Assembly: GCA_963555755.3 (NCBI GenBank)
Contig: OY820905.2
Span: 992,001 to 1,056,000 of the forward strand
DNA length: 64,000 nucleotides
Direction: 5' to 3'
Source: Nitrospirales bacterium
GTDB lineage: Bacteria; Nitrospirota; Nitrospiria; Nitrospirales; UBA8639
Shown here: positions 1 through 64,000 of the stretch, piece by piece
How the letters are laid out: each line of letters begins with the position of its first letter
Position numbering within the stretch: position 1 is the first letter of the stretch
The notes under the pieces: model-generated
Databases searched by the model: none
The model's input: only the letters and a program-made list of their open reading frames with translations
What the model was told of the DNA's origin: nothing
Position numbers and translations under genes: made by a program

Positions 1-1
1 G

Positions 2-2368
2 CCCTCCGTCCAGCTGATCGCCGCGTCGGCTGATTCTGCGGAGGCGCATGTAGATCTGTCCACGCCGATCGCTATTTCCTCTAGGCCCAAATGGACCGGC
101 TATCTGGAATTCCTCGGCAAACCGGGCACGGCCCGCAGCATCGGGCAGCCCGACCTCTTTCTCCCCGTGCTCCAGGATGCCAACGACCTGACCTTCTTCA
201 ACCTGCGTGGCCAATTGCAGTTTGATCATACCGACAACAGCGAGTACAACGTCGGTCTCGGCCATCGCCATATGTTTCAGGAGTGGATCTTCGGGGGCTA
301 CGGCTACTTTGACCATCGTAACACCCAATACGGCAGTCAGTTTAATCAGTTCACCGGTGGGCTGGAAGCCTTAAGCGTCAACTGGGCCATGCGCGTCAAC
401 GGCTATCTCCCCGAAAACAAGACCACCACCTTCACCGGCGATGCGAACATGAGCGTGATTACCCCCGGCGATCAGATCAAAATCCAGGTCAACGGACTCA
501 TCCAGGAAAAAGCGTTGCCGGGGGTGGATGGGGAGGTGGGCTACATGCTCCCGCTGCCGTGGGCGACGGACGACCAACTGATTCACGAAACCTGGCTGTT
601 TGTGGGGGGCTATCACTTTTTTGGGCAAGACCAGTTTGCGTCGATCTCGGGTCCGCGGGGGCGGCTGGAAATGCGGATCTATGATCTTCCCGTGCTGGGC
701 CCGGGCTCGCGGTTTATGATGGGGGTGGAGGGGCAATACGACGAGCCGCGGGGCGGCCAGGCCTTCGGGCTGGTGTCGTTGCGGATCCCGTTCGACGTGT
801 TTGCGGACACGAGCCGTCGGCGGGCGCTGACCGGGCTGGATCGCCGGATGGTGCAACCAATCATTCGGGACGTGGATGTGGTGGCCGGGGAGGTGGATAT
901 GCCGATGGAAACGTTGCCGGCGCTGAATCAAGCAGGGGACGCGTATACGAAATACGTGGAGGTGGATGTCACGGATCAAGCGGAGGTGCAGGGGGCGCTG
1001 AATACTGCCAACGACCCGGCGGAGGTCACCCTGATTATCCCCAAAATGAATGGCGGGACGATCTCGCTCGACAGCCTCCTGACCCTGCACGAGGGCCAAA
1101 CGCTGGGGGGTGAGAATTTGACCGTGTCTTATAATAGTTCGACGCTGGGGTTCGGCAAGATCGGGTATAACCCGGGTGGGGCGATAGCCGGGTTAAAGGC
1201 AAGCGAAGTTTGGGTGGGGAATCGTCTGATTGACATGGCGCCTGACACTGAAATCAACGGGCTGACGCTGGATGCGACCGAGAAACCAGACTACGTCTTG
1301 CGGGTTAATATGACTGGCAACAAGGATGCCCCGGGGACCCGGTGGGTGGCCTATAGCCACCTCAAAGATTCCGTGGAGCAGGTCCTCTGGGCCCGAGGCC
1401 TTGGCGCCGACATCAGAATTGACTACAGTCGGATCTCTGGTGGTCTGAGAGGCGTTCAGCTCTGGGAGGCCACGGTTCACATCAGCAATAGTCGCATCTA
1501 TGACAATGATCAGCAGGGCCTAGTGGGCTACAAGGATAGTCAGCTAACAGTCTCTGACAGTCGCATCTATGACAACGGTACCGATGGAATAGAAGTCTAT
1601 AACGGTGCCACGGCCAACATTTTTAGAAGTTATATCTACGACAATGGTCACCGTGGCGTAGACAGCCACAGTGGCGGTACCACTATCAACATCTTTAATA
1701 GTTATATCTATGACAATAGTCACGAAGGCGTATTCGTCACCGCTGGCGCCATGGCGAATATCGAGGACACCATCATTACTCAGAATGGGTGGGACGGCGT
1801 GAGTACCTACATTGGTGCCAATTTCCTCGCGGGTAATATCAGCATCAAAAGGAGCGTCATCTCCAACAATGGCCGCTATGGCGTAGCCTCCCGATATGGG
1901 AGCACCGTGACTATCGAGGACAGTGTCGTGACCGGCAATGGATACTATGGTCTGCTCGCGGAGTCGTGGGCGGGCGACGTGTTGCCGGTTGACGGGTCGG
2001 GGGGCAACCCGCCTTTGGGCCCTGAAAGATTTCAGGATCTCCCCAGCAGCATCCTCAAGGCTACGAATGTGATCGTATCCGGGAATGGCAGGAAGAAGGC
2101 CGGCGGCGGGTATGGCGTGCTCAACCGAGGTGGGGAGATAACGCTCATCCAGAGCCGGGTCTTTGACAATGAGGGTGAAGATTATCGGAATGAGGCAGGT
2201 CTCCTTCGCCAGGACAGCCCGGAGTTTGTGGATTTCCTAGGCAAAAGAGGGGATGACAACGATGGCTGTCTCCGGCACGATGGCACAATAACGGTCGATG
2301 GGCACTTAATTGGTGCCCCGCTCATTGTGCTCCCTGATCCTGGTTGTACGGTGTGGCCCTCCCCCTAA
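2..2368 (+). CDS. Inverse-autotransporter (invasin/intimin-type) beta-barrel protein with right-handed beta-helix passenger; 5' end lies outside the window
   Basis: Frame is open from base 2 (upstream of the 167 call). N-terminal part has NVGLGHR / FGGYGYFD / QFTGGLE / RVNGYLP / GVDGEVGY beta-barrel motifs; C-terminal part has repeated 'SxIYDNxxxGI/V' parallel beta-helix turns. Confidence 0.75.
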   Translation, partial: PSVQLIAASADSAEAHVDLSTPIAISSRPKWTGYLEFLGKPGTARSIGQPDLFLPVLQDANDLTFFNLRGQLQFDHTDNSEYNVGLGHRHMFQEWIFGGYGYFDHRNTQYGSQFNQFTGGLEALSVNWAMRVNGYLPENKTTTFTGDANMSVITPGDQIKIQVNGLIQEKALPGVDGEVGYMLPLPWATDDQLIHETWLFVGGYHFFGQDQFASISGPRGRLEMRIYDLPVLGPGSRFMMGVEGQYDEPRGGQAFGLVSLRIPFDVFADTSRRRALTGLDRRMVQPIIRDVDVVAGEVDMPMETLPALNQAGDAYTKYVEVDVTDQAEVQGALNTANDPAEVTLIIPKMNGGTISLDSLLTLHEGQTLGGENLTVSYNSSTLGFGKIGYNPGGAIAGLKASEVWVGNRLIDMAPDTEINGLTLDATEKPDYVLRVNMTGNKDAPGTRWVAYSHLKDSVEQVLWARGLGADIRIDYSRISGGLRGVQLWEATVHISNSRIYDNDQQGLVGYKDSQLTVSDSRIYDNGTDGIEVYNGATANIFRSYIYDNGHRGVDSHSGGTTINIFNSYIYDNSHEGVFVTAGAMANIEDTIITQNGWDGVSTYIGANFLAGNISIKRSVISNNGRYGVASRYGSTVTIEDSVVTGNGYYGLLAESWAGDVLPVDGSGGNPPLGPERFQDLPSSILKATNVIVSGNGRKKAGGGYGVLNRGGEITLIQSRVFDNEGEDYRNEAGLLRQDSPEFVDFLGKRGDDNDGCLRHDGTITVDGHLIGAPLIVLPDPGCTVWPSP

Positions 2369-2373
2369 CGGGC

Positions 2374-2515
2374 CAATGGCATTCGGTTAAGGCGAAATCA
2401 CAAAAAATTATAAAAAGTAAAAAAATTTTATCCTAATAAAACAACATGTTATAAAAATAGAAAAAGTTAAAAGTATCGACTTTTAGGCGATTTTACGCTT
2501 AAGCGAATGCCATTG
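2374..2515. mobile_element. 142-bp AT-rich MITE with IS4-like ends
   Basis: TIRs caatggcattcggttaag / cttaagcgaatgccattg (17/18); 10-bp TSD cctaacgggc at 2364-2373 and 2516-2525, which contains the upstream gene's TAA stop. Confidence 0.85.
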
Positions 2516-2858
2516 CCTAACGGGCCTCCCCAACGGGACGACCCGCGTGTCGTTTTCACGTCTGGTCGAGCACCGGCTACAGCCCTCCCTATCGTACAGG
2601 AGGACGGCCTGGGAACATGCTGCACCGATGTGCCAGCGGCCTCGGACCCACCTTTGGGCCGTGTGGCATGATACCCCTTGACCCTGAATGACTCACCGAG
2701 TTGTTACTGTTGGCGTGGCAACGGGAATAGGAATTGTAAAAGGCCTTTTTGAGTCAACAGCAAAGTGCCAAAGATCCCGTTGTGGGGTTAATCTCCCACC
2801 TCCAGAGCCTGCCAGGCGTGAGTTCACCCTGCGCGAAGGGCCTGACTGGCTCTTTTCC

Positions 2859-3212
2859 GGATCAATCTCAATTTTGGTGGAGGTAGGCTAAACTCTATTA
2901 CGCATGGCCCGTAGCACACGTTGTCCGTTGTCATTTCGACCCTTGGAGGAACTCTCCCCCATTCCAACCCGGGTCACGTTCTCTCGGGCCAAGAGATTTC
3001 TCCTTGCACTCAAAATGATAGAAGGGAGCCTTCTGGTTGTTCCTCCAACCAGACTTGCTTTTTATCCCTTCCCCCTCTTGTCATTTCGACCCTTGGGAGA
3101 AATCTCGCCATTCCCGCCACACCTGAACAGGCTGTGCCCCCTCAACACGATCCCCATGACCTGCGGCGGGCCATGGAATAGGTCCCAATTCCACCAAAAT
3201 TGCAACTGGTCC
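2859..3212. mobile_element. MITE, GGATCA-TTGCAA family
   Basis: Ends ggatcaatctcaattttggtgga ... tccaccaaaattgcaactggtcc; 8-bp TSD tcttttcc; interior similar to 62145-62499. Confidence 0.85.
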
Positions 3213-3381
3213 TCTTTTCCCATGAATCAGGCCCAGCATGTGGCTGGCCTGTCTGCCGTAGCCGCGCCGTCGGCAAAGCAACTATGGCGCGTCGGCGACC
3301 TGGCGAAGGCTGGCGGCTTTATTCAACATCCCCCCCCCACACCTAGTGAAGAGTCAACTGCCCGATTCAATTCCGACAGGG

Positions 3382-3665
3382 TTAACTGTTTTGTGACTGT
3401 TGCCTCAATTTGTTGATGGCTTTGTGGCGAAAGCAGTCGGTGGTGTGGTCGTTGACCATTCCGGTGGCTTGCATGAAGGCGTAGCAGATGGTGGTGCCGA
3501 CGAAGGAGAAGCCTCGTCGCTTGAGGTCTTTGCTCATCGCGTCGGATTCGGTGGTATGGGCAGGCACGTCTTGTAGAGATTTCCATCGATTGTGGATCGG
3601 TCGGCCTTTGACGAATTGCCAAATATATTCATCAAAGCTTCCGATTTCCTGTTGGGTGGCTAGGA
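3382..3665 (-). pseudogene. tag: DNA-3-methyladenine glycosylase I, C-terminal half only
   Basis: SFDEYIWQFV...MSKDLKRRGFSFVGTTICYAFMQATGMVNDHTTDCF is the Tag C-terminus; it is cut at an IS end at 3666 and the N-terminal half is not in the window. Confidence 0.88.
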
Positions 3666-3748
3666 CTGCCATTTCCCCATAAATAAAGACTGGACAATCT
3701 CATTCATCCTCCAGCAACGCGAACCCCAGGCACATGAACTAAAACTCC

Positions 3749-4747
3749 CCTGCATACCCGGTTGACACCACTAACCACAAGGGATAGTATTTAATGTACG
3801 TATGCGGCAATATCCGAGGACTATTGGAGAATTGCTAAAGCGTTTTCCGGACGAGGCATCCTGCCGTGATTATTTGGAAAAGATCCGGTGGCCAAGTGGA
3901 GTCCAATGTCCGCGATGTCAATCTCTGCGTCTGTGGAGGAGAATGAACCGCCCCGTTCTCAAGTGCGCTGATTGCGATTTCCAAATTTCTATCTTGGCTG
4001 GAACAATGTTCCAAGACACCAAAATTTCCCTGGCAATGTGGTTCCAAGCCATCTGGTGGCTCACGAATCAAAAAACGGGTATCAGTGCGATTGGCTTACA
4101 GCGGGCAGTGGGAATGACGCGCCACGAAACGGCATGGAGAATATTGCACAAACTACGCATCGCCATGGTTCGCCCCCATCAGGATCGTTTGTCTGGAGCA
4201 ATAGAGGTAGATGAAGTGTGCCTCGGTGGGGAAAACAATAAGCAGCTTATCGGAGTTGCTGCGCAAATTGATGGCAAGAAGACGGGCAGAATCCGCATGG
4301 AGAAAATTACCGATCGATCAGGCCCTGTACTACAGGGCTTTGTCGCAAAATACATCAATCCAGGAAGCACCGTCGTCACCGATGGACTGAATAGTTATTG
4401 GGGGGTGACGAATCAGGGCTATATTCATATGCCCATGAAAAAACCATATTCGTGGGAAGAAAAAGGGGGCGATGCCGATGAACTATTGCCGCGCGTTCAC
4501 CGGGTTGCCTCGCTCCTCAAGCGCTGGTACTACGGAACATATCACGGCAGAATTGATCCTATGAACCTGGATACCTATCTCAATGAATTCACGTTTCGAT
4601 TGAACAGACGCACCTCCACTTCGAGGGGCTTGCTTTTTTACCGTGTCCTTGAAAATGCCGTTGCCAAAGATCCCAGCCCCTATGCACCCCAAAAGATGCG
4701 CTAAGATACTACCCCTTGTATGTAGTGGCGTCAACCGGGTATGCAGG
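3749..4747 (+). mobile_element. IS1595-family insertion sequence (ISSod11-like ends)
   Basis: TIRs cctgcatacccggttgac / gtcaaccgggtatgcagg; near-TSD aaaactcc / gaaactcc. Confidence 0.88.
3802..4704 (+). CDS. IS1595-family transposase
   Basis: RWPSGVQCPRC...CADC zinc ribbon, EVDE, VVTDG and YLNEFTFRLNRR motifs. Confidence 0.92.
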   Translation: MRQYPRTIGELLKRFPDEASCRDYLEKIRWPSGVQCPRCQSLRLWRRMNRPVLKCADCDFQISILAGTMFQDTKISLAMWFQAIWWLTNQKTGISAIGLQRAVGMTRHETAWRILHKLRIAMVRPHQDRLSGAIEVDEVCLGGENNKQLIGVAAQIDGKKTGRIRMEKITDRSGPVLQGFVAKYINPGSTVVTDGLNSYWGVTNQGYIHMPMKKPYSWEEKGGDADELLPRVHRVASLLKRWYYGTYHGRIDPMNLDTYLNEFTFRLNRRTSTSRGLLFYRVLENAVAKDPSPYAPQKMR

Positions 4748-4957
4748 GAAACTCCGTATATCCCCGCCACAGGAGTTGATGACCTGGTGGCGGGTCGTTG
4801 TTACGTCCGAGATAGCCTCCGATCTTCGCAACCAGTCGCACCGCGTCACCCAACAGCAACGGAGGCTTCAATCGTTTTTTTGTAACTACTCAGGTCAATT
4901 TTCTATAGCCTGATTTTTTTCTGGACTAACGGCTCCACCCATGGCATAATCGGGGCC

Positions 4958-5845
4958 ATGAATGAAGCGATTACATGTCAAGGTCGTCGCCTCCCCCAAT
5001 CTGATCTGTGCTGGTTACGCCATCTGGTTTGCCGGCACCCTGACTGGAGCCGCCATAAAATAACCCAGCATATTTGTCGGCACTGGGGCTGGCAGACCCC
5101 GTCCGGACAACTGAAAACCTTTGCCGCCCGCAGCATGATCGACAAACTCGAACATCGCGGGCTCCTGAAGCTGCCCCCGATTCGTGTCGCCTCTCGACGC
5201 AACATCTTCCCCCCTTTCCGAAAGGGGTTTATGCCTCCCGAAGCCCCGCACATCGACGCAGCTCTCAAGACCCTGACGCCCCTGTCCATTCATATTCCAA
5301 CCTCACATTCCTACGAAGCCAGTTGTGTGGGATATTACCTGAGCCACCATCACTACCTCGGGTTCACCCGAACGGTCGGTGAACATCTCAAGTACCTGGT
5401 GCGGGATCGCTCCGGGCAGGATCTGGCCTGCCTCCTCTTCGGTTCCGCCGCCTGGAAAACCACCCCGCGCGACACCTTTATCGGCTGGGAGCCGGACACC
5501 CGAGCCGCCAACCTCAACTTCATGACCAACAATACCCGCTTTCTCATCCTGCCCTGGGTGCGTGTGCCGCATCTGGCCAGCCATCTCCTGGGCCGGGTCA
5601 TGAGACGTCTCCGGCAGGACTGGATCGAGAAATACGGCCATCCCGTCCACTTGGTGGAGACCTTTGTGGAGCGAGACCGCTTCAAAGGTATCTGCTATCA
5701 GGCCGCGAACTGGCTCTATGTCGGGCAGACCAAAGGCCGGTCCCGGCAGGACCGTGACAAGGCTCTGCGCGTGCCGGTGAAGGCAATTTATCTCTATCCC
5801 CTCATCCGCCACTTCCGACAGGCCCTCTGCCGGAGCAAGCCATGA
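4958..5845 (+). CDS. DUF4338 domain protein (DruA-like domain)
   Basis: HHYLG, GEHLKYLV, FGSAAW, RDTFIGW, NNTRFLILPWV, LVETFV, GICYQAANW, GQTKGR motifs; stop overlaps the transposase start (ATGA). Confidence 0.85.
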   Translation: MNEAITCQGRRLPQSDLCWLRHLVCRHPDWSRHKITQHICRHWGWQTPSGQLKTFAARSMIDKLEHRGLLKLPPIRVASRRNIFPPFRKGFMPPEAPHIDAALKTLTPLSIHIPTSHSYEASCVGYYLSHHHYLGFTRTVGEHLKYLVRDRSGQDLACLLFGSAAWKTTPRDTFIGWEPDTRAANLNFMTNNTRFLILPWVRVPHLASHLLGRVMRRLRQDWIEKYGHPVHLVETFVERDRFKGICYQAANWLYVGQTKGRSRQDRDKALRVPVKAIYLYPLIRHFRQALCRSKP

Positions 5846-7290
5846 CCTTCACCCGCGACGCACTCCTCATCCTGGCCAAGAGCAACCCCGAGGCGCTCGT
5901 CGAACTGATCCTGGCGCTGCAGGAACAGGGGCAGGCGCTGACCACGCATGTCACCGAACTGGCACAGCGGCTCGACCAACACAGTCGCAACAGCAGCAAA
6001 CCGCCCTCGTCCGATGGACCGGCCAAGCCCCGAACCAAGAGCCTGCGCATACCTTCCGGGAAAAAGCCGGGCGGCCAACAGGGACATGCCGGCCAGACGT
6101 TAAAACAGGTGGAAACCCCAGACCACCTGGTCCACCTGCCTGTTCACTCCTGTTCCTGCCATGCCGACCTCACCAACGAGACGGTCACCGGCTATGAACG
6201 CCGGCAGCTCTTTGAACTGCCGGAGCCAAAACTCGACGTCACCGAATATCGGGGAGCAATCAAAACCTGCCCCCAATGCGGCCGCTCGGTCACGGCGTCA
6301 TTTCCTGATGACCTGCCTGCGCCGGCACAGTACGGTCCCAGATTTCGCAGCCTCCTGGTCTACCTCCAGAACCAACAGTTGATCCCCTTACGCCGTGTCA
6401 GCCAGATGATGGCTGATCTGTATGGCGCCTCGGTCAGCGACGCCACCATTGACGAGGCCTCCCGCCGAAGTTATGAGCACCTCGCGCCGTTCGAGACTGC
6501 GGTCAAAGAAGCGCTCGGCAAGAGTCCCATCCTCCATGCCGATGAAAGCGGCGTCCGCACGGCCGGGACGCTCCACTGGCTCCACAGTGCCAGCACGGCC
6601 ACGTTGACCTTTTACGGTGTGCACGCCAAACGGGGAAGAGAGGCGATCGAGCAGTTCCAGATCCTCCCGGATTTTGCTGGCCGCCTGATCCACGATTTCT
6701 GGAAACCCTATCTCTCCTATGACTGTGCCCACGGCCTCTGTAACGCCCATCATTTGCGGGAACTCACGTGCCTGTTCGAGCAGCACGAACAACCATGGGC
6801 CAAACACATGTTTGACCTGTTGCTGACGATGAACGTGTTTGTCAGCAAGCAACTCGCACAGTTAACGGAAGAACAGAAAACCCCCTGGCTGAAACAATAC
6901 AGGGATCTTCTCACCCTCGGATGGCAGGCCAACCCCCTTCCGGCACCGCCACAGAAAAAGTCACGAGGCCGGCCCAAAAAGACCAAGGCCCAAAATCTCC
7001 TCACCCGTCTTGGCGAGCATGAAGCCTCCGTGCTCGCGTTCCTCCATGACAGACAGGTTCCCTTCACTAATAATCTGGCAGAACAGGATATCCGCATGAT
7101 CAAGCTCCGCCTCAAAATATCCGGGTGTTTTCGAACGCTTCAAGGCGCGAGGCAGTTCGCCCGCATACGAAGCTACCTTTCTACCGCGAGAAAGCAGGGC
7201 GGCAACATGCTGCAAGCCATTTCACAAGCCATGATCGGCCACCCCTTTATGCCTGCACAATTCACTACAAAGATCATCACACCTGAGTAG
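5842..7290 (+). CDS. IS66-family transposase (TnpC-like)
   Basis: NSSKPPSSD, GGQQGHAG, CPQCG, HADESG, CNAHHLREL, TNNLAEQDIR, KISGCFR motifs. Confidence 0.92.
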   Translation: MTFTRDALLILAKSNPEALVELILALQEQGQALTTHVTELAQRLDQHSRNSSKPPSSDGPAKPRTKSLRIPSGKKPGGQQGHAGQTLKQVETPDHLVHLPVHSCSCHADLTNETVTGYERRQLFELPEPKLDVTEYRGAIKTCPQCGRSVTASFPDDLPAPAQYGPRFRSLLVYLQNQQLIPLRRVSQMMADLYGASVSDATIDEASRRSYEHLAPFETAVKEALGKSPILHADESGVRTAGTLHWLHSASTATLTFYGVHAKRGREAIEQFQILPDFAGRLIHDFWKPYLSYDCAHGLCNAHHLRELTCLFEQHEQPWAKHMFDLLLTMNVFVSKQLAQLTEEQKTPWLKQYRDLLTLGWQANPLPAPPQKKSRGRPKKTKAQNLLTRLGEHEASVLAFLHDRQVPFTNNLAEQDIRMIKLRLKISGCFRTLQGARQFARIRSYLSTARKQGGNMLQAISQAMIGHPFMPAQFTTKIITPE

Positions 7291-7294
7291 TTAC

Positions 7295-9209
7295 GTTTTT
7301 TTTAGCGTAGGCGTGCAAGGTCCGCAATTCAATGTCCGAGAACAGCACCTCGGCCGGCAATTCCGGGGTTTCTCTCCCCAGAAGGGTCATGAGCATAATC
7401 CGCCAGGCAATGACAAGGTTAATGGCAATCGCCCGACACAAACGTTCTGCACTCTCGTGAGCGATCTCCTCAATGCGACAGCCGGATTTCAGCACGCGGT
7501 GCCAGTCTTCGATACGCCATCGCAGAGCGTACCAGCGCAGGCACTGTTCGGCCTCCGCGGCCGAGGAGATATCGATCGTTGTCAGCAGGAACCACTCAAC
7601 GGGCTCAGCCGTTGCCGGCGGGTGCTCTTCCAGCGCATGAACCACCCAGATATCGATGGGTTCCTTGGCGGCGTGGTCGTGTGCCGGACGAAGTTGGATT
7701 CGCCTAGCGCGTACCGCCATATCCGCCGTACGCCCGGCCCGCTTGGGTCGAGCCTGTTGTTTGCTTCTCTTAGGCCGGGCGCTCTGTCGTGGGAGGTGTA
7801 CGCGAATCCGACTCTGAACGGGCGCCTGACGAATGGCGGTGAACAGTTTGAAGGGTTCTTCGGTGATGGTGCGGTTCTGCTTGGCACGGACCAGTAGGCC
7901 AACGCGAGGGTGTTGGCGTTGCTCGTCGAACATGTCGAAGAAGTCCGCTTCCCGGTCGCACACGTCGATCAGGCGCGTCTGAGGCATTTCGGACGCCAGT
8001 TCAACCAGATCGCGGTGCTGCGCAATCCAGTTGAAGGTCTTCTTCTCCTCGATCGGAATGGCGAACGCGGGCCGATCATCTTCCGGTGCTCTGCTTTTGG
8101 GGGCTGTGCACTGAGCACGCAGCACTCCCAAGGGTAGTCCGTTCGGGGCGATCGCCAACATGGAGTGCAAATGGAGTCCGCGGCTCTTTGCACCGGTCTG
8201 GTTGGTGCCAATCTCACCCAGCCCTTCACAGTGATCCAGGTTGGTGTATTCCAAATCGCTGCCGTCCTGCACACACAGCACGGTCTTTTGTCCCTTCATC
8301 CGCCGCACGGTGCGCCTGCGGTGCGGCCTCAGGATGTTGGGCATGGTGATTGCCGAGTCCTCCGGCTGGTCGATCATGCGGTAATAAGCCTTGACCGCCG
8401 CCCAATCGCCCTTGGCCACGCCGCTAAAGGCGCGGCCCGGCACTTCGGCTTTGGCTGCCGCCACGGTTACCAGCCTTTTGCTCAGCCGAGCATCGCCTAG
8501 GGGGGCGCCGCCGAACTCGTGTTCCGCCCAAAGATCTCCCCCCAAACCGTCTGCCGGATTCAACGGACTAAGCCCGGCATTCGGGGGCAACCCCATTCGC
8601 TCCCGAAAGTCGGTCTCGATGGGGTAGACATAAATCGCTTTGGCGCTCAGCGCCGACTGTTTGAAGCGATCTTGTCTGCCGCGCCCCTTGGTCTTCCCCA
8701 CCGCGATCCAGTTCGCCGCCCGATAGCAGGCCCCCGAATAGTGACGGGTGTCGACAAAACTCTCGACCAACCAGGGCTTATAGCCGAACTGGCGCTCAAA
8801 ATCATCGGGCAAAGTCGCAAGACTCATACTCAGCACTTTCGAAGCCAGGTTGCGGCATGGCACGCTCGGACGAAGCAGAAAACGGCTCATCCCCACCACA
8901 CAATGCAGATGGGCTCGGCGCTGCTCGGCATCCCAGCCGATCCACGTGTCACGGTCGGCCAGCTGCAGAGCCGCTGCGGCAAATCCAAATCCGCCCAGCC
9001 AACCATGGTGTGACCCGATGAGGTAGCGCAGCTGCCGCCCGACGAGAGGCCCCGCCCCTTGAGGATGTTCGTTGATCATCAGCTCATTCCATATCCGCAT
9101 CTGCTCGGATGTGCTCACCCGTACCAGCTCCAATCCTTGGACCTTCCCGGCTTGAGACGGAACCGCTACGGCCAAAGGTACCGGCGCCAATAAACGCCGG
9201 GGAGAACTG
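7295..9209 (-). pseudogene. DUF4338-IS4(Tn5-like) transposase fusion, main fragment
   Basis: N-part: GRQLRYLI, RDTWIGW, LVESFVD, GACYRAANW (DUF4338). C-part: LGDARL, VQDGS, DREAD, Y-x2-RW-x-IEDWHRVLKSGC (Tn5-type). The first ~14 residues of the ORF-track call come from the IS3 end. Confidence 0.85.
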
Positions 9210-9270
9210 TGTAGTGGTCTAGTTGAATGGGACACCTGGAAAAGGGACAATACCCATCAGGAGGGGTTCA

Positions 9271-9567
9271 ATGGAAACAAGACGACGACAGTACACAGCC
9301 GCGTTCAAGCGCGACGCCGTGGCCCTGGTTATGGAACAAGGCTATACCCTGACCCTAGCCGGCCAGAATTTAGGGATCACGGCCAAATTGCTCTCGCGCT
9401 GGAAGCGCGAACAGCAGCACCATCAGGACGCGGCCTTCCCCGGCCAGGGGCATCAGACGCCCGAGCAATCCGAATTACGCATGTTACGCGAGGACAATCA
9501 GCGCCTACGGATGGAGCGCGACATCTTAAAAACAGCGACGGCCTTCTTCGCCACCCACAACATCTGA
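9271..9567 (+). CDS. IS3 OrfA (HTH)
   Basis: RRQYTAAFKRDAV...LSRWKR...LRMERDILKTATAFFA. Confidence 0.85.
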   Translation: METRRRQYTAAFKRDAVALVMEQGYTLTLAGQNLGITAKLLSRWKREQQHHQDAAFPGQGHQTPEQSELRMLREDNQRLRMERDILKTATAFFATHNI

Positions 9568-10457
9568 GATATCCCTTCATTCACCGTGAACGGCAGACGT
9601 ATCCTGTCCGGCTGCGCTGTGCCGTCTTCGAGGTGAGTGCCAGTGGGTATTATCGGTTTGTGCAACGTGGAGGAGGCCGGGCGCAGGCAGATCCAGCGCT
9701 GATTCTTCAGGTTCAGCAACTCCATCGGGCCTCTCGTCGCAGCTAGGGCTCGCGCCGACTGAGTCAGGCCTTGCAACAGGCTGGGCATGCGATCGGTCGC
9801 GATCGGACACGGACCCTGATGCGCCAGGCGAATCTGAAGCCCACGGGCACAGGGCGGTGTCCGCAGACGACGGATAGCCGCCATGCCTTGCCCCTTGCCC
9901 CTAATATACTCAACCGGCAATTTACGGTCGCGGCGCCTAATCGAGTGTGGGGCAGTGATATCACCGCCCTCTGGACCCAGGAAGGGTGGCTGTATCTCGC
10001 GATTGTGGTGGAGCTGTTTTCCCGCAAAGTCGTGGGCGGGGCCTGTGCGGCCTCCATGGCGACGTGCTGAGTCTCGCAGGCCTTGCAGATGGCCATGGGG
10101 CAACGTCACCCCAAGCCAGGGTTGCTCCATCACTCGGATCGCGGCAGTCAGTATGCCAGTGCGGAGTATCAACAGCAGCTCCGGAACGCCGAGATGGGGT
10201 GCAGTATGAGTCGGAAGGGCAATTGCTATGACAATGCGGTTGTGGAACGGGTATTCCGGAGCCTGAAAGAAGAAGGCTTCACGGAGGAACCACCCGACAC
10301 ACGGGCCGAGGCCACGCTAAGCGTGATTGATTACCTGGCGATGTTTTATAATAGTGAGCGGCTTCACTCGACCTTGGGCTATCAGAGTCCCAATACGTTT
10401 GAGGCACAGGCGGCGAAGACCGATCAAGGGAATACTCCAGTATCAACCAAACCGTGA
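9564..10457 (+). pseudogene. IS3 OrfB integrase-core transposase with in-frame stops
   Basis: PNRVWGSDIT, GWLYLA, HHSDRGSQY, GNCYDNAVVE, RLHSTLGY motifs, split by TAG (~9744) and TGA (~10068). Confidence 0.85.
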
Positions 10458-10638
10458 TCGGCCAGTGAGAGGCAAATAGGGACGACAAATTTTTCCCACA
10501 CCCAGGCCAAATCCTCAGCGAGGGCCGTCTGGGCTTATTCACACAATCCCCTTTTCTCCCTGTCCATTTTCACTGGACCACTACATGCGGTCAAATCTTT
10601 GGTTGAGAGTTTCAGATGGAAAGAGGGAGACTATTCGG

Positions 10639-10776
10639 ATGCCCCGACCTCTCCGCATCGAATATCCGGGCGCGGTCTATCATGTAATGAACCGTGGGCT
10701 AGCCCGACCGCCGGTCTTTCGCGACCCCACCGATTATGACGCCTTTCTTCGGGTGTTGAGTGAGACCCAGAATTAG
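10639..10776 (+). pseudogene. REP-associated tyrosine transposase (RAYT/Y1), N-terminal fragment
   Basis: MPRPLRIEYPGAVYHVMNRG is a typical RAYT start; truncated. Confidence 0.8.
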
Positions 10777-10837
10777 GGACACTGATAAGTTAATAACTTA
10801 ATGGACAACGAGAGGCGACCGGGGCATCGTCCGGACG

Positions 10838-11050
10838 ATGCCCTGACAAGGACGACTGTCCATTGTGGGCAGCAGCTACCACGTGAGGGGGCGTGGCCTG
10901 AAACGGCGGCGGCTCTGCAGTACGACGGACGAGAAAGAAGACCTGGTAGCAGGGCTGGCCATCGGCCTCCACGCCAATCATAGTCAATGTCTGGCCTGGG
11001 CGATCCTGCCCCATCATTACCACGGAAGGGGCTTGGGATTCCTTGATTGA
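10838..11050 (+). pseudogene. Second RAYT/Y1 transposase fragment
   Basis: MP*QGRLSIVGSSYHVRGRG...CLAWAILPHHYH (HUH motif); 5' leader repeated at 15184-15297. Confidence 0.7.
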
Positions 11051-11200
11051 ATGTCTAACTTTGAGGATGGCGTCAGGATGAGAGAGGTCCATTGGACCAC
11101 ATATGAAGTTGGCCCGTTTATGGAATGAGGGTGGGCTTTGGTTACGGTTCACCATTCATGTATGAATACCCTGACCACATTGGAAAGAGCCGAACACTGT

Positions 11201-11383
11201 ATGAATGAATCCACTGTACCAATCAATCCACGAGGACAACTACCCAACGGCCGTCGCCTGGTCCGACTCCGAAAGACGATGGCGACAGGAATACTCTTTA
11301 TGGCGTTTGCTGGTGGGGTGGTCTTTGGCGGCTTACTTTTCCTGGCGGTGGCCCTCCTTTATGTTGGGGGCAGGATCTTCTGA
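11201..11383 (+). CDS. Small hypothetical membrane protein
   Basis: ORF with one long hydrophobic C-terminal segment. Confidence 0.4.
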   Translation: MNESTVPINPRGQLPNGRRLVRLRKTMATGILFMAFAGGVVFGGLLFLAVALLYVGGRIF

Positions 11384-11391
11384 TTCGTGAG

Positions 11392-11748
11392 GTGAAGCAA
11401 TGGGATGTGGGATGGGAATCGGAGATTTCCATTTGGTTTGTAGGATCGGGATGTCTCCCTGGTGCCATTATCGGATGCCTACTCTGGAAGTATGGGGTAA
11501 TAAAATGGGGGTTACTGACCAAACAAGAATATCGAGAGATGGATTGGGCCACCAGTAAATGGGGAGCCCTAGGCGCCTGGAAAATACCACCGGAATCTTG
11601 GAAGGATGAAAATGAGGAAGAAGAAGATCCAGCCAACTACCCATTTTCCCAGCCACCCATACAGCAAAAATTCAACAAGGTAAAAAGCAGGATAAAAAAA
11701 GATTTTGACTTGGAAATAGGTACAATTGTAGTAACTACTCAGGTGTGA
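11392..11748 (+). CDS. Hypothetical membrane protein; last codons replaced by IS66 end
   Basis: Removing IS66 copy 2 restores ...EIGTIVNS*. Confidence 0.4.
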   Translation: MKQWDVGWESEISIWFVGSGCLPGAIIGCLLWKYGVIKWGLLTKQEYREMDWATSKWGALGAWKIPPESWKDENEEEEDPANYPFSQPPIQQKFNKVKSRIKKDFDLEIGTIVVTTQV

Positions 11749-13183
11749 TGATCTTTGTAGTGAATTGTGCAGGCATAAAGGGGTGGCCGATCATGGCTTG
11801 TGAAATGGCTTGCAGCATGTTGCCGCCCTGCTTTCTCGCGGTAGAAAGGTAGCTTCGTATGCGGGCGAACTGCCTCGCGCCTTGAAGCGTTCGAAAACAC
11901 CCGGATATTTTGAGGCGGAGCTTGATCATGCGGATATCCTGTTCTGCCAGATTATTAGTGAAGGGAACCTGTCTGTCATGGAGGAACGCGAGCACGGAGG
12001 CTTCATGCTCGCCAAGACGGGTGAGGAGATTTTGGGCCTTGGTCTTTTTGGGCCGGCCTCGTGACTTTTTCTGTGGCGGTGCCGGAAGGGGGTTGGCCTG
12101 CCATCCGAGGGTGAGAAGATCCCTGTATTGTTTCAGCCAGGGGGTTTTCTGTTCTTCCGTTAACTGTGCGAGTTGCTTGCTGACAAACACGTTCATCGTC
12201 AGCAACAGGTCAAACATGTGTTTGGCCCATGGTTGTTCGTGCTGCTCGAACAGGCACGTGAGTTCCCGCAAATGATGGGCGTTACAGAGGCCGTGGGCAC
12301 AGTCATAGGAGAGATAGGGTTTCCAGAAATCGTGGATCAGGCGGCCAGCAAAATCCGGGAGGATCTGGAACTGCTCGATCGCCTCTCTTCCCCGTTTGGC
12401 GTGCACACCGTAAAAGGTCAACGTGGCCGTGCTGGCACTGTGGAGCCAGTGGAGCGTCCCGGCCGTGCGGACGCCGCTTTCATCGGCATGGAGGATGGGA
12501 CTCTTGCCGAGCGCTTCTTTGACCGCAGTCTCGAACGGCGCGAGGTGCTCATAACTTCGGCGGGAGGCCTCGTCAATGGTGGCGTCGCTGACCGAGGCGC
12601 CATACAGATCAGCCATCATCTGGCTGACACGGCGTAAGGGGATCAACTGTTGGTTCTGGAGGTAGACCAGGAGGCTGCGAAATCTGGGACCGTACTGTGC
12701 CGGCGCAGGCAGGTCATCAGGAAATGACGCCGTGACCGAGCGGCCGCATTGGGGGCAGGTTTTGATTGCTCCCCGATATTCGGTGACGTCGAGTTTTGGC
12801 TCCGGCAGTTCAAAGAGCTGCCGGCGTTCATAGCCGGTGACCGTCTCGTTGGTGAGGTCGGCATGGCAGGAACAGGAGTGAACAGGCAGGTGGACCAGGT
12901 GGTCTGGGGTTTCCACCTGTTTTAACGTCTGGCCGGCATGTCCCTGTTGGCCGCCCGGCTTTTTCCCGGAAGGTATGCGCAGGCTCTTGGTTCGGGGCTT
13001 GGCCGGTCCATCGGACGAGGGCGGTTTGCTGCTGTTGCGACTGTGTTGGTCGAGCCGCTGTGCCAGTTCGGTGACATGCGTGGTCAGCGCCTGCCCCTGT
13101 TCCTGCAGCGCCAGGATCAGTTCGACGAGCGCCTCGGGGTTGCTCTTGGCCAGGATGAGGAGTGCGTCGCGGGTGAAGGTCAT
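11735..13183 (-). CDS. IS66-family transposase (TnpC-like)
   Basis: Identical translation to 5842-7290. Confidence 0.92.
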   Translation of the reverse strand: MTFTRDALLILAKSNPEALVELILALQEQGQALTTHVTELAQRLDQHSRNSSKPPSSDGPAKPRTKSLRIPSGKKPGGQQGHAGQTLKQVETPDHLVHLPVHSCSCHADLTNETVTGYERRQLFELPEPKLDVTEYRGAIKTCPQCGRSVTASFPDDLPAPAQYGPRFRSLLVYLQNQQLIPLRRVSQMMADLYGASVSDATIDEASRRSYEHLAPFETAVKEALGKSPILHADESGVRTAGTLHWLHSASTATLTFYGVHAKRGREAIEQFQILPDFAGRLIHDFWKPYLSYDCAHGLCNAHHLRELTCLFEQHEQPWAKHMFDLLLTMNVFVSKQLAQLTEEQKTPWLKQYRDLLTLGWQANPLPAPPQKKSRGRPKKTKAQNLLTRLGEHEASVLAFLHDRQVPFTNNLAEQDIRMIKLRLKISGCFRTLQGARQFARIRSYLSTARKQGGNMLQAISQAMIGHPFMPAQFTTKIITPE

Positions 13184-14067
13184 GGCTTGCTCCGGCAGAG
13201 GGCCTGTCGGAAGTGGCGGATGAGGGGATAGAGATAAATTGCCTTCACCGGCACGCGCAGAGCCTTGTCACGGTCCTGCCGGGACCGGCCTTTGGTCTGC
13301 CCGACATAGAGCCAGTTCGCGGCCTGATAGCAGATACCTTTGAAGCGGTCTCGCTCCACAAAGGTCTCCACCAAGTGGACGGGATGGCCGTATTTCTCGA
13401 TCCAGTCCTGCCGGAGACGTCTCATGACCCGGCCCAGGAGATGGCTGGCCAGATGCGGCACACGCACCCAGGGCAGGATGAGAAAGCGGGTATTGTTGGT
13501 CATGAAGTTGAGGTTGGCGGCTCGGGTGTCCGGCTCCCAGCCGATAAAGGTGTCGCGCGGGGTGGTTTTCCAGGCGGCGGAACCGAAGAGGAGGCAGGCC
13601 AGATCCTGCCCGGAGCGATCCCGCACCAGGTACTTGAGATGTTCACCGACCGTTCGGGTGAACCCGAGGTAGTGATGGTGGCTCAGGTAATATCCCACAC
13701 AACTGGCTTCGTAGGAATGTGAGGTTGGAATATGAATGGACAGGGGCGTCAGGGTCTTGAGAGCTGCGTCGATGTGCGGGGCTTCGGGAGGCATAAACCC
13801 CTTTCGGAAAGGGGGGAAGATGTTGCGTCGAGAGGCGACACGAATCGGGGGCAGCTTCAGGAGCCCGCGATGTTCGAGTTTGTCGATCATGCTGCGGGCG
13901 GCAAAGGTTTTCAGTTGTCCGGACGGGGTCTGCCAGCCCCAGTGCCGACAAATATGCTGGGTTATTTTATGGCGGCTCCAGTCAGGGTGCCGGCAAACCA
14001 GATGGCGTAACCAGCACAGATCAGATTGGGGGAGGCGACGACCTTGACATGTAATCGCTTCATTCAT
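13180..14067 (-). CDS. DUF4338 domain protein
   Basis: Identical translation to 4958-5845. Confidence 0.85.
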   Translation of the reverse strand: MNEAITCQGRRLPQSDLCWLRHLVCRHPDWSRHKITQHICRHWGWQTPSGQLKTFAARSMIDKLEHRGLLKLPPIRVASRRNIFPPFRKGFMPPEAPHIDAALKTLTPLSIHIPTSHSYEASCVGYYLSHHHYLGFTRTVGEHLKYLVRDRSGQDLACLLFGSAAWKTTPRDTFIGWEPDTRAANLNFMTNNTRFLILPWVRVPHLASHLLGRVMRRLRQDWIEKYGHPVHLVETFVERDRFKGICYQAANWLYVGQTKGRSRQDRDKALRVPVKAIYLYPLIRHFRQALCRSKP

Positions 14068-14250
14068 GGCCCCGATTATGCCATGGGTGGAGCCGTTAGT
14101 CCAGAAAAAAATCAGGCTATAGAAAATTGACCTGAGTAGTTACCAATTGTAAATAGTTAACAGGAACCTTTTCTGTTTTTTTTGTGATCACCTTGCATTA
14201 ATTTTTTCTGTGGGCGCCCCCCCTTAGGCACAACTAAGCAAAATGCGCGA

Positions 14251-14574
14251 CTAAGCCAAATGAATAAGTTGTCCTGGTTGGATCTGGATCAACGCCTTCT
14301 CCACTTTGGCCATGAGAGGCAAGACATCGCCGTAGCGGTTGCTTGGCGCGTTGAGACACAGGATAGCGAGGGAAAAGGTAGGAATGTTCTGTTGAAATGC
14401 GAGATGCTGATCCATGGTCAGAAAGACATCAAACTGTTGTTCGGCTAGGCGGAGCAACTCGCCATTCTTCTTGCTCGCCCAGCCCATTTCCGGCACCGTC
14501 ATGACATTATGATCACATAGATCATTTTTCAACCGGCGCGGCAGGCATTCATCCAGCAGAATGCGAATCGGCAA
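14251..14574 (-). CDS. DUF5615 / PIN-like toxin (VapC45-like)
   Basis: RILLDECLP, GW-x2-KKNGELL, FDVFLTMD motifs; overlaps the DUF433 gene. Confidence 0.82.
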   Translation of the reverse strand: MPIRILLDECLPRRLKNDLCDHNVMTVPEMGWASKKNGELLRLAEQQFDVFLTMDQHLAFQQNIPTFSLAILCLNAPSNRYGDVLPLMAKVEKALIQIQPGQLIHLA

Positions 14575-14776
14575 GGAGCGCCTCCTTCGCTTCTTCCAAG
14601 GCTAGAATGGTCTGTTCTTTTGTGACGGTCGGAAAATCACGAAGAAACTCATCGAGCGAGTCCCCGGCTTCGAGGTAATCGAGCAATGTTTGAAACGGCA
14701 CCCGCGTCCCTTTAAACACGGGAAGACCACAGAGAATATCTGGATCACGTTGAATAACCGAGTCTTTGGTCAGCAT
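14549..14776 (-). CDS. DUF433 antitoxin
   Basis: DPDILCGLPVFKGTRVP...GDSLDEFLRDFP; GGAGG RBS before ATG at 14776. Confidence 0.88.
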   Translation of the reverse strand: MLTKDSVIQRDPDILCGLPVFKGTRVPFQTLLDYLEAGDSLDEFLRDFPTVTKEQTILALEEAKEALLADSHSAG

Positions 14777-14951
14777 ACCAATTCCTCCCTCCTTGCATTT
14801 CTCATCCGCCCTCCTCACTTATGAAGCCGATTGCTACGTACTTTGTTTGAACCACCAGCGTCTCCACCACCTCAATACTCTTTTGGTACTGATACTACCC
14901 GAATAGGAGATGGTTTCAAACACCTGTCGGGCACGTCTAGCCGGGAAGCCT

Positions 14952-15130
14952 CGTTGAGTATGTCTACAATGGCTCACAATTGGCCCAAGTCACGGAAGGC
15001 GCCACGACTAATGCGGCTTATTGGGGCTTTGATGCCCAAGGCTCACCCGGCACATTCACCCACGAGAATGGCGTGGTCACCACCAATACGTACGATTCGA
15101 CCGATTATCACCTTACAACCCTCAGACAGT
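14952..15130 (+). pseudogene. YD/RHS-repeat protein fragment
   Basis: VEYVYNGSQLAQV...FDAQG...HENGVVTTNTYD...HLTTL; no start or end. Confidence 0.55.
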
Positions 15131-15183
15131 CAAAGTGGGCAGTACCGTGCTCGAAGATTTAACCTATTTTTAGGGACAGTTTT

Positions 15184-15310
15184 TAGGGACAAGGATAAGT
15201 TAATAATTTAATTGGCAGCGAGAGGTGACCGGGGTAGAGGACGGACGATGCCCCGACAAGGACGGCTGCCCATTGTGGGCGGCTGCTCCCACGTGAGTGT
15301 TTGGGGTTAG
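15184..15310 (+). pseudogene. 5' end of RAYT element (leader plus first codons), direct repeat of 10774-10887
   Basis: tagggaca..gataagttaataa..ttaa leader followed by MPRQGRLPIVGGCSHV. Confidence 0.6.
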
Positions 15311-15390
15311 GTTTTTCAATACGACATACTTGGTAAAGGTAGCTGGAATCTTAATCGAAGTATTTTTGCCTGGGTTCGTCCAGGCAGCCG

Positions 15391-15545
15391 AGGCCCTTTT
15401 GTTTCGGCAAAAGGACCCAAAACCATTTCCACCCAGGTCGGCCACATTGAATCGTGCTGGCGCAGGCAACGGAAGGGCGCCCCAACTCGCAGGCTCAGAC
15501 AAGGGCCGCCCCTGGATTTGAGCGTCAGCCGGTGGGCCAACCTGC
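15391..15545 (+). repeat. Dispersed structured repeat family with hairpin CTTTTG-TTTCGG-CAAAAG followed by AAAACCA
   Basis: Related copies near 20912-21100, 21506-21700 and 24258-24500 (+); minus-strand copies at 22040-22820 (split by an intron) and 24570-24643; partial at ~19996-20070. Confidence 0.7.
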
Positions 15546-15631
15546 AGGCGGGGGGGTATCGTTTTTGGCCTTTTGCCTTACATGGAGTTTCTTGGCCATG
15601 GCGTTGCTTCCTGTGAGCGTTCTTGCTTGTG

Positions 15632-17665
15632 ATAGGGGTAGGGAGGGCGCATTGAGTTGCGCTCCCCCTCCCTCCGAACCGTACGTGCAGTTCTCCCGCA
15701 TACGGCTCTCCAGTCAGTAGGTTCCTATGGAGTGGACGAAACGAATATGGGCATCATTCAGGCTCGTGAACCCATGATCCGCAAAGAAGGCGTTCGGCCA
15801 CCGTTGATTGCGTGCGAGGCGTTGTCGATTCCTTCGGTTCCTTTTCAGAAGCATCCGGCGCAACCGCCGACGGATCATTCCATCGTAGGCCTTGAAGATG
15901 TTCCAAAAACAGTGCCGAAAGTAGTTGAACCACCCTTGCGTCGAGCGAGTGAGCCGGTGGAGAATTACCGCCAGCGAGTCGCCCGATTTCTGCGGCGTCA
16001 GCTCGCGGATGCGGGCGATGAACTTTCGGTGGCTCTTCGCTCGTGGAAACCGCAGCCGGCCTCGGAACGAATAGCCCAGAAACGAAAAGCTCTTCTCCCG
16101 CGAGTCCACGATGTGTGTTTTCTCGGGATGCAGTGTCAGCCCCTTGGCCTCCACCCACCGGCGCACCTCGGCCAGCGCCGCTTCGGCTTCTTCCGGCGTG
16201 CGACACAGGATGACACAGTCATCCGCGTAGCGCACCATCTGAAATCCGAGATCGGACATCCGATGGTCCAGGGGGTTGAGATAGACATTCGACAGCATGG
16301 GAGACAGCACCGCGCCTTGCGGCACACCGGCTTCCGGCGTCCACTCCCGCAGTTCTTCCAGAATCCCCTGGTTCAGACACTTCTTCACCAGGCCCACCAC
16401 ACGGCGATCCGAGATCTTCTGTTGCACTCTGGCCACCAGTCGATCTTTCGGAATCGTCTCGTAGTACTCCTGCACATCCGCGTCGACAACATACACATAC
16501 CCGGCGTCGAGCCATTCCTCGACGCACCGCAGGGCATCATGGCACCCGCGTCCGTGGCGAAAGCCGAAGCTTCGCGCATGGAACATGGCGTCCATAATCG
16601 GCTCAAGCACGTGGACCACTGCCGTTTGCACGACGCGATCCCGCACGGTCGGAATTCCCAACGGGCGCTTCGCCGACCTGTCGGGTTTGGGAATCCACCG
16701 CCGCCGCCCCGCTGCCGGACGATAGGTTCCGTCACCCAGTTCGGCTTGCAACCGATCGAGTTCCGCCCGCTCATGCTCGGCGAACTCCGAACACGTTTGC
16801 CGGTCAACGCCCGCAGCCCCGTTCTTGCCCAGGACCTTCTTGGCCGAGCAGGACAGGTTCAGGCTGCCAGACACCTTATCCCTCAACGTGTGCCATTTGC
16901 CTCCTCTCACGTTGTCTGCCATCAGTGTCGCCACCATGCGATCTGTCCACACCGCTCGATGAGCCCACTGGTCGATCCCAGGAAGCTCCCCAGCCGGGGT
17001 AGCCGAACACGGCACTGTGACGGGGATGTCATCTCGACGCGGGGTCGAGGCTTGACGTGTCGGCGGTTGAGGCATTTCACATCTACCTTCCTGCTCCCCT
17101 TCGCGCCACCGCGTTCTGGTGCACGGCTTCCCCGCTATTATGAGAGCTCTGACTTCTGTCGAGCCGCTTCATCCAACGTCATCGGTATCGCTTCGTTCGT
17201 TCCCCTGCGGCACGCGATACGGCACCGAGGGGCCTGGGCCATTGATCACGCAGCGTCCCCCACTGCGAATGGTCACGACACGGCGTCCACGTCCTTCACC
17301 CGACAGATCTCCCTGCTTAGCTCGTTTGACCTTCCGACCATTCCATCTCCAACCACCACCTTGCCATTTCGCCACGGTCGCTTTCCCACGTTACGTCACC
17401 GCCGTGACTTGCCGCGTCTATCCCCCGGGCAGACTCTCAGGTCGAAGGGATCTGCCGTCGCGCGATCAAGGGTTCGGACATCGCTAGGAGCCTCCCCGAC
17501 AGGCTTGGCCGAATCGAGTTCACGTTCGTTACGGACTGGTCGTTCGTCTCAGATTGCTCTCCACCCTTCCTCACGGAAACGCAGTGACCACTGTCGACTT
17601 CAGGCTGGTAACGTTCGCCTGAGAGGGACTTGCACCCTCCTGATCAAACGCCTTCACAGGCGCAC
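15632..17665 (-). mobile_element. Group II intron A, copy 1 (complete, 2034 nt)
   Basis: 5' GUGCG at 17665; DV GAGCCGUAUGCGGGAGAACUGCACGUACGGUUC and DVI ending ...ACCCCUAU at 15632; boundaries confirmed because removal restores the flanking palindrome. Confidence 0.92.
15714..17075 (-). CDS. ltrA: Group II intron reverse transcriptase/maturase (no endonuclease domain)
   Basis: GAAGVD, RPLGIPTVRDRVVQ, SFGFR, GVPQGAVLSP, RYADD, GWFNYF motifs. Confidence 0.92.
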   Translation of the reverse strand: MPQPPTRQASTPRRDDIPVTVPCSATPAGELPGIDQWAHRAVWTDRMVATLMADNVRGGKWHTLRDKVSGSLNLSCSAKKVLGKNGAAGVDRQTCSEFAEHERAELDRLQAELGDGTYRPAAGRRRWIPKPDRSAKRPLGIPTVRDRVVQTAVVHVLEPIMDAMFHARSFGFRHGRGCHDALRCVEEWLDAGYVYVVDADVQEYYETIPKDRLVARVQQKISDRRVVGLVKKCLNQGILEELREWTPEAGVPQGAVLSPMLSNVYLNPLDHRMSDLGFQMVRYADDCVILCRTPEEAEAALAEVRRWVEAKGLTLHPEKTHIVDSREKSFSFLGYSFRGRLRFPRAKSHRKFIARIRELTPQKSGDSLAVILHRLTRSTQGWFNYFRHCFWNIFKAYDGMIRRRLRRMLLKRNRRNRQRLARNQRWPNAFFADHGFTSLNDAHIRFVHSIGTY

Positions 17666-17850
17666 TCGCTGCAGCATCTCATGCTGCCTCTTCCTGGCGT
17701 CAGAGCCCCTTGGTCCGTGGGAAGAGGGCACGATACGATCGTGCAGCGACACAAGCAAGAAAGCTCACAGGAAGCAACGCCATGGCCAAGAAACTCCATG
17801 TGGCCAGAATTGGATGGCGGTAGGATAGAACCATATATTCTGTATGATCC

Positions 17851-18543
17851 ATCCTTACTCGCAGAGTCGGCCAGACCATCAGAATCGGAGACGACGTGTC
17901 CATTACCGTGCTCGGCGTTAAAGGCACTCAAGTAAAGGTCGGAATCAACGCACCAAAAACTCTTCCAGTACACCGCGAGGAAATCTACAGACGGATTCAG
18001 CGGGAGTTGAGCAGAAGCGGCAGAGTCAATCCCGCAAAAGCCATCAGGGGGTTGGTCAATATGGAAGAAGATGATTTCGATGAGTTCGTAGACACGGTTC
18101 AGGAAGTGACCAACAGGGGAATATCCATAGCTTGGACACCGGCTGGAAGCGACGACGTGTCGATCCAAACTCCTGTAGACGACGATGAAGCAAAATTGAT
18201 CGAAGACATAGCGGACCAATCGCAATTTTGGTGGAGTAAGACTACCTTGATCTATTTCTGCGCTGTCAATTGTGAGGAGGCTTTAAGCCAATCCCCCTTT
18301 CGCAAAGGGGGGCAGGGGGGATTTGAAGCGGGGCCAAGTGTGCGCGACACCCACGATAGTCAGAGGGAAAATCTCCCCCAACCCCTCTTTGTCAAAGAGG
18401 GGAGTTCATCCGACTTGGCTAGCCCGCATCGGTACGGCTCATCCGCGTTAATATCCTGCTGCTTCGTCATTATCCACAACATTTGCAACTGATCCGACAT
18501 AGCCAGTCATATGGGCATCTCCATCATCAGTTGGGCATACTAG
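17851..18543 (+). pseudogene. csrA: CsrA/RsmA carbon storage regulator (from codon 3 onward) with C-terminal extension, interrupted by a MITE
   Basis: [50 protein letters not shown]. The start codons are at 30129; removing MITE 18213-18495 gives ...EDIASHMGISIISWAY*. Confidence 0.9.
18213..18495. mobile_element. MITE, GGATCA-TTGCAA family
   Basis: Ends ggaccaatcgcaattttg ... tttgcaactgatcc; 8-bp TSD gacatagc. Confidence 0.85.
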
Positions 18544-18716
18544 CCAAATCCGATTTGGAATGCTGCCGGGAGGTTGAGATAATTGTGGTGTGAAAGATGA
18601 GCGACAACATTCTTACGGAAGAGGCAATGACTGCGCTTGATCGAGCCAAACAGATCGTCGCGGATATGGAAGAAATCAGCATCCCACACTCTGTCCGGGA
18701 AGAGTGTTCTGAGTTC

Positions 18717-18970
18717 TGTAGTAGTCGCGACTTAATCTGACAGTTACCGGTTAGAGTCGAGTGACTGTCAGGTCAAGTTTAAGCGATCAACTTTTCCCTC
18801 CAGATTTGTTTGCCGTCTTCCAATGTTTCCATCGGTGTTCGACCACAACACATCTTACCCTGATGAGTTCGTTGCGTGTTGTATTTCACCAGCCACTTAA
18901 CCAAGTCAACCTGAAGCGATTCTAGATCGCCGTAGAGCTTCCTGCGGAAAGTGGCCTGGTAAAAGGTCTT
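18717..18970 (-). mobile_element. IS481-family 3' remnant
   Basis: FYQATFRRKLY...YNTQRTHQGKMCCGRTPMETL; ends in ...actgtcagattaagtcgcgactactaca. Confidence 0.75.
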
Positions 18971-19072
18971 TTTGACGCCTTCCGTCCCTATCGGGACGGC
19001 AAAGGAGCCACCAACTTCAACTCATGTTTTTAGCAATGAATGGGACATCCCCTTCGCCTCAACCCATTCGAA

Positions 19073-19558
19073 TCACCAGCTCGAGAAACCCCGCGACTTG
19101 CACCGGTTGTTGTTGAGGCTCGTGCCGCCCGAGCTGAATTTCGCACCCTTTTTAATTCCGAATTTGTAGTATAGCCGGCTACTCTTGCGGCAGCTCTTGA
19201 TGTCGCCTCCCTGTATCTCGATCACGAGCCAGACCTCGTCTCCTTCGTTGGGCCAATCATCGTATACATCAAGCTCGCAAAGTGCCTTCTGGCCACCGTT
19301 GTACCAGTTTTTCTCTCCATCGAAGATCGCGGAGCCTATCAACTTTGCGCACTTGGCACCGTATGTCTTCACGTTGCCAGTGTTCTTGTCCTTTACTTTG
19401 ATCTTGACATGCGCTCTATAGTCACCGTTGTGCTTCCATTCCAAAACCGATACCTGGTCTGCTAGAGCGACGCTGGCGGGCACCAGCAGAATCATCGTCA
19501 CAACCAGCATCAGGCACCAGTTGACCGACCCTGTCATGCAGTTCTTGTGTGTATTCAT
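19073..19558 (-). CDS. Hypothetical secreted Cys-containing protein
   Basis: AGGAG RBS; signal peptide ending ..SVALA-D; 4 Cys in the mature part; homologous fragment at 28846-29089. Confidence 0.7.
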   Translation of the reverse strand: MNTHKNCMTGSVNWCLMLVVTMILLVPASVALADQVSVLEWKHNGDYRAHVKIKVKDKNTGNVKTYGAKCAKLIGSAIFDGEKNWYNGGQKALCELDVYDDWPNEGDEVWLVIEIQGGDIKSCRKSSRLYYKFGIKKGAKFSSGGTSLNNNRCKSRGFSSW

Positions 19559-19869
19559 CACCTTCTCCTTAGTGAAAATGTGAGTGTGTGCTAATGTTAG
19601 TTGGAAATTGAAGTGGCTCCCCCACCTGTGGTGAGATGGCGTTCGACAAAGAATCGACATCTCGTCAACAGAACAAAGGAGCCACTTCATGAGCAGTATT
19701 GCGGAAATCAAGAGACGAAGCAAGAAGGAGTCTCTTCCAATATGAAATGATACTGAAGGGAGAGCATGATTCTACCATGAAATGATACTGAACAGGGTCC
19801 GGGTTCTGTTCATGATGAGGAATGCACATCATCATGAACGACACAACAATTCATATTGGAAGAGACTGG

Positions 19870-19983
19870 GATCCCTTCACTTGGCGAATGGGCATCTGTG
19901 CGGCTCACCCTGGCAGATATTCTGCGGCTTAGTCCCCTTCCCCCAAGATTTCAAATGCGAGAACCATAAATTCTGTATGATCC
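19870..19983. mobile_element. Partial MITE (right end), GGATCATACAGAA family
   Basis: Matches 43706-43818 and ends agaaccataaattctgtatgatcc. Confidence 0.7.
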
Positions 19984-20095
19984 GTTTATTCTGAGTCTTT
20001 TGTCGAAGGGCTCAAACAGTCTTCGCCAAAGTGTCGGATTCGGTAAAACGGTGAAACCGCGTCCGATGGCGGGAAGAAAAAAACATTCCAATTTT

Positions 20096-20410
20096 TTATG
20101 CAGCTGATAGAGGCGAGATACGGTCAATCTTCTTCTTGCTGGATTTTGCCGTCTCCCAAAGATCGGTGGCGTGTTGGGCGTTCAACCAAAATTCTGGTGA
20201 ATTGCCGAACAAACGAGAAAGTCGCAACGCCATTTCTGGGCTCACTGCACGTCGTTCCCGTAACAACTCATTCACGGTTTGGCGTGACACGCCCAACGCT
20301 TGGGCAAAACTAGAAACCGTCAGCCCGTAGTCAGGCAAAAAATCCTCTCGCAACATTTCACCCGGGTGTGTCGGACGAACCTTTCGCTCTTTTCGTCTAG
20401 GAATACTCAT
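20096..20410 (-). CDS. higA: HigA family antitoxin
   Basis: PTHPGEMLREDFL...ALRLSRLFGNSPEFWLNAQ. Confidence 0.92.
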   Translation of the reverse strand: MSIPRRKERKVRPTHPGEMLREDFLPDYGLTVSSFAQALGVSRQTVNELLRERRAVSPEMALRLSRLFGNSPEFWLNAQHATDLWETAKSSKKKIDRISPLSAA

Positions 20411-20423
20411 GGGAGACCTCATC

Positions 20424-20705
20424 TCAGTGATAATCTGTTAACTCGACATCATACGCATCGCCATCCACAAATCGAAAACAAATTCTCCATTGATCATTGA
20501 CCGAGACGGAATATTGCCCAACTCGATCTCGTCCTAATTTGTGAAGCCGATTACTGGGAGGCACCTTCAAATCTTCCAACCGAACAGCCAAATCAAGGTA
20601 CTCTAATTTTCGTAAGGCTCGTCTCCAAATATCTGATGGGAATGGTTTCGATTTTCCATTCGAAAACAACTCTTCTGTGGCTCTATCAGCAAAGGTGCGA
20701 ATCAC
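20424..20705 (-). CDS. higB: HigB/RelE-ParE family toxin
   Basis: MIRTFAD...DLKVPPSNRLHKL...GQYSVSVNDQWRICFRF...DVELTDYH; upstream of higA. Confidence 0.92.
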   Translation of the reverse strand: MIRTFADRATEELFSNGKSKPFPSDIWRRALRKLEYLDLAVRLEDLKVPPSNRLHKLGRDRVGQYSVSVNDQWRICFRFVDGDAYDVELTDYH

Positions 20706-21318
20706 AGCTCAATTGTAATCTGTCACGTGACAAACGTCAATTTTGATATATTCAGGCGTCATGAACCCTGGCTCTGGGATTTTAAAGCGCTCATCCTCAA
20801 AAAGCCCGGCGGCTCAACCGCCCTTCCTACCAAGAATCCGGCGGCTTTCGCTGGTATAGTCAGCGGCAATCCCTTTCCCAACCGAGTTTGGATTTTTTTT
20901 ATATGCGAGGTTTCGCCCCCGCGCGACGAGGCACTTTTGTTTCGGCAAAAGTGCCCAAAACCATTTTTTACGCATGCGCGGCACGACGGGGAACTGGTCC
21001 ACCGCCCCGAATCAGGATGGCGCAGAAACTCGCTGCGCTCAGACAGTCTTCGCCAAAGAGGTAGGATTCGGGGCTGTGGCCCAGCCGCGCCCAACGCAGG
21101 AGACGCCGTGCTAAATGAAGCCGTGGGCATCACCAATTGAAAAGGCAACGGTTCCGGCGTATTCTTCAGAAATATGGATGGCGTGTTATCCAGACAGAAA
21201 CCCGAAGATCTTTTTCTTACGCGGATCCATCTAAACATTGTTAGGCGCTCAGATATTTGTCGGCACACTTTCTTTGCCCGGTGTACTACTAAGTTGAGAC
21301 GTAAACTCGTTAAGCAAA

Positions 21319-21430
21319 ACTGGCCGACTGACTCGGCGACCTCCGCACGAATGAAGCTCGTACGGCAAACCGCAACTGCGCCAGAGAAGAGAGTTCAAGG
21401 GGCACTTCGTGACATTGGTGTGCGCTTTAG
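21319..21430 (+). pseudogene. Vsr (very-short-patch repair endonuclease)-like N-terminal fragment
   Basis: SARMKLVRQTATAPEKRVQGALRDIGVRF resembles the Vsr 'SxxMxxVRxxxTxPExxVxxxL' start; truncated. Confidence 0.5.
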
Positions 21431-22102
21431 TGTTGGACTGGGGTCAGTCTTGGAACACCGGACCTTTGGAACAGGGGACGCTACCCTTTTTAGGAGTGAA
21501 AGATGCAGGGTTTCGTCCCTGCAGACGACCTCCTTTTGTTTCGGCAAAAGGAGGCAAAACCATTTTTGCCCGTGCGTGACCCCAAGGGGGTCCCTGGACC
21601 AGCACCCCGAATCAAGATGGCTCAGAAACTCGCTACGCTCAGACAGTCTTCGCCAAAGAGGTGGGATTCGGGGCACTGGCCCAGTCGCGCACGAGGGCGA
21701 TGAATTGCCAAGAACAAAATTTTAGAGAAAAAGAAACGTGGATGGGGAAGCGTCCCTTTTTGTTTTTCTTTGTCATTTCGACCGGAGGGAGAAATCTGTG
21801 GTTCGGCCACAATAAAAGATCCCCGCAGCAAGCTGACGGGGTATTCAGAGGAACAATATGATTTTGAAAATCCCCCTACCCCCCTTTTCCAAAGGGGGGA
21901 CCTAAGCGGGAACCCCGTAGCAAGCTACGGGGAATACAAAGTTCAAGATTTCTCGTAAGACTCGAAATGACAGGGCGGATGCGTGTGGCGCGGTCCGAGA
22001 AACAAGAAACATTGGAGTTCGTCTTTGGAGTTTTTTTTCTGTGGGCACCCCCGCCTTCGGATGCGGCGGAGGAACCCCCTTGGGGCCGCATACGGGCGGA
22101 CA

Positions 22103-22762
22103 ATCGACATAGGTAGGCGGTCACCCGCTTTCCCTGTCACACCACCGTACATATGGGTCCGTATACGGCGGTTCGGTGGGTTAAGCGATTGGCCACCAGG
22201 AGAGACTTCTCTCAACTGGTCACCCCTCGCCGGGCTTTCAACTGGGCGGTTCGCCGCGAGCGATTCGACACTTCCTCGTCAGTCCTTAGGGCTTCACCCC
22301 TATCCTCTGTCGGGAAGGCCAGGGTTAACTGGTTATTCAGCCGCTTGTCGCTCGTGAGTTCCGCTGCCTACATACCACTCCGCACCATTCAGGCCTTCAT
22401 CCCTGTCGGGACTACTATGCCCTCTGCTGACTCCTCCCGCCCGCTCTGAACTGATCACTCAGTCCTCAGTCTTGCTGCCAAGACAGACGAGAGGTCTCCC
22501 GAGGTACGCTCAACCGCCTTCAGCGCACGACCGCCAGATTTACACCCCGCCCCCTTGATGGATATGGACTTTGCGAATCCATGCTCGCTCGTCCGGAACG
22601 GACTGCCTCGTATCTGGTTCTTGTCCATCGGCCCGCGCCTTTGCTCTACGCTTCCTTCAGACCCCGCCTCACGACGACGCCCTTGCGCTTCGCGATGACT
22701 TCACCTCCATCAGGTTGTCAAAGGGACTTGCACCCTCAAGCTGTTGAACATGCTCGGCACAC
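22103..22762 (-). mobile_element. ORF-less group IIC intron (660 nt)
   Basis: 5' GUGUGCCGAGCAUG at 22762; short IIC-type DV GAACCGCCGUAUACGGACCCAUAUGUACGGUGGUGU; 3' ...UGUCGAU at 22103; no RT ORF between. Confidence 0.85.
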
Positions 22763-22831
22763 TGGTTTTGGACACGTTTGCCGAAACAACAGTGCCTTGT
22801 CGTGTGGGGGCGACACCCCTTAAAAACATTC

Positions 22832-23577
22832 GGCTCTTCAGGAAAATTTGTGGGTCGAGCACCTAACGAATCCTTTCCAAGGCACTGAAAAACCAACGAA
22901 TTTTCCCACCGGGGACCGGTTTTATTTCGATGCTCATATTCAATTGACTCATGGGGAAGTTTCGGATCAGTTGCAATTTTGGTGGAGTCGAGGCCTATGG
23001 CGATGACGGACATACTATGCGAGGGGCTCCTGTTCTGATTTAGGCGTCCAATCCCGTTCCGTTCGTGGTGAGCTTGTCGAACCATGAATGGTACACATTG
23101 AAGTTTCTGACCCTTCGACAAGCTCAGGGCGAACGGATTCTGTCAAGGAAGGTCTGACTCAAGACGCGAGTCTCACTCCACCAAAATTGCGATTGATCCG
23201 AAGTTTCCCTCAGGGTCCACAAGCCGATTAAGCCTACGGTGCAGGGGCTATGGCATGTGGCCTTGTGGGAAACCTCCTGAGTAGCGCCCTTATGGGGCGC
23301 GGCCCACCCAGACGACGGAAAGTAACTCGTGAGGCAACTGAGGAGGCACAGGAGAGAAGAAAGGCCGAGGTCTGGTGAACCTGAATCCGTCATCCCCGAC
23401 GTTGGTTATCGGGGATCTATCTTAAGAACGAACCTGGATTCCCGATAACAGACGTCGGGAATGACGCGGGGAGGTACCTAGCGCCCTTATGGCGCGCGGC
23501 GCACCCGGACGACGGAGGATAGCATGAAGTTACTTAGGAGTTACCTGAGAAGTACCCACAAATTCTTCGGAGGAGCC
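22832..23577. mobile_element. 746-bp composite MITE (GGCTC ends), copy 1
   Basis: TIRs ggctcttcaggaaaatttgtgggt / acccacaaattcttcggaggagcc; 8-bp TSD aaacattc; near-identical inverted copy at 34156-34901. Confidence 0.9.
22964..23199. mobile_element. Nested MITE, GGATCA-TTGCAA family
   Basis: Ends ggatcagttgcaattttggtggag / ctccaccaaaattgcgattgatcc; 8-bp TSD gaagtttc; also present at 34534-34769. Confidence 0.88.
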
Positions 23578-23587
23578 AAACATTCTT

Positions 23588-23887
23588 CTACGAGAGACGT
23601 GGTTTCCAGGTATCAGGGTGACGGAAAAGGTGAAGAACTGCTAGGACTGTGACTTCTTCTCCAGTGGGGTTGAAATACACACCATATGGAAATCGGTGCA
23701 GTAGCGCACGACGAACTGGATCGTCAATGGCAGGAAATTGAAGCGGCATGGTGGCGACACGCTCGAAAAGAACAGACAGTTGGTCCAAAAACTCTACGCC
23801 CAAATTGCGACGCTGTTCTTCATACCATAGCGTAGCATTCACCACATCAAGATCGGCTTCTGGATGGAACCTGAGGGGAAGAGGCAT
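23588..23887 (-). CDS. RelE/ParE family toxin
   Basis: FHPEADLD...WYEEQ...LGVEF...RRALLHRFPYGVYF...VLAVLH...RHPDTW. Confidence 0.88.
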   Translation of the reverse strand: MPLPLRFHPEADLDVVNATLWYEEQRRNLGVEFLDQLSVLFERVATMPLQFPAIDDPVRRALLHRFPYGVYFNPTGEEVTVLAVLHLFRHPDTWKPRLS

Positions 23888-24135
23888 TAATTGGATTGAC
23901 GGGCTTGGAGCTGCTGTTCGATTTCAGCCCGCACCTCGTCCCAAGATCTCCCTGCTTCAGGATGTTGCTCGAAATCCTGCAGCCGTCGACGAATGATATC
24001 AAGGTGCCAGTCCGGCGTGGATACCGCTTCGGGCGAAGTGGCAATTTGTTCCCAGAGGCTCTGGACATATTCGATCTGCTCGGGAACGGAAAGTTGAGCA
24101 AAGCCTGGTGGAGGACTGAGAGTGCGCTTTGGCAT
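23887..24135 (-). CDS. Putative addiction-module antitoxin
   Basis: LSVPEQIEYVQSLWEQI...PDWHLDIIRRRL...SWDEVR; stop overlaps the toxin start (TAATG). Confidence 0.82.
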   Translation of the reverse strand: MPKRTLSPPPGFAQLSVPEQIEYVQSLWEQIATSPEAVSTPDWHLDIIRRRLQDFEQHPEAGRSWDEVRAEIEQQLQARQSN

Positions 24136-24643
24136 TATTGTGGATGCTCCTTCAAATAAAAGACTAGTGTACCGGAGATTCCTTCTGGGTTCAATCTGAG
24201 ACAAACCCCGAACTTTTTGGGAATGTTGTCAATCTTTTGGGTGTTTTTTTGTAAGCAGGGATTCGCCCCCGCAGACGACCTCCTTTTGTTTCGGCAAAAG
24301 GAGGCAAAACCATTCTTGCCCGTGCGCGGCCCCTCCGACCTTACTCAGAAGCAAGGTCTCCGGGGTCCCTGGTCCACCACCCCGAATCAAGATGGCTCAG
24401 AAACTCGCTCCGAGGTGCAAAGCCACCTCTCCACTCAGACAGTCTTCGCCAAAGAGGTAGAATTCGGGGGGGCGGTCCAGCCGCGCCCAAGGCAGGAGAG
24501 GAAAGGGAAATGGAGACAGAAACAAATTTTATTTGGAATGATCCAAGCCATTTGAGGCTTTTGCTTTCTTTGGGCATCACCGCTTTCGGATGCGGCGGAG
24601 CCGTAGGCGGAGGGACCCTCTTGGGGCCGCATACGGGCGGAAA

Positions 24644-24805
24644 ATCGACATAGGTAGGCGGTCGCCCGCTTTCCCTGTCACACCACCGTACATACGGGTC
24701 CGTATACGGCGGTTCGGTGGGTTAAGCTATCGGCAAACAGTCAATCGTGGAATCCCGAGTGAGTCGAAGTAGGCCTTGGGTAACGCAATCGTCAGGGCGG
24801 GACTC
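24644..24805 (-). mobile_element. Group IIC intron 3' remnant with end of RT ORF
   Basis: SPALTIALPKAYFDSLGIPRL (class C maturase C-terminus) then DV/DVI nearly identical to 22103-22180; cut by IS256. Confidence 0.82.
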
Positions 24806-26140
24806 GAGGGTGTACGATTAACTGTGTAACTGGTTATCATGACCGTTCCATTGAATAAGGAGGAATGATGACCAGAGGTAAGACCCCAAGCCAAACGGAC
24901 GTGCTGCTCGATGAATTGGTGGAGGGCTGTGAGTCGTCCGACGATCTGTTCGGGAAACATGGGCTCCTGGAACGCCTGACGAAACGCCTGGTGGAACGCG
25001 TCTTGCGGGCGGAACTCACGGAGCATTGAGGCTATGCACCGCATGCCCCGGAGGGCCGGGAATCTGGCAATGCTCGCAATGGGTGTACGCCCCAAACGGT
25101 GCAAACCGCGAGCGGAGATCTTCCGCTCCAGGTGCCTCGTGATTGCCAAGGCAGCTTTGAGCCGATGGTGGGGCCCACACGCCAGCGGCGCTTGGACGGG
25201 TTTGATGACACGGTCCTGGCCTTGTATGCCCGGGGCTTGACGACTCGGGATATTCAGGGGCATCTGGAAGAGCGCTATGACGTGGAGGTGTCGCCCACGC
25301 TCATTTCGACGATTACCGATGCGGTGGTGGAGGATGTTCGAACTTGGCAGAGTCGGCCCTTGGACGCCGTGTATCCGATCCTGTATGTCGATTGCCTGTT
25401 TGTGACATCTCGGCAAGAGGGTGTTGTCAAGAATAACGCCGTGTCGGTCGCCTTGGGAGTGAACCTGCAAGGGGAGAAAGAACTCCTGGGACTCTGGGTG
25501 AGTGAGACGGAAGGCGCCAAGTTCTGGCTGTCGGTCTTTACGGCACTCCAGGGCCGCGGGGGCGAAGATGGCTTTGTGGCCTGCGTCGATGGGCTCGCGG
25601 GGTTGCCTGCCGCCTTGGAAACGGTGTTCCCCCCCACTCAGGTGCAACTGTGCATTGGCCATAAGGTCCGTCAGTCCTTGCGGTATGTGGTGTGGAAAGA
25701 GCGGCGGGCCGTGGCGCGGGATCTACGGGCCCTCTATGGCGCCGCGACGTTGTCGGAGGCGGAAGCCGCATTCGAGCGATTTGCCCCGACGTGGGATGCG
25801 AAATATCCGACGAGCAGTGCGACGTGGCGACGGGATTGGGCGCGGCTGACCGTCTTCTTTGACTATCCCCCAGCAATCCGAACAGTCAGCTATACGACGA
25901 ATGCGATTGAGTCACTCCATTTTTCATTACGTAAAGTCCTGAAAAGTCGCGGGGCCTTTCCGACCGATGAATCAATCCTGAAAGTGTTGTATCTCGGGAG
26001 GCTGCGGATTGCCAAAAAATGGACGATGCCCATTCCGGACTGGAAGCGAGCCCTCAACCAATTCGCCATCCTTTTAGGAGATCGGGTGCCAAGACGCTAA
26101 GCAAAGAAAGAATCAGTTACACAGTTAACTGGACAGGCCC
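24806..26140 (+). mobile_element. IS256-family element, degenerate
   Basis: Imperfect TIRs gagggtgtacgattaactgtgtaact / agttacacagttaactggacaggccc; no TSD seen. Confidence 0.82.
24865..26100 (+). pseudogene. IS256 transposase with nonsense codon
   Basis: AELTEH*GY (TGA ~25027), VPRD, LYARGLTTRDI, WQSRPL, EGAKFW, YTTNAIES motifs. Confidence 0.88.
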
Positions 26141-26281
26141 AAAATACTCTCGTTCGAGGTTGCCCCACACGCCACGATCGCCTCGCGACCCATACTCACG
26201 TATCCCTCCATTTCCTCACCCACCCGGTTCTTCCGCCTCCCTCGCCTGAGCTTCAAACTCATTGGGTCCGGGGTCAGGTCT

Positions 26282-27750
26282 CAATACTGTTCACTTAGAT
26301 GAAAATCTGTTATACTTCGCCTCCACACGTAATCTGGGAGGAGGCAACATGGCAAGAAAGAAAGTCGGCTTGGGGGCGGGGGCTCGATTGGCGGATTATT
26401 TGAGCACGGGATTACTGGCTCGTGCCTTTCCGGTGGCCATCATCAACGAAGAACTTGACGCACATCATTGTAACAGTGAACGTGTCCGCACCTTTCCCGC
26501 TTCTGCCGTGGTGTACTACACCATGGCGTTGAGCTTATACAGCGAGGCCGCGTACGAAGCGGTGTTTGCCGCTGTGGCCCAAGGGCTGGCATGGAAAGAC
26601 CACAAACCCGTTGCTCCCGTGACCGTTGTCAAATCCGCCATCAGCAAAGCCCGCTCACGGCTGACGTGGCAGGCGCTGAAAGCCATTGGACAGCGCTGCT
26701 TGCGCCCGTTGGCTCGTCCAGAGCATGCCCACGCCTTTTTTGCAGGCTACCGACTCGTCGCGATAGATGGCTCCAACTTTGAGGTCCCGGATGAGGAAGC
26801 CAATGTGCAAGCCTTTGGGTACCCAGGGAGCCGAACCGGGCAGGCCGGCTACCCCCAAGCCCAGTGCGCCATTTTGACGGAATGTGCCAGTCACGCCATT
26901 TTGGATGCCGAACTAGGGGCCTATAAGCAGGCCGAATGGGAGGTGGCCGCGCCCTTGGTGCGTCGCCTCACGCCCGACATGCTCTGCATGGCCGATCGCG
27001 GCTTTGTCGGGTACGCCCATTGGCAGGCCGGCCTTCAGACCGGAGCGCAACTACTCTGGCGCATGCCGAAGAGCTTGATCCTTCCAGTTGACAAGCTGTT
27101 GGACGATGGCTCGTACCTGAGCCATCTGTATCCCAGTGAACGCGCCAGAAGAAAGCGAATTGATGGGATCGCCATCAGGGTGATTGAGTATGTCTTACCG
27201 CAGGGGCCCAATAGCGAACCGCTGTACCGTCTCGTCACCACGCTGCTGGATGACCAAGGCGCACCCGCCCAGGACCTGGCTCAACTGTATCACGAGCGCT
27301 GGGAGGTGGAATTGGTGTTTGATGAGCTGAAGACGCACCTGAGGCAACGTCGTCGCGTCCTGCGCAGTAAAACGCCAGAGTTGGTGCGTCAAGAGTTCTA
27401 CGGATGGGTGATGGCCCACTACGCCGTGCGCTGGTTGATGTATCAAGGGGCCACCCAGGCAGACATCCCTGACCGCACGGTATCTTTTACGGCCACGGTG
27501 CAGTTAGTGCGTCGAACCCTGCCCCAATCTGGGGCCCTTCCCCCCTGAGCGCCAAAAAACATGGTATCGGCTGCTGTTTGAGGCGACGGCGAAACTGTTG
27601 TGTGAATCCAGTCGTGGAAAAATCAAGCCGAGGATGGTGAAACGCCGAAACTCTCCATACGCACCGTACAAACGTCCGAGACCGCCCGTTGCGCAAATTG
27701 ACTGGACACCATCCATCAAACCACCGAAGATATCTAAGTGAACAGTATTG
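26282..27750 (+). mobile_element. IS4-family element
   Basis: 19-bp perfect TIR caatactgttcacttagat / atctaagtgaacagtattg; 10-bp TSD ggtcaggtct. Confidence 0.92.
26349..27548 (+). CDS. IS4-family transposase
   Basis: VAIDGS, GYPQ, ADRGF, YHERWEVELVFDELK (Y-R-E-K) motifs. Confidence 0.9.
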   Translation: MARKKVGLGAGARLADYLSTGLLARAFPVAIINEELDAHHCNSERVRTFPASAVVYYTMALSLYSEAAYEAVFAAVAQGLAWKDHKPVAPVTVVKSAISKARSRLTWQALKAIGQRCLRPLARPEHAHAFFAGYRLVAIDGSNFEVPDEEANVQAFGYPGSRTGQAGYPQAQCAILTECASHAILDAELGAYKQAEWEVAAPLVRRLTPDMLCMADRGFVGYAHWQAGLQTGAQLLWRMPKSLILPVDKLLDDGSYLSHLYPSERARRKRIDGIAIRVIEYVLPQGPNSEPLYRLVTTLLDDQGAPAQDLAQLYHERWEVELVFDELKTHLRQRRRVLRSKTPELVRQEFYGWVMAHYAVRWLMYQGATQADIPDRTVSFTATVQLVRRTLPQSGALPP

Positions 27751-27971
27751 GGTCAGGTCTCACATTCCTACCGGCCCTGTTGTACGCAAGCCATGGCCAG
27801 ACCATTGCACCTGGAATTTGCGGGTGCGGTGTATCATGTCACCTCAAGAGGAGACAGACGCGAGGTCATCTCTCGGGCTGCTGACAATAGAGAACACGGG
27901 CTGGAAGTCTTTGCCAGCGTCTGTGAAAGTTTCAACTGGGTCGTGCAGGTGTAGGAATGTGAGACCTGACC
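27751..27971 (+). mobile_element. REP-flanked truncated RAYT gene
   Basis: 21-bp perfect inverted repeats ggtcaggtctcacattcctac / gtaggaatgtgagacctgacc enclose MARPLHLEFAGAVYHVTSRGDRRE (27793-27954). Confidence 0.75.
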
Positions 27972-28353
27972 TAATACTCCGGACCCTTGTCATTGGATGA
28001 ATATCACCGACGCTCTCAGAGGAGAAATGAAGCGATAACCAGGCTTATCTATCAGGTGCTTACACAATGGCGGAATTCGGCGGTCATTTTTGTCTACACT
28101 GTATGGCGGTGAGTCGAGCCGTGCAACAATTTGAAGGAACACAGCATCCCATGTAGGAATGTTAGAACTGCCCCCCAACCGACCCCCAACCTAAAATCCC
28201 CCGCAGCGGGGGTGGATACGCAAAAACCAAGCTATCCTTCCTGGGCAATGACTGCTGTGGCTGGCTGCGACGCCGGTTGTAGGGTTTGCTCTGGTTTTTG
28301 TCCCTACGAGGTGGTATATTAGTACTTAAGGTATCAACCAGAAAGGAGCAATT

Positions 28354-28845
28354 ATGACTTACAAAAATGCAGTAGTGATCACGATCGCGATTGTTGGGTT
28401 TCTGCTGACGGCGTGGATGGCCCCGGTGGCCTTTGCCGGAAAATGCGACTTGACCGACCTTGACTGCTGGGGCCCGGATCAGAAGTGCAACATCAAGTTC
28501 AAGAACGAGACGGGCATGGGCTCAGGTTCCGGTGGCCGGACGGGCTACGAACAGATATCGAGCGCCGCAACGATCAAGCTGTCGGCCAGGAAGGAAGACG
28601 GGACGAGAGCGGGGAGAAACACGCTGCAGATTCTCGCAGGAGCCGACAAGACCATGAATCTCGACAAGAAGAATGATTTCAACAGCATACGGATAGACAG
28701 GCTCGGGAGCCAAGCCCAGCTATTTTGCCAAGACATAAAAACAACCTTGAAAGGCAACGGTGTCTGCAAGGTCTTCGTGGGCCAGATATTCGGCAAATCA
28801 CAAACAGTCGTCAACTGTGACAACGGCAACGTCCTTGGCGGGTGA
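28354..28845 (+). CDS. Hypothetical secreted Cys-rich protein (paralog 1)
   Basis: AGGAG RBS; signal peptide ..VAFA-G; 6 Cys; paralog at 29120. Confidence 0.78.
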   Translation: MTYKNAVVITIAIVGFLLTAWMAPVAFAGKCDLTDLDCWGPDQKCNIKFKNETGMGSGSGGRTGYEQISSAATIKLSARKEDGTRAGRNTLQILAGADKTMNLDKKNDFNSIRIDRLGSQAQLFCQDIKTTLKGNGVCKVFVGQIFGKSQTVVNCDNGNVLGG

Positions 28846-29089
28846 GAGCAAGACGCTCAAGCTGGTACCGGACCACATTAACTACGGGAGCGGTGACGAG
28901 CCCGTCTGCAACCTCACCGAGTACACCGAGATCTGGCTGCGAGTAGAGATCGCAGGCGGCGATATCGAATCGTGCCGCACGGATGGCAAGAAGTTCTCTT
29001 ACGCGCCGGAGGGCGGCAAGCGGCGGCACCACCCTGAACAACAACCGATGCAAGCCCGGGACCTACACACCCCTAGGGTGCATCCCTGA
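28846..29089 (+). pseudogene. Fragment homologous to 19073-19558 protein
   Basis: EIWLRVEIAGGDIESCR vs EVWLVIEIQGGDIKSCR; GGTTLNNNRCK (shifted frame) vs GGTSLNNNRCK. Confidence 0.7.
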
Positions 29090-29119
29090 CGAGAAGATCT
29101 CTAAGAGGAGGAGAAAGTG

Positions 29120-29614
29120 ATGAAGACGCTCGCGATTTCTGCGTTTCTGCTGACCGGCTTGATCTCCTCGGCGGCCTCCGCCCAATGCGACCTGACCGGC
29201 TTGGAATGCTGGGGTCCGCACAAGAAGTGCAACATCAAGTTCAAGAACGAGACGGGCATGGGCTCAGGTTCCGGTGGCGGGACCGGCCACGATCAGGTTT
29301 CATCCGTGGCAACGATCAAAGTGTCGGCCCGCAAAGGGGATAATACGAGGGCGGGGAGCAACACGCTGCAGATCGCGGCGGGAGCCAACAAGACCATGAA
29401 TCTCGACAAGAAGCAAGGCTTTGACAAGATACGGATAGAGAATGTGCTCGGGGGCCGATCCCCCAAACTGACATGCGACGATATAAAAAAGACCTTGAAT
29501 GGCAGTGGTATCTGTAAGGTCTTCAAAGCACTGGATCCGGATGGGATACTATGGCTGGCCGTCACTTGCAATAATGCCGAGGTTGTTGTAATTGCCGAGA
29601 AGTTTCCCGAATGA
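29120..29614 (+). CDS. Hypothetical secreted Cys-rich protein (paralog 2)
   Basis: GAGGAGGAG RBS; signal peptide ..AASA-Q; shares CDLT-x-L-x-CWGP-xx-KCNIKFKNETGMGSGSGG and KTMNLDKK with 28354. Confidence 0.78.
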   Translation: MKTLAISAFLLTGLISSAASAQCDLTGLECWGPHKKCNIKFKNETGMGSGSGGGTGHDQVSSVATIKVSARKGDNTRAGSNTLQIAAGANKTMNLDKKQGFDKIRIENVLGGRSPKLTCDDIKKTLNGSGICKVFKALDPDGILWLAVTCNNAEVVVIAEKFPE

Positions 29615-30128
29615 CAACGATCTCGACGACCCACTTGCAGGCCTACCAGGCCGAGGGTATGAGCCACCGGCACCGTGCCGGTCTCTCCCGACGAAAGACC
29701 GCACAGTTCACTGGGCTATGGCCCGATCTGGTTAAATGAAGCTGCTAGACAACACCACCAGATTTAGGAGAGCCTCCACCAAGCGCAAGGTTGCAGTTCT
29801 ACGATGACGGATTTAGTGGACATAAAAGCCACCCCAAATCCTTCGGTTGGACTTTCGTTGAGATTCTTTTGATTCGGCACTGCTATGCTCGTCGCTCCAA
29901 AGTTCAGATTGCGGCATAGCGAGCGGGTGCCACGCATGTCGCAAGGGCACGTTATCTTAGATAGTGATATTCAACATTCTGTGTGATTCGACTCCTGGGG
30001 TTGCCCTCCTTGCTCCTGTCCTGGGTGCCACCTATGGCTAATTCAAGCTTAGGGACGTTCACCTAACTAGCTGTTTTGGTTGCACGCTCGATGATCTATA
30101 TCCCCTGAGAAGAACGAGGGACGCGGCG

Positions 30129-30142
30129 ATGCTCATCCTTAC
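30129..30142 (+). pseudogene. csrA: Displaced 5' end of csrA (RBS + ATG CTC ATC CTT AC)
   Basis: GAGGGA RBS; M-L-I-L-T; last 8 nt atccttac repeated at 17851-17858. Confidence 0.8.
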
Positions 30143-30310
30143 GGATCATGCAGAATGTAGGGTTCTGGCAGCACAATACGATCAGGTGCACATAAAGTTA
30201 TGGCACTCCTCGTGGGTGATGTCGCCTCTCCTTTTGAGCGAATGGCGTCGTCTTGTATTTTTAGGATAGGGGTAGGGAGGGCGCATTGAGTTGCGCTCCC
30301 CCTCCCTCCG

Positions 30311-32304
30311 GTAGGGTCGAGGACTGGCGCGCCAACGGTAGGGGTCGGTGGCTCCTCCACCCCTTTCAGAGTGGGCCTCAATCCGACTCCCCTGGTCACG
30401 GTTCCAGTCCCCGCCACCTCAAACCCGGCGTGCTGATTTCCAGCACCGGGCTTTCCTGGATGCTTCACCTCAAGGGTTATGTGACCTCTCAGCCTGGAAG
30501 GACTTTCATGCCGACCCGTTGTACCGCACTCGGTAATCTCCATATAAGCCGAGTACCGTGTAGAGCCAAACCTTACTCCACCTCTTCCAGCCAAAACCTC
30601 GACGGTGGCGCACTCGCATCATGTGCCGCCGGACCTTCCGCTCCACCCAATCCTTCACGTAGGAGAAACACCGACTCGCATGCCCAATCCGAAAGTCGTT
30701 CACCCAGCCCCGTACGATCGGATTGATCATCGCGATCATCCGTCCCACCGGCTGGGATTGTCCGCGTCGGAACACTGCCTTGAGCTTCCGCAGCCACGCG
30801 GTGCGCCGCTTCACCTTCGGTATGTACTGCGGGCGCCACACCCCACGCCGCGACCGCACACGCCGAAAGTCAAAGCCCAGAAAGCCGAAGCTGCCTCCCT
30901 GACTCAGGTCCACGATCCGGCTCTTCTCCTCATTCACCTGAAGGGCTCATTGGGCCAACGCCTCTCGCAGCTTCCGCTCCGCGACCTGCGCCAGTTGTGC
31001 GTGGCGGCGATAGCCATCCACTAACACGACGAGGTCATCCGCAAACCGAACATACTCGAGATACGTATACTGGCCCTGCCGGGTTGTCTCCTTCAGCTGC
31101 TCCAGCCTCTCATCCACTTCCGTGAGATAGAGGTTGGCCAGCAGCGGGGCAATCACACCCCCTTGAGGCACCCCACGCGGGCCGGACGCCTTGACGATGA
31201 GGTTCACCAGCCGCAGGATCGCGGGATCCTGGATGCGTCGGGCCACCTTCGCCAGCAGCCGGTCATGCCGCACCGTGTCGAAGAAGGCCGCCAGATCCAC
31301 ATCAATCACTCGCGTCTTGTTCTGCACCATCGCCTGAGCCACCCGGCCAATCGCCTGGTGGGCTGTCCGTTTCGGGCGATACCCATACGACCCATCACGA
31401 AAATCCGCCTCAAAGATCGGTTCCAGCAGGAGCTTGAGCGCTCCCTATACCACGCGGTCCCGAATCGCGGGTATCCCTAAGACGCGGACTCGTCCACCGC
31501 CTTTCGAAATCTCCACGTGCCGGTTCCGCATCGGTCGGTAGGTCTGCGTGACCAGTTCGTCCCGCAGTCGTGCAAGAAAGGGCTCCACCCCCGTGGCCTC
31601 GATGACCGCAAACGTCACCCCATCAATGCCGGGGGCTCCGTTGTTTTTCTTGGCCATCGCATAGGCCGCGCGTAGCGTCGCCTCTTTGCACACGTGGACG
31701 TACAGGCCCCACACCCGCCATCGCTTCTCAGCCTTCGCCTTGACGTAGAGCCGCTGTCGCAGGTCTTGCAGTGTAATGGACGCCGTTGTCATCTCGTCCC
31801 TGCCTCCCATGTTGATCACAGCCTACAGCCAGTAGGGCTCCTTTGCTCCACAGGCATTACCCTGCTTCCTCGCTCCTACGAGCCCCTCCGCCACCCTCTC
31901 GTCTTCGACTCACTTCCCAGAGAGCTGGTTATAGAGCCGATCTTCCTCCAGGGATTTCGCCCTGGGACAAGGAGGGCTTCTCCAGTTGCGTCGTCTGTCC
32001 TTGCTCCCGTGCTGTCGCTCTCACCCCGCCGGAGTGGTCAGGCGTCTCAGCCCTATTTCGCCTGCCCATGCGGTCTTCGTCCTACGGTCAGGGACTCGAC
32101 CTCCGAGGTTCCGTACTTTCGAGGCTACCTCTGCGTTCACTTGCGTTACGGCCCGGGAACTCGCTCACCATCCTCTACGATGGCTTTGTCGATGGGCTTC
32201 AGCGTCTCGGTTTCTCTCCACGCTGCCATCCAAGCTACAGGGCTCAGGCTCTTACCCTGGTGGGCTTGCTTCCCACTGAACAGTCTCGCCTTACCTGGAC
32301 ACAC
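30311..32304 (-). mobile_element. Group II intron B (1994 nt)
   Basis: 5' GUGUG at 32304; DV AAGCCCGGUGCUGGAAAUCAGCACGCCGGGUUU; long DVI ending ...GACCCUAC at 30311; no TSD, as expected for reverse splicing. Confidence 0.9.
30506..31792 (-). pseudogene. ltrA: Intron B reverse transcriptase/maturase with two in-frame stops
   Basis: GAPGIDG, LGIPAIRDRVV*, YGYRP, GVPQGG, RFADD, FLGFDF in one frame; stops at 31445-31447 and 30947-30949. Confidence 0.88.
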
Positions 32305-32406
32305 AACCGTACGTGCGGTTCTCCCAAGCCGTTCACTTAATCTGTTGACACAAACCAGCAAACAGACATAAACAGCGCTTGTTTGCTGGCTTTCTTGTTT
32401 TGGATC

Positions 32407-34203
32407 ATGCAGAAAAAATCTTCCGCAACTTCTACGCTGAAGCACCCTCGGATACCGCTCGAGTACGGTGGCTTCCAGATCAACCACTGCAAGTCTCCGG
32501 TCTGCTCGAACTACGGCGTTCCGCCAGAACAAACATCGGTGCGTGGAAAAAATAGCTACACTCTGGATTCACGCAACCAAGGCATTTCATCCTGTATCTG
32601 CACGTCCTGCGGCGAAGGATTCCCTCTCAAGAGCAACCTCGGCATCGCAGAAGAAGTCGAGCGCATGTCGGCCTACCTGTCGCCTCGTGAGGTGGCGTTC
32701 TGCCGTAACGATGCCTGTACCAACCATACCGGTCAGGTGCCCGTAGGTACCGCTGGGGCATATGCCTCGTTCGGCAAGACCGCGATTGGCAGCCCCCGCT
32801 GGCGCTGTAGCGTCTGCGGTAAGACGTTCTCACAGAACACCAAGGCCACCGCCCGGCAGCGGGAACATCACAAGAACAAGACCATTTTCAAACTGCTGGT
32901 CAACAAGCTGCCCGTGCGCCGAATCATCGAAGTCGCCGACATCCACCCCAAGACCTTCTACCACCGCCTCGACTTCCTCCATCGCCAGTGCCAATCATTT
33001 GCCGCCCACCGCGAGCACGCCCTATCCACCCTCCCCATTCGGCGACTGTCCCTCGGCGTGGACCGGCAGGACTACCTTGTGAACTGGATGGTTCGCAAGG
33101 ACAAGCGCAACATTCAGCTATCGGCCATTGCATCAGTGGACAACGAACACGGTTACGGCTTCGGTGTCCACCTTCACTTCGACCCTTCTCTGGACAGCGA
33201 AGCTGTCCAAGCCGAAGTCGAGAAGAGCGGCGACCTTGGCATGCCCTATCCGCATCGTCGCGTTGCACGTCTGTGGCTCAATGCAGACCATGAGCGAGCC
33301 AGTGCCAAATCCCTACGCACTTCGCGGCGCAAACCCGGACTGCCAACGCAGATCGATGAAGCCTATGCCGCAGCATTGATGCGTGACGATATCGAAAGCC
33401 CCGATGCGCCGTCGCCCGTAGAACGACTTCCTGAATACGGGATGCAAACCCATGGCGAGTACACCATGTCTGGGCATTTTTTCTTCCTCAAACGCCTGCT
33501 GGGCAATATCCAAAAGTGGCGCTTCTTTATCGACCAAGACCCTGGACTGCGAGCCGCGTGCCTATCGGCGTTCCACGACGAGATCCGAGGCCGCACGGCG
33601 GATGCCTTCTCTGTTCGCATCACCAAAGATCTGACGGTGGACGAAACGCGTCAAAAATACAACGAAGCGAAGATGCTGTTCGTGCACGCAGAACTCGCGC
33701 ACCCAAAGATGAAGCCGCAGGAGGTCAAGTTGCTGCTGATCAAAGAGCGTCTGGCCTGTATGACGCCGCACGGGAAGTGGCAGGATCGGTGGCTTGACCA
33801 TCCTTTCCCGACCATGAGCGAGCCAGAGAAGACAGTGGCCTCCCTCACCAATCTGGGCGACTACGACGAAGAACACAAAGCTTGGCTCTACAACAAAGCG
33901 AGCTTGCATGGTGTCGATTCGTTCTTCAACCAAGTGCGTCGACGGCTCTCCCTGCTGGAGCGTCCGATCCATTCCAAATCCAACAATGGTCGGATATGGA
34001 ACGGATATTCTCCATATAACCCGGGTAATGTTGCAAAAGTACTCGACATCATGCGCACGGTGCATAACTACATCCTGACCGGCAAGGATGGCAAGACGCC
34101 AGCTGTGCGACTTGGATTGGCCCAAGCGCCGCTGGACTACGAAGACATTATTTATGGCTCCTCCGAAGAATTTGTGGGTACTTCTCAGGTAACTCCTAAG
34201 TAA
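32407..34203 (+). CDS. Putative transposase with two zinc ribbons, HTH and RNase H-like core; native C-terminus displaced by MITE
   Basis: CKSPVC..CTSC and CRNDAC..CSVC; RRIIEVADIHPKTFYHRLD (HTH); LGVD, FIDQD, GVDSFF acidic motifs; TPAVRLGLA. Native end ...EDIIYFASTD* at 34925-34927, inside the right TIR. Confidence 0.72.
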   Translation: MQKKSSATSTLKHPRIPLEYGGFQINHCKSPVCSNYGVPPEQTSVRGKNSYTLDSRNQGISSCICTSCGEGFPLKSNLGIAEEVERMSAYLSPREVAFCRNDACTNHTGQVPVGTAGAYASFGKTAIGSPRWRCSVCGKTFSQNTKATARQREHHKNKTIFKLLVNKLPVRRIIEVADIHPKTFYHRLDFLHRQCQSFAAHREHALSTLPIRRLSLGVDRQDYLVNWMVRKDKRNIQLSAIASVDNEHGYGFGVHLHFDPSLDSEAVQAEVEKSGDLGMPYPHRRVARLWLNADHERASAKSLRTSRRKPGLPTQIDEAYAAALMRDDIESPDAPSPVERLPEYGMQTHGEYTMSGHFFFLKRLLGNIQKWRFFIDQDPGLRAACLSAFHDEIRGRTADAFSVRITKDLTVDETRQKYNEAKMLFVHAELAHPKMKPQEVKLLLIKERLACMTPHGKWQDRWLDHPFPTMSEPEKTVASLTNLGDYDEEHKAWLYNKASLHGVDSFFNQVRRRLSLLERPIHSKSNNGRIWNGYSPYNPGNVAKVLDIMRTVHNYILTGKDGKTPAVRLGLAQAPLDYEDIIYGSSEEFVGTSQVTPK

Positions 34204-34901
34204 CTTCATGCTATCCTCCGTCGTCCGGGTGCGCCGCGCGCCATAAGGGCGCTAGGTACCTCCCCGCGTCATTCCCGACGTCTGTTATCGGGAATCCAGG
34301 TTCGTTCTTAAGATAGATCCCCGATAACCAACGTCGGGGATGACGGATTCAGGTTCACCAGACCTCGGCCTTTCTTCTCTCCTGTGCCTCCTCAGTTGCC
34401 TCACAAGTTACTTTCCGTCGTCTGGGTGGGCCGCGCCCCATAAGGGCGCTACTCAGGAGGTTTCCCACAAGGCCACATGCCATAGCCCCTGCACCGTAGG
34501 CTTAATCGGCTTGTGGACCCTGAGGGAAACTTCGGATCAATCGCAATTTTGGTGGAGTGAGACTCGCGTCTTGAGTCAGACCTTCCTTGACAGAATCCGT
34601 TCGCCCTGAGCTTGTCGAAGGGTCAGAAACTTCAATGTGTACCATTCATGGTTCGACAAGCTCACCACGAACGGAACGGGATTGGACGCCTAAATCAGAA
34701 CAGGAGCCCCTCGCATAGTATGTCCGTCATCGCCATAGGCCTCGACTCCACCAAAATTGCAACTGATCCGAAACTTCCCCATGAGTCAATTGAATATGAG
34801 CATCGAAATAAAACCGGTCCCCGGTGGGAAAATTCGTTGGTTTTTCAGTGCCTTGGAAAGGATTCGTTAGGTGCTCGACCCACAAATTTTCCTGAAGAGC
34901 C
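34156..34901. mobile_element. 746-bp composite MITE, copy 2 (inverted)
   Basis: Reverse complement of 22832-23577; own 8-bp TSD ttatttat. Confidence 0.9.
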
Positions 34902-34965
34902 TTATTTATTTTGCATCAACAGATTAAGTGAACGGCTTGCAGTTCTCCCGCATACGGCTCTCCAG

Positions 34966-36327
34966 TCAGTAGGTTCCTATGGAGTGGACGAAACGAATAT
35001 GGGCATCATTCAGGCTCGTGAACCCATGATCCGCAAAGAAGGCGTTCGGCCACCGTTGATTGCGTGCGAGGCGTTGTCGATTTCTTCGGTTCCTTTTCAG
35101 AAGCATCCGGCGCAACCGCCGACGGATCATTCCCTCGTAGGCCTTGAAGATGTTCCAAAAACAGTGCCGAAAGTAGTTGAACCACCCTTGCGTCGAGCGA
35201 GTGAGCCGGTGGAGAATTACCGCCAGCGAGTCGCCCGATTTCTGCGGCGTCAGCTCGCGGATGCGGGCGATGAACTTTCGGTGGCTCTTCGCCCGTGGAA
35301 ACCGCAGCCGGCCTCGGAACGAATAGCCCAGAAACGAAAAGCTCTTCTCCCGCGAGTCCACGATGTGTGTTTTCTCGGGATGCCGTGTCAGCCCATTGGC
35401 CTCCACCCACCGGCGCACCTCGGCCAGCGCCGCTTCGGCTTCTTCCGGCGTGCGACACAGGATGACACAGTCATCCGCGTAGCGCACCATCTGAAATCCG
35501 AGATCGGACATCCGATGGTCCAGGGGCTTGAGATAGACATTCGACAGCATGGGAGACAGCACCGCGCCTTGCGGCACACCGGCTTCCGGCGTCCACTCCC
35601 GCAGTTCTTCCAGAATCCCCTGGTTCAGACACTTCTTCACCAGGCCCACCACACGGCGATCCGAGATCTTCTGTTGCACTCTGGCCACCAGTCGATCTTT
35701 CGGAATCGTCTCGTAGTACTCCTGCACATCCGCGTCGACAACATACACATACCCGGCGTCGAGCCATTCCTCGACGCACCGTAGGGCATCATGGCACCCG
35801 CGTCCGTGGCGAAAGCCGAAGCTTCGCGCATGGAACATGGCGTCCATAATCGGCTCAAGCACGTGGACCACTGCCGTTTGCACGACGCGATCCCGCACGG
35901 TCGGAATTCCCAACGGGCGCTTCGCCGACCTGTCGGGTTTGGAAATCCACCGCCGCCGCCCCGCTGCCGGACGATAGGTTCCGTCACCCAGTTCGGCTTG
36001 CAACCGATCGAGTTCCGCCCGCTCATGCTCGGCGAACTCCGAACACGTTTGCCGGTCAACGCCCGCAGCCCCGTTCTTGCCCAGGACCTTCTTGGCCGAG
36101 CAGGACAGGTTCAGGCTGCCAGACACCTTATCCCTCAACGTGTGCCATTTGCCTCCTCTCACTTTGTCTGCCATCAGTGTCGCCACCATGCGATCTGTCC
36201 ACACCGCTCGATGAGCCCACTGGTCGATCCCAGGAAGCTCCCCAGCCGGGGTAGCCGAACACGGCACTGTGACGGGGATGTCATCTCGACGCGGGGTCGA
36301 GGCTTGACGTGTCGGCGGTTGAGGCAT
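34966..36327 (-). CDS. ltrA: Group II intron A reverse transcriptase/maturase, copy 2
   Basis: 453 aa; differs from 15714-17075 at a few residues; YADD intact. Confidence 0.92.
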   Translation of the reverse strand: MPQPPTRQASTPRRDDIPVTVPCSATPAGELPGIDQWAHRAVWTDRMVATLMADKVRGGKWHTLRDKVSGSLNLSCSAKKVLGKNGAAGVDRQTCSEFAEHERAELDRLQAELGDGTYRPAAGRRRWISKPDRSAKRPLGIPTVRDRVVQTAVVHVLEPIMDAMFHARSFGFRHGRGCHDALRCVEEWLDAGYVYVVDADVQEYYETIPKDRLVARVQQKISDRRVVGLVKKCLNQGILEELREWTPEAGVPQGAVLSPMLSNVYLKPLDHRMSDLGFQMVRYADDCVILCRTPEEAEAALAEVRRWVEANGLTRHPEKTHIVDSREKSFSFLGYSFRGRLRFPRAKSHRKFIARIRELTPQKSGDSLAVILHRLTRSTQGWFNYFRHCFWNIFKAYEGMIRRRLRRMLLKRNRRNRQRLARNQRWPNAFFADHGFTSLNDAHIRFVHSIGTY

Positions 36328-37551
36328 TGCACATCTACCTTCCTGCTCCCCTTCGCGCCACCGCGTTCTGGTGCACGGCTTCCCAGCTATTATGAGAGCT
36401 CTGACTTCTGTCGAGCCGCTTCATCCAACGTCATCGGTATCGCTTCGTTCGTTCCCCTGCGGCACGCGATACGGCACCGAGGGGCCTGGGCCATTGATCA
36501 CGCAGCGTCCCCCACTGCGAATGGTCACGACACGGCGTCCACGTCCTTCACCCGACAGATCTCCCTGCTTAGCTCGTTTGACCTTCCGACCATTCCATCT
36601 CCAACCACCACCTTGCCATTTCGCCACGGTCGCTTTCCCACGTTACGTCACCGCCGTGACTTGCCGCGTCTATCCCCCGGGCAGACTCTTAGGTCGAAGG
36701 GATCTGCCGTCGCGCGATCAAGGGTTCGGACATCGCTAGGAGCCTCCCCGACAGGCTTGGCCGAATCGAGTTCCCGTACGTTACGGACTGGTCGTTCGTC
36801 TCAGATTGCTCTCCACCCTTCCTCACGGAAACGCAGTGACCACTGTCGACTTCAGGCTGGTAACGTTCGCCTGAGAGGGACTTGCACCCTCCTGATCAAA
36901 CGCCTTCACAGGCGCACTCGCTGCAGCATCTCATGCTGCCTCTTCCTGGCGTCAGAGCCCCTTGGTCCGTGGGAAGAGGGCACGATAAGATCGTGCAGCG
37001 ACACAAGCAAGAAAGCTCACAGGAAGCAACGCCATGGCCAAGAAACTCCATGTGGCCAGAATTGGATGGCGGTAGGATAGAACCAGATATTCTGTATGAT
37101 CCCTAATCCCTCCCCGGATTCCGGTTCGGTACCCGAACCGACACTCCCCCTTTGCCCGTTTCCACCCTACATGCCACGAGCAAGCCACAGATTTGGCATA
37201 ATCCCTGGCAAAAGGGCCAGGAAGCCCCGACTCACCGGATGCACTCCCGCCTTTCAGACGGCGAAGTGTGCGGATGGACCCCTCACCGCGTTCTTTGGTG
37301 CGTTGCGGTCTAGTCAAAAAGGCCTTTTGAATTTCCTATTCCCGACTGAAAAAATCGGTGCAGGCATGCCACGCGCAGCGAGGCCAGAATGATCATCTTC
37401 GGTTTTATCGAACGGTTCTCTAATCGCAGAAAGTGGCATGGATCGGCCGATGGTTTGGCACCACTGGGGGCGGATGCGCAAACGGGCAAAGACTTCTTAA
37501 CGACGGGTCAGTGAGAATGGAGTCAAGGCGAAAAGGGGGGAACGAAAGAAA

Positions 37552-37944
37552 ATGACGCACACAACCAAAATATGCGCAATTGGGGCTTTATTATTTTACT
37601 TGATGCTGGCAAGCATGCCAGCCGTTGCCGCGAAGATCGTACTGAAAAGTTGCATTCACAAGGAAGTCAAGGTCTGCAGCTTCGACAGCAAGCAACTATG
37701 GGATGCAGTACCCACCGGGGCATACAATTTAAGTAATAATAAGACGGAAAATTAACAATGTCATGCCAATTGCGTCTTCCAAATCTCCAAACCTAATGAT
37801 TCAAAATGGGGGAACAATGGCAAGTGGATCAATCATTCGTGGGGAGCTGGCACCTATCTTCTGGTTGGGCTCGAGAAATCAGAAGGCGGCCAGTACAAGA
37901 GCAGCAATCTCCAGAAAGGTACCACGTGCCAATCGGCACAATAG
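37552..37944 (+). pseudogene. Secreted Cys-containing protein with one in-frame stop
   Basis: Signal peptide ..AVAA-K; TAA at 37753-37755, after which the frame continues QCHANCVFQ...TTCQSAQ*. Confidence 0.65.
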
Positions 37945-38116
37945 CCTGACGGCGGTACACTTCGTTTTAGAATATGGGTCACCCCAATAAAGATCCCCGT
38001 GGCAAGACCACGGGATATTCAGAGGAAAAATGTAATTATAAAATCCCCCTACCCCCCTGTTCCGAAGGGGGGACCTCAAAGGCCCCCCTTCGCAGAAGGC
38101 TGGGGCATACCCGGAT

Positions 38117-41100
38117 TTACGGATTCCTATGGACCGGATATTCGGTCGCGGTCCCAAAGTCCCAAATCGCGGTATCCCAGGTGGCATAGATGCCTGTATT
38201 GCTGGTGGGCGATTGCAACTCGACTGTCGTCTTGCCCTCCCCCGCCGCGCTGGTTGTGGTCTCACTGGTGTTCGTATCCCAGTAATTGGCGGTGGTGGCG
38301 GGGACGCCATACCTTTCCGGCAACCCCCCAAGCAGACCCCCCACAATCATGTTCCCACTCTCATTAACCCTCACCGCCCCAATAGCGTAGGTATGAGTGA
38401 GGGTGTTAGTCGCTCCATTATCCATCCACCCGATCAGGCCACCGGCAGCCTGGCCAGCCGTCACCATGGCAGTGGAGTAACTGTCGGCGATCGTGGAATA
38501 CTGCGAGGCGGCGCCCAGGAAACCGCCTGCCGCTCCTTGCGCGGCGGTGACTCCCGTCGTGTAGCTGGCCGAAATGCTGACCTCCTTACCCAACGTACCA
38601 GATATAAATCCGGCCAGCCCACCGGCATAATATTTCTCTGCTGTCACGTCTCCCTCCACTGAGACGTGGTCAATCTCACTGTCATCTAGTATCCATCCTG
38701 CAAGGCCGCCAACATAGTTATAAGCCGTGATGTTGACGTGGATCAGCACCAGGTTCCGAATCTCGCCATTCCTCACCACACCGAACAGACCTTGCCAATC
38801 TTCAGTAGGTCTGTTGATAAAAAGATTGTTGATGGTATGACCATTGCCTTCAAACACGGTTTGAAATTCTTGACCAGAGGAATATTTTCCAATACGTAAC
38901 CACCCCTTCCCGCTATTCCAAAAGGCATCGTTGGAATCGATGGCGCCATCGTCATTGGTGTCGAAATTGAGATTGGCGATGAGTTCGTAGCCGGAGCAGG
39001 TCACGATAGCCCCGTCACCCCCACACCCCGTCGTCACATCCTCAAACCCGTCATTGTATCCCGTGCCCGTGAGGTTGTTCCTGACATGATCCAATTGCTC
39101 CAAAGTCGCAATTTCAATGAGGCCATTGCCATCGTCGTCGATGTCGTTGACATTCACCACACCATCGCCATCGGTATCGAGGTCAAACTTCGCCGTGACC
39201 GTATACGGTTGATTCATCGTCAGGTGACAGTCTCCTGTCCCGCTACAGGCGCCACCCCATTCCGTGAAGACGGAGTCAAGATCGGCCACCGCCGATAGGT
39301 CCACTGCAGTCTCACTGGCAATGTCCTCGGTGCAGTCAGAGGGGCAAGATATTCCGGCTGGGCTGCTGGTGACAGTGCCACTGCCATCCCCAACGACGGT
39401 CACAGTGAGCGCGAAAAGCGGGTCAAACGTCGCCGTCACGCTTTGCACTTGATCCATCGTCACCTGACAGTTTCCCGTCCCGCTACACCCTCCTCCACTC
39501 CAGCCACTGAAGACGGAACCCGGATTGGCCGCGGCCGTTAAGGCCACGGTACTCCCACTGGCAATGTCCTCGGTGCAGTCAGCGGGGCAAGATATTCCGG
39601 CTGGGTTGCTGGTGACGGTGCCACTGCCTTGCCCGACGATGGTCACGGTGAGCGGGAAGAGTATGTCAAACGTCGCCGTAACCGCGTTCGCTTGATCCAT
39701 CGTCACCTGACAGGGTCCTATCCCACTGCAGACTCCGCCACTCCAGCCACTGAAGACGGAACCCTGATTGGCCGCGGCCGTTAAGGCCACGGTACTCCCA
39801 CTGGCAATGTCCTCGGTGCAGTCTGAGGGGCAAGATATTCCGGCTGGGCTGCTGGTGACGGTGCCATCCCCAACGACGGTCACGGTGAGCGGGAAGGCCG
39901 GGCCAAACGTCGCCGTGACGCTTTGCGCTTGATCCATCATCACCGCACAGAGTCCCGTCCCGCTACAGCCGCCGCCACTCCAGCCACTGAAGACGGAGCC
40001 CGCATTGGCCTGGACCGTCAGCGTCACCACCGTCCCCGGGTCATACACTGCGGCACAGTCATTGCCACACATGATCCCCGCAGGCGTGCTAGTCACCGTC
40101 CCACTCCCCGCCAGGGTGACTGTCAGCAATGGACTGCACCCCACCGTGCCACAGTGGGCCACTCTGAGGGCGCCATTCGTGGCGTCATAATAGCTGATCA
40201 CCGGGTACCCATCCGTCCCGATGGCCAGTGAGCTGGACCGCCCCACAGAGCCATTGTTGTCCACCGTCGTCGGCGTCTGAGCCCCGCTGCAGGCCGCATT
40301 GGTACAATGGACCACCTTGAGGTCATCATTCGTGGCATCCCAATAGCTGATCACCGGATTCCCATCCGTCCCGATGGCCAGTGAGCTGTACCGCCCCACA
40401 TAGCCATTGTTGTCCACCGTCGTCGGCAAGTCAAAGTCCATGCACGTCGCATTGGTGCAATGGACCACCTTGAGGGCACCCGGCCCCCCGTTATAATAGC
40501 TGATCACCGGATTCCCATCGGTCCCGATCGCCAGCGAGGTGTGCCATCCCATAATGCCGCTGCTATCTACCGTCGTCGGCGGGTCAAATTCCGTGCAGTC
40601 CGCACTCCTACAATGGACCACCTTGAGGGCACTATTCGTCCTGTCATAATAGCTGATCACCGGATACCCATCCGTCCCGATGGCCAGCGAGGTGTACGCT
40701 CCCACATCGCCGCTGCTGTCCACTGTCGTTGGTGGGTCAAATGCCGCGCACTCCGCATCGGCACAATGGACCACCTTGAGGTCATCATTCGTGGCGTCAT
40801 AATAGCTGATCATCGGATACCCATCCGGCCCGATCGCCAGTGAGGTGTCCCACCCCACATCGCCGCTGCTATCCACCGTCGTCGGTTCGTCAAATTCCGT
40901 GCACGTCGCATTGGTGCAATGGACCGCCTTGAGGTCATCATTCGTGCTGTCATAATAGCTGATCACCGGATACCCATCCGTCCCGATCGCCAGCGAGGTA
41001 TGCAGCCCCACATTGCCGCTGCTGTCCACCGTCGTCGGCGGGTCAACAGTCGTGCAGTTCACACTGCTGCAGTGTTGCACCTTGAGGGCAGTATTCGTGG

Positions 41101-41420
41101 CATCAAAATAACTGATCACCGGATACCCATCCTCCCCGATGGCCAGCGAGGGGAAGTCCCCCACATTGCCCTCCGTATCCACGGTGGTGAGAAGGATTTG
41201 GCCACTGTTATCCACCGTGATCGTGATGGCTGAGGTCGTCCAGAGATTATCAGCCGCGTCGATGATCTCGGCATCAATGCTATGAGACCCTTCGGGCCCG
41301 TTCCTCGTCTGCCACGTGCACTCGTAGGGCGCGCTGGTATCGATCGGACAAGGCCCAGCATCCCCATCAATCCGAATCTGCACGCTGGCTACCGCAATAT
41401 TATCCGCGGCCTCCACGCGG
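38117..41420 (-). pseudogene. Large repetitive surface protein lacking its N-terminus (Ig-like remnant, six ~57-aa propeller-like repeats, four Cys-containing InlB-B-like repeats, DxDGDG Ca-binding motif, GLUG-type C-terminal domain)
   Basis: TTVDxxGxVGxxxSLAIGxDGxPVISYYDxTN x6; LTVTxxGxGTVTSxPAGIxC...F..W.G..CSGxGxC x4; VGGLAG/AGGLIG motifs; no signal peptide. Confidence 0.75.
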
Positions 41421-41424
41421 ATAC

Positions 41425-42743
41425 AGTGGCCCAATCCTTCTCACTACCGTGGACGACGCCGGCAATGTGGGGCAGTACAGCTCACTGGCTATCGGGACGG
41501 ATCACTTCCCGGTGATCAGCTATTATGACGGCACGACTAGTGCCCTCAAAGTGGCCCACTGCACGAATGAGGACTGCAGCGGGGTGAAGACGCTGACGAT
41601 GGTGGATAGCGCTGACAATGTGGGGCAGTACAGCTCACTGGCCATCGGGGAAACATATGGCTACCCGGTGATTAGCTATTATGATGCCACGAATCAAGCC
41701 CTCATGGTGGTCCATTGTACGAGTGTGGACTGCACGGAGTTTGACCCGCCGACGATGGTGGACGACGCCGGCAATGTGGGGCAGTACAGCTCACTGGCCA
41801 TCGGGACGGATGGGTATCCGGTGATCAGTTATTATGATGCCACGAATCAAACCCTCATGGTGGTCCATTGTACGAGAGCGGACTGTACGGAATTTGACCC
41901 GCCGACGCTGGTGGACGACGCCGGCAATGTGGGGCAGTACAGCTCACTGGCCATCGGGGGGGATGGGAATCCCGTGATCAGCTATCGGGATGCCACGAAT
42001 ACGAGCCTCAAGCTGGTCCATTGCACGAATGGGGACTGCACGAGCGTTGATGCGCCGATGACGGTGGACAACAGCGGCAATGTGGGGCAGTACAGCTCAC
42101 TGGCCATCGGGACGGATGGGAATCCCGTGATCAGCTATCGGGATAGTACACAGAAGGACCTCAAGGTAGCCCACTGCACGAGTGTGGACTGCAGTGGGGG
42201 GCAGACGCTGACGGTGGTGGACAGCGACGGCAATGTGGGGAACTACACTGCACTGGCCATCGGGGGGGATGGGAATCCTGTGATCAGCTATCGGGATGCC
42301 ACGAATAGGGCCCTCAAAGTGGCCCACTGTACGAATAAGGACTGCAGTGGGGGGCAGACGCTGACGATGGTGGACAACGACGGCAATGTGGGGAACTATA
42401 CTGCCCTGGCCATCGGGACGGATGGGAATCCCGTGATCAGCTATCGGGATAGTACAAACAAGGATCTCAAGGTAGCCCACTGTGGCACGGTGGGGTGCTG
42501 ACGGTCACTCTGGCGGGCCATGGCAGTGGGATGGTGAGTAGCGCTCCTGCAGGGATCACATGTGGCAATGATTGTGCCGCAGTGTACGACCTGGGGACGG
42601 TGGTGACGCTGACGGCTGCGGCCAATGCGGACTCCGTCTTCAGTGGCTGGAGTGGAGGAGACTGTGATGGAGCAGGGACCTGTGAGGTGACGATGGATCG
42701 CGCGCGCGCAGTCACGGCGAGGTTTAATGTTGGAGCCCCGTGA
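41425..42743 (+). pseudogene. Paralogous surface-protein fragment (six propeller-like repeats plus one InlB-B-like repeat), frameshifted
   Basis: Same repeat unit as 38117-41420 on the opposite strand; frameshift at ~42497; no N-terminus. Confidence 0.75.
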
Positions 42744-42825
42744 CCTTGTTGGCGAGCGCGGACCGCGACGTTTCGAAGGAATTGATGACGAGACGGCGTC
42801 ATGTCCGTTCATCATGTAGGAATCG

Positions 42826-42975
42826 AAACGAAGTGTACCGCCGGCAGGCTATTGTGCCGATTGGCACGTGGTACCGTTCTGGAGATTGCTGCTCTTGTAC
42901 TGGCCGCCTTCTGATTTCTCGAGCCTAACCAGAAGATAGTTGCCAGCTCCCCACGAATGATTGATCCACTTGCCA
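42826..42975 (-). repeat. 150-bp inverted copy of 37818-37967
   Basis: Reverse complement with about 4 substitutions. Confidence 0.9.
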
Positions 42976-43013
42976 CCGTTAGTGGTGATGCGCTGGGCCG
43001 GGTGGGGTAATCG

Positions 43014-43382
43014 ATGCTAGTGCCCAAGGATGGTTATCTGCTCAGAATTTTTATCGGTGAACGGGATAAGCATGGCCATTTGCCGTTGTATGAGTGGATC
43101 ATTAAACAAGCCCGCGAACATGGGCTTGCCGGAGCCACCGCGTTTCGAGGAATCGAAGGCTTCGGGGCTCACAGTCATTTGCACACCTCCAAAATCCTGC
43201 GCTTAGCAGACGACCTTCCCATCCTCATAGAAATTGTCGATACCAAAGAAACAATCGAATCCTTCCTGCCCATCATCGACGAAGCCATTTCCGAAGGCCT
43301 TGCCACCCTCGAAAAAGTTGAAATCCGGTTGTACCGAAGGGCCCCACCCCCTGAGCCACCTCCCGACGAACCGGTCGCGTAA
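43014..43382 (+). CDS. DUF190 domain protein (PII-like)
   Basis: LLRIFIGE...PLYEWI...GLAGATAFRGIEGFG...LPILIEIVD. Confidence 0.9.
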   Translation: MLVPKDGYLLRIFIGERDKHGHLPLYEWIIKQAREHGLAGATAFRGIEGFGAHSHLHTSKILRLADDLPILIEIVDTKETIESFLPIIDEAISEGLATLEKVEIRLYRRAPPPEPPPDEPVA

Positions 43383-43490
43383 CAGATTGTTTACAACTCA
43401 TGCGGTGAGACCCCAGAGAATTCCCCCTGACCCCTTTGCAAAAGGGGAGAAGGGGGAATGATTACTGGTGGGGGGCAAGGAGGAATTTAT

Positions 43491-43818
43491 GGATCATACC
43501 GAATACATGGTTCTACCCATACCGATTCACAATCCTGACCACAATGGTATCAATCCCATGGTGGTGGAACCGTTGGTCCTTTTTTGCCCCCTTTTGCAAA
43601 GGGGGGTAGGGGGGATTTGAGGCGGGCCGGGTGACCTCACACCACCTGCCTGGCCCGAGGTGCACGGGAGAAATCTCCCCTCACCCCTCTTTTTCAAAGA
43701 GGGGGATCTCTTCACTTGGCGAAGGGACATCTGTGCGGTTCACCCTGGCGGATATTCTGCGGCTTAGGCCCCTTCCCCCAAGATTTCAAATGCTAGAACC
43801 ATAATTTCTGTATGATCC
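43491..43818. mobile_element. MITE, GGATCATACAGAA family
   Basis: Ends ggatcataccgaatacatggttcta / tagaaccataatttctgtatgatcc; 8-bp TSD gaatttat. Confidence 0.88.
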
Positions 43819-43906
43819 GAATTTATCCCAAAGGAGAGACCATTCGATAACACTCAGGACAGCCCTCAAGGTCACCCCCCTGTTCCAAAGGGGGGACCTC
43901 AAAGGC

Positions 43907-44531
43907 TAATACTGTTGAATTAAGTAAATTTCCTGTATAATACCCCTATGTTCGCCACGGATAAATTCTCAACTTTGGAGGTTTTTATGGCACAGAATTT
44001 GGTTTGAAAAATCATGCCAACTTTCCACCCTGCTCGAGGCTTTTCTTGGCCTCATTCCTGCTCGACTTCCCTCAACAGACTCCTCGCCTCCCTCCAAAGC
44101 CTTTACTCGTCGGCGGAAGCTGCCGTTGCCCACCCTCTTTGTGGTGCTGCTCTCACTGACCGCCAGCGGGAAGCACCAGGGCGTGGACGGCAAAGTCGGG
44201 GCGTTGTTTCAACAGGCGCGACGCAGCGGGCTCTGGCCCCACGCTCACGCCGTGCATCGGAGTGCCGTAACCAAAGCGCGAGCTCAGCTCTCCTGGAGTG
44301 CCTTTGAACAGGTCCATCAGGAAGCGGTGAAGCTGGCCTACGAGGTCTGGCCCACGCGTGAGGCCGACACTTGGCACGGGCTGTCGGTGTTTGCCATTGA
44401 TGGCTCCAAGTACACACTGCCTGCAGCCGATGCCGTCCGGGCTGCCTTTGATCCTCACAGCGGGTTAGAGCATCCCGGGAAAGGGCATTATCCGCAATGC
44501 TTGGTGTCCACGGTCTATGATGTGTTTCGCC
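43907..44531 (+). mobile_element. IS4-family 5' remnant, frameshifted and truncated by IS6
   Basis: Left end taatactgttgaattaag; HRSAVTKARAQL, FAIDGSK, GHYPQ motifs. Confidence 0.78.
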
Positions 44532-45324
44532 GGTATTGTCAATTTAACTCTGGTTTGGCAGACTGGGCAGCATGAAAAAGCCAACACCCAGCTACCACCG
44601 TCACCGTTTTCCCTCTGAAATTATCAGTCACGCCGTCTGGCTGTACCATCGTTTTTGTTTGAACTTCCGTGAAGTGGAAGAACTCCTCGCCGAACGAGGC
44701 ATCACTGTCACCTATGAAACCGTTCGCCAATGGTGCCAAAAGTTTGGGTCGGCCTATGCGAGGAAATTGAAGAAGCGTCAAGGTCGTTTAGGTGATACCT
44801 GGTATTTGGACGAAGTCTTTATCACCATTCAAGGGCAGCGCCAGTATCTGTGGCGTGCGGTTGATCAAGACGGCGACACGATTGATATCCTGGTGCAGCG
44901 GCGACGCAACAAGAAAGCGGCCGTGCGCTTCTTTCGCCGTCTCCTCAAAGGCCAAGGCCGTGAACCACGATGGCTGATGACCGACACACTCAAAAGCTAT
45001 GACGCCGCTCATCGAGCCGTGATGCCGACGGGAGAACACCTCAATCACGTCTACGCCAACAACCGAGCCGAAGTGTCGCATCAACCGACAGGACAACGAG
45101 AATATCACATGCGCGGCTTTGCTTCATCGACTCAGGCTCAACGGTTTCTGACGCTCCACGGGCTGACACAAAACCTGTTTCGTCTGGGCCGCCACCTCAT
45201 GCAGGCGGTCAATTATCGAATATTACGAGCACAGGCGTTTCAGGTTTGGAAGGAAGTGGTCTGTGCATAAGGGATTGTGCTAAGCGGTTTCATTGCGCCC
45301 TTCGGCAGTTAAATTGACAATACC
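44532..45324 (+). mobile_element. IS6-family element
   Basis: TIR ggtattgtcaatttaac / gttaaattgacaatacc; no TSD seen. Confidence 0.9.
44572..45270 (+). CDS. IS6-family transposase
   Basis: HRFPSEII, WYLDEVF, YLWRAVD, MTD, NNRAEVSHQ motifs. Confidence 0.92.
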   Translation: MKKPTPSYHRHRFPSEIISHAVWLYHRFCLNFREVEELLAERGITVTYETVRQWCQKFGSAYARKLKKRQGRLGDTWYLDEVFITIQGQRQYLWRAVDQDGDTIDILVQRRRNKKAAVRFFRRLLKGQGREPRWLMTDTLKSYDAAHRAVMPTGEHLNHVYANNRAEVSHQPTGQREYHMRGFASSTQAQRFLTLHGLTQNLFRLGRHLMQAVNYRILRAQAFQVWKEVVCA

Positions 45325-45392
45325 CTTTCAACCTATCTACGACACTTGTCCTGCCTATCGTGGTTTCCTTAAAATGGTCCAAGGATAAATGT

Positions 45393-46625
45393 ATGACGCT
45401 AGACGAAGCCCGTTCCTACCTCAACTATCTCTTAACCTTAAGTCTCCGCCGCGAAGATGCTTTTGGGCCACTGGCCCTGACCTTCCTTCGCGAACAGGAT
45501 CTGACTCAACTAGGCATTCTCCCGGAAGAACAATTCAGTTTGCTCCTGGCTACGATCCAAGCCTTTGCCTCTGAACCCAAACGCTACACCCACAAGCTCG
45601 AATTGTTGCAAAAGGCTCGACAACTTCTGCCCAACACCCAACATTTTGACCCTGAACTCGCGCAACAACTCGATCATGATATCAAGAAAACCGGAGCCGA
45701 GTTAGCCATTTACAACGAGGTCATGAAGGGGTCTCGGACTCCCACCTTGGATAAACAACGGTTGATCGTCGAATCCGACATTCCGGAATATTTTTTGGAC
45801 CTGGCGCAAAAACGAGCGGCCGCGTACTACCAAGCCAAATATCGCTTGAGCAAAGAATCCAAAACCGCTCAGCACTTTGGCGGCACGCCCCGTCGATTTG
45901 AACCGGACAACGAAACCGTTCACAAAGAATTTCCCGGCGCCTGTGCCCCGTTTATGTCGGCTCGGACAAATGCGTTTCATCTCATGCTTCCGTTTGACCT
46001 CAAAATCAGCCGAACCCCTGAAGATCCCCTTGATGCCGGTGTCCGAATCTTCTATGCGAAAATGGGCTATTCCTTTCCTCTTCGGTATGAAATGGGAAAG
46101 CTTTGCAATTATCATGATGGACAAGTGAACGATATCGCCCTGGATGATCCCAATCTTCTCTTTGTTTCGATGTCAGCAGTCAAAGACAGGGATTTTCCGC
46201 TTCAGGCACCTGCATCTTCATCCGATGTACCCCCCGAATATACGTATCCCGTGGCGGTATTAGAACATACCGGAAGTTTGGGGCCATTCATTCAAGTTAG
46301 TTGTAATTTCAAAGTCTGGTTCGATGCTTCTATGGTTTCATTATTGATCCAGGGCGCACCGGATTTGCACGAATACGGATTTCAAGGCGGCTCCGGACTC
46401 ATGACCCGGTCCTATGCCTCAGATAAGGTCAACACCTATGCCGAAGCTCAATCACAGCCCTGGCAAGAGGGGCTGAGCTTTAATTTTGTCAATCTGCACT
46501 TGTCTCTCAGTCCTGGAACCAATTCCGCTCTCGTTCCCCACAGCACCCCTATTTTTTCACTCTATCCCATCCTGGCCCGGCAATGTTACAAATTCGAAGA
46601 CCAACGAACTTTAGGGCACCTCTAA
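45393..46625 (+). CDS. Hypothetical protein; last codons supplied by a MITE
   Basis: Long ORF of ordinary composition; no motif I recognise. Confidence 0.75.
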   Translation: MTLDEARSYLNYLLTLSLRREDAFGPLALTFLREQDLTQLGILPEEQFSLLLATIQAFASEPKRYTHKLELLQKARQLLPNTQHFDPELAQQLDHDIKKTGAELAIYNEVMKGSRTPTLDKQRLIVESDIPEYFLDLAQKRAAAYYQAKYRLSKESKTAQHFGGTPRRFEPDNETVHKEFPGACAPFMSARTNAFHLMLPFDLKISRTPEDPLDAGVRIFYAKMGYSFPLRYEMGKLCNYHDGQVNDIALDDPNLLFVSMSAVKDRDFPLQAPASSSDVPPEYTYPVAVLEHTGSLGPFIQVSCNFKVWFDASMVSLLIQGAPDLHEYGFQGGSGLMTRSYASDKVNTYAEAQSQPWQEGLSFNFVNLHLSLSPGTNSALVPHSTPIFSLYPILARQCYKFEDQRTLGHL

Positions 46626-46754
46626 AAACCGTCCTTTTCCGTGATGGCGGCGTCAGCCGCGTGCTCACATCCTCATGTATTCGCCCATACACTCCGGTTT
46701 TCCGCGCGCGGCTTCCTTGCCCTCACAAAAAATGCCGGGGTTTTAGAGGTGCCC
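46614..46754. mobile_element. 141-bp MITE (GGGCACCTCTA ends), copy 1
   Basis: TIR gggcacctctaaaa / ttttagaggtgccc; 4-bp TSD ttta; copies at 55657-55797 and 56272-56412. Confidence 0.88.
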
Positions 46755-47257
46755 TTTAGAGTTGAACACCCCCTTCAATACTCCAGCTTGGCATTTTTCC
46801 CTTATCAGCCTCTACTCCTAGGAGGGAACTCTTTCCACAAGGAGGTTGTCCGAAATGAGGTTGATCTATTGCGGTTGCCAGGATTTGGCCAGATTTTCAG
46901 ATCCTTTGCCCTACATCAACACCACTATTCACCTCAAACGATCGAAAAATCTGCCTCAAACCGACATAACCTCGTAACAATCACTAATATTGGACGACCT
47001 CCGAGCCATTTCCAGAAATATTATTTCCAATTTTTTTTCAGTTGCATGGACTCAGATCCTATGCTAGGCTTATGAAATCGATGGATGACGACGGTCCCAG
47101 ACGAGGTTTTCGTCACCAGTTTAATGACCTTCAACCACCTCCCTCACGATTTCTCTACTTTTTTCCCACGACATGGCTGCCATTAACCAAAGGGCTTTGT
47201 TTTTCTGCACATTTTTGCCCTCCTGCCTTTGAACCACCTCGCGTTTAATCTGAATAT

Positions 47258-48541
47258 ATGGAATTCATTGCCATCCTGATTTGTTTAATCCTATCTGGGC
47301 TGTTCTCAGGGGCCGAGATTGCGTTTTTCTCAATCACCGAAAGCCGTTTGCAAACGATGGTTGATGAAAAAAAACGAGCAGCCTCAATGGCTCTGTTTCT
47401 CCGCCAAAATCCGCAAAGATTGCTCTCTACTATTTTGATTGGAAACAACGTCGTCAACCTGACAGCAGCATCATTGGTATCGATCATGGCTTTTCAGTAT
47501 TTCGGGTCAGTGGGAGTAGCCGTCGCAACAGGACTCCTCACGATTATTGTGCTCTTGTTTGGAGAAATTGTTCCCAAAACCCTTTGTGCCAAACATTCTG
47601 GCCCTGCCGTCCAAATTCTCTCACATCCCATCTATTGGGTCCAAAAATTGTTCTCCCCTATTCTGTACCTTCTCGAACCACTCATCTCAAAAATGACCGG
47701 AGGCCGAGGCCTGACCGTACCCTTTGTTACAGAAGAAGAACTCATGATCATGCTGGAGGCCGGAGGCAAAGCCGGGGTACTGGAGACAGAAGAAGTCAAG
47801 ATGATTAAAAATGTTTTTGAATTTACGGATCTCACGGCGGAAGATGTGATGACGCCACGAAATTATATGTTTGGATTGGATAACCACCTCACACTCGGCG
47901 AGGCGAAAGAAGAGTTGTTCAAAGCCAAGTATTCTCGAATTCCGGTGTATGCTAACGATTTGGACAACATAACCGGCATTCTCTATCGTAATCACGCGTT
48001 GAAAGAACTTGCTCAAGGCAATCAACACAGCGTATTAAAAGATCTTTCACGACCGCCGCTCTTTGTCCCTGGCGCGAAACCAGCAGATGATCTCCTCAAA
48101 CAATTTCAAAAGGAGAAACGACACATCGCCATGGTCGTGAACGAGTTTGGTGGCGTAATGGGCCTCGTCACTACGGAAGATCTGTTGGAAGAGGTTGTCG
48201 GGGAAATTCTCGATGAGACGGATGTTTCCGAAGAACTGATTAAACGAATCGGGAAAAATCGGATCCTCGTCCACGGCCGAACCGAGGTTCGAAAAATCAA
48301 CGAGTTCCTCAAGGTCGAACTTGATGATGAGGAACAAAACACGATCAGTGGGTTAATCCAACAAGAGTTGGGTCATATTCCATCGGTGGGTGAAGAACTT
48401 CATACGGATGGATGTCACCTGATCGTCCGGGACGCCGATGAAAAAACAATTAAAAGCGTTCAAATTGAAAAAGTCGAAGAGCCCACTCTCGAAACTCCTG
48501 AAGAAGATACTGAATCTTCCCCTGCCCTGCCTCTAGAGTAA
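47258..48541 (+). CDS. Hemolysin-family / CNNM (DUF21) + CBS pair + CorC_HlyC protein
   Basis: FSGAEIA, TILIGNNVVN, FGEIVPK, VMTPR, YSRIPVY, VVNEFGG..GLVTTEDLLEEVVGEI motifs. Confidence 0.92.
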   Translation: MEFIAILICLILSGLFSGAEIAFFSITESRLQTMVDEKKRAASMALFLRQNPQRLLSTILIGNNVVNLTAASLVSIMAFQYFGSVGVAVATGLLTIIVLLFGEIVPKTLCAKHSGPAVQILSHPIYWVQKLFSPILYLLEPLISKMTGGRGLTVPFVTEEELMIMLEAGGKAGVLETEEVKMIKNVFEFTDLTAEDVMTPRNYMFGLDNHLTLGEAKEELFKAKYSRIPVYANDLDNITGILYRNHALKELAQGNQHSVLKDLSRPPLFVPGAKPADDLLKQFQKEKRHIAMVVNEFGGVMGLVTTEDLLEEVVGEILDETDVSEELIKRIGKNRILVHGRTEVRKINEFLKVELDDEEQNTISGLIQQELGHIPSVGEELHTDGCHLIVRDADEKTIKSVQIEKVEEPTLETPEEDTESSPALPLE

Positions 48542-48658
48542 TTCCCAAGCTCGAATATCGAAATCCGAAGCAATGACAAATAGCTAAACTGAAAATTTAG
48601 GATTTTGGATTTGTTTCGACATGAGACCTACGTGTTTCAAGTTTAGGGAACTTTTTGT

Positions 48659-49299
48659 GGATCATACAGAAATTATGGTTCTAGGAGTCGCATTCGGATC
48701 AATTGCCCAATGAGTGGCGTGAAGCTCAATCCTCGTTTTTCGAGTCCCGGCCATTGCCGGTAGCCAAAGACAAAAGGCTCTTCGCGTCACCGGGAGGGTG
48801 AATGGGTTGAATAATTCCCCGCCTGTTCCCCCCTTGGGAAAAGGGGGGCTTGGGGGGATTTTCTGATCCGGAACAGGCAAGTTCTGCACATTTCTTGCCT
48901 CCCACAAAGCGGGTTCCCCCGGCGTGGCTGCCGATCCAACCGAAGGGGCAAAGCGGGTGCCGGCACCAACGGCCCCCATCCTGACTCGGGGGCGGCCCTA
49001 GTCGCTCAGACAGTGCAAGCTTGGTGTGTGAGGGTATGGTTATCGTAAAATCCCCCCTCCCCCCCTTTTCCAAAGGGGGAACCTCCCGAGCACCGCTTCC
49101 CAAGGGATGTTCTTCCATCACCTGCAGAGGAGAATCCGGCCAACCGACCGATACGGATTGATGAAGCCCCAGAAAAATCTAGAAACCCGGATGGCTCGCC
49201 CATGAGCTCCTTTGGGGTCTAGTGGCCACAGATGGGTCCTCTATTATTGGCACGGGGTTCCTACAAAATTCATAGAGAACCATAAATTCTGTATGATCC
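48659..49299. mobile_element. MITE, GGATCATACAGAA family (641 bp)
   Basis: Ends ggatcatacagaaattatggttct / agaaccataaattctgtatgatcc; 8-bp TSD ctttttgt. Confidence 0.88.
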
Positions 49300-49342
49300 C
49301 TTTTTGTGATTGATTTTAGTCTTTTCTAATTCCCGATTGAAT

Positions 49343-49531
49343 ATGATTGACCTTCTTTTGGAAATCTTAGCAAACTCTGTTTTTATGGCTGCAACTGGTC
49401 ATACGGTGTTAAAAGTAATTGGAATAAAAACTAGGGAAGATGACCCTTTTGCCCTTGCCGCAGGTGTTTTTGTATGGGCATGTCTAATCGCCTTGGCGGT
49501 TGTTTGTGTTATTTGGATATTCTCCAAATAA
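49343..49531 (+). CDS. Small hypothetical membrane protein
   Basis: Short ORF with hydrophobic segments, convergent with ligA. Confidence 0.4.
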   Translation: MIDLLLEILANSVFMAATGHTVLKVIGIKTREDDPFALAAGVFVWACLIALAVVCVIWIFSK

Positions 49532-49532
49532 A

Positions 49533-51557
49533 TCATTCAACAATTTTTACAAACTCTTCTTCATTCAAAATCTCAATACCTAACTTCTTGGCCTCATCTA
49601 ATTTTGATCCTGGGTCAGTTCCGGCAACGACAAAATGGGTCTTTTTACTCACACTTGATGTCACGCGACCTCCGAATTTTTCGATTCGTTGCTTGGCATC
49701 TTGTCGGGAAAACCCATCAAGACCACCCGTGAGAACAAAGATTTTTCCAGCCAACGGTTTGGTTTGTGTTCCTTCATCAAGAGGAAGTTCTTCAACATCA
49801 AGGCCTAATTCCTTCATGCGATTTAGAACAGCCATGTTTCGAGGCTCGTGAAAAAAGGTCACGACACTGTGGGCAGTCTCAGGACCAATTTCATGAACTT
49901 CTAATAAGGTTTCCTCCGTCGCAGCGATAACATTTTCTAAGGACCCAAATTGATTCGCCAGAACTGTCGCCACGTGACTGCCCACATGGTAAATGCCGAG
50001 GCCAAAAAGAAAGCGCTCTAAAGAAGGAGTTTTACTTTGCTCAATGGCCGACAGTAATTGCGTGCCGGACTTTTCCGCAAATCCTTCGAGAGTGAGGATT
50101 TGCTCTTGGGTTATTCGATAGAGATCAGACAAATCCCGAACGAGATGTTGGTGCACCAGTTGTGCGACGGTTTTTCTTCCAAGGCCTTCGATGTTGAGCG
50201 CGTTCTTGGAAGCAAAGTGTTCGATACCGCCTTTGAGTTGGGCAGAGCACACAGTTTGACCAGTGCAATAATACATGGGGCCTTCTTGCACCACGGCAGA
50301 TTCACATACCGGACAGTGATCGGGAACAACAAATGGAGCATTCCGTGTTTCATTGGGAATAGGTACTCGCTCCACGATATCGGGAATCACATCCCCTGCC
50401 CGTTCAACCTTTACGGTATCGCCGACTCGCACATCTTTGCGCGCCACTTCTTCCACGTTGTGCAATGTGGCACGACTAATCGTCACGCCGCCGACTTCAA
50501 CCGGATCCAACAACGCAATAGGGGTCAACGCACCGGTTCGGCCCACCGACACCACAATATCTCGCACCTTCGTCAATTCCTTGCGAGATGGAAATTTAAA
50601 GGCAATCGCCCATCGAGGACTCCGGGACTTTTCCCCCAATCGGTCCTGAAAGGAACGGTCGTTGACTTTGACCACAATCCCATCAATTTCAAAAGGCAGG
50701 TGATCTCGCTTCTCTGCCATGTCTTGATGAAACACCATGACCTCGTCGATAGAGACACAGAGCTGTCGAAGAGTGGGAATGGGCAACCCCCAAGTCGCTA
50801 AAGTCGACACGGCTTCCCAGTGAGATGAAAACGGTTCGCCAGAAGAAACCATGAGGTCATAACAGGTCACCACAAGCGGGCGCGTAGCGGTCAGGCGAGG
50901 ATCAAGTTGCCGCAATGATCCCGAGGCCACATTTCGAGGATTGGCAAATGTGTCTTCCCCACGTTCCGTCAACCGACGATTGAGTTCCTGAAAATCAGGA
51001 AGGCGCAAATATACCTCCCCGCGCACCACGATTCGAGTCGGCAATGTTGGTTGAGGTTGAAGGTGCAACGGAAGCGATCGAATCGTACGAAGATTGACGG
51101 TTATATCTTCGCCCATCACGCCATCTCCCCGCGTCGATCCACGCACAAAAATCCCCTCTTCATACACCAATTCTACGGACAACCCGTCAAATTTTGGTTC
51201 AACGGCATACTGAACCTGATCCGCCTCAAGTTCGCGCCGCATGCGCGTATCAAACGCCTGCACATCATCTACATCCAAAACCGAATCCAAACTCAGTAAG
51301 GCCCGGTCATGTTTCACCTTTGAAAATTGGTCGATGGGAGAACCTCCAACCCGTTGGGTTGGAGAATCAGGGGTCACCAAGGCGGGATATTGCTCTTCTA
51401 ATTCTTGAAGCTCTGTAAAAAGCCGATCGTATTCGAAATCTGAAACTTCAGGTGTGCTGAGAACGTAGTACAGGTGATCATGATGTCGAATTTGCTGGCG
51501 CAAGTCAGCAAGTCTAACCTGAATGTCAGGAGGAGAATCAAATGGCAACCTACTCAC
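49533..51557 (-). CDS. ligA: NAD-dependent DNA ligase
   Basis: EPKFDG adenylation motif, TRGDG, FANPRN, PRWAIAFKF, VGRTG, CPVC zinc finger, HhH repeats, C-terminal BRCT. Confidence 0.97.
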   Translation of the reverse strand: MSRLPFDSPPDIQVRLADLRQQIRHHDHLYYVLSTPEVSDFEYDRLFTELQELEEQYPALVTPDSPTQRVGGSPIDQFSKVKHDRALLSLDSVLDVDDVQAFDTRMRRELEADQVQYAVEPKFDGLSVELVYEEGIFVRGSTRGDGVMGEDITVNLRTIRSLPLHLQPQPTLPTRIVVRGEVYLRLPDFQELNRRLTERGEDTFANPRNVASGSLRQLDPRLTATRPLVVTCYDLMVSSGEPFSSHWEAVSTLATWGLPIPTLRQLCVSIDEVMVFHQDMAEKRDHLPFEIDGIVVKVNDRSFQDRLGEKSRSPRWAIAFKFPSRKELTKVRDIVVSVGRTGALTPIALLDPVEVGGVTISRATLHNVEEVARKDVRVGDTVKVERAGDVIPDIVERVPIPNETRNAPFVVPDHCPVCESAVVQEGPMYYCTGQTVCSAQLKGGIEHFASKNALNIEGLGRKTVAQLVHQHLVRDLSDLYRITQEQILTLEGFAEKSGTQLLSAIEQSKTPSLERFLFGLGIYHVGSHVATVLANQFGSLENVIAATEETLLEVHEIGPETAHSVVTFFHEPRNMAVLNRMKELGLDVEELPLDEGTQTKPLAGKIFVLTGGLDGFSRQDAKQRIEKFGGRVTSSVSKKTHFVVAGTDPGSKLDEAKKLGIEILNEEEFVKIVE

Positions 51558-51588
51558 TAATAAGACTCCTTGCCCTATCGCCTACCAC

Positions 51589-53484
51589 CTACCCTTGAAT
51601 AAATTGACTGGCAAAGCTCCGAATTTCGTGGCCGTTTAGAACATGAAAGTGGCGCAAGCGGTTGACGGTTTGGCCGGAAAATCGTGAAAGGGGAATGGGG
51701 ATAAGTTGGCGATCAAATTTTCTGGCAATCTTTTTCCAGCGGGACAAGAGCGGGATGGGACTCACAACCGCAATATGTCGCTCCGTTGAATGCAACGCTG
51801 CCCCAGCAATCAACCGATCTTCCAAGGATTGAGCAAAGTCCAACCTCGAATCATCCCATATGTTTGGAATCGATCGTGGAGGAAATTGAAATAACGACCC
51901 GCCATATTGCGACTGACCGATACCCGGTCCAACCATATTTTCAAGAAAGGGCGTGGCATAAAAACATAACGTTGATTCCTGGCCATGCTCCGCATACCAC
52001 GTAGCCTTCCAGGAAAATTTAGCTGGGTCCGCCGGCACTTCAAATAAAAAGACCACAATCTCCACATGGCCACGAGATGGTGGAATATCCTTGACATAAA
52101 TATCGCTCAGCTTCTTTCCACGTTTGGGATTCCAATTACGCAAAGTTTCGCGCATGTCGATTCCATCACGAATTGACGTAGTGAATTTATCAACGCGTGC
52201 AAGATCAGCCCCTAACACGGCCCTGGCTTGTTCACGAACATGAGCGGTAAAACCTTCGATGCGATCGTCCTCTGGTGGCCACGAACATTGGCCAAAGGGG
52301 TTCCACCGATAGGCCCATTGTTGTTTTTTCTGCCGCGTCGGCGTGGGTTTGAGAGATAAAGAACGCCAGGACGATGCCGCCCCCTGCAACCGATTTTTCG
52401 CTCGAGAAACCTCCCCATCCGGTGATTCAAGTTGCTCAATCCCAACCGCATACGGTGGCAATCCAACACTCAACGATTCCGTGTCTTGAAACACATATGT
52501 TTTCGCGGTCTCCAACAAGGTTATGGCGAATTCATCCCCTGCCATTTGCTTGCTGGCCACTACAAGGGTGTATAGATCAGGAGTCAATCGACGTTCAAGC
52601 AAGGTCAGATTTCGGACATACTGCAAAAACATTTGCAGCAGTTGCGGAGTCACCCAGTTGGCTTCTTGAGCATAAGTCGGGGATCGTTTCGCCAACCAAC
52701 GTGTGCGGGATTCAATCAAAAGCTCTTTGATCCCATCAATCGAAAGATGTTCATCGGACCGGGCTTCCAGCCTTCGTTGCTCAAATAATTCGGTCATGAA
52801 TGGCAATTCACATAAAGCAAAATACAAGGTGGATGGCGCCACGGTACACAAAAAGGGAGTATCCGCCAACGGTTCGGGTGAGGTATACGCCCACCGTTGT
52901 TGATACGCATCCCGCAACCAAGGCCAATCTTCGATCGGGCACAGGCAGACGATCGAGGAATAGTCGAGTTCTAATTCATGGAGTTTAAACGCCATCCACT
53001 TGATACGCTCATAACGCTGGCTCTGAGGCTTGGGATACGGCATGAACGGCAGCAATGCGCCAGCAAAGGTTGGCAGAGAAATTTGCTTCAGGGCATACGG
53101 ATCAGGCGATGGAAATGACAGGGGTTCAAATACGGTGACATCGCGATCGATATACTGTCGATCAATGCCTTCCCCCTTCGCCACTCGAAGTGCCATGATC
53201 GTCGGTTGGCATGGATCAATCGGTATATAGCTGCAAGTCGGCTGTTCCTGTTGATCAGGCTCCGGAAGCACCACGAGGCTAATCTGGGGAAGTCGTTGGA
53301 TTCCCTGCTCAACCAATGGCTCAACCGAAGACGGCAACCCAACGGCCAGACAATCGGCTCGTTGCGACAGAAAGAGTTCCCGGACTTCCTGCGCCACATC
53401 GCTACTGGCATGCTGAATGGGGAGGATGCGAATGTGTGAGGACAGTTCGAGAACGGATTCAGCAGTGGGAGAGAGGGATTTCAT
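51589..53484 (-). CDS. Conserved hypothetical protein downstream of MoxR-type ATPase
   Basis: 631-aa ORF; N-terminal LPIQH...CLAVGLP...QYID pattern loosely like ChaN/TIKI-fold proteins; GIDMRETLRNW resembles 'IDxRxTLR' motifs seen in MoxR partners. Confidence 0.75.
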   Translation of the reverse strand: MKSLSPTAESVLELSSHIRILPIQHASSDVAQEVRELFLSQRADCLAVGLPSSVEPLVEQGIQRLPQISLVVLPEPDQQEQPTCSYIPIDPCQPTIMALRVAKGEGIDRQYIDRDVTVFEPLSFPSPDPYALKQISLPTFAGALLPFMPYPKPQSQRYERIKWMAFKLHELELDYSSIVCLCPIEDWPWLRDAYQQRWAYTSPEPLADTPFLCTVAPSTLYFALCELPFMTELFEQRRLEARSDEHLSIDGIKELLIESRTRWLAKRSPTYAQEANWVTPQLLQMFLQYVRNLTLLERRLTPDLYTLVVASKQMAGDEFAITLLETAKTYVFQDTESLSVGLPPYAVGIEQLESPDGEVSRAKNRLQGAASSWRSLSLKPTPTRQKKQQWAYRWNPFGQCSWPPEDDRIEGFTAHVREQARAVLGADLARVDKFTTSIRDGIDMRETLRNWNPKRGKKLSDIYVKDIPPSRGHVEIVVFLFEVPADPAKFSWKATWYAEHGQESTLCFYATPFLENMVGPGIGQSQYGGSLFQFPPRSIPNIWDDSRLDFAQSLEDRLIAGAALHSTERHIAVVSPIPLLSRWKKIARKFDRQLIPIPLSRFSGQTVNRLRHFHVLNGHEIRSFASQFIQG

Positions 53485-53636
53485 GTGGGAAACTCTATAT
53501 CCGAAGCACCAAATCTCAAACACATTCAAAATTCGAAGGTGGGAAAGACCAAACCCTCTAATCAAATTTGGAACATTGAAATGTTGATTATTGGAATTTG
53601 TTTAGAATTTCGATTTTCGTGCTTGTTATTTCTCCC

Positions 53637-54584
53637 CTATCGATCAGGATGCAAGGGGTCCTCCGGTTCAAAAAAGAAATCGCCAAGCCCACGAGGCAAG
53701 GCCTGTTCTCCTATCGCACGTTTTCGTTGGCGGGAGAGTCCCTCCAAATCCAAGGCCTCCTCCCCAAGCACTTTGATGAGGGCCTCACGCCACATACCAT
53801 CGCGTGAAATCGGGTGGGAGGAATCTTGCGCTAACCGTTTGACCGCATATTGGAGAAGATGCATGCCATCCCGCACGGAAAACCCTAAATCCAGTTGATG
53901 GGCCTTCTGCAAAAAATCCACGGTGAGCAGCAGGATATCCTGCGGTGCAAAGGGCAAATGATATTGCAGGATGGCCAACTCATGTTCCCTGGTGGGAAAG
54001 TCCAATTTCAGGGTGGGTTGAAGACGGGATAACATGTAGTCGGGCACTTCATACGTGGAGGCATCTTCATTCATCGTGACGCAACAGCGAAAGTCAGGAT
54101 GCGCTTGGATTTGAATGCCGGCAATCACGGATTCCACACACCTGCGGTGATCCAGGAGGGGTGCCAACGAGGCCCAACTCTTCTCATTCATGCGATTGCC
54201 TTCATCAAGCAAGCACACACTTCCGTTGAGCATGGCTGTGACTAACGGTGAGGCTTGGTAGGTAATCGTCCCACCTTCGGCAATGACCGGGGTAATCAAC
54301 AAGTCTTCTGGTCGAGTATCGGCCGTGCATTGATAAATATACATGGCCTGCTTCCGTTCATGTGCCGCCGACATGGCCAAGGTGGTCTTACCAATGCCAG
54401 GCTGACCAATCACACGGGGGCACAGGGGAAGATCTTTGTCCGCGACCACCAACCAACAGGCCAGGAGCTGTTGCAAGATTTCACGGTCGCCGATCCACTC
54501 TTGCTCAGAATGATTGGGTTGGGCTACGCGTAGGGAAATACCTTCAACTTCTACCTGTCGCGGAGATTTTTGATTGGCTGTCAT
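53637..54584 (-). CDS. MoxR/CbbQ-like AAA+ ATPase
   Basis: Walker [16 protein letters not shown], Walker B LLDEGNR, LLDHRR, HPDFR..TMN. Confidence 0.9.
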
Positions 54585-54824
54585 CTCACCTCGGAATCAC
54601 ATATTTTGAAAATTCTGTACATATTTTTACCAGAAGACGAAGGTAGCATAGGCCCTACAGCCGGTCAATTGAAGGGATGGACCTACCGTATCTTGGGCCG
54701 GGATCCAATTTGACATTCAAGGATTCTCAATCTATTCTGTCACCCGGTCCCAGTCTTCCAGGGAAGAGTACACACCAATTGAGAAATGATACGTCCACTG
54801 AACAATAGCGGAGGGAATTTGACC

Positions 54825-55445
54825 ATGACCAAATCTCATCATGCAGATGTTACGAAACGTGATCACTCATGGCGAGTCAAGCACATCATCTGCTTGTCGA
54901 TCATCTGCCTCCTGAGCAGTGGTCTGTTTGCGGGCTGTGTCAGCTCAGAAAAATACGAAGCGGAAAAAGCGCGGGCCTTGAACTTTCAACGCCTGTTAGC
55001 CCAAGAAGAAAAGCGCACCGGCGAATTGAATACCCAAGTCCAAGGAAGCAAACGCCAGCTCGCTTCCATCGACGCTCAAAATAAAGACCTGACGATTGAA
55101 CTCGATGCCCTACGGGATCAAATGAGTCGGCAAGACAAAAATATGGACAGCATGGGATCAGATTCGGGGCTATCCGATCTTTCCTCAGGATCGGATTTAA
55201 CCTTATCCGAACCCTCACTGTCGGAATTTGGGCTGAGTGACCTGTCGTTTGATGAATCGGATTTTAGGGATTTTGGTGAAGTGAGTGGAGGCGGAGAGTC
55301 AACGTCGTACACGGTCGTACGAGGCGATACGCTCTACGGAATCTCTAGACAGTTTGGAGTCACCGTGGGGCAACTCAAAAATTGGAACAATATTTTCGGC
55401 GACACGATTTCCATTGGCCAACGGCTCACCGTCAGTGAACCCTAA
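54825..55445 (+). CDS. LysM-domain lipoprotein with coiled coil
   Basis: Lipobox LFAG-C; C-terminal YTVVRGDTLYGIS...LKNWN...IGQRL. Confidence 0.88.
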   Translation: MTKSHHADVTKRDHSWRVKHIICLSIICLLSSGLFAGCVSSEKYEAEKARALNFQRLLAQEEKRTGELNTQVQGSKRQLASIDAQNKDLTIELDALRDQMSRQDKNMDSMGSDSGLSDLSSGSDLTLSEPSLSEFGLSDLSFDESDFRDFGEVSGGGESTSYTVVRGDTLYGISRQFGVTVGQLKNWNNIFGDTISIGQRLTVSEP

Positions 55446-55625
55446 GGACCTGAGAGAAAATAACTTGAACAATTTCGCATCCAATCTTCGGGCCATCTTT
55501 GAACGGGCCTCAATCGAAACACCCTCAACATAGCTGTGCTATGCCTCGGGTGTTTCTCAATCGTTCCGTCCAAATCCAACCCAAATCTAGGCGCGAAATT
55601 GTTCAAGTTATTTTCTCTCAGGTCC
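55446..55625. mobile_element. 180-bp MITE
   Basis: 33-bp TIR ggacctgagagaaaataacttgaacaatttcgc; 3-bp TSD TAA, which is the LysM gene stop. Confidence 0.85.
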
Positions 55626-55656
55626 TAAGCCTTCCCCTTGGTTTCTTTCAACTACA

Positions 55657-55797
55657 GGGCACCTCTACAAACCGTCCTTTTCCGTGATGGCGGCGTCAGC
55701 CGCGTGCTCACATCCTCATGTATTCGCCCATACACTCCGGTTTTCCGCGCGCGGCTTCCTTGCCCTCACAAAAAATGCCGGGTTTGTAGAGGTGCCC
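55657..55797. mobile_element. 141-bp MITE, copy 2
   Basis: Matches 46614-46754; TSD taca. Confidence 0.88.
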
Positions 55798-55875
55798 TAC
55801 AGTCTGTTAGCGAAATGGTCTTGGAAAAAATCATTTTCTTTGACTGGTGAGAGAGGGACCGAGGATTTCAGCTAG

Positions 55876-56035
55876 GAGCCTGTCCGAGATTAGCAATCGT
55901 CACGAGGGTGTGCGGGTTTGAGTCAGATGTTTCGATCGTTTGAGGCGAATAGTGGGACTATTCAACAAAAAGGATCGGAAGATCTGGCCAAATCCCGCAC
56001 ATCCGCAGTAGATTCGGCTAATCTCGGACAGGCTC
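55876..56035. mobile_element. MITE with GAGCCTGTCCGAGA ends, copy 1
   Basis: TIR gagcctgtccgagattag; CTAG duplicated on both sides. Confidence 0.85.
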
Positions 56036-56239
56036 CTAGGCCGAGGTGTTAAATTTTGCCGCGTCTATCACGGACCATAAATGAATGATCCAGCCAAGAA
56101 GCACAAACCACAATGCCGCAGCCAAGACAAACTGAATAGCCGCTCGTCCTAAGCGCCCTTGCAACAGTTGCCCCAATCCCGGAATAAAAAGACTACACAG
56201 TGCTGCGAGTACATTTCCCCCAGATCCCTGACCAGACAT
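56036..56239 (-). CDS. Small membrane protein (SxFIPGLGQ family)
   Basis: AALCSLFIPGLGQLLQGR...HLWSVIDAA; GAGGAG RBS. Confidence 0.8.
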   Translation of the reverse strand: MSGQGSGGNVLAALCSLFIPGLGQLLQGRLGRAAIQFVLAAALWFVLLGWIIHLWSVIDAAKFNTSA

Positions 56240-56271
56240 TGCCGACTCCTCTCCACCCACCAAACCCATTA

Positions 56272-56412
56272 GGGCACCTCTAAAAACCGTCCTTTTCCGT
56301 GATGGCGGCGTCAGCCGCGTGCTCAAATCCTCATGTATTCGCCCATACACTCCGGTTTTCCGCGCGCGGCTTCCTTGCCCTCACAAAAAATGCCTGGTTT
56401 TTAGAGGTGCCC
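56272..56412. mobile_element. 141-bp MITE, copy 3
   Basis: Matches 46614-46754; flanks atta / attg. Confidence 0.85.
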
Positions 56413-56493
56413 ATTGCATGCAGCAACAAAGGGTACACCGTCTTTTTCCATTAGCACTTCCGCACTATCGCATGTTTAACAATCAATATCTAG

Positions 56494-56896
56494 GAGCCTG
56501 TCCGAGATTAGCGATCGTGAAGAGGAGGTGCTGGTTTGAGTCAGATGTTTCGATCGTTTGAGGCGAATAGTGGGACTATTCAACGAAAACGGGAAATGTT
56601 CAAAAAGCATGCCCTCGCGGAGGCGGGGGGCCGTCCAGCAAGGCCGCAGGGCTTCCCGGCCTTCGTAGCCAAAGGCTACTTCGACGGAGTAGCCTTGGCA
56701 CGCGGAGCGTACACGGAGTACGTGAGCACACCAAAAGCCCGAGAACGCAGCTGGCTTGTCTGCCGTAGCCTTGGCGAAGGCTGGCGGCCCCCCGCCTCCG
56801 CGAGGGCATGCTTTTTCAACATTTCCCGAAAAGGATCGGAAGATCTGGCCACATCCAGCACACCCGCAATAGATCAGTCTAATCTTGGACAGGCTC
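56494..56896. mobile_element. MITE with GAGCCTGTCCGAGA ends, copy 2, containing nested palindromic MITE 56590-56828
   Basis: CTAG TSD; comparison with copy 1 shows an insert cgggaaatgtt...aacatttcccg flanked by aaaa. Confidence 0.85.
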
Positions 56897-57085
56897 CTAG
56901 TGTCCTGACTTCAGAAATTCCATTACATTCCGTTCGTGGTAAAAGTTTACCCTGAATGCTCAGGACATGCTTCTTCACCATTCCGGTAAATTTTGGCTAT
57001 ATTCTTCTGGGTGATCGTGCCATAGTACCCCATCAACTTTCGCCATTTTTAACACCCACCATCAGGCGGCAATTACTCCCATCCT

Positions 57086-57661
57086 ATGACGATCTCCCTC
57101 GCCACCGATCCGCAAAAAAAACTGTTGTACATCATAGCATTTTTCGTCGCCCTCTATCTCATGATGGAGATAAGCGGCCTACGATCACAGATCGCGCCTG
57201 GAGCCATTAAAGAGATATTTCTCCGGCACACGGTTTTGGGGTTGTTCTTTTTTTGTCTGGCCTACAGTGTTGGCAACCTGGTGTACATACCAGGTTGGAT
57301 ATTTTTGGTAGGGGCCGTATTTGCCTTGGGGAAAGAATGGGGAGGAATGGCTACTTTCCTGGCAGCACTGTGCTCCGCCTCTATAAGTTTTTTCCTTATC
57401 CGATCAGTTGGAGGAACCGCTTTACGAAGCCGCAAAAACAAATGGGCCGATCGTATTTTTTCACATTTAGATCAACGTCCCATTATATCCGTCGCCATTC
57501 TTCGCTTACTGTTTCAAACTCTGCCTGCCATAAACTACGCGTTGGCTCTAACCGACCTACGATTTCGACACTACATGATTGGCACCCTTATCGGGTTGCC
57601 CCTGCCCATCTTTTTGTACTGCTACTTTTTTGAAACTATTTTCCAGTACCTGCTGAATTGA
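57086..57661 (+). CDS. VTT-domain (TVP38/TMEM64, DedA superfamily) membrane protein
   Basis: IPGWIF...GAVFALG, LRLL, INYALALT..RFRHYMIGTLIGL motifs. Confidence 0.85.
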   Translation: MTISLATDPQKKLLYIIAFFVALYLMMEISGLRSQIAPGAIKEIFLRHTVLGLFFFCLAYSVGNLVYIPGWIFLVGAVFALGKEWGGMATFLAALCSASISFFLIRSVGGTALRSRKNKWADRIFSHLDQRPIISVAILRLLFQTLPAINYALALTDLRFRHYMIGTLIGLPLPIFLYCYFFETIFQYLLN

Positions 57662-57695
57662 ATCACGCCGAGCTACCACGAGAACTATTGCTCCA

Positions 57696-58637
57696 ATGAT
57701 TACCGAATTTGTCATCACCTCAGGCGAAACCCGGAAACGGCTCGATGTATTTCTCTGCCACCGCGAACCGGATATTTCACGTACAGGGATTCAGCGATTA
57801 ATTGAGTTGGGCCGAATCCGACTGAACACCTTCGTCGTCAAACCAAGCCACATCATCAAACCAGGCGACCGCATCACCATGGACACGCCCCAACCAGAAC
57901 CCTTAACCATCGATGGAGAGACGCTGCCCCTTGATATTCTTTATGAAGACGACACGGTACTCGTCATCAATAAACCAGCAGGCATCGTCGTGCACCCAAC
58001 TTCTGGAAATTGGTCAGGGACCTTACTGAACGCTCTCCTTTCACACTTTCAAAGCAATGAAGCAAACCAAAGCGCTAGGAAGGAAACACCCAAACCGGGA
58101 TTGGTTCATCGGTTAGACAAACATACATCAGGGGTCATGGTTATTACCAAAACGGCCGCAGCCCATCGTTCACTCACTTCCCAGTTCGAGCAGCACACGA
58201 TTACTCGGGTGTACGAAGCGTTGATTTGGGGCAAGCCCAAAGACAAAACAGGGGTGATTCAGTTGCCAATCGGCCAAGATGTGAAAAACCACAAATTAAT
58301 CTCACCACAAACCGATCAGCCGAAGCATGCCATCACGGAGTATCACGTGATACAACATTTTGAGGAAACAGCATCGCACGTACGGCTCTCCCCACGAACA
58401 GGCAGAACCCATCAACTGCGCGTACACATGGCATCAATCAATTGCCCAATCTTAGGAGATACCACCTATGGCAGAGAAAAGGTGAGCCACATAGAAGGGA
58501 TTCCCATCCCTCGTGTCATGCTCCACGCACGAATACTAGGCTTTCATCATCCTTCTCTAGGAACCTTCCAAGAATATTCAGCGGACTTGCCCTCTGATAT
58601 GCAGCAAATTGGTCAAACATTAAAAAGCCAATCCTAA
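57696..58637 (+). CDS. RluA-family pseudouridine synthase (RluD-like, S4 domain)
   Basis: RLDVFL, INKPAGIVVHP, HRLDKHTSG, TGRTHQLRVH, ILGDTTYG, LHA motifs. Confidence 0.93.
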   Translation: MITEFVITSGETRKRLDVFLCHREPDISRTGIQRLIELGRIRLNTFVVKPSHIIKPGDRITMDTPQPEPLTIDGETLPLDILYEDDTVLVINKPAGIVVHPTSGNWSGTLLNALLSHFQSNEANQSARKETPKPGLVHRLDKHTSGVMVITKTAAAHRSLTSQFEQHTITRVYEALIWGKPKDKTGVIQLPIGQDVKNHKLISPQTDQPKHAITEYHVIQHFEETASHVRLSPRTGRTHQLRVHMASINCPILGDTTYGREKVSHIEGIPIPRVMLHARILGFHHPSLGTFQEYSADLPSDMQQIGQTLKSQS

Positions 58638-58748
58638 AGCTATCATTTACTGACGACTGAAACATTTCAAAGCTCCTTCGCCCCTGTGGGGAGAGGGTTG
58701 GGGTGAGGGGGCATTTCGCCAAAAGGTTACAACACGAAAATAAATGAC

Positions 58749-59705
58749 TTAACTACCAACTCGTTTAGGATGGTTTGAAACATTATGATGGGGATTCCCA
58801 CGCAAGCTCGAATGCTCAAATCGCTGACCCTTGACATCAACCTTCCAGTGCCAGAATTCGCCGTTCCCCGTTGAGGAAATTTCCGCAAGGATGCGATTGC
58901 CTCGATCCACCGTTACTGGTTTCTCAAGCGGAAAGAACGCCAACCCCCAATGAGAACCTTTATCACTAGGTCCATTCGATATTCGTAACCCAGGCATCAG
59001 GTCGGCATTGAACCAACCAGCCAACCCATGGCACCGTCCTCGGCGTGAGGCATAGAACGAAACCTTGGTGTCAATTTCCGCGTGTTTCGTCTCAGCAAAC
59101 ACAATAGGTTCCACCCGGACAGGCTCACTCAGAAAGGTTCCTTCATGCAACTTCAAAGGATGGAAGTTGTTCACGGTCAGTTCCCGGATTGGAGAGAAGT
59201 CAAACCCTTGGCAGCCATTGATCCAAAAATCGACCACATGCTCATAGAACTGTGGCATCTCAACCGGGACTAAAAATAACTCCACACTATGGGGAATTAG
59301 CTTACCGCCTGGTTTAAGAAACCGATCACGCGCATCGGCCAGTGAACCCAAAATGCCTTCCTCGAATCCGAACGTCCCCATGGTCTCGGTCACAATCACG
59401 TCAGCTTGTTCGGGTAGCTCAACAGCAAAGGATACGTCATTGAAAAAAGTGATTTTATCTTGGAACCCATTCTTGGCAGCGACAAGTTTGGCCATCTCGA
59501 TCACGGCTTCGCTCTCAATGGCATACACATGTCGTGCCCCCGCACGGCACGCCAAAAACGAAAGAATGCCCGATCCGCAACCAATATCGACAACCACATC
59601 TCCTGCCCTAACAACCCTAGAAATCGCCTGACCATAAGAGCCAGTCCGAACATCATCCACCAGCATAGACAGGTGGTAATTAATAAAATCCGTATACTTG
59701 GTCAT
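58749..59705 (-). CDS. Class I SAM methyltransferase, PRMT-like
   Basis: H-x-x-ML-x-D-x-VR, VVDIGCGSGILS, GARHVYAIE, DVIVTETMG...EE, RFLKPGG, HGLAGWF, SHW. Confidence 0.85.
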   Translation of the reverse strand: MTKYTDFINYHLSMLVDDVRTGSYGQAISRVVRAGDVVVDIGCGSGILSFLACRAGARHVYAIESEAVIEMAKLVAAKNGFQDKITFFNDVSFAVELPEQADVIVTETMGTFGFEEGILGSLADARDRFLKPGGKLIPHSVELFLVPVEMPQFYEHVVDFWINGCQGFDFSPIRELTVNNFHPLKLHEGTFLSEPVRVEPIVFAETKHAEIDTKVSFYASRRGRCHGLAGWFNADLMPGLRISNGPSDKGSHWGLAFFPLEKPVTVDRGNRILAEISSTGNGEFWHWKVDVKGQRFEHSSLRGNPHHNVSNHPKRVGS

Positions 59706-59910
59706 AGACGTTCAACAACTCGTGTGGTAGCCCATTGGGTTCCGGACGCAGTCACCCAAGCCTAACGCCTGCTTTGACGCGAAGGCAAGTTACACTTCTT
59801 CCTGTTCAGAGATTATTTCAGATAACCCGGTCAAGGTTGGTTTGACGTATAGTAATAAAAAATGGGGTCAGACTCGATTAAAATGTTAATTCTCCCTCAG
59901 CCATTCTTTA

Positions 59911-61134
59911 TTATTTACCGAGTATTACATACGCCAATTTCCCAACCGCCTCAACAAGTTCTTCATCTGTGGTGAGGATGTCGGGACATATTCGAATGAG
60001 TCCGTCTCTGGCATCGACGATAATCTTGAGTTTCTTGAGCTGAGAGGCGACCGCATCTGCGGATTTATCTGCAATGGCGAGAAATGCACCTCGCCGATCC
60101 GCTTGGCCGATCGGTTGTATGTAGTGTTCTTCCAACAGCTCCATAAGCCGTGCCTGCAGTTTGCGTGAATAGGCTCGTAGTCGATCGACGCCCATCGCTA
60201 AGGTAAACGTCAACCCGGCTTTGGCGTGATAATACGGTAAGATCGGCGGTGTCGACTCAAGAAAGGCATTGCCCCCCTCGGCAAACTGTGCCACCTCAGG
60301 GCGCAGAAATTCAAATGGCTTGGGTTGAGCAAACCAGCCAGTATCGAGTGTCATCAGGGAACCCGTGAGATGGCGGGGGTGCACATACAACCAACAAGCG
60401 CCGGGTCCTCCGCGCAGGTATTTATAACACCCACCGATGGCAAAGTCTGCGCCTAGCGATCCAATATCCACTGGGATCACACCTACGGCATGATAAAGGT
60501 CAACTAACACTCGTGCACCACGTGCCTGTGCTTCGCTAATCAATTGGGAAAGCTCGATTAAATACTGACCAGTGGTGAATAAAACCATAGACACGACGAC
60601 TAATGATGTATTCTGCCCAACTGCCGCGAGAATATCTTCCTCATGATACACACCATGGTCATCAGGCCCGACACGAATCAATTCAATCCGATCACGTTGG
60701 GCATAGACTTTGAGGATATGATCGATGGAGCCAAACTCGGCGGTCGTCGTGACGATTGGGATCTTTTCGTCGTAACAATTCAGGATGGCGCGCAAACCTT
60801 GACCGGCACTGCTCTTAGGAATAATGCAGTCTTCGCGTGGTGCATGAATCAGTTGGGCAATCCGCCCGCGAAACGATTGAATTTCAGCGAGCCAGTTATC
60901 CCAGGCCCCGTCCATATTTTCGTACCAAAGGTCTAGCGCCTGTTGAACATCCGTTGCGGTTTGGTCCGGTGGACGCCCTAAGGAATGATTGGCAAGGTAG
61001 ATCTCTTCACGTTGTAAGACGCGTGAAAACAAGGGATGGATAGACTGAACCAGGGCACTTTCTTCTAAGGGCCCTGACCCAAGTGCAGCCACATGTTCCT
61101 GAATCCCCTCACCCGCCGATTTCAGTACGGACAT
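59911..61134 (-). CDS. kynU: Kynureninase-like class V PLP enzyme
   Basis: [33 protein letters not shown] motifs; overlaps the TDO gene. Confidence 0.8.
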
Positions 61135-61966
61135 CGAAGAGCTCCGGGAAAAAAGTTATATCGAGGGCCTGTTTGAGATATCCGACACCTGAGGACCCGC
61201 CAGTCCCACGCTTATAACCGATGATTCGCTCCACCGTCTTTAAATGACGAAAGCGCCACAGGTGAAAGTTTTCTTCTACATCGACCAACTTCTCACACAT
61301 TTCATACTCGCTCCATTGGTCTTCCGGGTGATCATAGATCTGCTTAAAAACCGGGACGAGCTTCGGATTACGGACATGCGGTTTGGACCAATCCCGCTCC
61401 TGGCATTCTTCAGGGATAGGATACCCGCTGCGAGTGAGGTATCGTAGAAATTCATCGTAAATGCTGGGCTCATGCAGGATCTGTGTAATCTCTTGGTACA
61501 AGGAATCGCTGTACCGAAACACCTCAGCCACTTCCGCGTTTTTATTTCCGAGCATAAATTCAATTTCCCGGTATTGAACCGACTGAAATCCGGAGGCATT
61601 GGCCAACACCTTCCGAAACTGGGCATATTCATTGGGCGTGAGTGTCTCCAATACCGCCCATTGTTCGAATAATTGTCTTTGAATCTGTTTGACACGAGAC
61701 AGGATCTTAAAACACGGGTCGAGATTATCCTGTTGAATATATCCGATGGCGGCCTGCAGCTCATGCAGGATCAGCTTCATCCACAATTCTGAGGTTTGAT
61801 GCTGAATGATAAAGAGCAGCTCATCATGATGAAGAGGATCACTCAGGGGCTTCTGAGAAGACAACAACAGATCCAGTTGGAGATACCCCTCATAGGTCAG
61901 TTGACCACGGAGATCGAGTTTGATCCCCTTTTCAAGACCTGGATTACTTTTCTCAGAATCACTCAT
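61109..61966 (-). CDS. kynA: Tryptophan 2,3-dioxygenase
   Basis: [45 protein letters not shown] motifs. Confidence 0.95.
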
Positions 61967-62144
61967 TCCATCTTTTCCGGGAAAGCCAAATTCGCTTACG
62001 CTGCTCAATTTATTTTGTGATAGCTGGGAACACTTCAGCCCATGCAGTCCCTTCGAAGGTAGAATACCTCAGGCGTCTTATTAAACCAATCAAATACGCA
62101 TTAGACGTCATGTCCATGTATTGCCCCTTTCTGAAGAGTAAACC

Positions 62145-62499
62145 GGATCAATCCCAATTTTGGTGGAGTAAGGCGAAACCCTATGACACTCCGCCCGTAT
62201 CACCCCTCGTCCATTGTCATTTTGACCCTTGGGAGAACTCTCCCCCATTCCCGCCCGGGTCACGTTCTTTCGGGCCAAGAGATTTCTCCTTGCACTCGAA
62301 ATGACAGAAGGAAGCCTTCTAGTTGTTCATCCAACCAGACTTGCTCCTTACCACTTCCGCCTCTTGTCATTTCGACCCTTGGGAGAAATCTCGCCATTCC
62401 TGCCACGCCTGAGCAGGCTGTTCACCCCTCAACACGGTCCCCATGACCTGCAGCGGGCCATGGAATAGGTCCCAATTCCACCAAAATGGCAACTGGTCC
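62145..62499. mobile_element. MITE, GGATCA-TTGCAA family
   Basis: Ends ggatcaatcccaattttggtgga / tccaccaaaatggcaactggtcc; 8-bp TSD agtaaacc; similar to 2859-3212. Confidence 0.85.
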
Positions 62500-62609
62500 A
62501 GTAAACCCCTCACCCTACCCTCTCCCCTCAGGGGCGAGGGAAAATTTTCAACTGATGAAAGAAAAAAATTTCCAATGGCGCCAAGACAACATCTCGGCCC
62601 AAAAATCTG

Positions 62610-63443
62610 TTACCCGTCGAGCACGCTGGATATGGGCTGAAATAGGTCACCCTCATAGCCAGTCGTTAGCTCAACGTGGCCTAAGTGAGGGTTGGCTTGT
62701 TGATGACGTGTTTCAATGTTGAAGTTGGCAGGAATATGATATTCGGTCATGAGAAAGTTGGCTAATTCCACACGCGACACAGCACGAGTCGATGCGACAT
62801 GGCGGATCCCTGTCTCCTCGCTTTGAGCAAGTTGCATGACACGCGGCGCTAAATCGCGCTGCCAAATAACAGATCGATATTCATCTTCAATGATCGTGAT
62901 GGGCAGATTACGTTTGGTACGATAACGCAACCAATCCAAATGTCCGGTGCGTCCATCTGGGGACTCACCAATCCCAAGCCCCGTACGAATCACCAAAGAC
63001 CCTGGCCTTTTCAACACCAATTGCTCCGCTTCGACACGGGTTCGTCCATACACACTTATGGGCGAAGGGATGGACTCTTCTGAATACACGCCATCTCCAC
63101 CAAAGACATGATCGGATGACACATAGACCAACCGTGTGTGCCCGGGCAAAGCCGCGATCACATGATCGAGTTGCTGCACATTCATCTCATACGCCCAACC
63201 AGGCGAAGCCTCACACTTCGACACATCACACACCGCATGACAATACCACAGAACGTCTGGTTGCGTTCGCTGAAACACCTCAGCAACCCAGACTAAATCA
63301 TGAAGTTGAAGTGCAGGCCACTGGCGAACGGCTTTCGCCGTATTACCGGGAGAGATAAATGGCAGCACCGTCTTGGGAAACATCGTGGCAAGATGAAAGC
63401 CAAGTAACGATGTTGCACCAAATAGAAGAGATGGGGAAAACAT
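62610..63443 (-). CDS. RfbD/RmlD-like sugar-nucleotide reductase (extended SDR)
   Basis: GATSLLG, VYVSSDHVFGG, P.SVYGRTR.EAE, LVIRT; the YxxxK Lys is replaced by Arg. Confidence 0.8.
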   Translation of the reverse strand: MFSPSLLFGATSLLGFHLATMFPKTVLPFISPGNTAKAVRQWPALQLHDLVWVAEVFQRTQPDVLWYCHAVCDVSKCEASPGWAYEMNVQQLDHVIAALPGHTRLVYVSSDHVFGGDGVYSEESIPSPISVYGRTRVEAEQLVLKRPGSLVIRTGLGIGESPDGRTGHLDWLRYRTKRNLPITIIEDEYRSVIWQRDLAPRVMQLAQSEETGIRHVASTRAVSRVELANFLMTEYHIPANFNIETRHQQANPHLGHVELTTGYEGDLFQPISSVLDG

Positions 63444-63762
63444 AAGGCCAATTCATCAGGAGGAAGGAAACTATCAGGAAGGTAATATTTTTGTAAAGAA
63501 AAGGCAATGTGTCATTTTATCCTAGAAACGCCAGTTGGGCGCAAAACAGCCGTGTAAGATATTGGTGGGCATGGTGAAATACAAAAAGTCGTGGTCACCT
63601 TGGTGGTAATAAGACATTTTTTTATTTTGCCAGGTGCATCAAGAGCTTGCGCGGACTTTTGTGATCCAACTGCCGTTTCTAGGTTGAGTAGCATGCTCCT
63701 TTTAGAATGAAAAAATAAGGAAAAGAATTATCTTACCCCCGTTTCACAAATCCCCTTTGGTC

Positions 63763-63999
63763 TTACTTTAGAATCTCCTCATGTTTGGGAACACGTCGAG
63801 CCATGCCCGTTTCCTGCGCGGCATTGGCGACGGCTTTGGCGATGGCAGGGACCACCTTTTTATCAAAGACGCTTGGAATAATATAATCTTCATTGAGCGC
63901 ATCATCGGAAATCACGTTCGCCAATGCTTCAGCCGCGGCCAATTTCATGGCCTTGTTGATTTCTTTGGCCTGCACATCCAATGCCCCACGGAAAAGTCC
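63763..63999 (-). CDS. NAD(P)-dependent malic enzyme, C-terminal end (gene continues beyond the window)
   Basis: GLFRGALDVQA..IN..MKLAAAEALA...YIIPSVFD..V..AIA.AVA.AA..TG.AR. Confidence 0.88.
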   Translation of the reverse strand, partial: GLFRGALDVQAKEINKAMKLAAAEALANVISDDALNEDYIIPSVFDKKVVPAIAKAVANAAQETGMARRVPKHEEILK

Positions 64000-64000
64000 G

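What the first reader, a model, noticed from the sequence alone, without database searches (positions are those of the whole stretch)
15632..37102. csrA split in two and permuted: trace of a circular DNA integrated between two intron copies
Seen: the RBS and first codons of csrA (ATG CTC ATC CTT AC, 30129-30142) lie 12.3 kb downstream of the rest of the gene (ATC CTT ACT CGC..., from 17851). The shared 8-mer atccttac abuts a left MITE end at 30143 (ggatcatgcagaa...) and a right end at 17850 (...ttctgtatgatcc). Intact members of this MITE family at 43491 and 48659 make 8-bp TSDs. Also, 15688-17850 and 34940-37102 are 2163-bp direct repeats. Recombination between them would excise a ~19.25-kb circle on which the two TSD copies flank one element inside csrA. 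Inference: a circular molecule carrying csrA, TA pairs and secreted proteins entered the chromosome either by a single crossover through intron A or as a replicative-transposition cointegrate. The two copies have different 3'-exon flanks, so the history has more than one step.
Basis: partly seen in the sequence, partly recalled or inferred. Interest (0 to 1): 0.85.

Follow-up and report, generated by a model that had tools for sequence, protein, structure and literature searches.

The report
Swapped csrA halves between transposon-intron repeats
A spare, foreign-looking regulator gene (csrA) has been cut by a small transposon and its two halves now lie in swapped order 12 kb apart, likely because a DNA circle carrying the gene recombined into the chromosome through a repeated transposon-plus-intron element; it is a clear scar of known recombination in a genome crowded with mobile DNA, not a new system.

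Summary
Confirmed: the first codons of a csrA gene (30129-30142) lie 12.3 kb downstream of the rest (from 17851), each half ending in the same 8-mer against an end of a 308-bp MITE; chance is about 1e-5. The gene is an accessory copy; the host's fliW-linked csrA is intact elsewhere.

New here: the repeat is a MITE carrying group II intron A. The left intron copy has exons from two different target sites, and its SNPs switch partner at 16912-16949, fitting a later recombination that removed the left MITE end. The csrA 3' half is also duplicated 2.5 Mb away. The likely mobiliser is IS1595-family.

A circle joined through the repeat is the best reading (about 0.6: homologous crossover 0.43, transposase-made fusion 0.17). 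Tandem duplication plus two deletions gives the same order with no circle (0.30); misassembly 0.07. No replicon or integrase gene, free circle or intact allele was found. The scan has noted permuted-circle scars on other DNA. Known kind, modest interest. A side lead may be better: an IS inside the repeat sits in intron domain V in 4 of 4 own copies and 3 of 6 foreign relatives.

The parts
15580..15631 (-). MITE positions 208-259 in reverse orientation: the 3' exon of intron A's second target site (MITE 207/208); the MITE end beyond it is lost
   Evidence: same exon as the intact site-2 copy at C1:3054536-3060616
15632..17665 (-). Group II intron A, copy A1; intact 453-aa RT/maturase ORF at 15714-17075; SNP mosaic with a switch at 16912-16949
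17666..17850 (+). MITE positions 124-308 (right end); 5' exon of intron A's first target site (MITE 123/124)
17851..17858 (+). TSD half 1 (ATCCTTAC)
17851..18543 (+). 3' part of the accessory csrA (CsrA domain plus about 80-aa unique tail), interrupted again by a 283-bp insertion at 18213-18495 with an 8-bp TSD; second copy without that insertion at C1:3545914
19073..19558 (-). Predicted secreted protein without Pfam family; 90% identical allele beside the second csrA 3' copy
19722..19983 (.). Broken junction J1: 5' 129 bp of an rve-domain IS (to 19850) joined to the inner right part of a 328-bp MITE (19856-19983, no left end)
20096..20705 (-). HigB-like toxin and HTH antitoxin pair
22082..23578 (.). 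ORF-less group II intron-like repeat (22082-22818) and a 747-bp element with a 7-bp TSD (22832-23578)
23588..24135 (-). ParE-like toxin (just under the Pfam cut-off) and addiction-module antitoxin
24806..26140 (+). IS256-family element without TSD between unrelated fragments (broken junction J2)
26282..27750 (+). IS4-family element with TSD, one of 21 copies
28354..29614 (+). Two paralogous predicted secreted proteins, and between them a fragment related to the 19073 protein
30116..30142 (+). RBS-like GAGGGA and first codons of csrA; 30135-30142 is TSD half 2
30143..30265 (+). MITE positions 1-123 (left end); 3' exon of intron A site 1
30266..36917 (-). Intron A copy A2, with its 3' domains split by the two nested elements below
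30311..32304 (-). Group II intron B nested near the DV/DVI boundary of A2; ORF broken; 38-41 differences from five other copies
32326..34938 (+). IS1/IS1595-like element (582-aa transposase, weak NCBIfam IS1 match) in domain V of A2, 11-bp TSD with one mismatch; carries a 747-bp element at 34155-34901
36918..37102 (+). MITE positions 124-308 (right end of the nested element)
37103..37343 (+). Last 241 bp of an IS91-like (Y2 transposase) element, starting exactly at the MITE end; no matching left part in the genome

Best explanation
The two halves of an accessory csrA lie in swapped order inside two direct copies of a MITE-plus-intron element, most likely because a circular DNA whose csrA had been hit by that element crossed over once with a chromosomal copy of it, and a later recombination likely trimmed the left copy. 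Steps: (1, shown) intron A sits at position 123/124 of a 308-bp IS1595-type MITE, and a composite of this kind has its own 8-bp TSD at C1:4584715-4587056. (2, inferred) One composite sat in an IS91-like element at this locus and another inserted into codons 3-5 of csrA on a circle, duplicating ATCCTTAC. (3, inferred) A single homologous crossover within the 2.3-kb composite opened the circle, putting the 3' half behind the left copy and the 5' half before the right copy. (4, strongly inferred) The left copy then recombined through intron A with an upstream copy that sat at the intron's other MITE site (207/208), deleting the left MITE end and the left part of the IS91-like element. (5, inferred) More insertions and at least two deletions eroded the former circle, and the 3' half was later copied to C1:3.546 Mb. 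The gene is probably dead in both places; the host csrA is unaffected.
For: Swapped TSD with chance about 1e-5; 16 of 20 two-ended MITE copies have a local 8-bp TSD (at most 1 mismatch) and this is the only split pair not explained by duplicated flanks. A1 has a site-2 3' exon and a site-1 5' exon. At informative SNPs A1 sides with the site-2 copy at 3 of 4 sites left of 16912 and with A2 at 13 of 13 sites right of 16949 (clustering p about 8e-4), the direction the exons predict. The right flank begins inside an IS91-like element and its left partner is missing from the genome, which step 4 explains without an extra event. Cargo looks foreign: top CsrA-domain relatives are mostly 60-81% identical and the named ones are gammaproteobacterial, against 44% for the host copy; 0 of 40 relatives has more than a 37-49% domain match; csrA-like genes occur in 206 PLSDB records (several top rows are chromosome-sized); two TA pairs. 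Both flanks of csrA hold members of one secreted-protein family, as expected of one locus. Precedents: IS-shared circles reintegrating by recombination (PMC12561309, passages) and exon shuffling between two bacterial intron copies (PMC2882425, passages).
Against: No rep, relaxase or integrase among the ORFs scanned in the 12.3 kb. No free circle or intact csrA allele seen: no such joint among the 15 of 22 joints shown, and depth of the middle is 0.66-1.04 of the per-copy IS4 depth (a rough measure). With four intron copies the SNP switch alone could also be blamed on A2, A3 or A4; only the exons point to A1, and one left-hand site (16143) disagrees. TA pairs and related secreted proteins are common on this chromosome, so they do not prove a plasmid. 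The second 3' half sits behind a MITE without intron A and with a different haplotype, which needs extra events. Relatives lack the locus, so the ancestral order is unknown.
Confidence: 0.43

Rival explanations
1. No circle: the MITE-intron composite inserted into csrA on the chromosome, the region was duplicated in tandem (junction at J1 or at the TSD-less IS256), the first copy lost its 5' half by recombination with the site-2 intron copy, and the second lost its 3' half by an adjacent deletion from the MITE right end.
For: Gives the same order and predicts that the right parts of A1 and A2 are sisters (13 shared sites; shared MITE states at 161 and 220). 4 of 20 two-ended MITE copies have unmatched flanks, so deletions at MITE ends occur. 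Two broken junctions lie in the middle. The genome is heavily rearranged: mutS2 adjoins the gene at 45360 in 3 of 3 relatives examined but is 282 kb away here; 18% of C1 is repeated 25-mers. Adjacent deletions by IS are common (PMC11708052, passages).
Against: Needs two deletions that each remove one whole duplicated arm, with no remnant left in the window (self-BLAST). The displaced 3' half at 3.546 Mb is not simply the lost arm: it is identical to the window copy over 1.07 kb while the right 900 bp of A1 and A2 differ at 7 sites, so it looks younger, and core genes on both sides of it are collinear in 2 of 2 same-genus relatives.
Confidence: 0.3
2. A circle was fused by the transposase itself: replicative transposition of the composite into csrA (unresolved cointegrate), or inverse transposition using the inner ends of two existing copies; then the same intron-mediated deletion.
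For: Fewest events. TSD halves on the inner sides of two direct copies are the cointegrate signature (PMC4471558, passages). The right parts of A1 and A2 are sisters.
Against: The only element found with these ends and a transposase is IS1595-family (C1:3591571-3593090), and the IS1595 member ISApl4 forms IS circles (PMC12561309, passages). 16 of 20 two-ended MITE copies are simple insertions. The outer left end, which would carry the donor TSD, is deleted, so the key check is impossible.
Confidence: 0.17
3. Misassembly: a separate circle, or two strain variants, were threaded into the chromosome through the 2.2-kb repeat.
For: The source population is mixed (a 14-kb alternative-haplotype contig). 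No listed contig spans the repeats.
Against: 4.6 Mb in one contig with repeat copies resolved to separate haplotypes points to long reads (inference); only 2.8 kb and 7.2 kb need spanning. Local junctions agree with public runs: contigs in 3 of 4 runs pass 30142 into the MITE and one passes 17851, though by only 27-29 letters, under the tool's 31-letter bar. If the middle were a free circle, the circle reading would be stronger, not weaker.
Confidence: 0.07

Closest known systems
Translocatable units and pseudo-compound transposons (IS26, PMC4196232, search listing only; IS1595-family ISApl4/Tn7560, PMC12561309, passages)
   Same: Passenger DNA between two directly repeated elements, no TSD around the whole, explained by a circle with one element recombining with a resident copy.
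   Different: The repeat is a non-autonomous MITE carrying a group II intron; the opened gene marks where the circle was cut; no selected cargo is evident; one copy has lost an end.
Unresolved replicative cointegrates traced by TSD halves (IS26; He et al. 2015, PMC4471558, passages)
   Same: Identical 8-bp flanks at single ends of two different copies, used as tracers.
   Different: IS26 is a proven cointegrate former; the likely mobiliser here is IS1595-family, and most copies are simple insertions.
Exon shuffling by recombination between bacterial group II intron copies (TeI4f/TeI4g, PMC2882425, passages; chimeric relaxases, PMC7947834, passages)
   Same: An intron whose two exons come from different insertion sites.
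   Different: Here both sites lie in one MITE family, on opposite strands, and the reciprocal product is missing.
Plasmid or F-factor integration through shared IS copies (Hfr formation; recalled, no call)
   Same: Single crossover between two copies of a repeat fuses a circle to the chromosome.
   Different: No replicon or transfer gene is left, so a plasmid origin is not shown.

Membership tests
CsrA/RsmA family (split gene) | CsrA domain above curated cut-off | tested here: met
   Pfam PF02599 75.2 bits (cut-off 27); NCBIfam PRK01712 93.8 (cut-off 73)
CsrA/RsmA family (split gene) | Intact reading frame with start codon | tested here: not met
   First two codons 12.3 kb away; an in-frame stop lies just before 17851; second 3' copy also lacks them
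CsrA/RsmA family (split gene) | RNA binding | not testable with these tools
   needs assay
IS1595-family MITE | Terminal inverted repeats shared with an IS1595 transposase element | tested here: met
   C1:3591571-3593090 has like ends and PF12762 plus PF12760
IS1595-family MITE | 8-bp target duplication | tested here: met
   16 of 20 two-ended copies
IS1595-family MITE | Mobilised by that transposase | not testable with these tools
   inferred from shared ends only
Group II intron (intron A) | RT/maturase ORF, GTGYG start, AY end, DV/DVI | tested here: met
Group II intron (intron A) | EBS-IBS pairing with both target sites | tested here: inconclusive
Pseudo-compound transposon / translocatable unit (IS26 type) | Passenger between two directly repeated elements, no outer TSD | tested here: met
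Pseudo-compound transposon / translocatable unit (IS26 type) | Bounding elements are intact IS26/IS6-family IS | tested here: not met
   MITE-intron composites, one lacking its left end
Pseudo-compound transposon / translocatable unit (IS26 type) | Free circle detectable | tested here: inconclusive
   short-read contigs cannot span the repeat; depth not raised
Replicative cointegrate | Target TSD halves inside two direct copies | tested here: met
Replicative cointegrate | Donor TSD at the two outer ends | tested here: inconclusive
   left outer end deleted; no partner for the right flank
Replicative cointegrate | Transposase known to form cointegrates | tested here: inconclusive
   IS1595-family; the one paper read shows IS circles and does not mention cointegrates
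Integrated plasmid or ICE | Replication, relaxase or integrase gene | tested here: not met
   none among the ORFs scanned; may have been deleted at J1 or J2
Integrated plasmid or ICE | Foreign cargo and TA modules | tested here: met

The most novel reading that the evidence does not exclude
An IS1595-family transposase, acting on a non-autonomous MITE that carries a group II intron as passenger, fused a foreign circular replicon to the chromosome as an unresolved cointegrate. That would be a genomic footprint of replicative (or inverse) transposition in a family whose one member read about here forms IS circles, and would show MITE-intron composites acting as replicon-fusing units.
Probability: 0.15. 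Interest if true: 0.55.

Novelty: new member of a known kind. Interest (0 to 1): 0.3.

Why it matters
As it stands it is a well-preserved worked example: a split gene and its TSD record where a DNA segment was opened, and intron exons and SNPs record the next event. It shows a group II intron turning a 308-bp MITE into a 2.3-kb recombination substrate with two landing sites on opposite strands. It has little functional weight, since the broken csrA is accessory. The 2.16-kb repeats could still delete the 19.25-kb segment, and the two TA pairs may oppose that loss (inference from recalled TA biology). It would matter more if the transposase proved to make cointegrates.

Tried and rejected
Chance match of the 8-mer: rejected. 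Loss of the host's only csrA: rejected. The joint 30265 to 17666 in all four runs looks like a circle junction but is what intron-free MITE copies elsewhere give; not used. Contig C2 as an excised circle: rejected, it starts inside an IS and ends inside a gene. A reciprocal exchange between the right element and the copy at 3.546 Mb: flanks do not form a TSD and core genes around that copy are collinear in two relatives. Searches for an intact relative of the long csrA: nothing useful in metagenome contigs (1 locus with a 16-aa match), protein clusters (the two top hits are tandem-domain CsrA proteins), the Atlas, 40 relatives or plasmids (0 records at 80% cover). Atlas hits for the 29120 protein were all under 0.9. 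Genome-wide scan for other swapped TSDs: the first script mis-set many boundaries; in the rerun only 3 of 14 families listed gave usable TSDs (11 of 13, 6 of 10, 10 of 10) and no orphan had a swap partner. Depth of the middle against its own flanks and core genes stayed unmeasured. Literature searches found no paper on this locus, on IS1595 cointegrates or on an IS family that targets intron domain V; the library lacks most subscription papers, and no supplements were read.
Full report
Observation. The sequence is as described. ATCCTTAC occurs at 17851 and 30135, after a MITE right end (17850) and before a MITE left end (30143). The repeats 15688-17850 and 34940-37102 differ at 16 of 2163 positions. 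The frame from 17851 matches Pfam CsrA from position 3 of 53, and 30129-30134 encode the missing M-L. Among 23 left and 22 right MITE ends, 0.005 chance matches are expected, and about 8e-6 with the in-frame start. The gene is an accessory csrA with an 80-residue tail that found no relative. The host keeps an intact csrA beside fliW, 44% identical.

What the repeat is. The window is G000:C1:992001-1056000, in a 4.6-Mb contig of which 18% is repeated 25-mers. The MITE is 308 bp; 16 of 20 two-ended copies carry a local 8-bp TSD with at most one mismatch. An element with like ends and an IS1595 transposase lies at C1:3591571-3593090. Group II intron A has four near-full copies. It uses two sites in the MITE: 123/124 on the reverse strand (intact example with TSD at C1:4584715-4587056) and 207/208 on the forward strand (C1:3054536-3060616). 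So 30143 and 37102 are the ends of one element: MITE, intron A2, intron B at 30311-32304, an IS at 32326-34938 and a 747-bp element inside that. Its right flank starts inside an IS91-like element, and no left end in the genome carries the matching 8-mer.

The second step can be placed. The left copy A1 has the site-1 5' exon but the site-2 3' exon. At sites that split the four copies two against two, A1 sides with the site-2 copy at 16530, 16691 and 16911 (one site, 16143, disagrees) and with A2 at all 13 sites from 16950 to 17283 (p about 8e-4 for the clustering). With four sequences any one could be the recombinant; only the exons single out A1. The reciprocal product is absent, so this was most simply a deletion between directly oriented intron copies. 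Such exon swaps between bacterial intron copies are described (PMC2882425, passages; PMC7947834, passages).

The middle 12.3 kb. It holds the csrA 3' half, three predicted secreted proteins and a fragment, a HigBA pair, a ParE-like pair, and about half repeated DNA. No replication, relaxase or integrase gene was found. The IS4 and the 747-bp element have local TSDs, but two junctions are broken: an IS 5' end fused to the inside of another MITE at 19850/19851, and an IS256 with no TSD between unrelated fragments (only 1 of 4 related IS256 copies shows a near TSD, so this is weak). Any original circle may therefore have been larger. The cargo looks foreign, and csrA-like genes occur in plasmid records, but TA pairs and related secreted proteins are widespread on this chromosome.

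The 3' half, from the last MITE bases to 19850, is also at C1:3545906-3547623. There it follows a MITE without intron A, with a third intron 8 bp inside its right end, and a left flank that matches nothing. It is identical to the window copy over 17851-18917 apart from the 283-bp insertion, then differs at 34 positions in 18918-19657. Core genes around it are collinear in both same-genus relatives checked. It looks like a late copy into another island, and both forms appear in two of three DNA-like runs. The 5' half is single-copy.

Population data. Contigs of three runs pass from the 5' half into the MITE without stopping at 30142, and one passes 17851, though by under 31 letters; no joint for an intact csrA is among the 15 of 22 joints shown. 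The middle has 0.66-1.04 of the per-copy IS4 depth in 15 values from three runs, so no amplified circle is evident; the tool warns that such depths are not copy numbers. Depth against the flanks was not measured.

Mechanism. TSD halves on the inner sides of two direct copies arise when a circle bearing the element recombines with a resident copy, or when replicative transposition fuses two molecules (PMC4471558, passages; PMC12561309, passages). Either, followed by the intron-mediated deletion, also explains why the right flank has lost its partner. I favour the homologous crossover (0.43) over transposase-made fusion (0.17), because most copies are simple insertions and the IS1595 member ISApl4 forms IS circles. 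A tandem duplication followed by two deletions gives the same order with no circle (0.30); unmatched MITE flanks (4 of 20) and broken synteny make it plausible here. Misassembly is unlikely (0.07) but untested. No relative holds the locus, so the sequence alone cannot settle circle against duplication.

Comparison and verdict. It works like a translocatable unit or IS-mediated plasmid integration, but fails membership of the IS26 type (wrong element) and of integrated plasmids (no replicon gene). The scan has noted permuted-circle scars on other DNA and introns homing into transposon ends; none is on this locus, and these notes were not checked. New member of a known kind; interest 0.3. Papers were seen as passages or as search listings only (PMC4196232); no supplements were read. 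Hfr formation and TA-mediated stabilisation are recalled, not from a call.

Side lead. The IS at 32326-34938 abuts domain V of a group II intron in 4 of 4 copies in this genome and, in the same register, in 3 of 6 relatives of 76-84% identity from other taxa. Domain V was read by alignment there; Rfam gave only one weak hit. Four more distant relatives (40-48%) showed no intron hit and their ends were not found. Two searches found no paper on such targeting. It may deserve its own follow-up.

Noticed in passing
window 32326-34938; C1:775533, 1251116, 3058591; L052, L053, L054: An IS1/IS1595-like element (582-aa transposase, 11-bp TSD) sits in catalytic domain V of a group II intron in 4 of 4 own copies and 3 of 6 close relatives from other taxa, in the same register. 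Possibly an intron-targeting, intron-killing IS; not found in two paper searches.
   Followed up: partly
window 30311-32304 and 15 other hits in C1: Intron B inserts near the DV/DVI boundary of other group II introns in 15 of 16 hits (read by eye), with three tandem copies at C1:2160017-2165998.
   Followed up: partly
C1:3543877-3545905, 4119903-4121931, 3024663-3026691: A third intron inserts 8 bp inside the right end of MITE-family elements in 3 of 3 copies.
   Followed up: no
C1:775533-777513: A copy of the domain V IS has flanks from two different introns, so IS copies have also recombined.
   Followed up: no
C1:492614-494391: MITE-family ends with a near TSD enclose a 175-aa predicted secreted protein and no transposase: a passenger-gene cassette.
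   Followed up: no
contig C2 (14,119 bp): Alternative haplotype of C1:4141231-4153174 with an extra IS; shows a mixed population.
   Followed up: yes
C1:3535972-3542805 and 1083460-1090293: 6.8-kb IS-flanked segment duplicated at 99.96%.
   Followed up: no
window 45360 and C1:755597; C1:3.48-3.59 Mb: mutS2 adjoins the 45360 gene in 3 of 3 relatives but is 282 kb away here; a block near 3.48-3.59 Mb has reversed GC skew.
   Followed up: partly
window 4879-7294, 11731-14146 and 7277-9250: Two inverted, 99.96% identical IS66-like elements with a DruA-like first gene, and a Tn5-like transposase with a DruA-like N-terminal part.
   Followed up: no
P0002, P0003, P0023: Tandem CsrA-CsrA proteins and a CsrA plus cold-shock-domain fusion exist in the protein collection.
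   Followed up: no
window 38117-42725: Large repeat-rich predicted surface protein (Ig and InlB-B-like repeats) with an internally repeated region.
   Followed up: no
C1:372315-380777 and 765312-767247: Arrays of small predicted secreted proteins in IS-rich islands; the first is related to the 19073 protein.
   Followed up: no

Follow-up and report, generated by a model that had tools for sequence, protein, structure and literature searches.

Group II introns are usually viewed as parasites that live in genes or in the DNA between them. Introns that home into the RT genes of other introns have also been described (PMC2504315). These are the RT-motif-homing group II introns M.a.I5, UA.I3, P.l.I2 and B.th.I3, and the Methanosarcina nests are summarised in PMC4424553. 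In Thermosynechococcus elongatus, near-identical copies of the inner intron TeI3 lie in diverged copies of the outer intron TeI4 (Mohr et al. 2010, PMC2882425), a pattern that was read as the outcome of separate, recent insertions at a conserved position within another mobile intron. According to the same report, TeI3 is ORF-less, sits in DIV of TeI4 after the first and before the second ATG of the ORF, and belongs to an intron family of one genome. The Euglena gracilis chloroplast psbF twintron has a group II intron inside domain V (DV) of another, and on the classical view splicing of the inner intron has to precede that of the outer one (PMC8393795). It is a single organellar case in a protein gene, and the review's account of it describes no lineage that targets DV through guide loops. 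EcKTE56.groEL is a IIB1 intron whose recognition is directed mainly at the 5' exon; in experiments it can insert again where a copy is already present and give head-to-tail copies (PMC12584367).

The window analyzed here is a 64,000-nt stretch from a Nitrospirales bacterium (contig OY820905.2, positions 992,001 to 1,056,000). It contains a group II intron, intron B (30311-32304, minus strand, 1994 nt, GUGUG...CUAC), which was delimited by Rfam matches, sequence and genomic copies and which lies in DV of a second intron, A2. As the M.a.I5 group is described, B resembles it in being endonuclease-less, in having IBS1 and IBS2 in a sequence conserved among group II introns, in forming twintrons and in the proposed use of replication forks. 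By the same published description the targets differ: the M.a.I5 group enters the DNA coding for the host RT's RYADD active site, in DIV, whereas the target of B is the 3' strand of DV and does not code for RYADD. B shares with TeI3 the combination of near-identical inner and diverged outer introns, but unlike TeI3 it encodes an RT and inserts into DV, where relatives from different phyla occupy the same site. Like B, the psbF inner intron lies within DV. In the literature covered, which took in few subscription journals, no account of bacterial introns homing into DV as a lineage was found.

The arrangement is very probably the result of retrohoming, in which B, an endonuclease-less group II intron located one base before the 3' end of the A2 DV, arrived through EBS2/EBS1 pairing with the DV 3' strand. 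The exact insertion, the complementarity of the loops to exon positions -14..-9 and -7..-1, the family-wide covariation and the use of the same spot in unrelated hosts are seen directly. Sequence comparison is the basis on which splicing, retrohoming and splicing order of B are all proposed. Such twintrons would represent a natural sequence-programmed system in which the guide loops of one ribozyme and the catalytic helix of another are set against each other on the same strand.

B lies between ...ACGUACGGUU and CGGAGGG of A2. On the minus strand the order is ...GGGAGAACCGCACGUACGGUU, then GUGUGUCCAGG...(B)...CGACCCUAC, then CGGAGGGAGGGGGAGCGC. The uninterrupted counterpart in the intact reference copy A1 (15632-17665, minus strand, 2034 nt, DV unoccupied; from Rfam, self-BLAST and sequence) is ...GGGAGAACUGCACGUACGGUUCGGAGGGAGGGGGAGCGC, and relative to it zero bases are gained or lost at the junctions. 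Self-BLAST of the window matches 30265-30310 to 15631-15676 with 100% identity and 34938-37102 to 15686-17850 with 99.26% identity over 2165 nt. The halves of the outer intron therefore flank B exactly when compared with A1, and when A1 is drawn on the Rfam alignment the insertion point separates the final two bases of the DV helix. The initial annotation had proposed an exact, same-orientation insertion at the 3' base of the host DV, and the A1 comparison and self-BLAST bear this out.

The 3' portion of A2 (30266-30310, minus strand) consists of the last DV base (C), DVI and the 3' end ...CCCCUAU, and is 100% identical to A1 15632-15676. The 5' exon of B is the 3' half of the A2 DV (32305-32325, minus strand), with IBS2 CCGCAC at -14..-9 and IBS1 UACGGUU at -7..-1. 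The host DV is not whole at A2, since only these 21 nt adjoin B, and its 5' half begins at about 34939, past an IS-like insertion.

The B family has the termini, the DV and DI-DIV core, the RT/maturase and the EBS1-IBS1 and EBS2-IBS2 pairing of a mobile group II intron. RF02003 (D1-D4) matches B at 32141-32278 with 112 bits (cut-off 49), and RF00029 locates its own DV and DVI at 30338-30455 on the minus strand with 43.4 bits (gathering score 40). Thirteen full-length genomic copies define the ends to the single base, and all of them have GUGUG...CUAC termini; the group II consensus is 5' GUGYG and 3' AY (PMC4028801). The consensus DI fold of B and its relatives has 92 pairs, 62 with compensatory changes. 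The RT/maturase gene in the window (30506-31810, minus strand) is a pseudogene with two premature stops relative to other copies: a TAG at 31445-31447 in codon 122 (CAG elsewhere) and a TGA at 30947-30949 in codon 288 (TTA elsewhere). The RT of an intact copy, P0001, matches RVT_1 (6e-30), GIIM (1.4e-17) and TIGR04416 (358 bits, cut-off 300). No endonuclease domain was found in it with the Pfam and NCBIfam profiles.

EBS1 of B is GACCGUA at B positions 216-222 (32083-32089, minus strand), the loop of a 4-bp hairpin, and EBS2 is GUACGG at B positions 189-194 (32111-32116, minus strand), in an internal loop 5' of that hairpin. Both are assigned from covariation and the DI fold. The loop GACCGU at 32084-32089, which had been suggested as a candidate EBS1, is confirmed and corresponds to B positions 216-221. 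It covaries with the 5' exon in 52 junctions, and folding of DI puts it in the EBS1 place of a covariation-supported fold. In the window, EBS1 pairs with the 5' exon at 7/7 positions (one G-U) and EBS2 at 5/6. Over the last 7 exon bases of the 52 related junctions, EBS1-IBS1 pairing has a mean of 6.44/7, while 2000 shuffles of partners averaged 3.93 and peaked at 4.46. The partner of the EBS2 loop is exon -14..-9, and the longest EBS2-IBS2 helix averages 4.58 in 53 junctions against 3.80 (sd 0.12, maximum 4.19) in 1000 shuffles. The intron's 3' end was not found for 8 of 54 rows; among the 46 junctions with a placeable 3' end, 33 have C and 9 have U at exon +1. In 87% this base pairs with B position 284, a candidate EBS3, at an exon position that varies little.

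The closest solved RTs to that of B are IIC enzymes (GsI-IIC, 186 bits; E. rectale IIC, 171 bits), with T.el4h at 128 bits and LtrA at 108 bits. B is placed at the 3' base of a stable hairpin, and GGA(A/G)AA at -20..-15 is common to the DV sites and to an ectopic site. These features suit a reading in which the shape of the DV hairpin rather than its sequence is the main signal, as for IIC introns after terminator or attC hairpins. This is unlikely, since of the 14 exon bases closest to the junction 13 are explained by pairing, and the ectopic copy and the relatives L013 and L014 are at IBS1 look-alikes without the DV hairpin. In addition, 23 relatives are at non-hairpin sites with retargeted loops, and B has the EBS2-IBS2 pairing that class C introns are described as lacking (PMC2504315). 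An assignment of B as a IIC-type intron was rejected because its EBS2-IBS2 helix is present and covarying and because non-hairpin sites are used.

Ten of the 13 full-length B copies in the genome are at the same DV spot, in two unrelated host families: nine in DV of family C and one, the window copy, in DV of A. Two copies sit behind another B copy in a tandem triple (2160017-2165998) that is itself inside a C DV. This B-B-B array resembles the tandem integration of EcKTE56.groEL, but the target reported for that intron is the end of groEL and no intron (PMC12584367). The remaining copy is ectopic, at 1560268, after GGGGUACGGAC. Therefore, 10 of the 11 full-length copies with a non-B 5' flank are in DV. 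B fragments at 1250583 and 9684 also adjoin DV or DVI sequence. Once B is removed from a C+B twintron, the predicted junction is ...CACGGAU joined to UGAUGAGG. Unoccupied DVs with a matching ACGGUU are found in A1 and A3 and at 318367, 491922, 3676911, 174646 and 1424169, so occupancy by B is far from saturated.

The B copies are on average 99.1% identical to each other, compared to a mean of 95.6% and a minimum of 90.9% for the host segments, which suggests independent insertions. Four C-type host copies show no differences in the 154 nt compared, so some of the twintron copies may be composite duplications and not separate landings. These four hosts, together with identical flanks in two pairs of copies, could point to a chance insertion in DV followed by copying of host plus B as a unit, through host mobility or segmental duplication, with B not directed to DV. 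As an account of the whole pattern this is very unlikely. Hosts A and C are unrelated and differ in their bodies, DVI and flanks, and B copies also lie in five or more diverged C variants while remaining 99 to 100% alike. Relatives from many phyla are inserted at this base position in a variety of hosts, and those resident in DV are found in both RF02005-type and RF02003-type hosts, which argues against one host lineage. The guide loops also covary with the DV variant occupied. Composite duplication was rejected on the unrelated or diverged hosts and the cross-phylum relatives.

The combination of GACCGUA (EBS1) and GUACGG (EBS2) is carried by the window copy, after CCGCACG-UACGGUU, and by the fragment at 1250583, after CCGCAUG-CACGGUU. 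The major variant, with GUCCGUA (EBS1) and GUAUGA (EBS2), is carried by 11 copies. Six of these sit after CCAUACG-CACGGAU or the close variant CUGUACG-CACGGAU; in these six and in the ectopic copy (after UACGGAC) the A at -2 pairs with U217. Two more follow another B copy, and c1379250 and c2223405 follow ACGGUU, where U217 is opposite U at -2 and results in a mismatch. Copy c2540965 combines the A217 type of EBS1 with the major EBS2. In DI the window copy differs from the major variant at 10 positions, every one of them unpaired in the consensus fold. Judged by its loops, the window copy belongs to a sub-lineage with changes in EBS1 and EBS2 that suit the A-type DV.

Under the retrohoming explanation, the B RNA would reverse-splice into the DV-coding DNA strand while it is single-stranded at the replication fork. 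Since the RT has no endonuclease, the nascent lagging strand would serve as primer. GC skew places the origin at about 2.70 Mb and the terminus at about 0.54 Mb, and the sense strand is on the lagging-strand template in all 13 full-length copies. A lagging-strand orientation bias has been reported for endonuclease-less introns (PMC8919778, PMC2504315); however, the orientation of B follows that of the host introns, so the bias is not independent evidence. DV may suit such elements because it is the most conserved stretch of group II introns, is present in many copies and can be disrupted without harm to the cell. Since no bases of the ribozyme are more conserved than the 13-14 that B targets, few changes in the guide bases may allow one lineage to colonize unrelated intron families in whatever genome carries them. 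The guide loops of B and the DV 5' strand would compete for the same RNA bases; therefore, the core of an intact host should be restored only once B has been excised. This competition for one strand makes ordered splicing and suppression of host-intron mobility directly testable.

Related stretches are estimated at roughly 6200, and 53 junctions from many phyla were placed. Of these, 27 are at the DV 3' base, or 29 with two partial calls (L012 and L050). The DV label follows a simple pairing rule plus four manual calls (L027, L048, L049 and L059) for DVs ending ACGGAA. A second D1-D4 match (RF02005 or RF02003) is present upstream on the same strand at 10 of the 18 DV-labelled loci scanned. A further 23 of the 53 lie outside DV, and in every case EBS1 fits the exon at that site. 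The suggestion that B is specialized for homing into DV therefore stands in part. The 10 of 11 non-tandem genomic copies and the 27-29 relatives favor it, but the 23 relatives elsewhere indicate that it is not exclusive; homologues at unrelated non-intron sites occur for sub-clades and not for the whole clade. Judged from these junctions, homing into DV is habitual in parts of the clade rather than a fixed trait. The DV label requires at least 7 changes on the RT tree. The tree left out 7 of 54 rows with a longest ORF below 380 aa (L018_1200, L021, L066, L072, L074, L079 and L080), its row L015 is unreliable with a branch length of 9.9, and its root is weak since it rests on one long outgroup.

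Based on these comparisons, the B family, which occurs across bacterial phyla, probably spreads through insertion into the cores of other introns. A broader proposal has about even chances: that DV homing is ancestral in a cross-phylum clade of hyperparasitic, endonuclease-less introns, with two guide loops following the DV variants of the host families available, and that the same hairpin is preferred by an unclassified IS family. If this were true, intron cores would be shared safe havens for mobile DNA, with the host intron silenced. Annotation pipelines relying on an intact DV miss the hosts of such twintrons. In published surveys, outer introns have been missed in annotation (PMC8919778) and twintrons have been excluded (PMC4028801).

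Directly upstream of A2 is a dispersed repeat of about 185 nt (36918-37102, minus strand), the 5' exon of intron A. About 20 near-full-length copies with at least 95% identity occur around the genome (query 151-335 of A1 plus flanks), and the similarity stops at the base before GUGCG. The repeat is probably the landing site of intron A. The 5' portion of A2 (34939-36917, minus strand, 99.26% to A1) opens with GUGCG and carries DI-DIV and, with the end ...GCGGGAGAACUGC, the 5' half of DV, with a boundary to the IS-like element that is ambiguous by 1 nt. According to the ORF list, its RT/maturase ORF of 453 aa (34966-36327, minus strand) is open; the A1 ORF of the same length matches RVT_1 (5.6e-40) and GIIM (2e-14).

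The locus is a relic, with two stops in the B RT and A2 destroyed by the IS-like element in DV. The window copy of B would need an RT in trans from the 11 intact copies. The earlier suggestion that the host could splice only after B is inapplicable to A2, since its DV is also split by the IS-like element and no core could be rebuilt even after splicing of B. The presence of two unrelated elements in the A2 DV, in a region that is a mosaic of mobile DNA, could also suggest that DV is merely a tolerated site, where elements land widely, survive only where harmless and gather as debris in dead introns. This is extremely unlikely, since survivorship alone cannot explain an identical base position across phyla or complementary loops, and since B is also in C hosts that are otherwise intact, both ORF-less and ORF-bearing.

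The IS-like element (2.6 kb, 32326-34938, plus strand) is bounded by terminal inverted repeats of 23-24 bp and flanked by a target duplication of 11 bp that includes one mismatch. The putative transposase ORF of 606 aa (32383-34203, plus strand; from the ORF list) has no match in a Pfam search and only sub-threshold matches to IS1-type zinc-binding N-termini in NCBIfam. Motif and inverted-repeat searches for the ends of distant relatives (about 50% aa) in four genomes of the phylum gave none that were clear, and the ends were taken instead from closer metagenome relatives. A non-autonomous element of 747 bp (34155-34901, no strand assigned; 99.87% to window 22832-23578) is nested in the IS-like element. 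Other IS copies do not have this element, and three further solo copies of it have short target duplications.

At the 5' end of the locus is a dispersed repeat (37102-36918, about 185 nt), followed by the 5' part of host intron A2, which runs from its GUGCG start at 36917 to about 34939 and closes with the 5' half of domain V (DV), ending ...GCGGGAGAACUGC. An IS-like element (34938-32326) lies between the two DV halves. The remaining 21 nt of the A2 DV, GGGAGAACCGCACGUACGGUU (32325-32305), lead into the group II intron B (32304-30311) and then the 3' part of A2 (30310-30266), which holds the last DV base, DVI and the 3' end; the repeat and both introns are on the reverse strand. A1 (17665-15632, reverse strand) is an intact copy of intron A; in self-BLAST the 5' part of A2 matches it at 99.26% across 2165 nt and the 3' part at 100% across 46 nt. 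Reading of both junctions shows that B separates ...ACGUACGGUU from CGGAGGG with no base gained or lost. The DV helix of A1 ends ...UACGGUUC in the Rfam alignment, which places B between the final two helix bases. Since the junctions are exact against intact A1, the twintron proposed in the initial annotation, with B inserted precisely in the DV of A, is borne out. The 185-nt repeat precedes every A copy and has about 20 near-full-length copies (at least 95% identity) elsewhere in the genome. Upstream of A (window 17666-17850 and 36918-37102) it ends with the hairpin GCAGCAU GAG AUGCUGC plus AGCGA, which recalls hairpin-directed landing. The 3' exon of A1 (15580-15631) is a 52-nt piece of the same repeat, inverted.

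The genome has 13 full-length copies of B at 97-100% identity, plus fragments. Nine of the 13 lie between ...GAAAGCCGUGUAUGGGAAAACCAUACGCACGG(A/U)U and UGAUGAGGGG, the same DV spot in host family C, which is unrelated to A and consists of an ORF-less intron of about 753 nt with ORF-bearing variants as well. The window copy is the only one in A, two copies each sit behind another B in a head-to-tail triple inside a C DV, and one is ectopic, after GGGGUACGGAC. In the triple (genome C1:2160017-2165998, outside the window) the 5'-most copy borders ...CACGGAU and the last one borders UGAUGAGG. The array is consistent with B having landed more than once at a site that was already occupied, and such re-landing, yielding tandem copies, is reported for EcKTE56.groEL (PMC12584367). 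Mean identity is 99.1% among B copies versus 95.6% among host segments (minimum 90.9%). This greater uniformity of B is expected of recent separate landings in already diverged hosts, although four of the host segments are identical to each other. DVs of fitting sequence that are unoccupied also exist in the genome, among them those of A1 and A3, a further copy of A. The genome has at least 24 non-B DV matches. The window holds further group II pieces at 22392-22678 (RF02001, 134 bits; RF01998, 55 bits), and at about 24644-24714 (genome 1016644-1016714) there is a short DV of another type.

Relatives of the B reverse transcriptase (RT) at 60-70% identity span many phyla among the best 80 of about 600 matches, with labels that include Acidobacteriota, Alpha-, Beta- and Gammaproteobacteria, Spirochaetia, Rhodothermales, Chlorobiaceae, Nitrospirota, Planctomycetota and others. 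Alignment from the first bases of B placed 53 of the 5' junctions in these 80. The 3' base of a DV hairpin is the site in 27 of the 53, as counted by a simple pairing rule with four manual calls; two more are partial DVs, one could not be judged and 23 lie elsewhere. The 3' flanks are diverse DVIs (CGGAGGG, UGAUGAGG, CUGUGAGG, UCUCAGGG and others). A second D1-D4 match occurs upstream on the same strand at 10 of the 18 DV-labelled loci scanned, and since this match is of either RF02005 or RF02003 type, more than one intron family is represented among the hosts. In a 47-row RT tree, most major branches include DV sites, and two clades of six rows each, all non-DV, are nested among DV rows; the DV label changes at least seven times and the root is weak. 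DV homing of the B lineage is therefore supported by 27 junctions and the two partial ones, but as a rule for all B-type introns it does not extend to the 23 inserted elsewhere.

The loop GACCGU(A), at B positions 216-222, caps a 4-bp hairpin within the Id arm of a domain I (DI) fold with 92 pairs, 62 of which have compensatory changes in an alignment of 24 diverse relatives. At a fixed register, this loop pairs on average with 6.44 of the final 7 exon bases across 52 junctions; with shuffled partners the mean is 3.93 and the maximum in 2000 shuffles is 4.46. Examples of exon and loop are AAGACAUU with AAUGUCUU, CCUCAGU with ACUGAGG, GACACUA with UAGUGUC and UACGGAA with UUCCGUA. Its suggested role as EBS1, the guide loop nearest the junction, is thus supported by both the exon pairing and its place in the fold. 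EBS2, the second guide, is an internal loop 5' of the EBS1 hairpin (B 189-194) that pairs with exon -14 to -9. The longest EBS2-exon helix has a mean of 4.58 versus 3.80 when shuffled (sd 0.12, maximum 4.19), and its most common exon endpoint is -9. With both pairings, B reads 13 of 14 bases of the DV 3' side; EBS2 takes the upper-helix strand and EBS1 the lower, leaving the bulge G at -8 unread. The 3' strand of B's own DV (...GCCGGGUU followed by U) would pair at only 4 of 7 positions with the window-type EBS1, and therefore B is by sequence a poor target for itself.

Some host DVs, among them those at L027, L048, L049 and L059, depart from the ACGGUU ending. Such DVs end in ACGGAA or ACGGAU, which loses the partner of G in the AGC triad, and their residents have an EBS1 complementary to the variant (UUCCGUA, GUCCGUA). 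A C-type DV with ACGGAU at genome 228319 is unoccupied. Non-DV relatives (e.g. L039, L046, L053, L054, L056, L060, L065 and L066) have a U-rich IBS2, the exon partner of EBS2, such as UAUUUUC or UUUUG. The 3' exons of the non-DV clades begin CAGG or CGGG, and these clades may have another conserved target.

Two types of B are present in the genome. The window copy and a fragment at 1250583-1251094 share EBS2 GUACGG, EBS1 GACCGUA and five more diagnostic bases, and follow CCGCACG-UACGGUU and CCGCAUG-CACGGUU, respectively. The major type, with EBS2 GUAUGA and EBS1 GUCCGUA, comprises 11 copies, six of them after CCAUACG-CACGGAU or the close variant CUGUACG-CACGGAU. Two guide pairs change on both sides between the types (C192/G(-12) versus U192/A(-12) and A217/U(-2) versus U217/A(-2)). 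Exceptions are the copies at c1379250 and c2223405, with U217 opposite U, and c2540965, which mixes both types. All 10 DI differences fall at fold positions without pairing; therefore, the window type diverged without helix breakage.

B has the termini GUGUG...CUAC and ribozyme matches to RF02003 (D1-D4, 112 bits) and RF00029 (DV/DVI, 43.4 bits), and the ORF in its DIV encodes an RT/maturase. The RT of an intact copy (P0001, 434 aa) has RVT_1 and GIIM domains and a TIGR04416 match of 358 bits; profile searches of it found no endonuclease domain, and the closest solved RTs are IIC enzymes. The 434-codon frame is open in 11 of the 13 copies. Relative to the other copies, the window copy is interrupted twice, by TAG in place of CAG at codon 122 and by TGA in place of TTA at codon 288; c2540965 likewise stops at codon 288. 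The sense strand is the lagging-strand template in all 13 copies (origin about 2.70 Mb and terminus about 0.54 Mb by GC skew), a bias partly inherited from host orientation. Because the RT lacks an endonuclease and the strand bias is uniform, B RNA may reverse-splice at replication forks into DNA that is single-stranded, probably primed by the nascent strand. Such a route has been proposed for other endonuclease-less introns (PMC2504315, PMC8919778). IBS1 and IBS2 would be the same RNA bases as the 3' strand of the host DV; therefore, the splicing fold of B and the host DV would be mutually exclusive, and an intact host would presumably regain its core only once B has left. In A2 the DV is also split by the 2613-bp IS with its nested 747-bp element, and the B RT is broken, so host splicing after B, as the initial annotation suggested, cannot hold here. 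The locus is a relic; what is observed for B is the exact landing spot and the matching guide loops.

Introns that home into other introns are already known, and B is most likely another, aimed at the catalytic hairpin. The M.a.I5/UA.I3/P.l.I2/B.th.I3 group is described as using IBS1 and IBS2 to target the motif that encodes RYADD in RT genes (PMC2504315), and TeI3 as landing at the start of the TeI4 ORF (PMC2882425). Repeated nesting is reported for Methanosarcina introns (PMC4424553), an inner intron in DI for Trichodesmium (PMC4649490) and one in DV for the Euglena psbF twintron (PMC8393795). No description of a bacterial lineage homing into DV was found in a search of mostly open-access literature.

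The IS in the A2 DV has four genome copies (window 32326-34938; genome 775533, 1251116 and 3058591), all with DV sequence at both ends. They occupy one DV position in both orientations with an 11-bp target duplication, GGGA(A/G)AAC(C/U)GC, and one copy joins half of an A-type DV to half of a C-type DV. Among IS relatives (68-90% aa identity) at 17 metagenome loci (L101-L117), eight have a DV-like end (L102, L108, L110, L111, L113, L115, L116 and L117) and the others have GGGTAGCCCC-like targets. A Pfam search of the 606-aa IS protein gave no match, and IS1-type zinc-finger matches were sub-threshold only. The IS may represent a further DV-preferring element, in this case DNA-based. The 747-bp non-coding element (window 34155-34901, nested in the IS, and 22832-23578; genome 2002266, 3603083 and 3606780) is 99.3-99.9% identical between copies, has short direct duplications around its solo copies and looks like a non-autonomous transposon. 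A diverged repeat array at window 39181-42725 (75-83% identity, both orientations at about 41.3 kb) overlaps a 1105-aa ORF at 38117-41434. A 2416-bp inverted repeat of 99.96% identity (window 4879-7294 and 11731-14146), with ORFs of 482 and 295 aa in its second arm, probably represents another insertion sequence in two copies.
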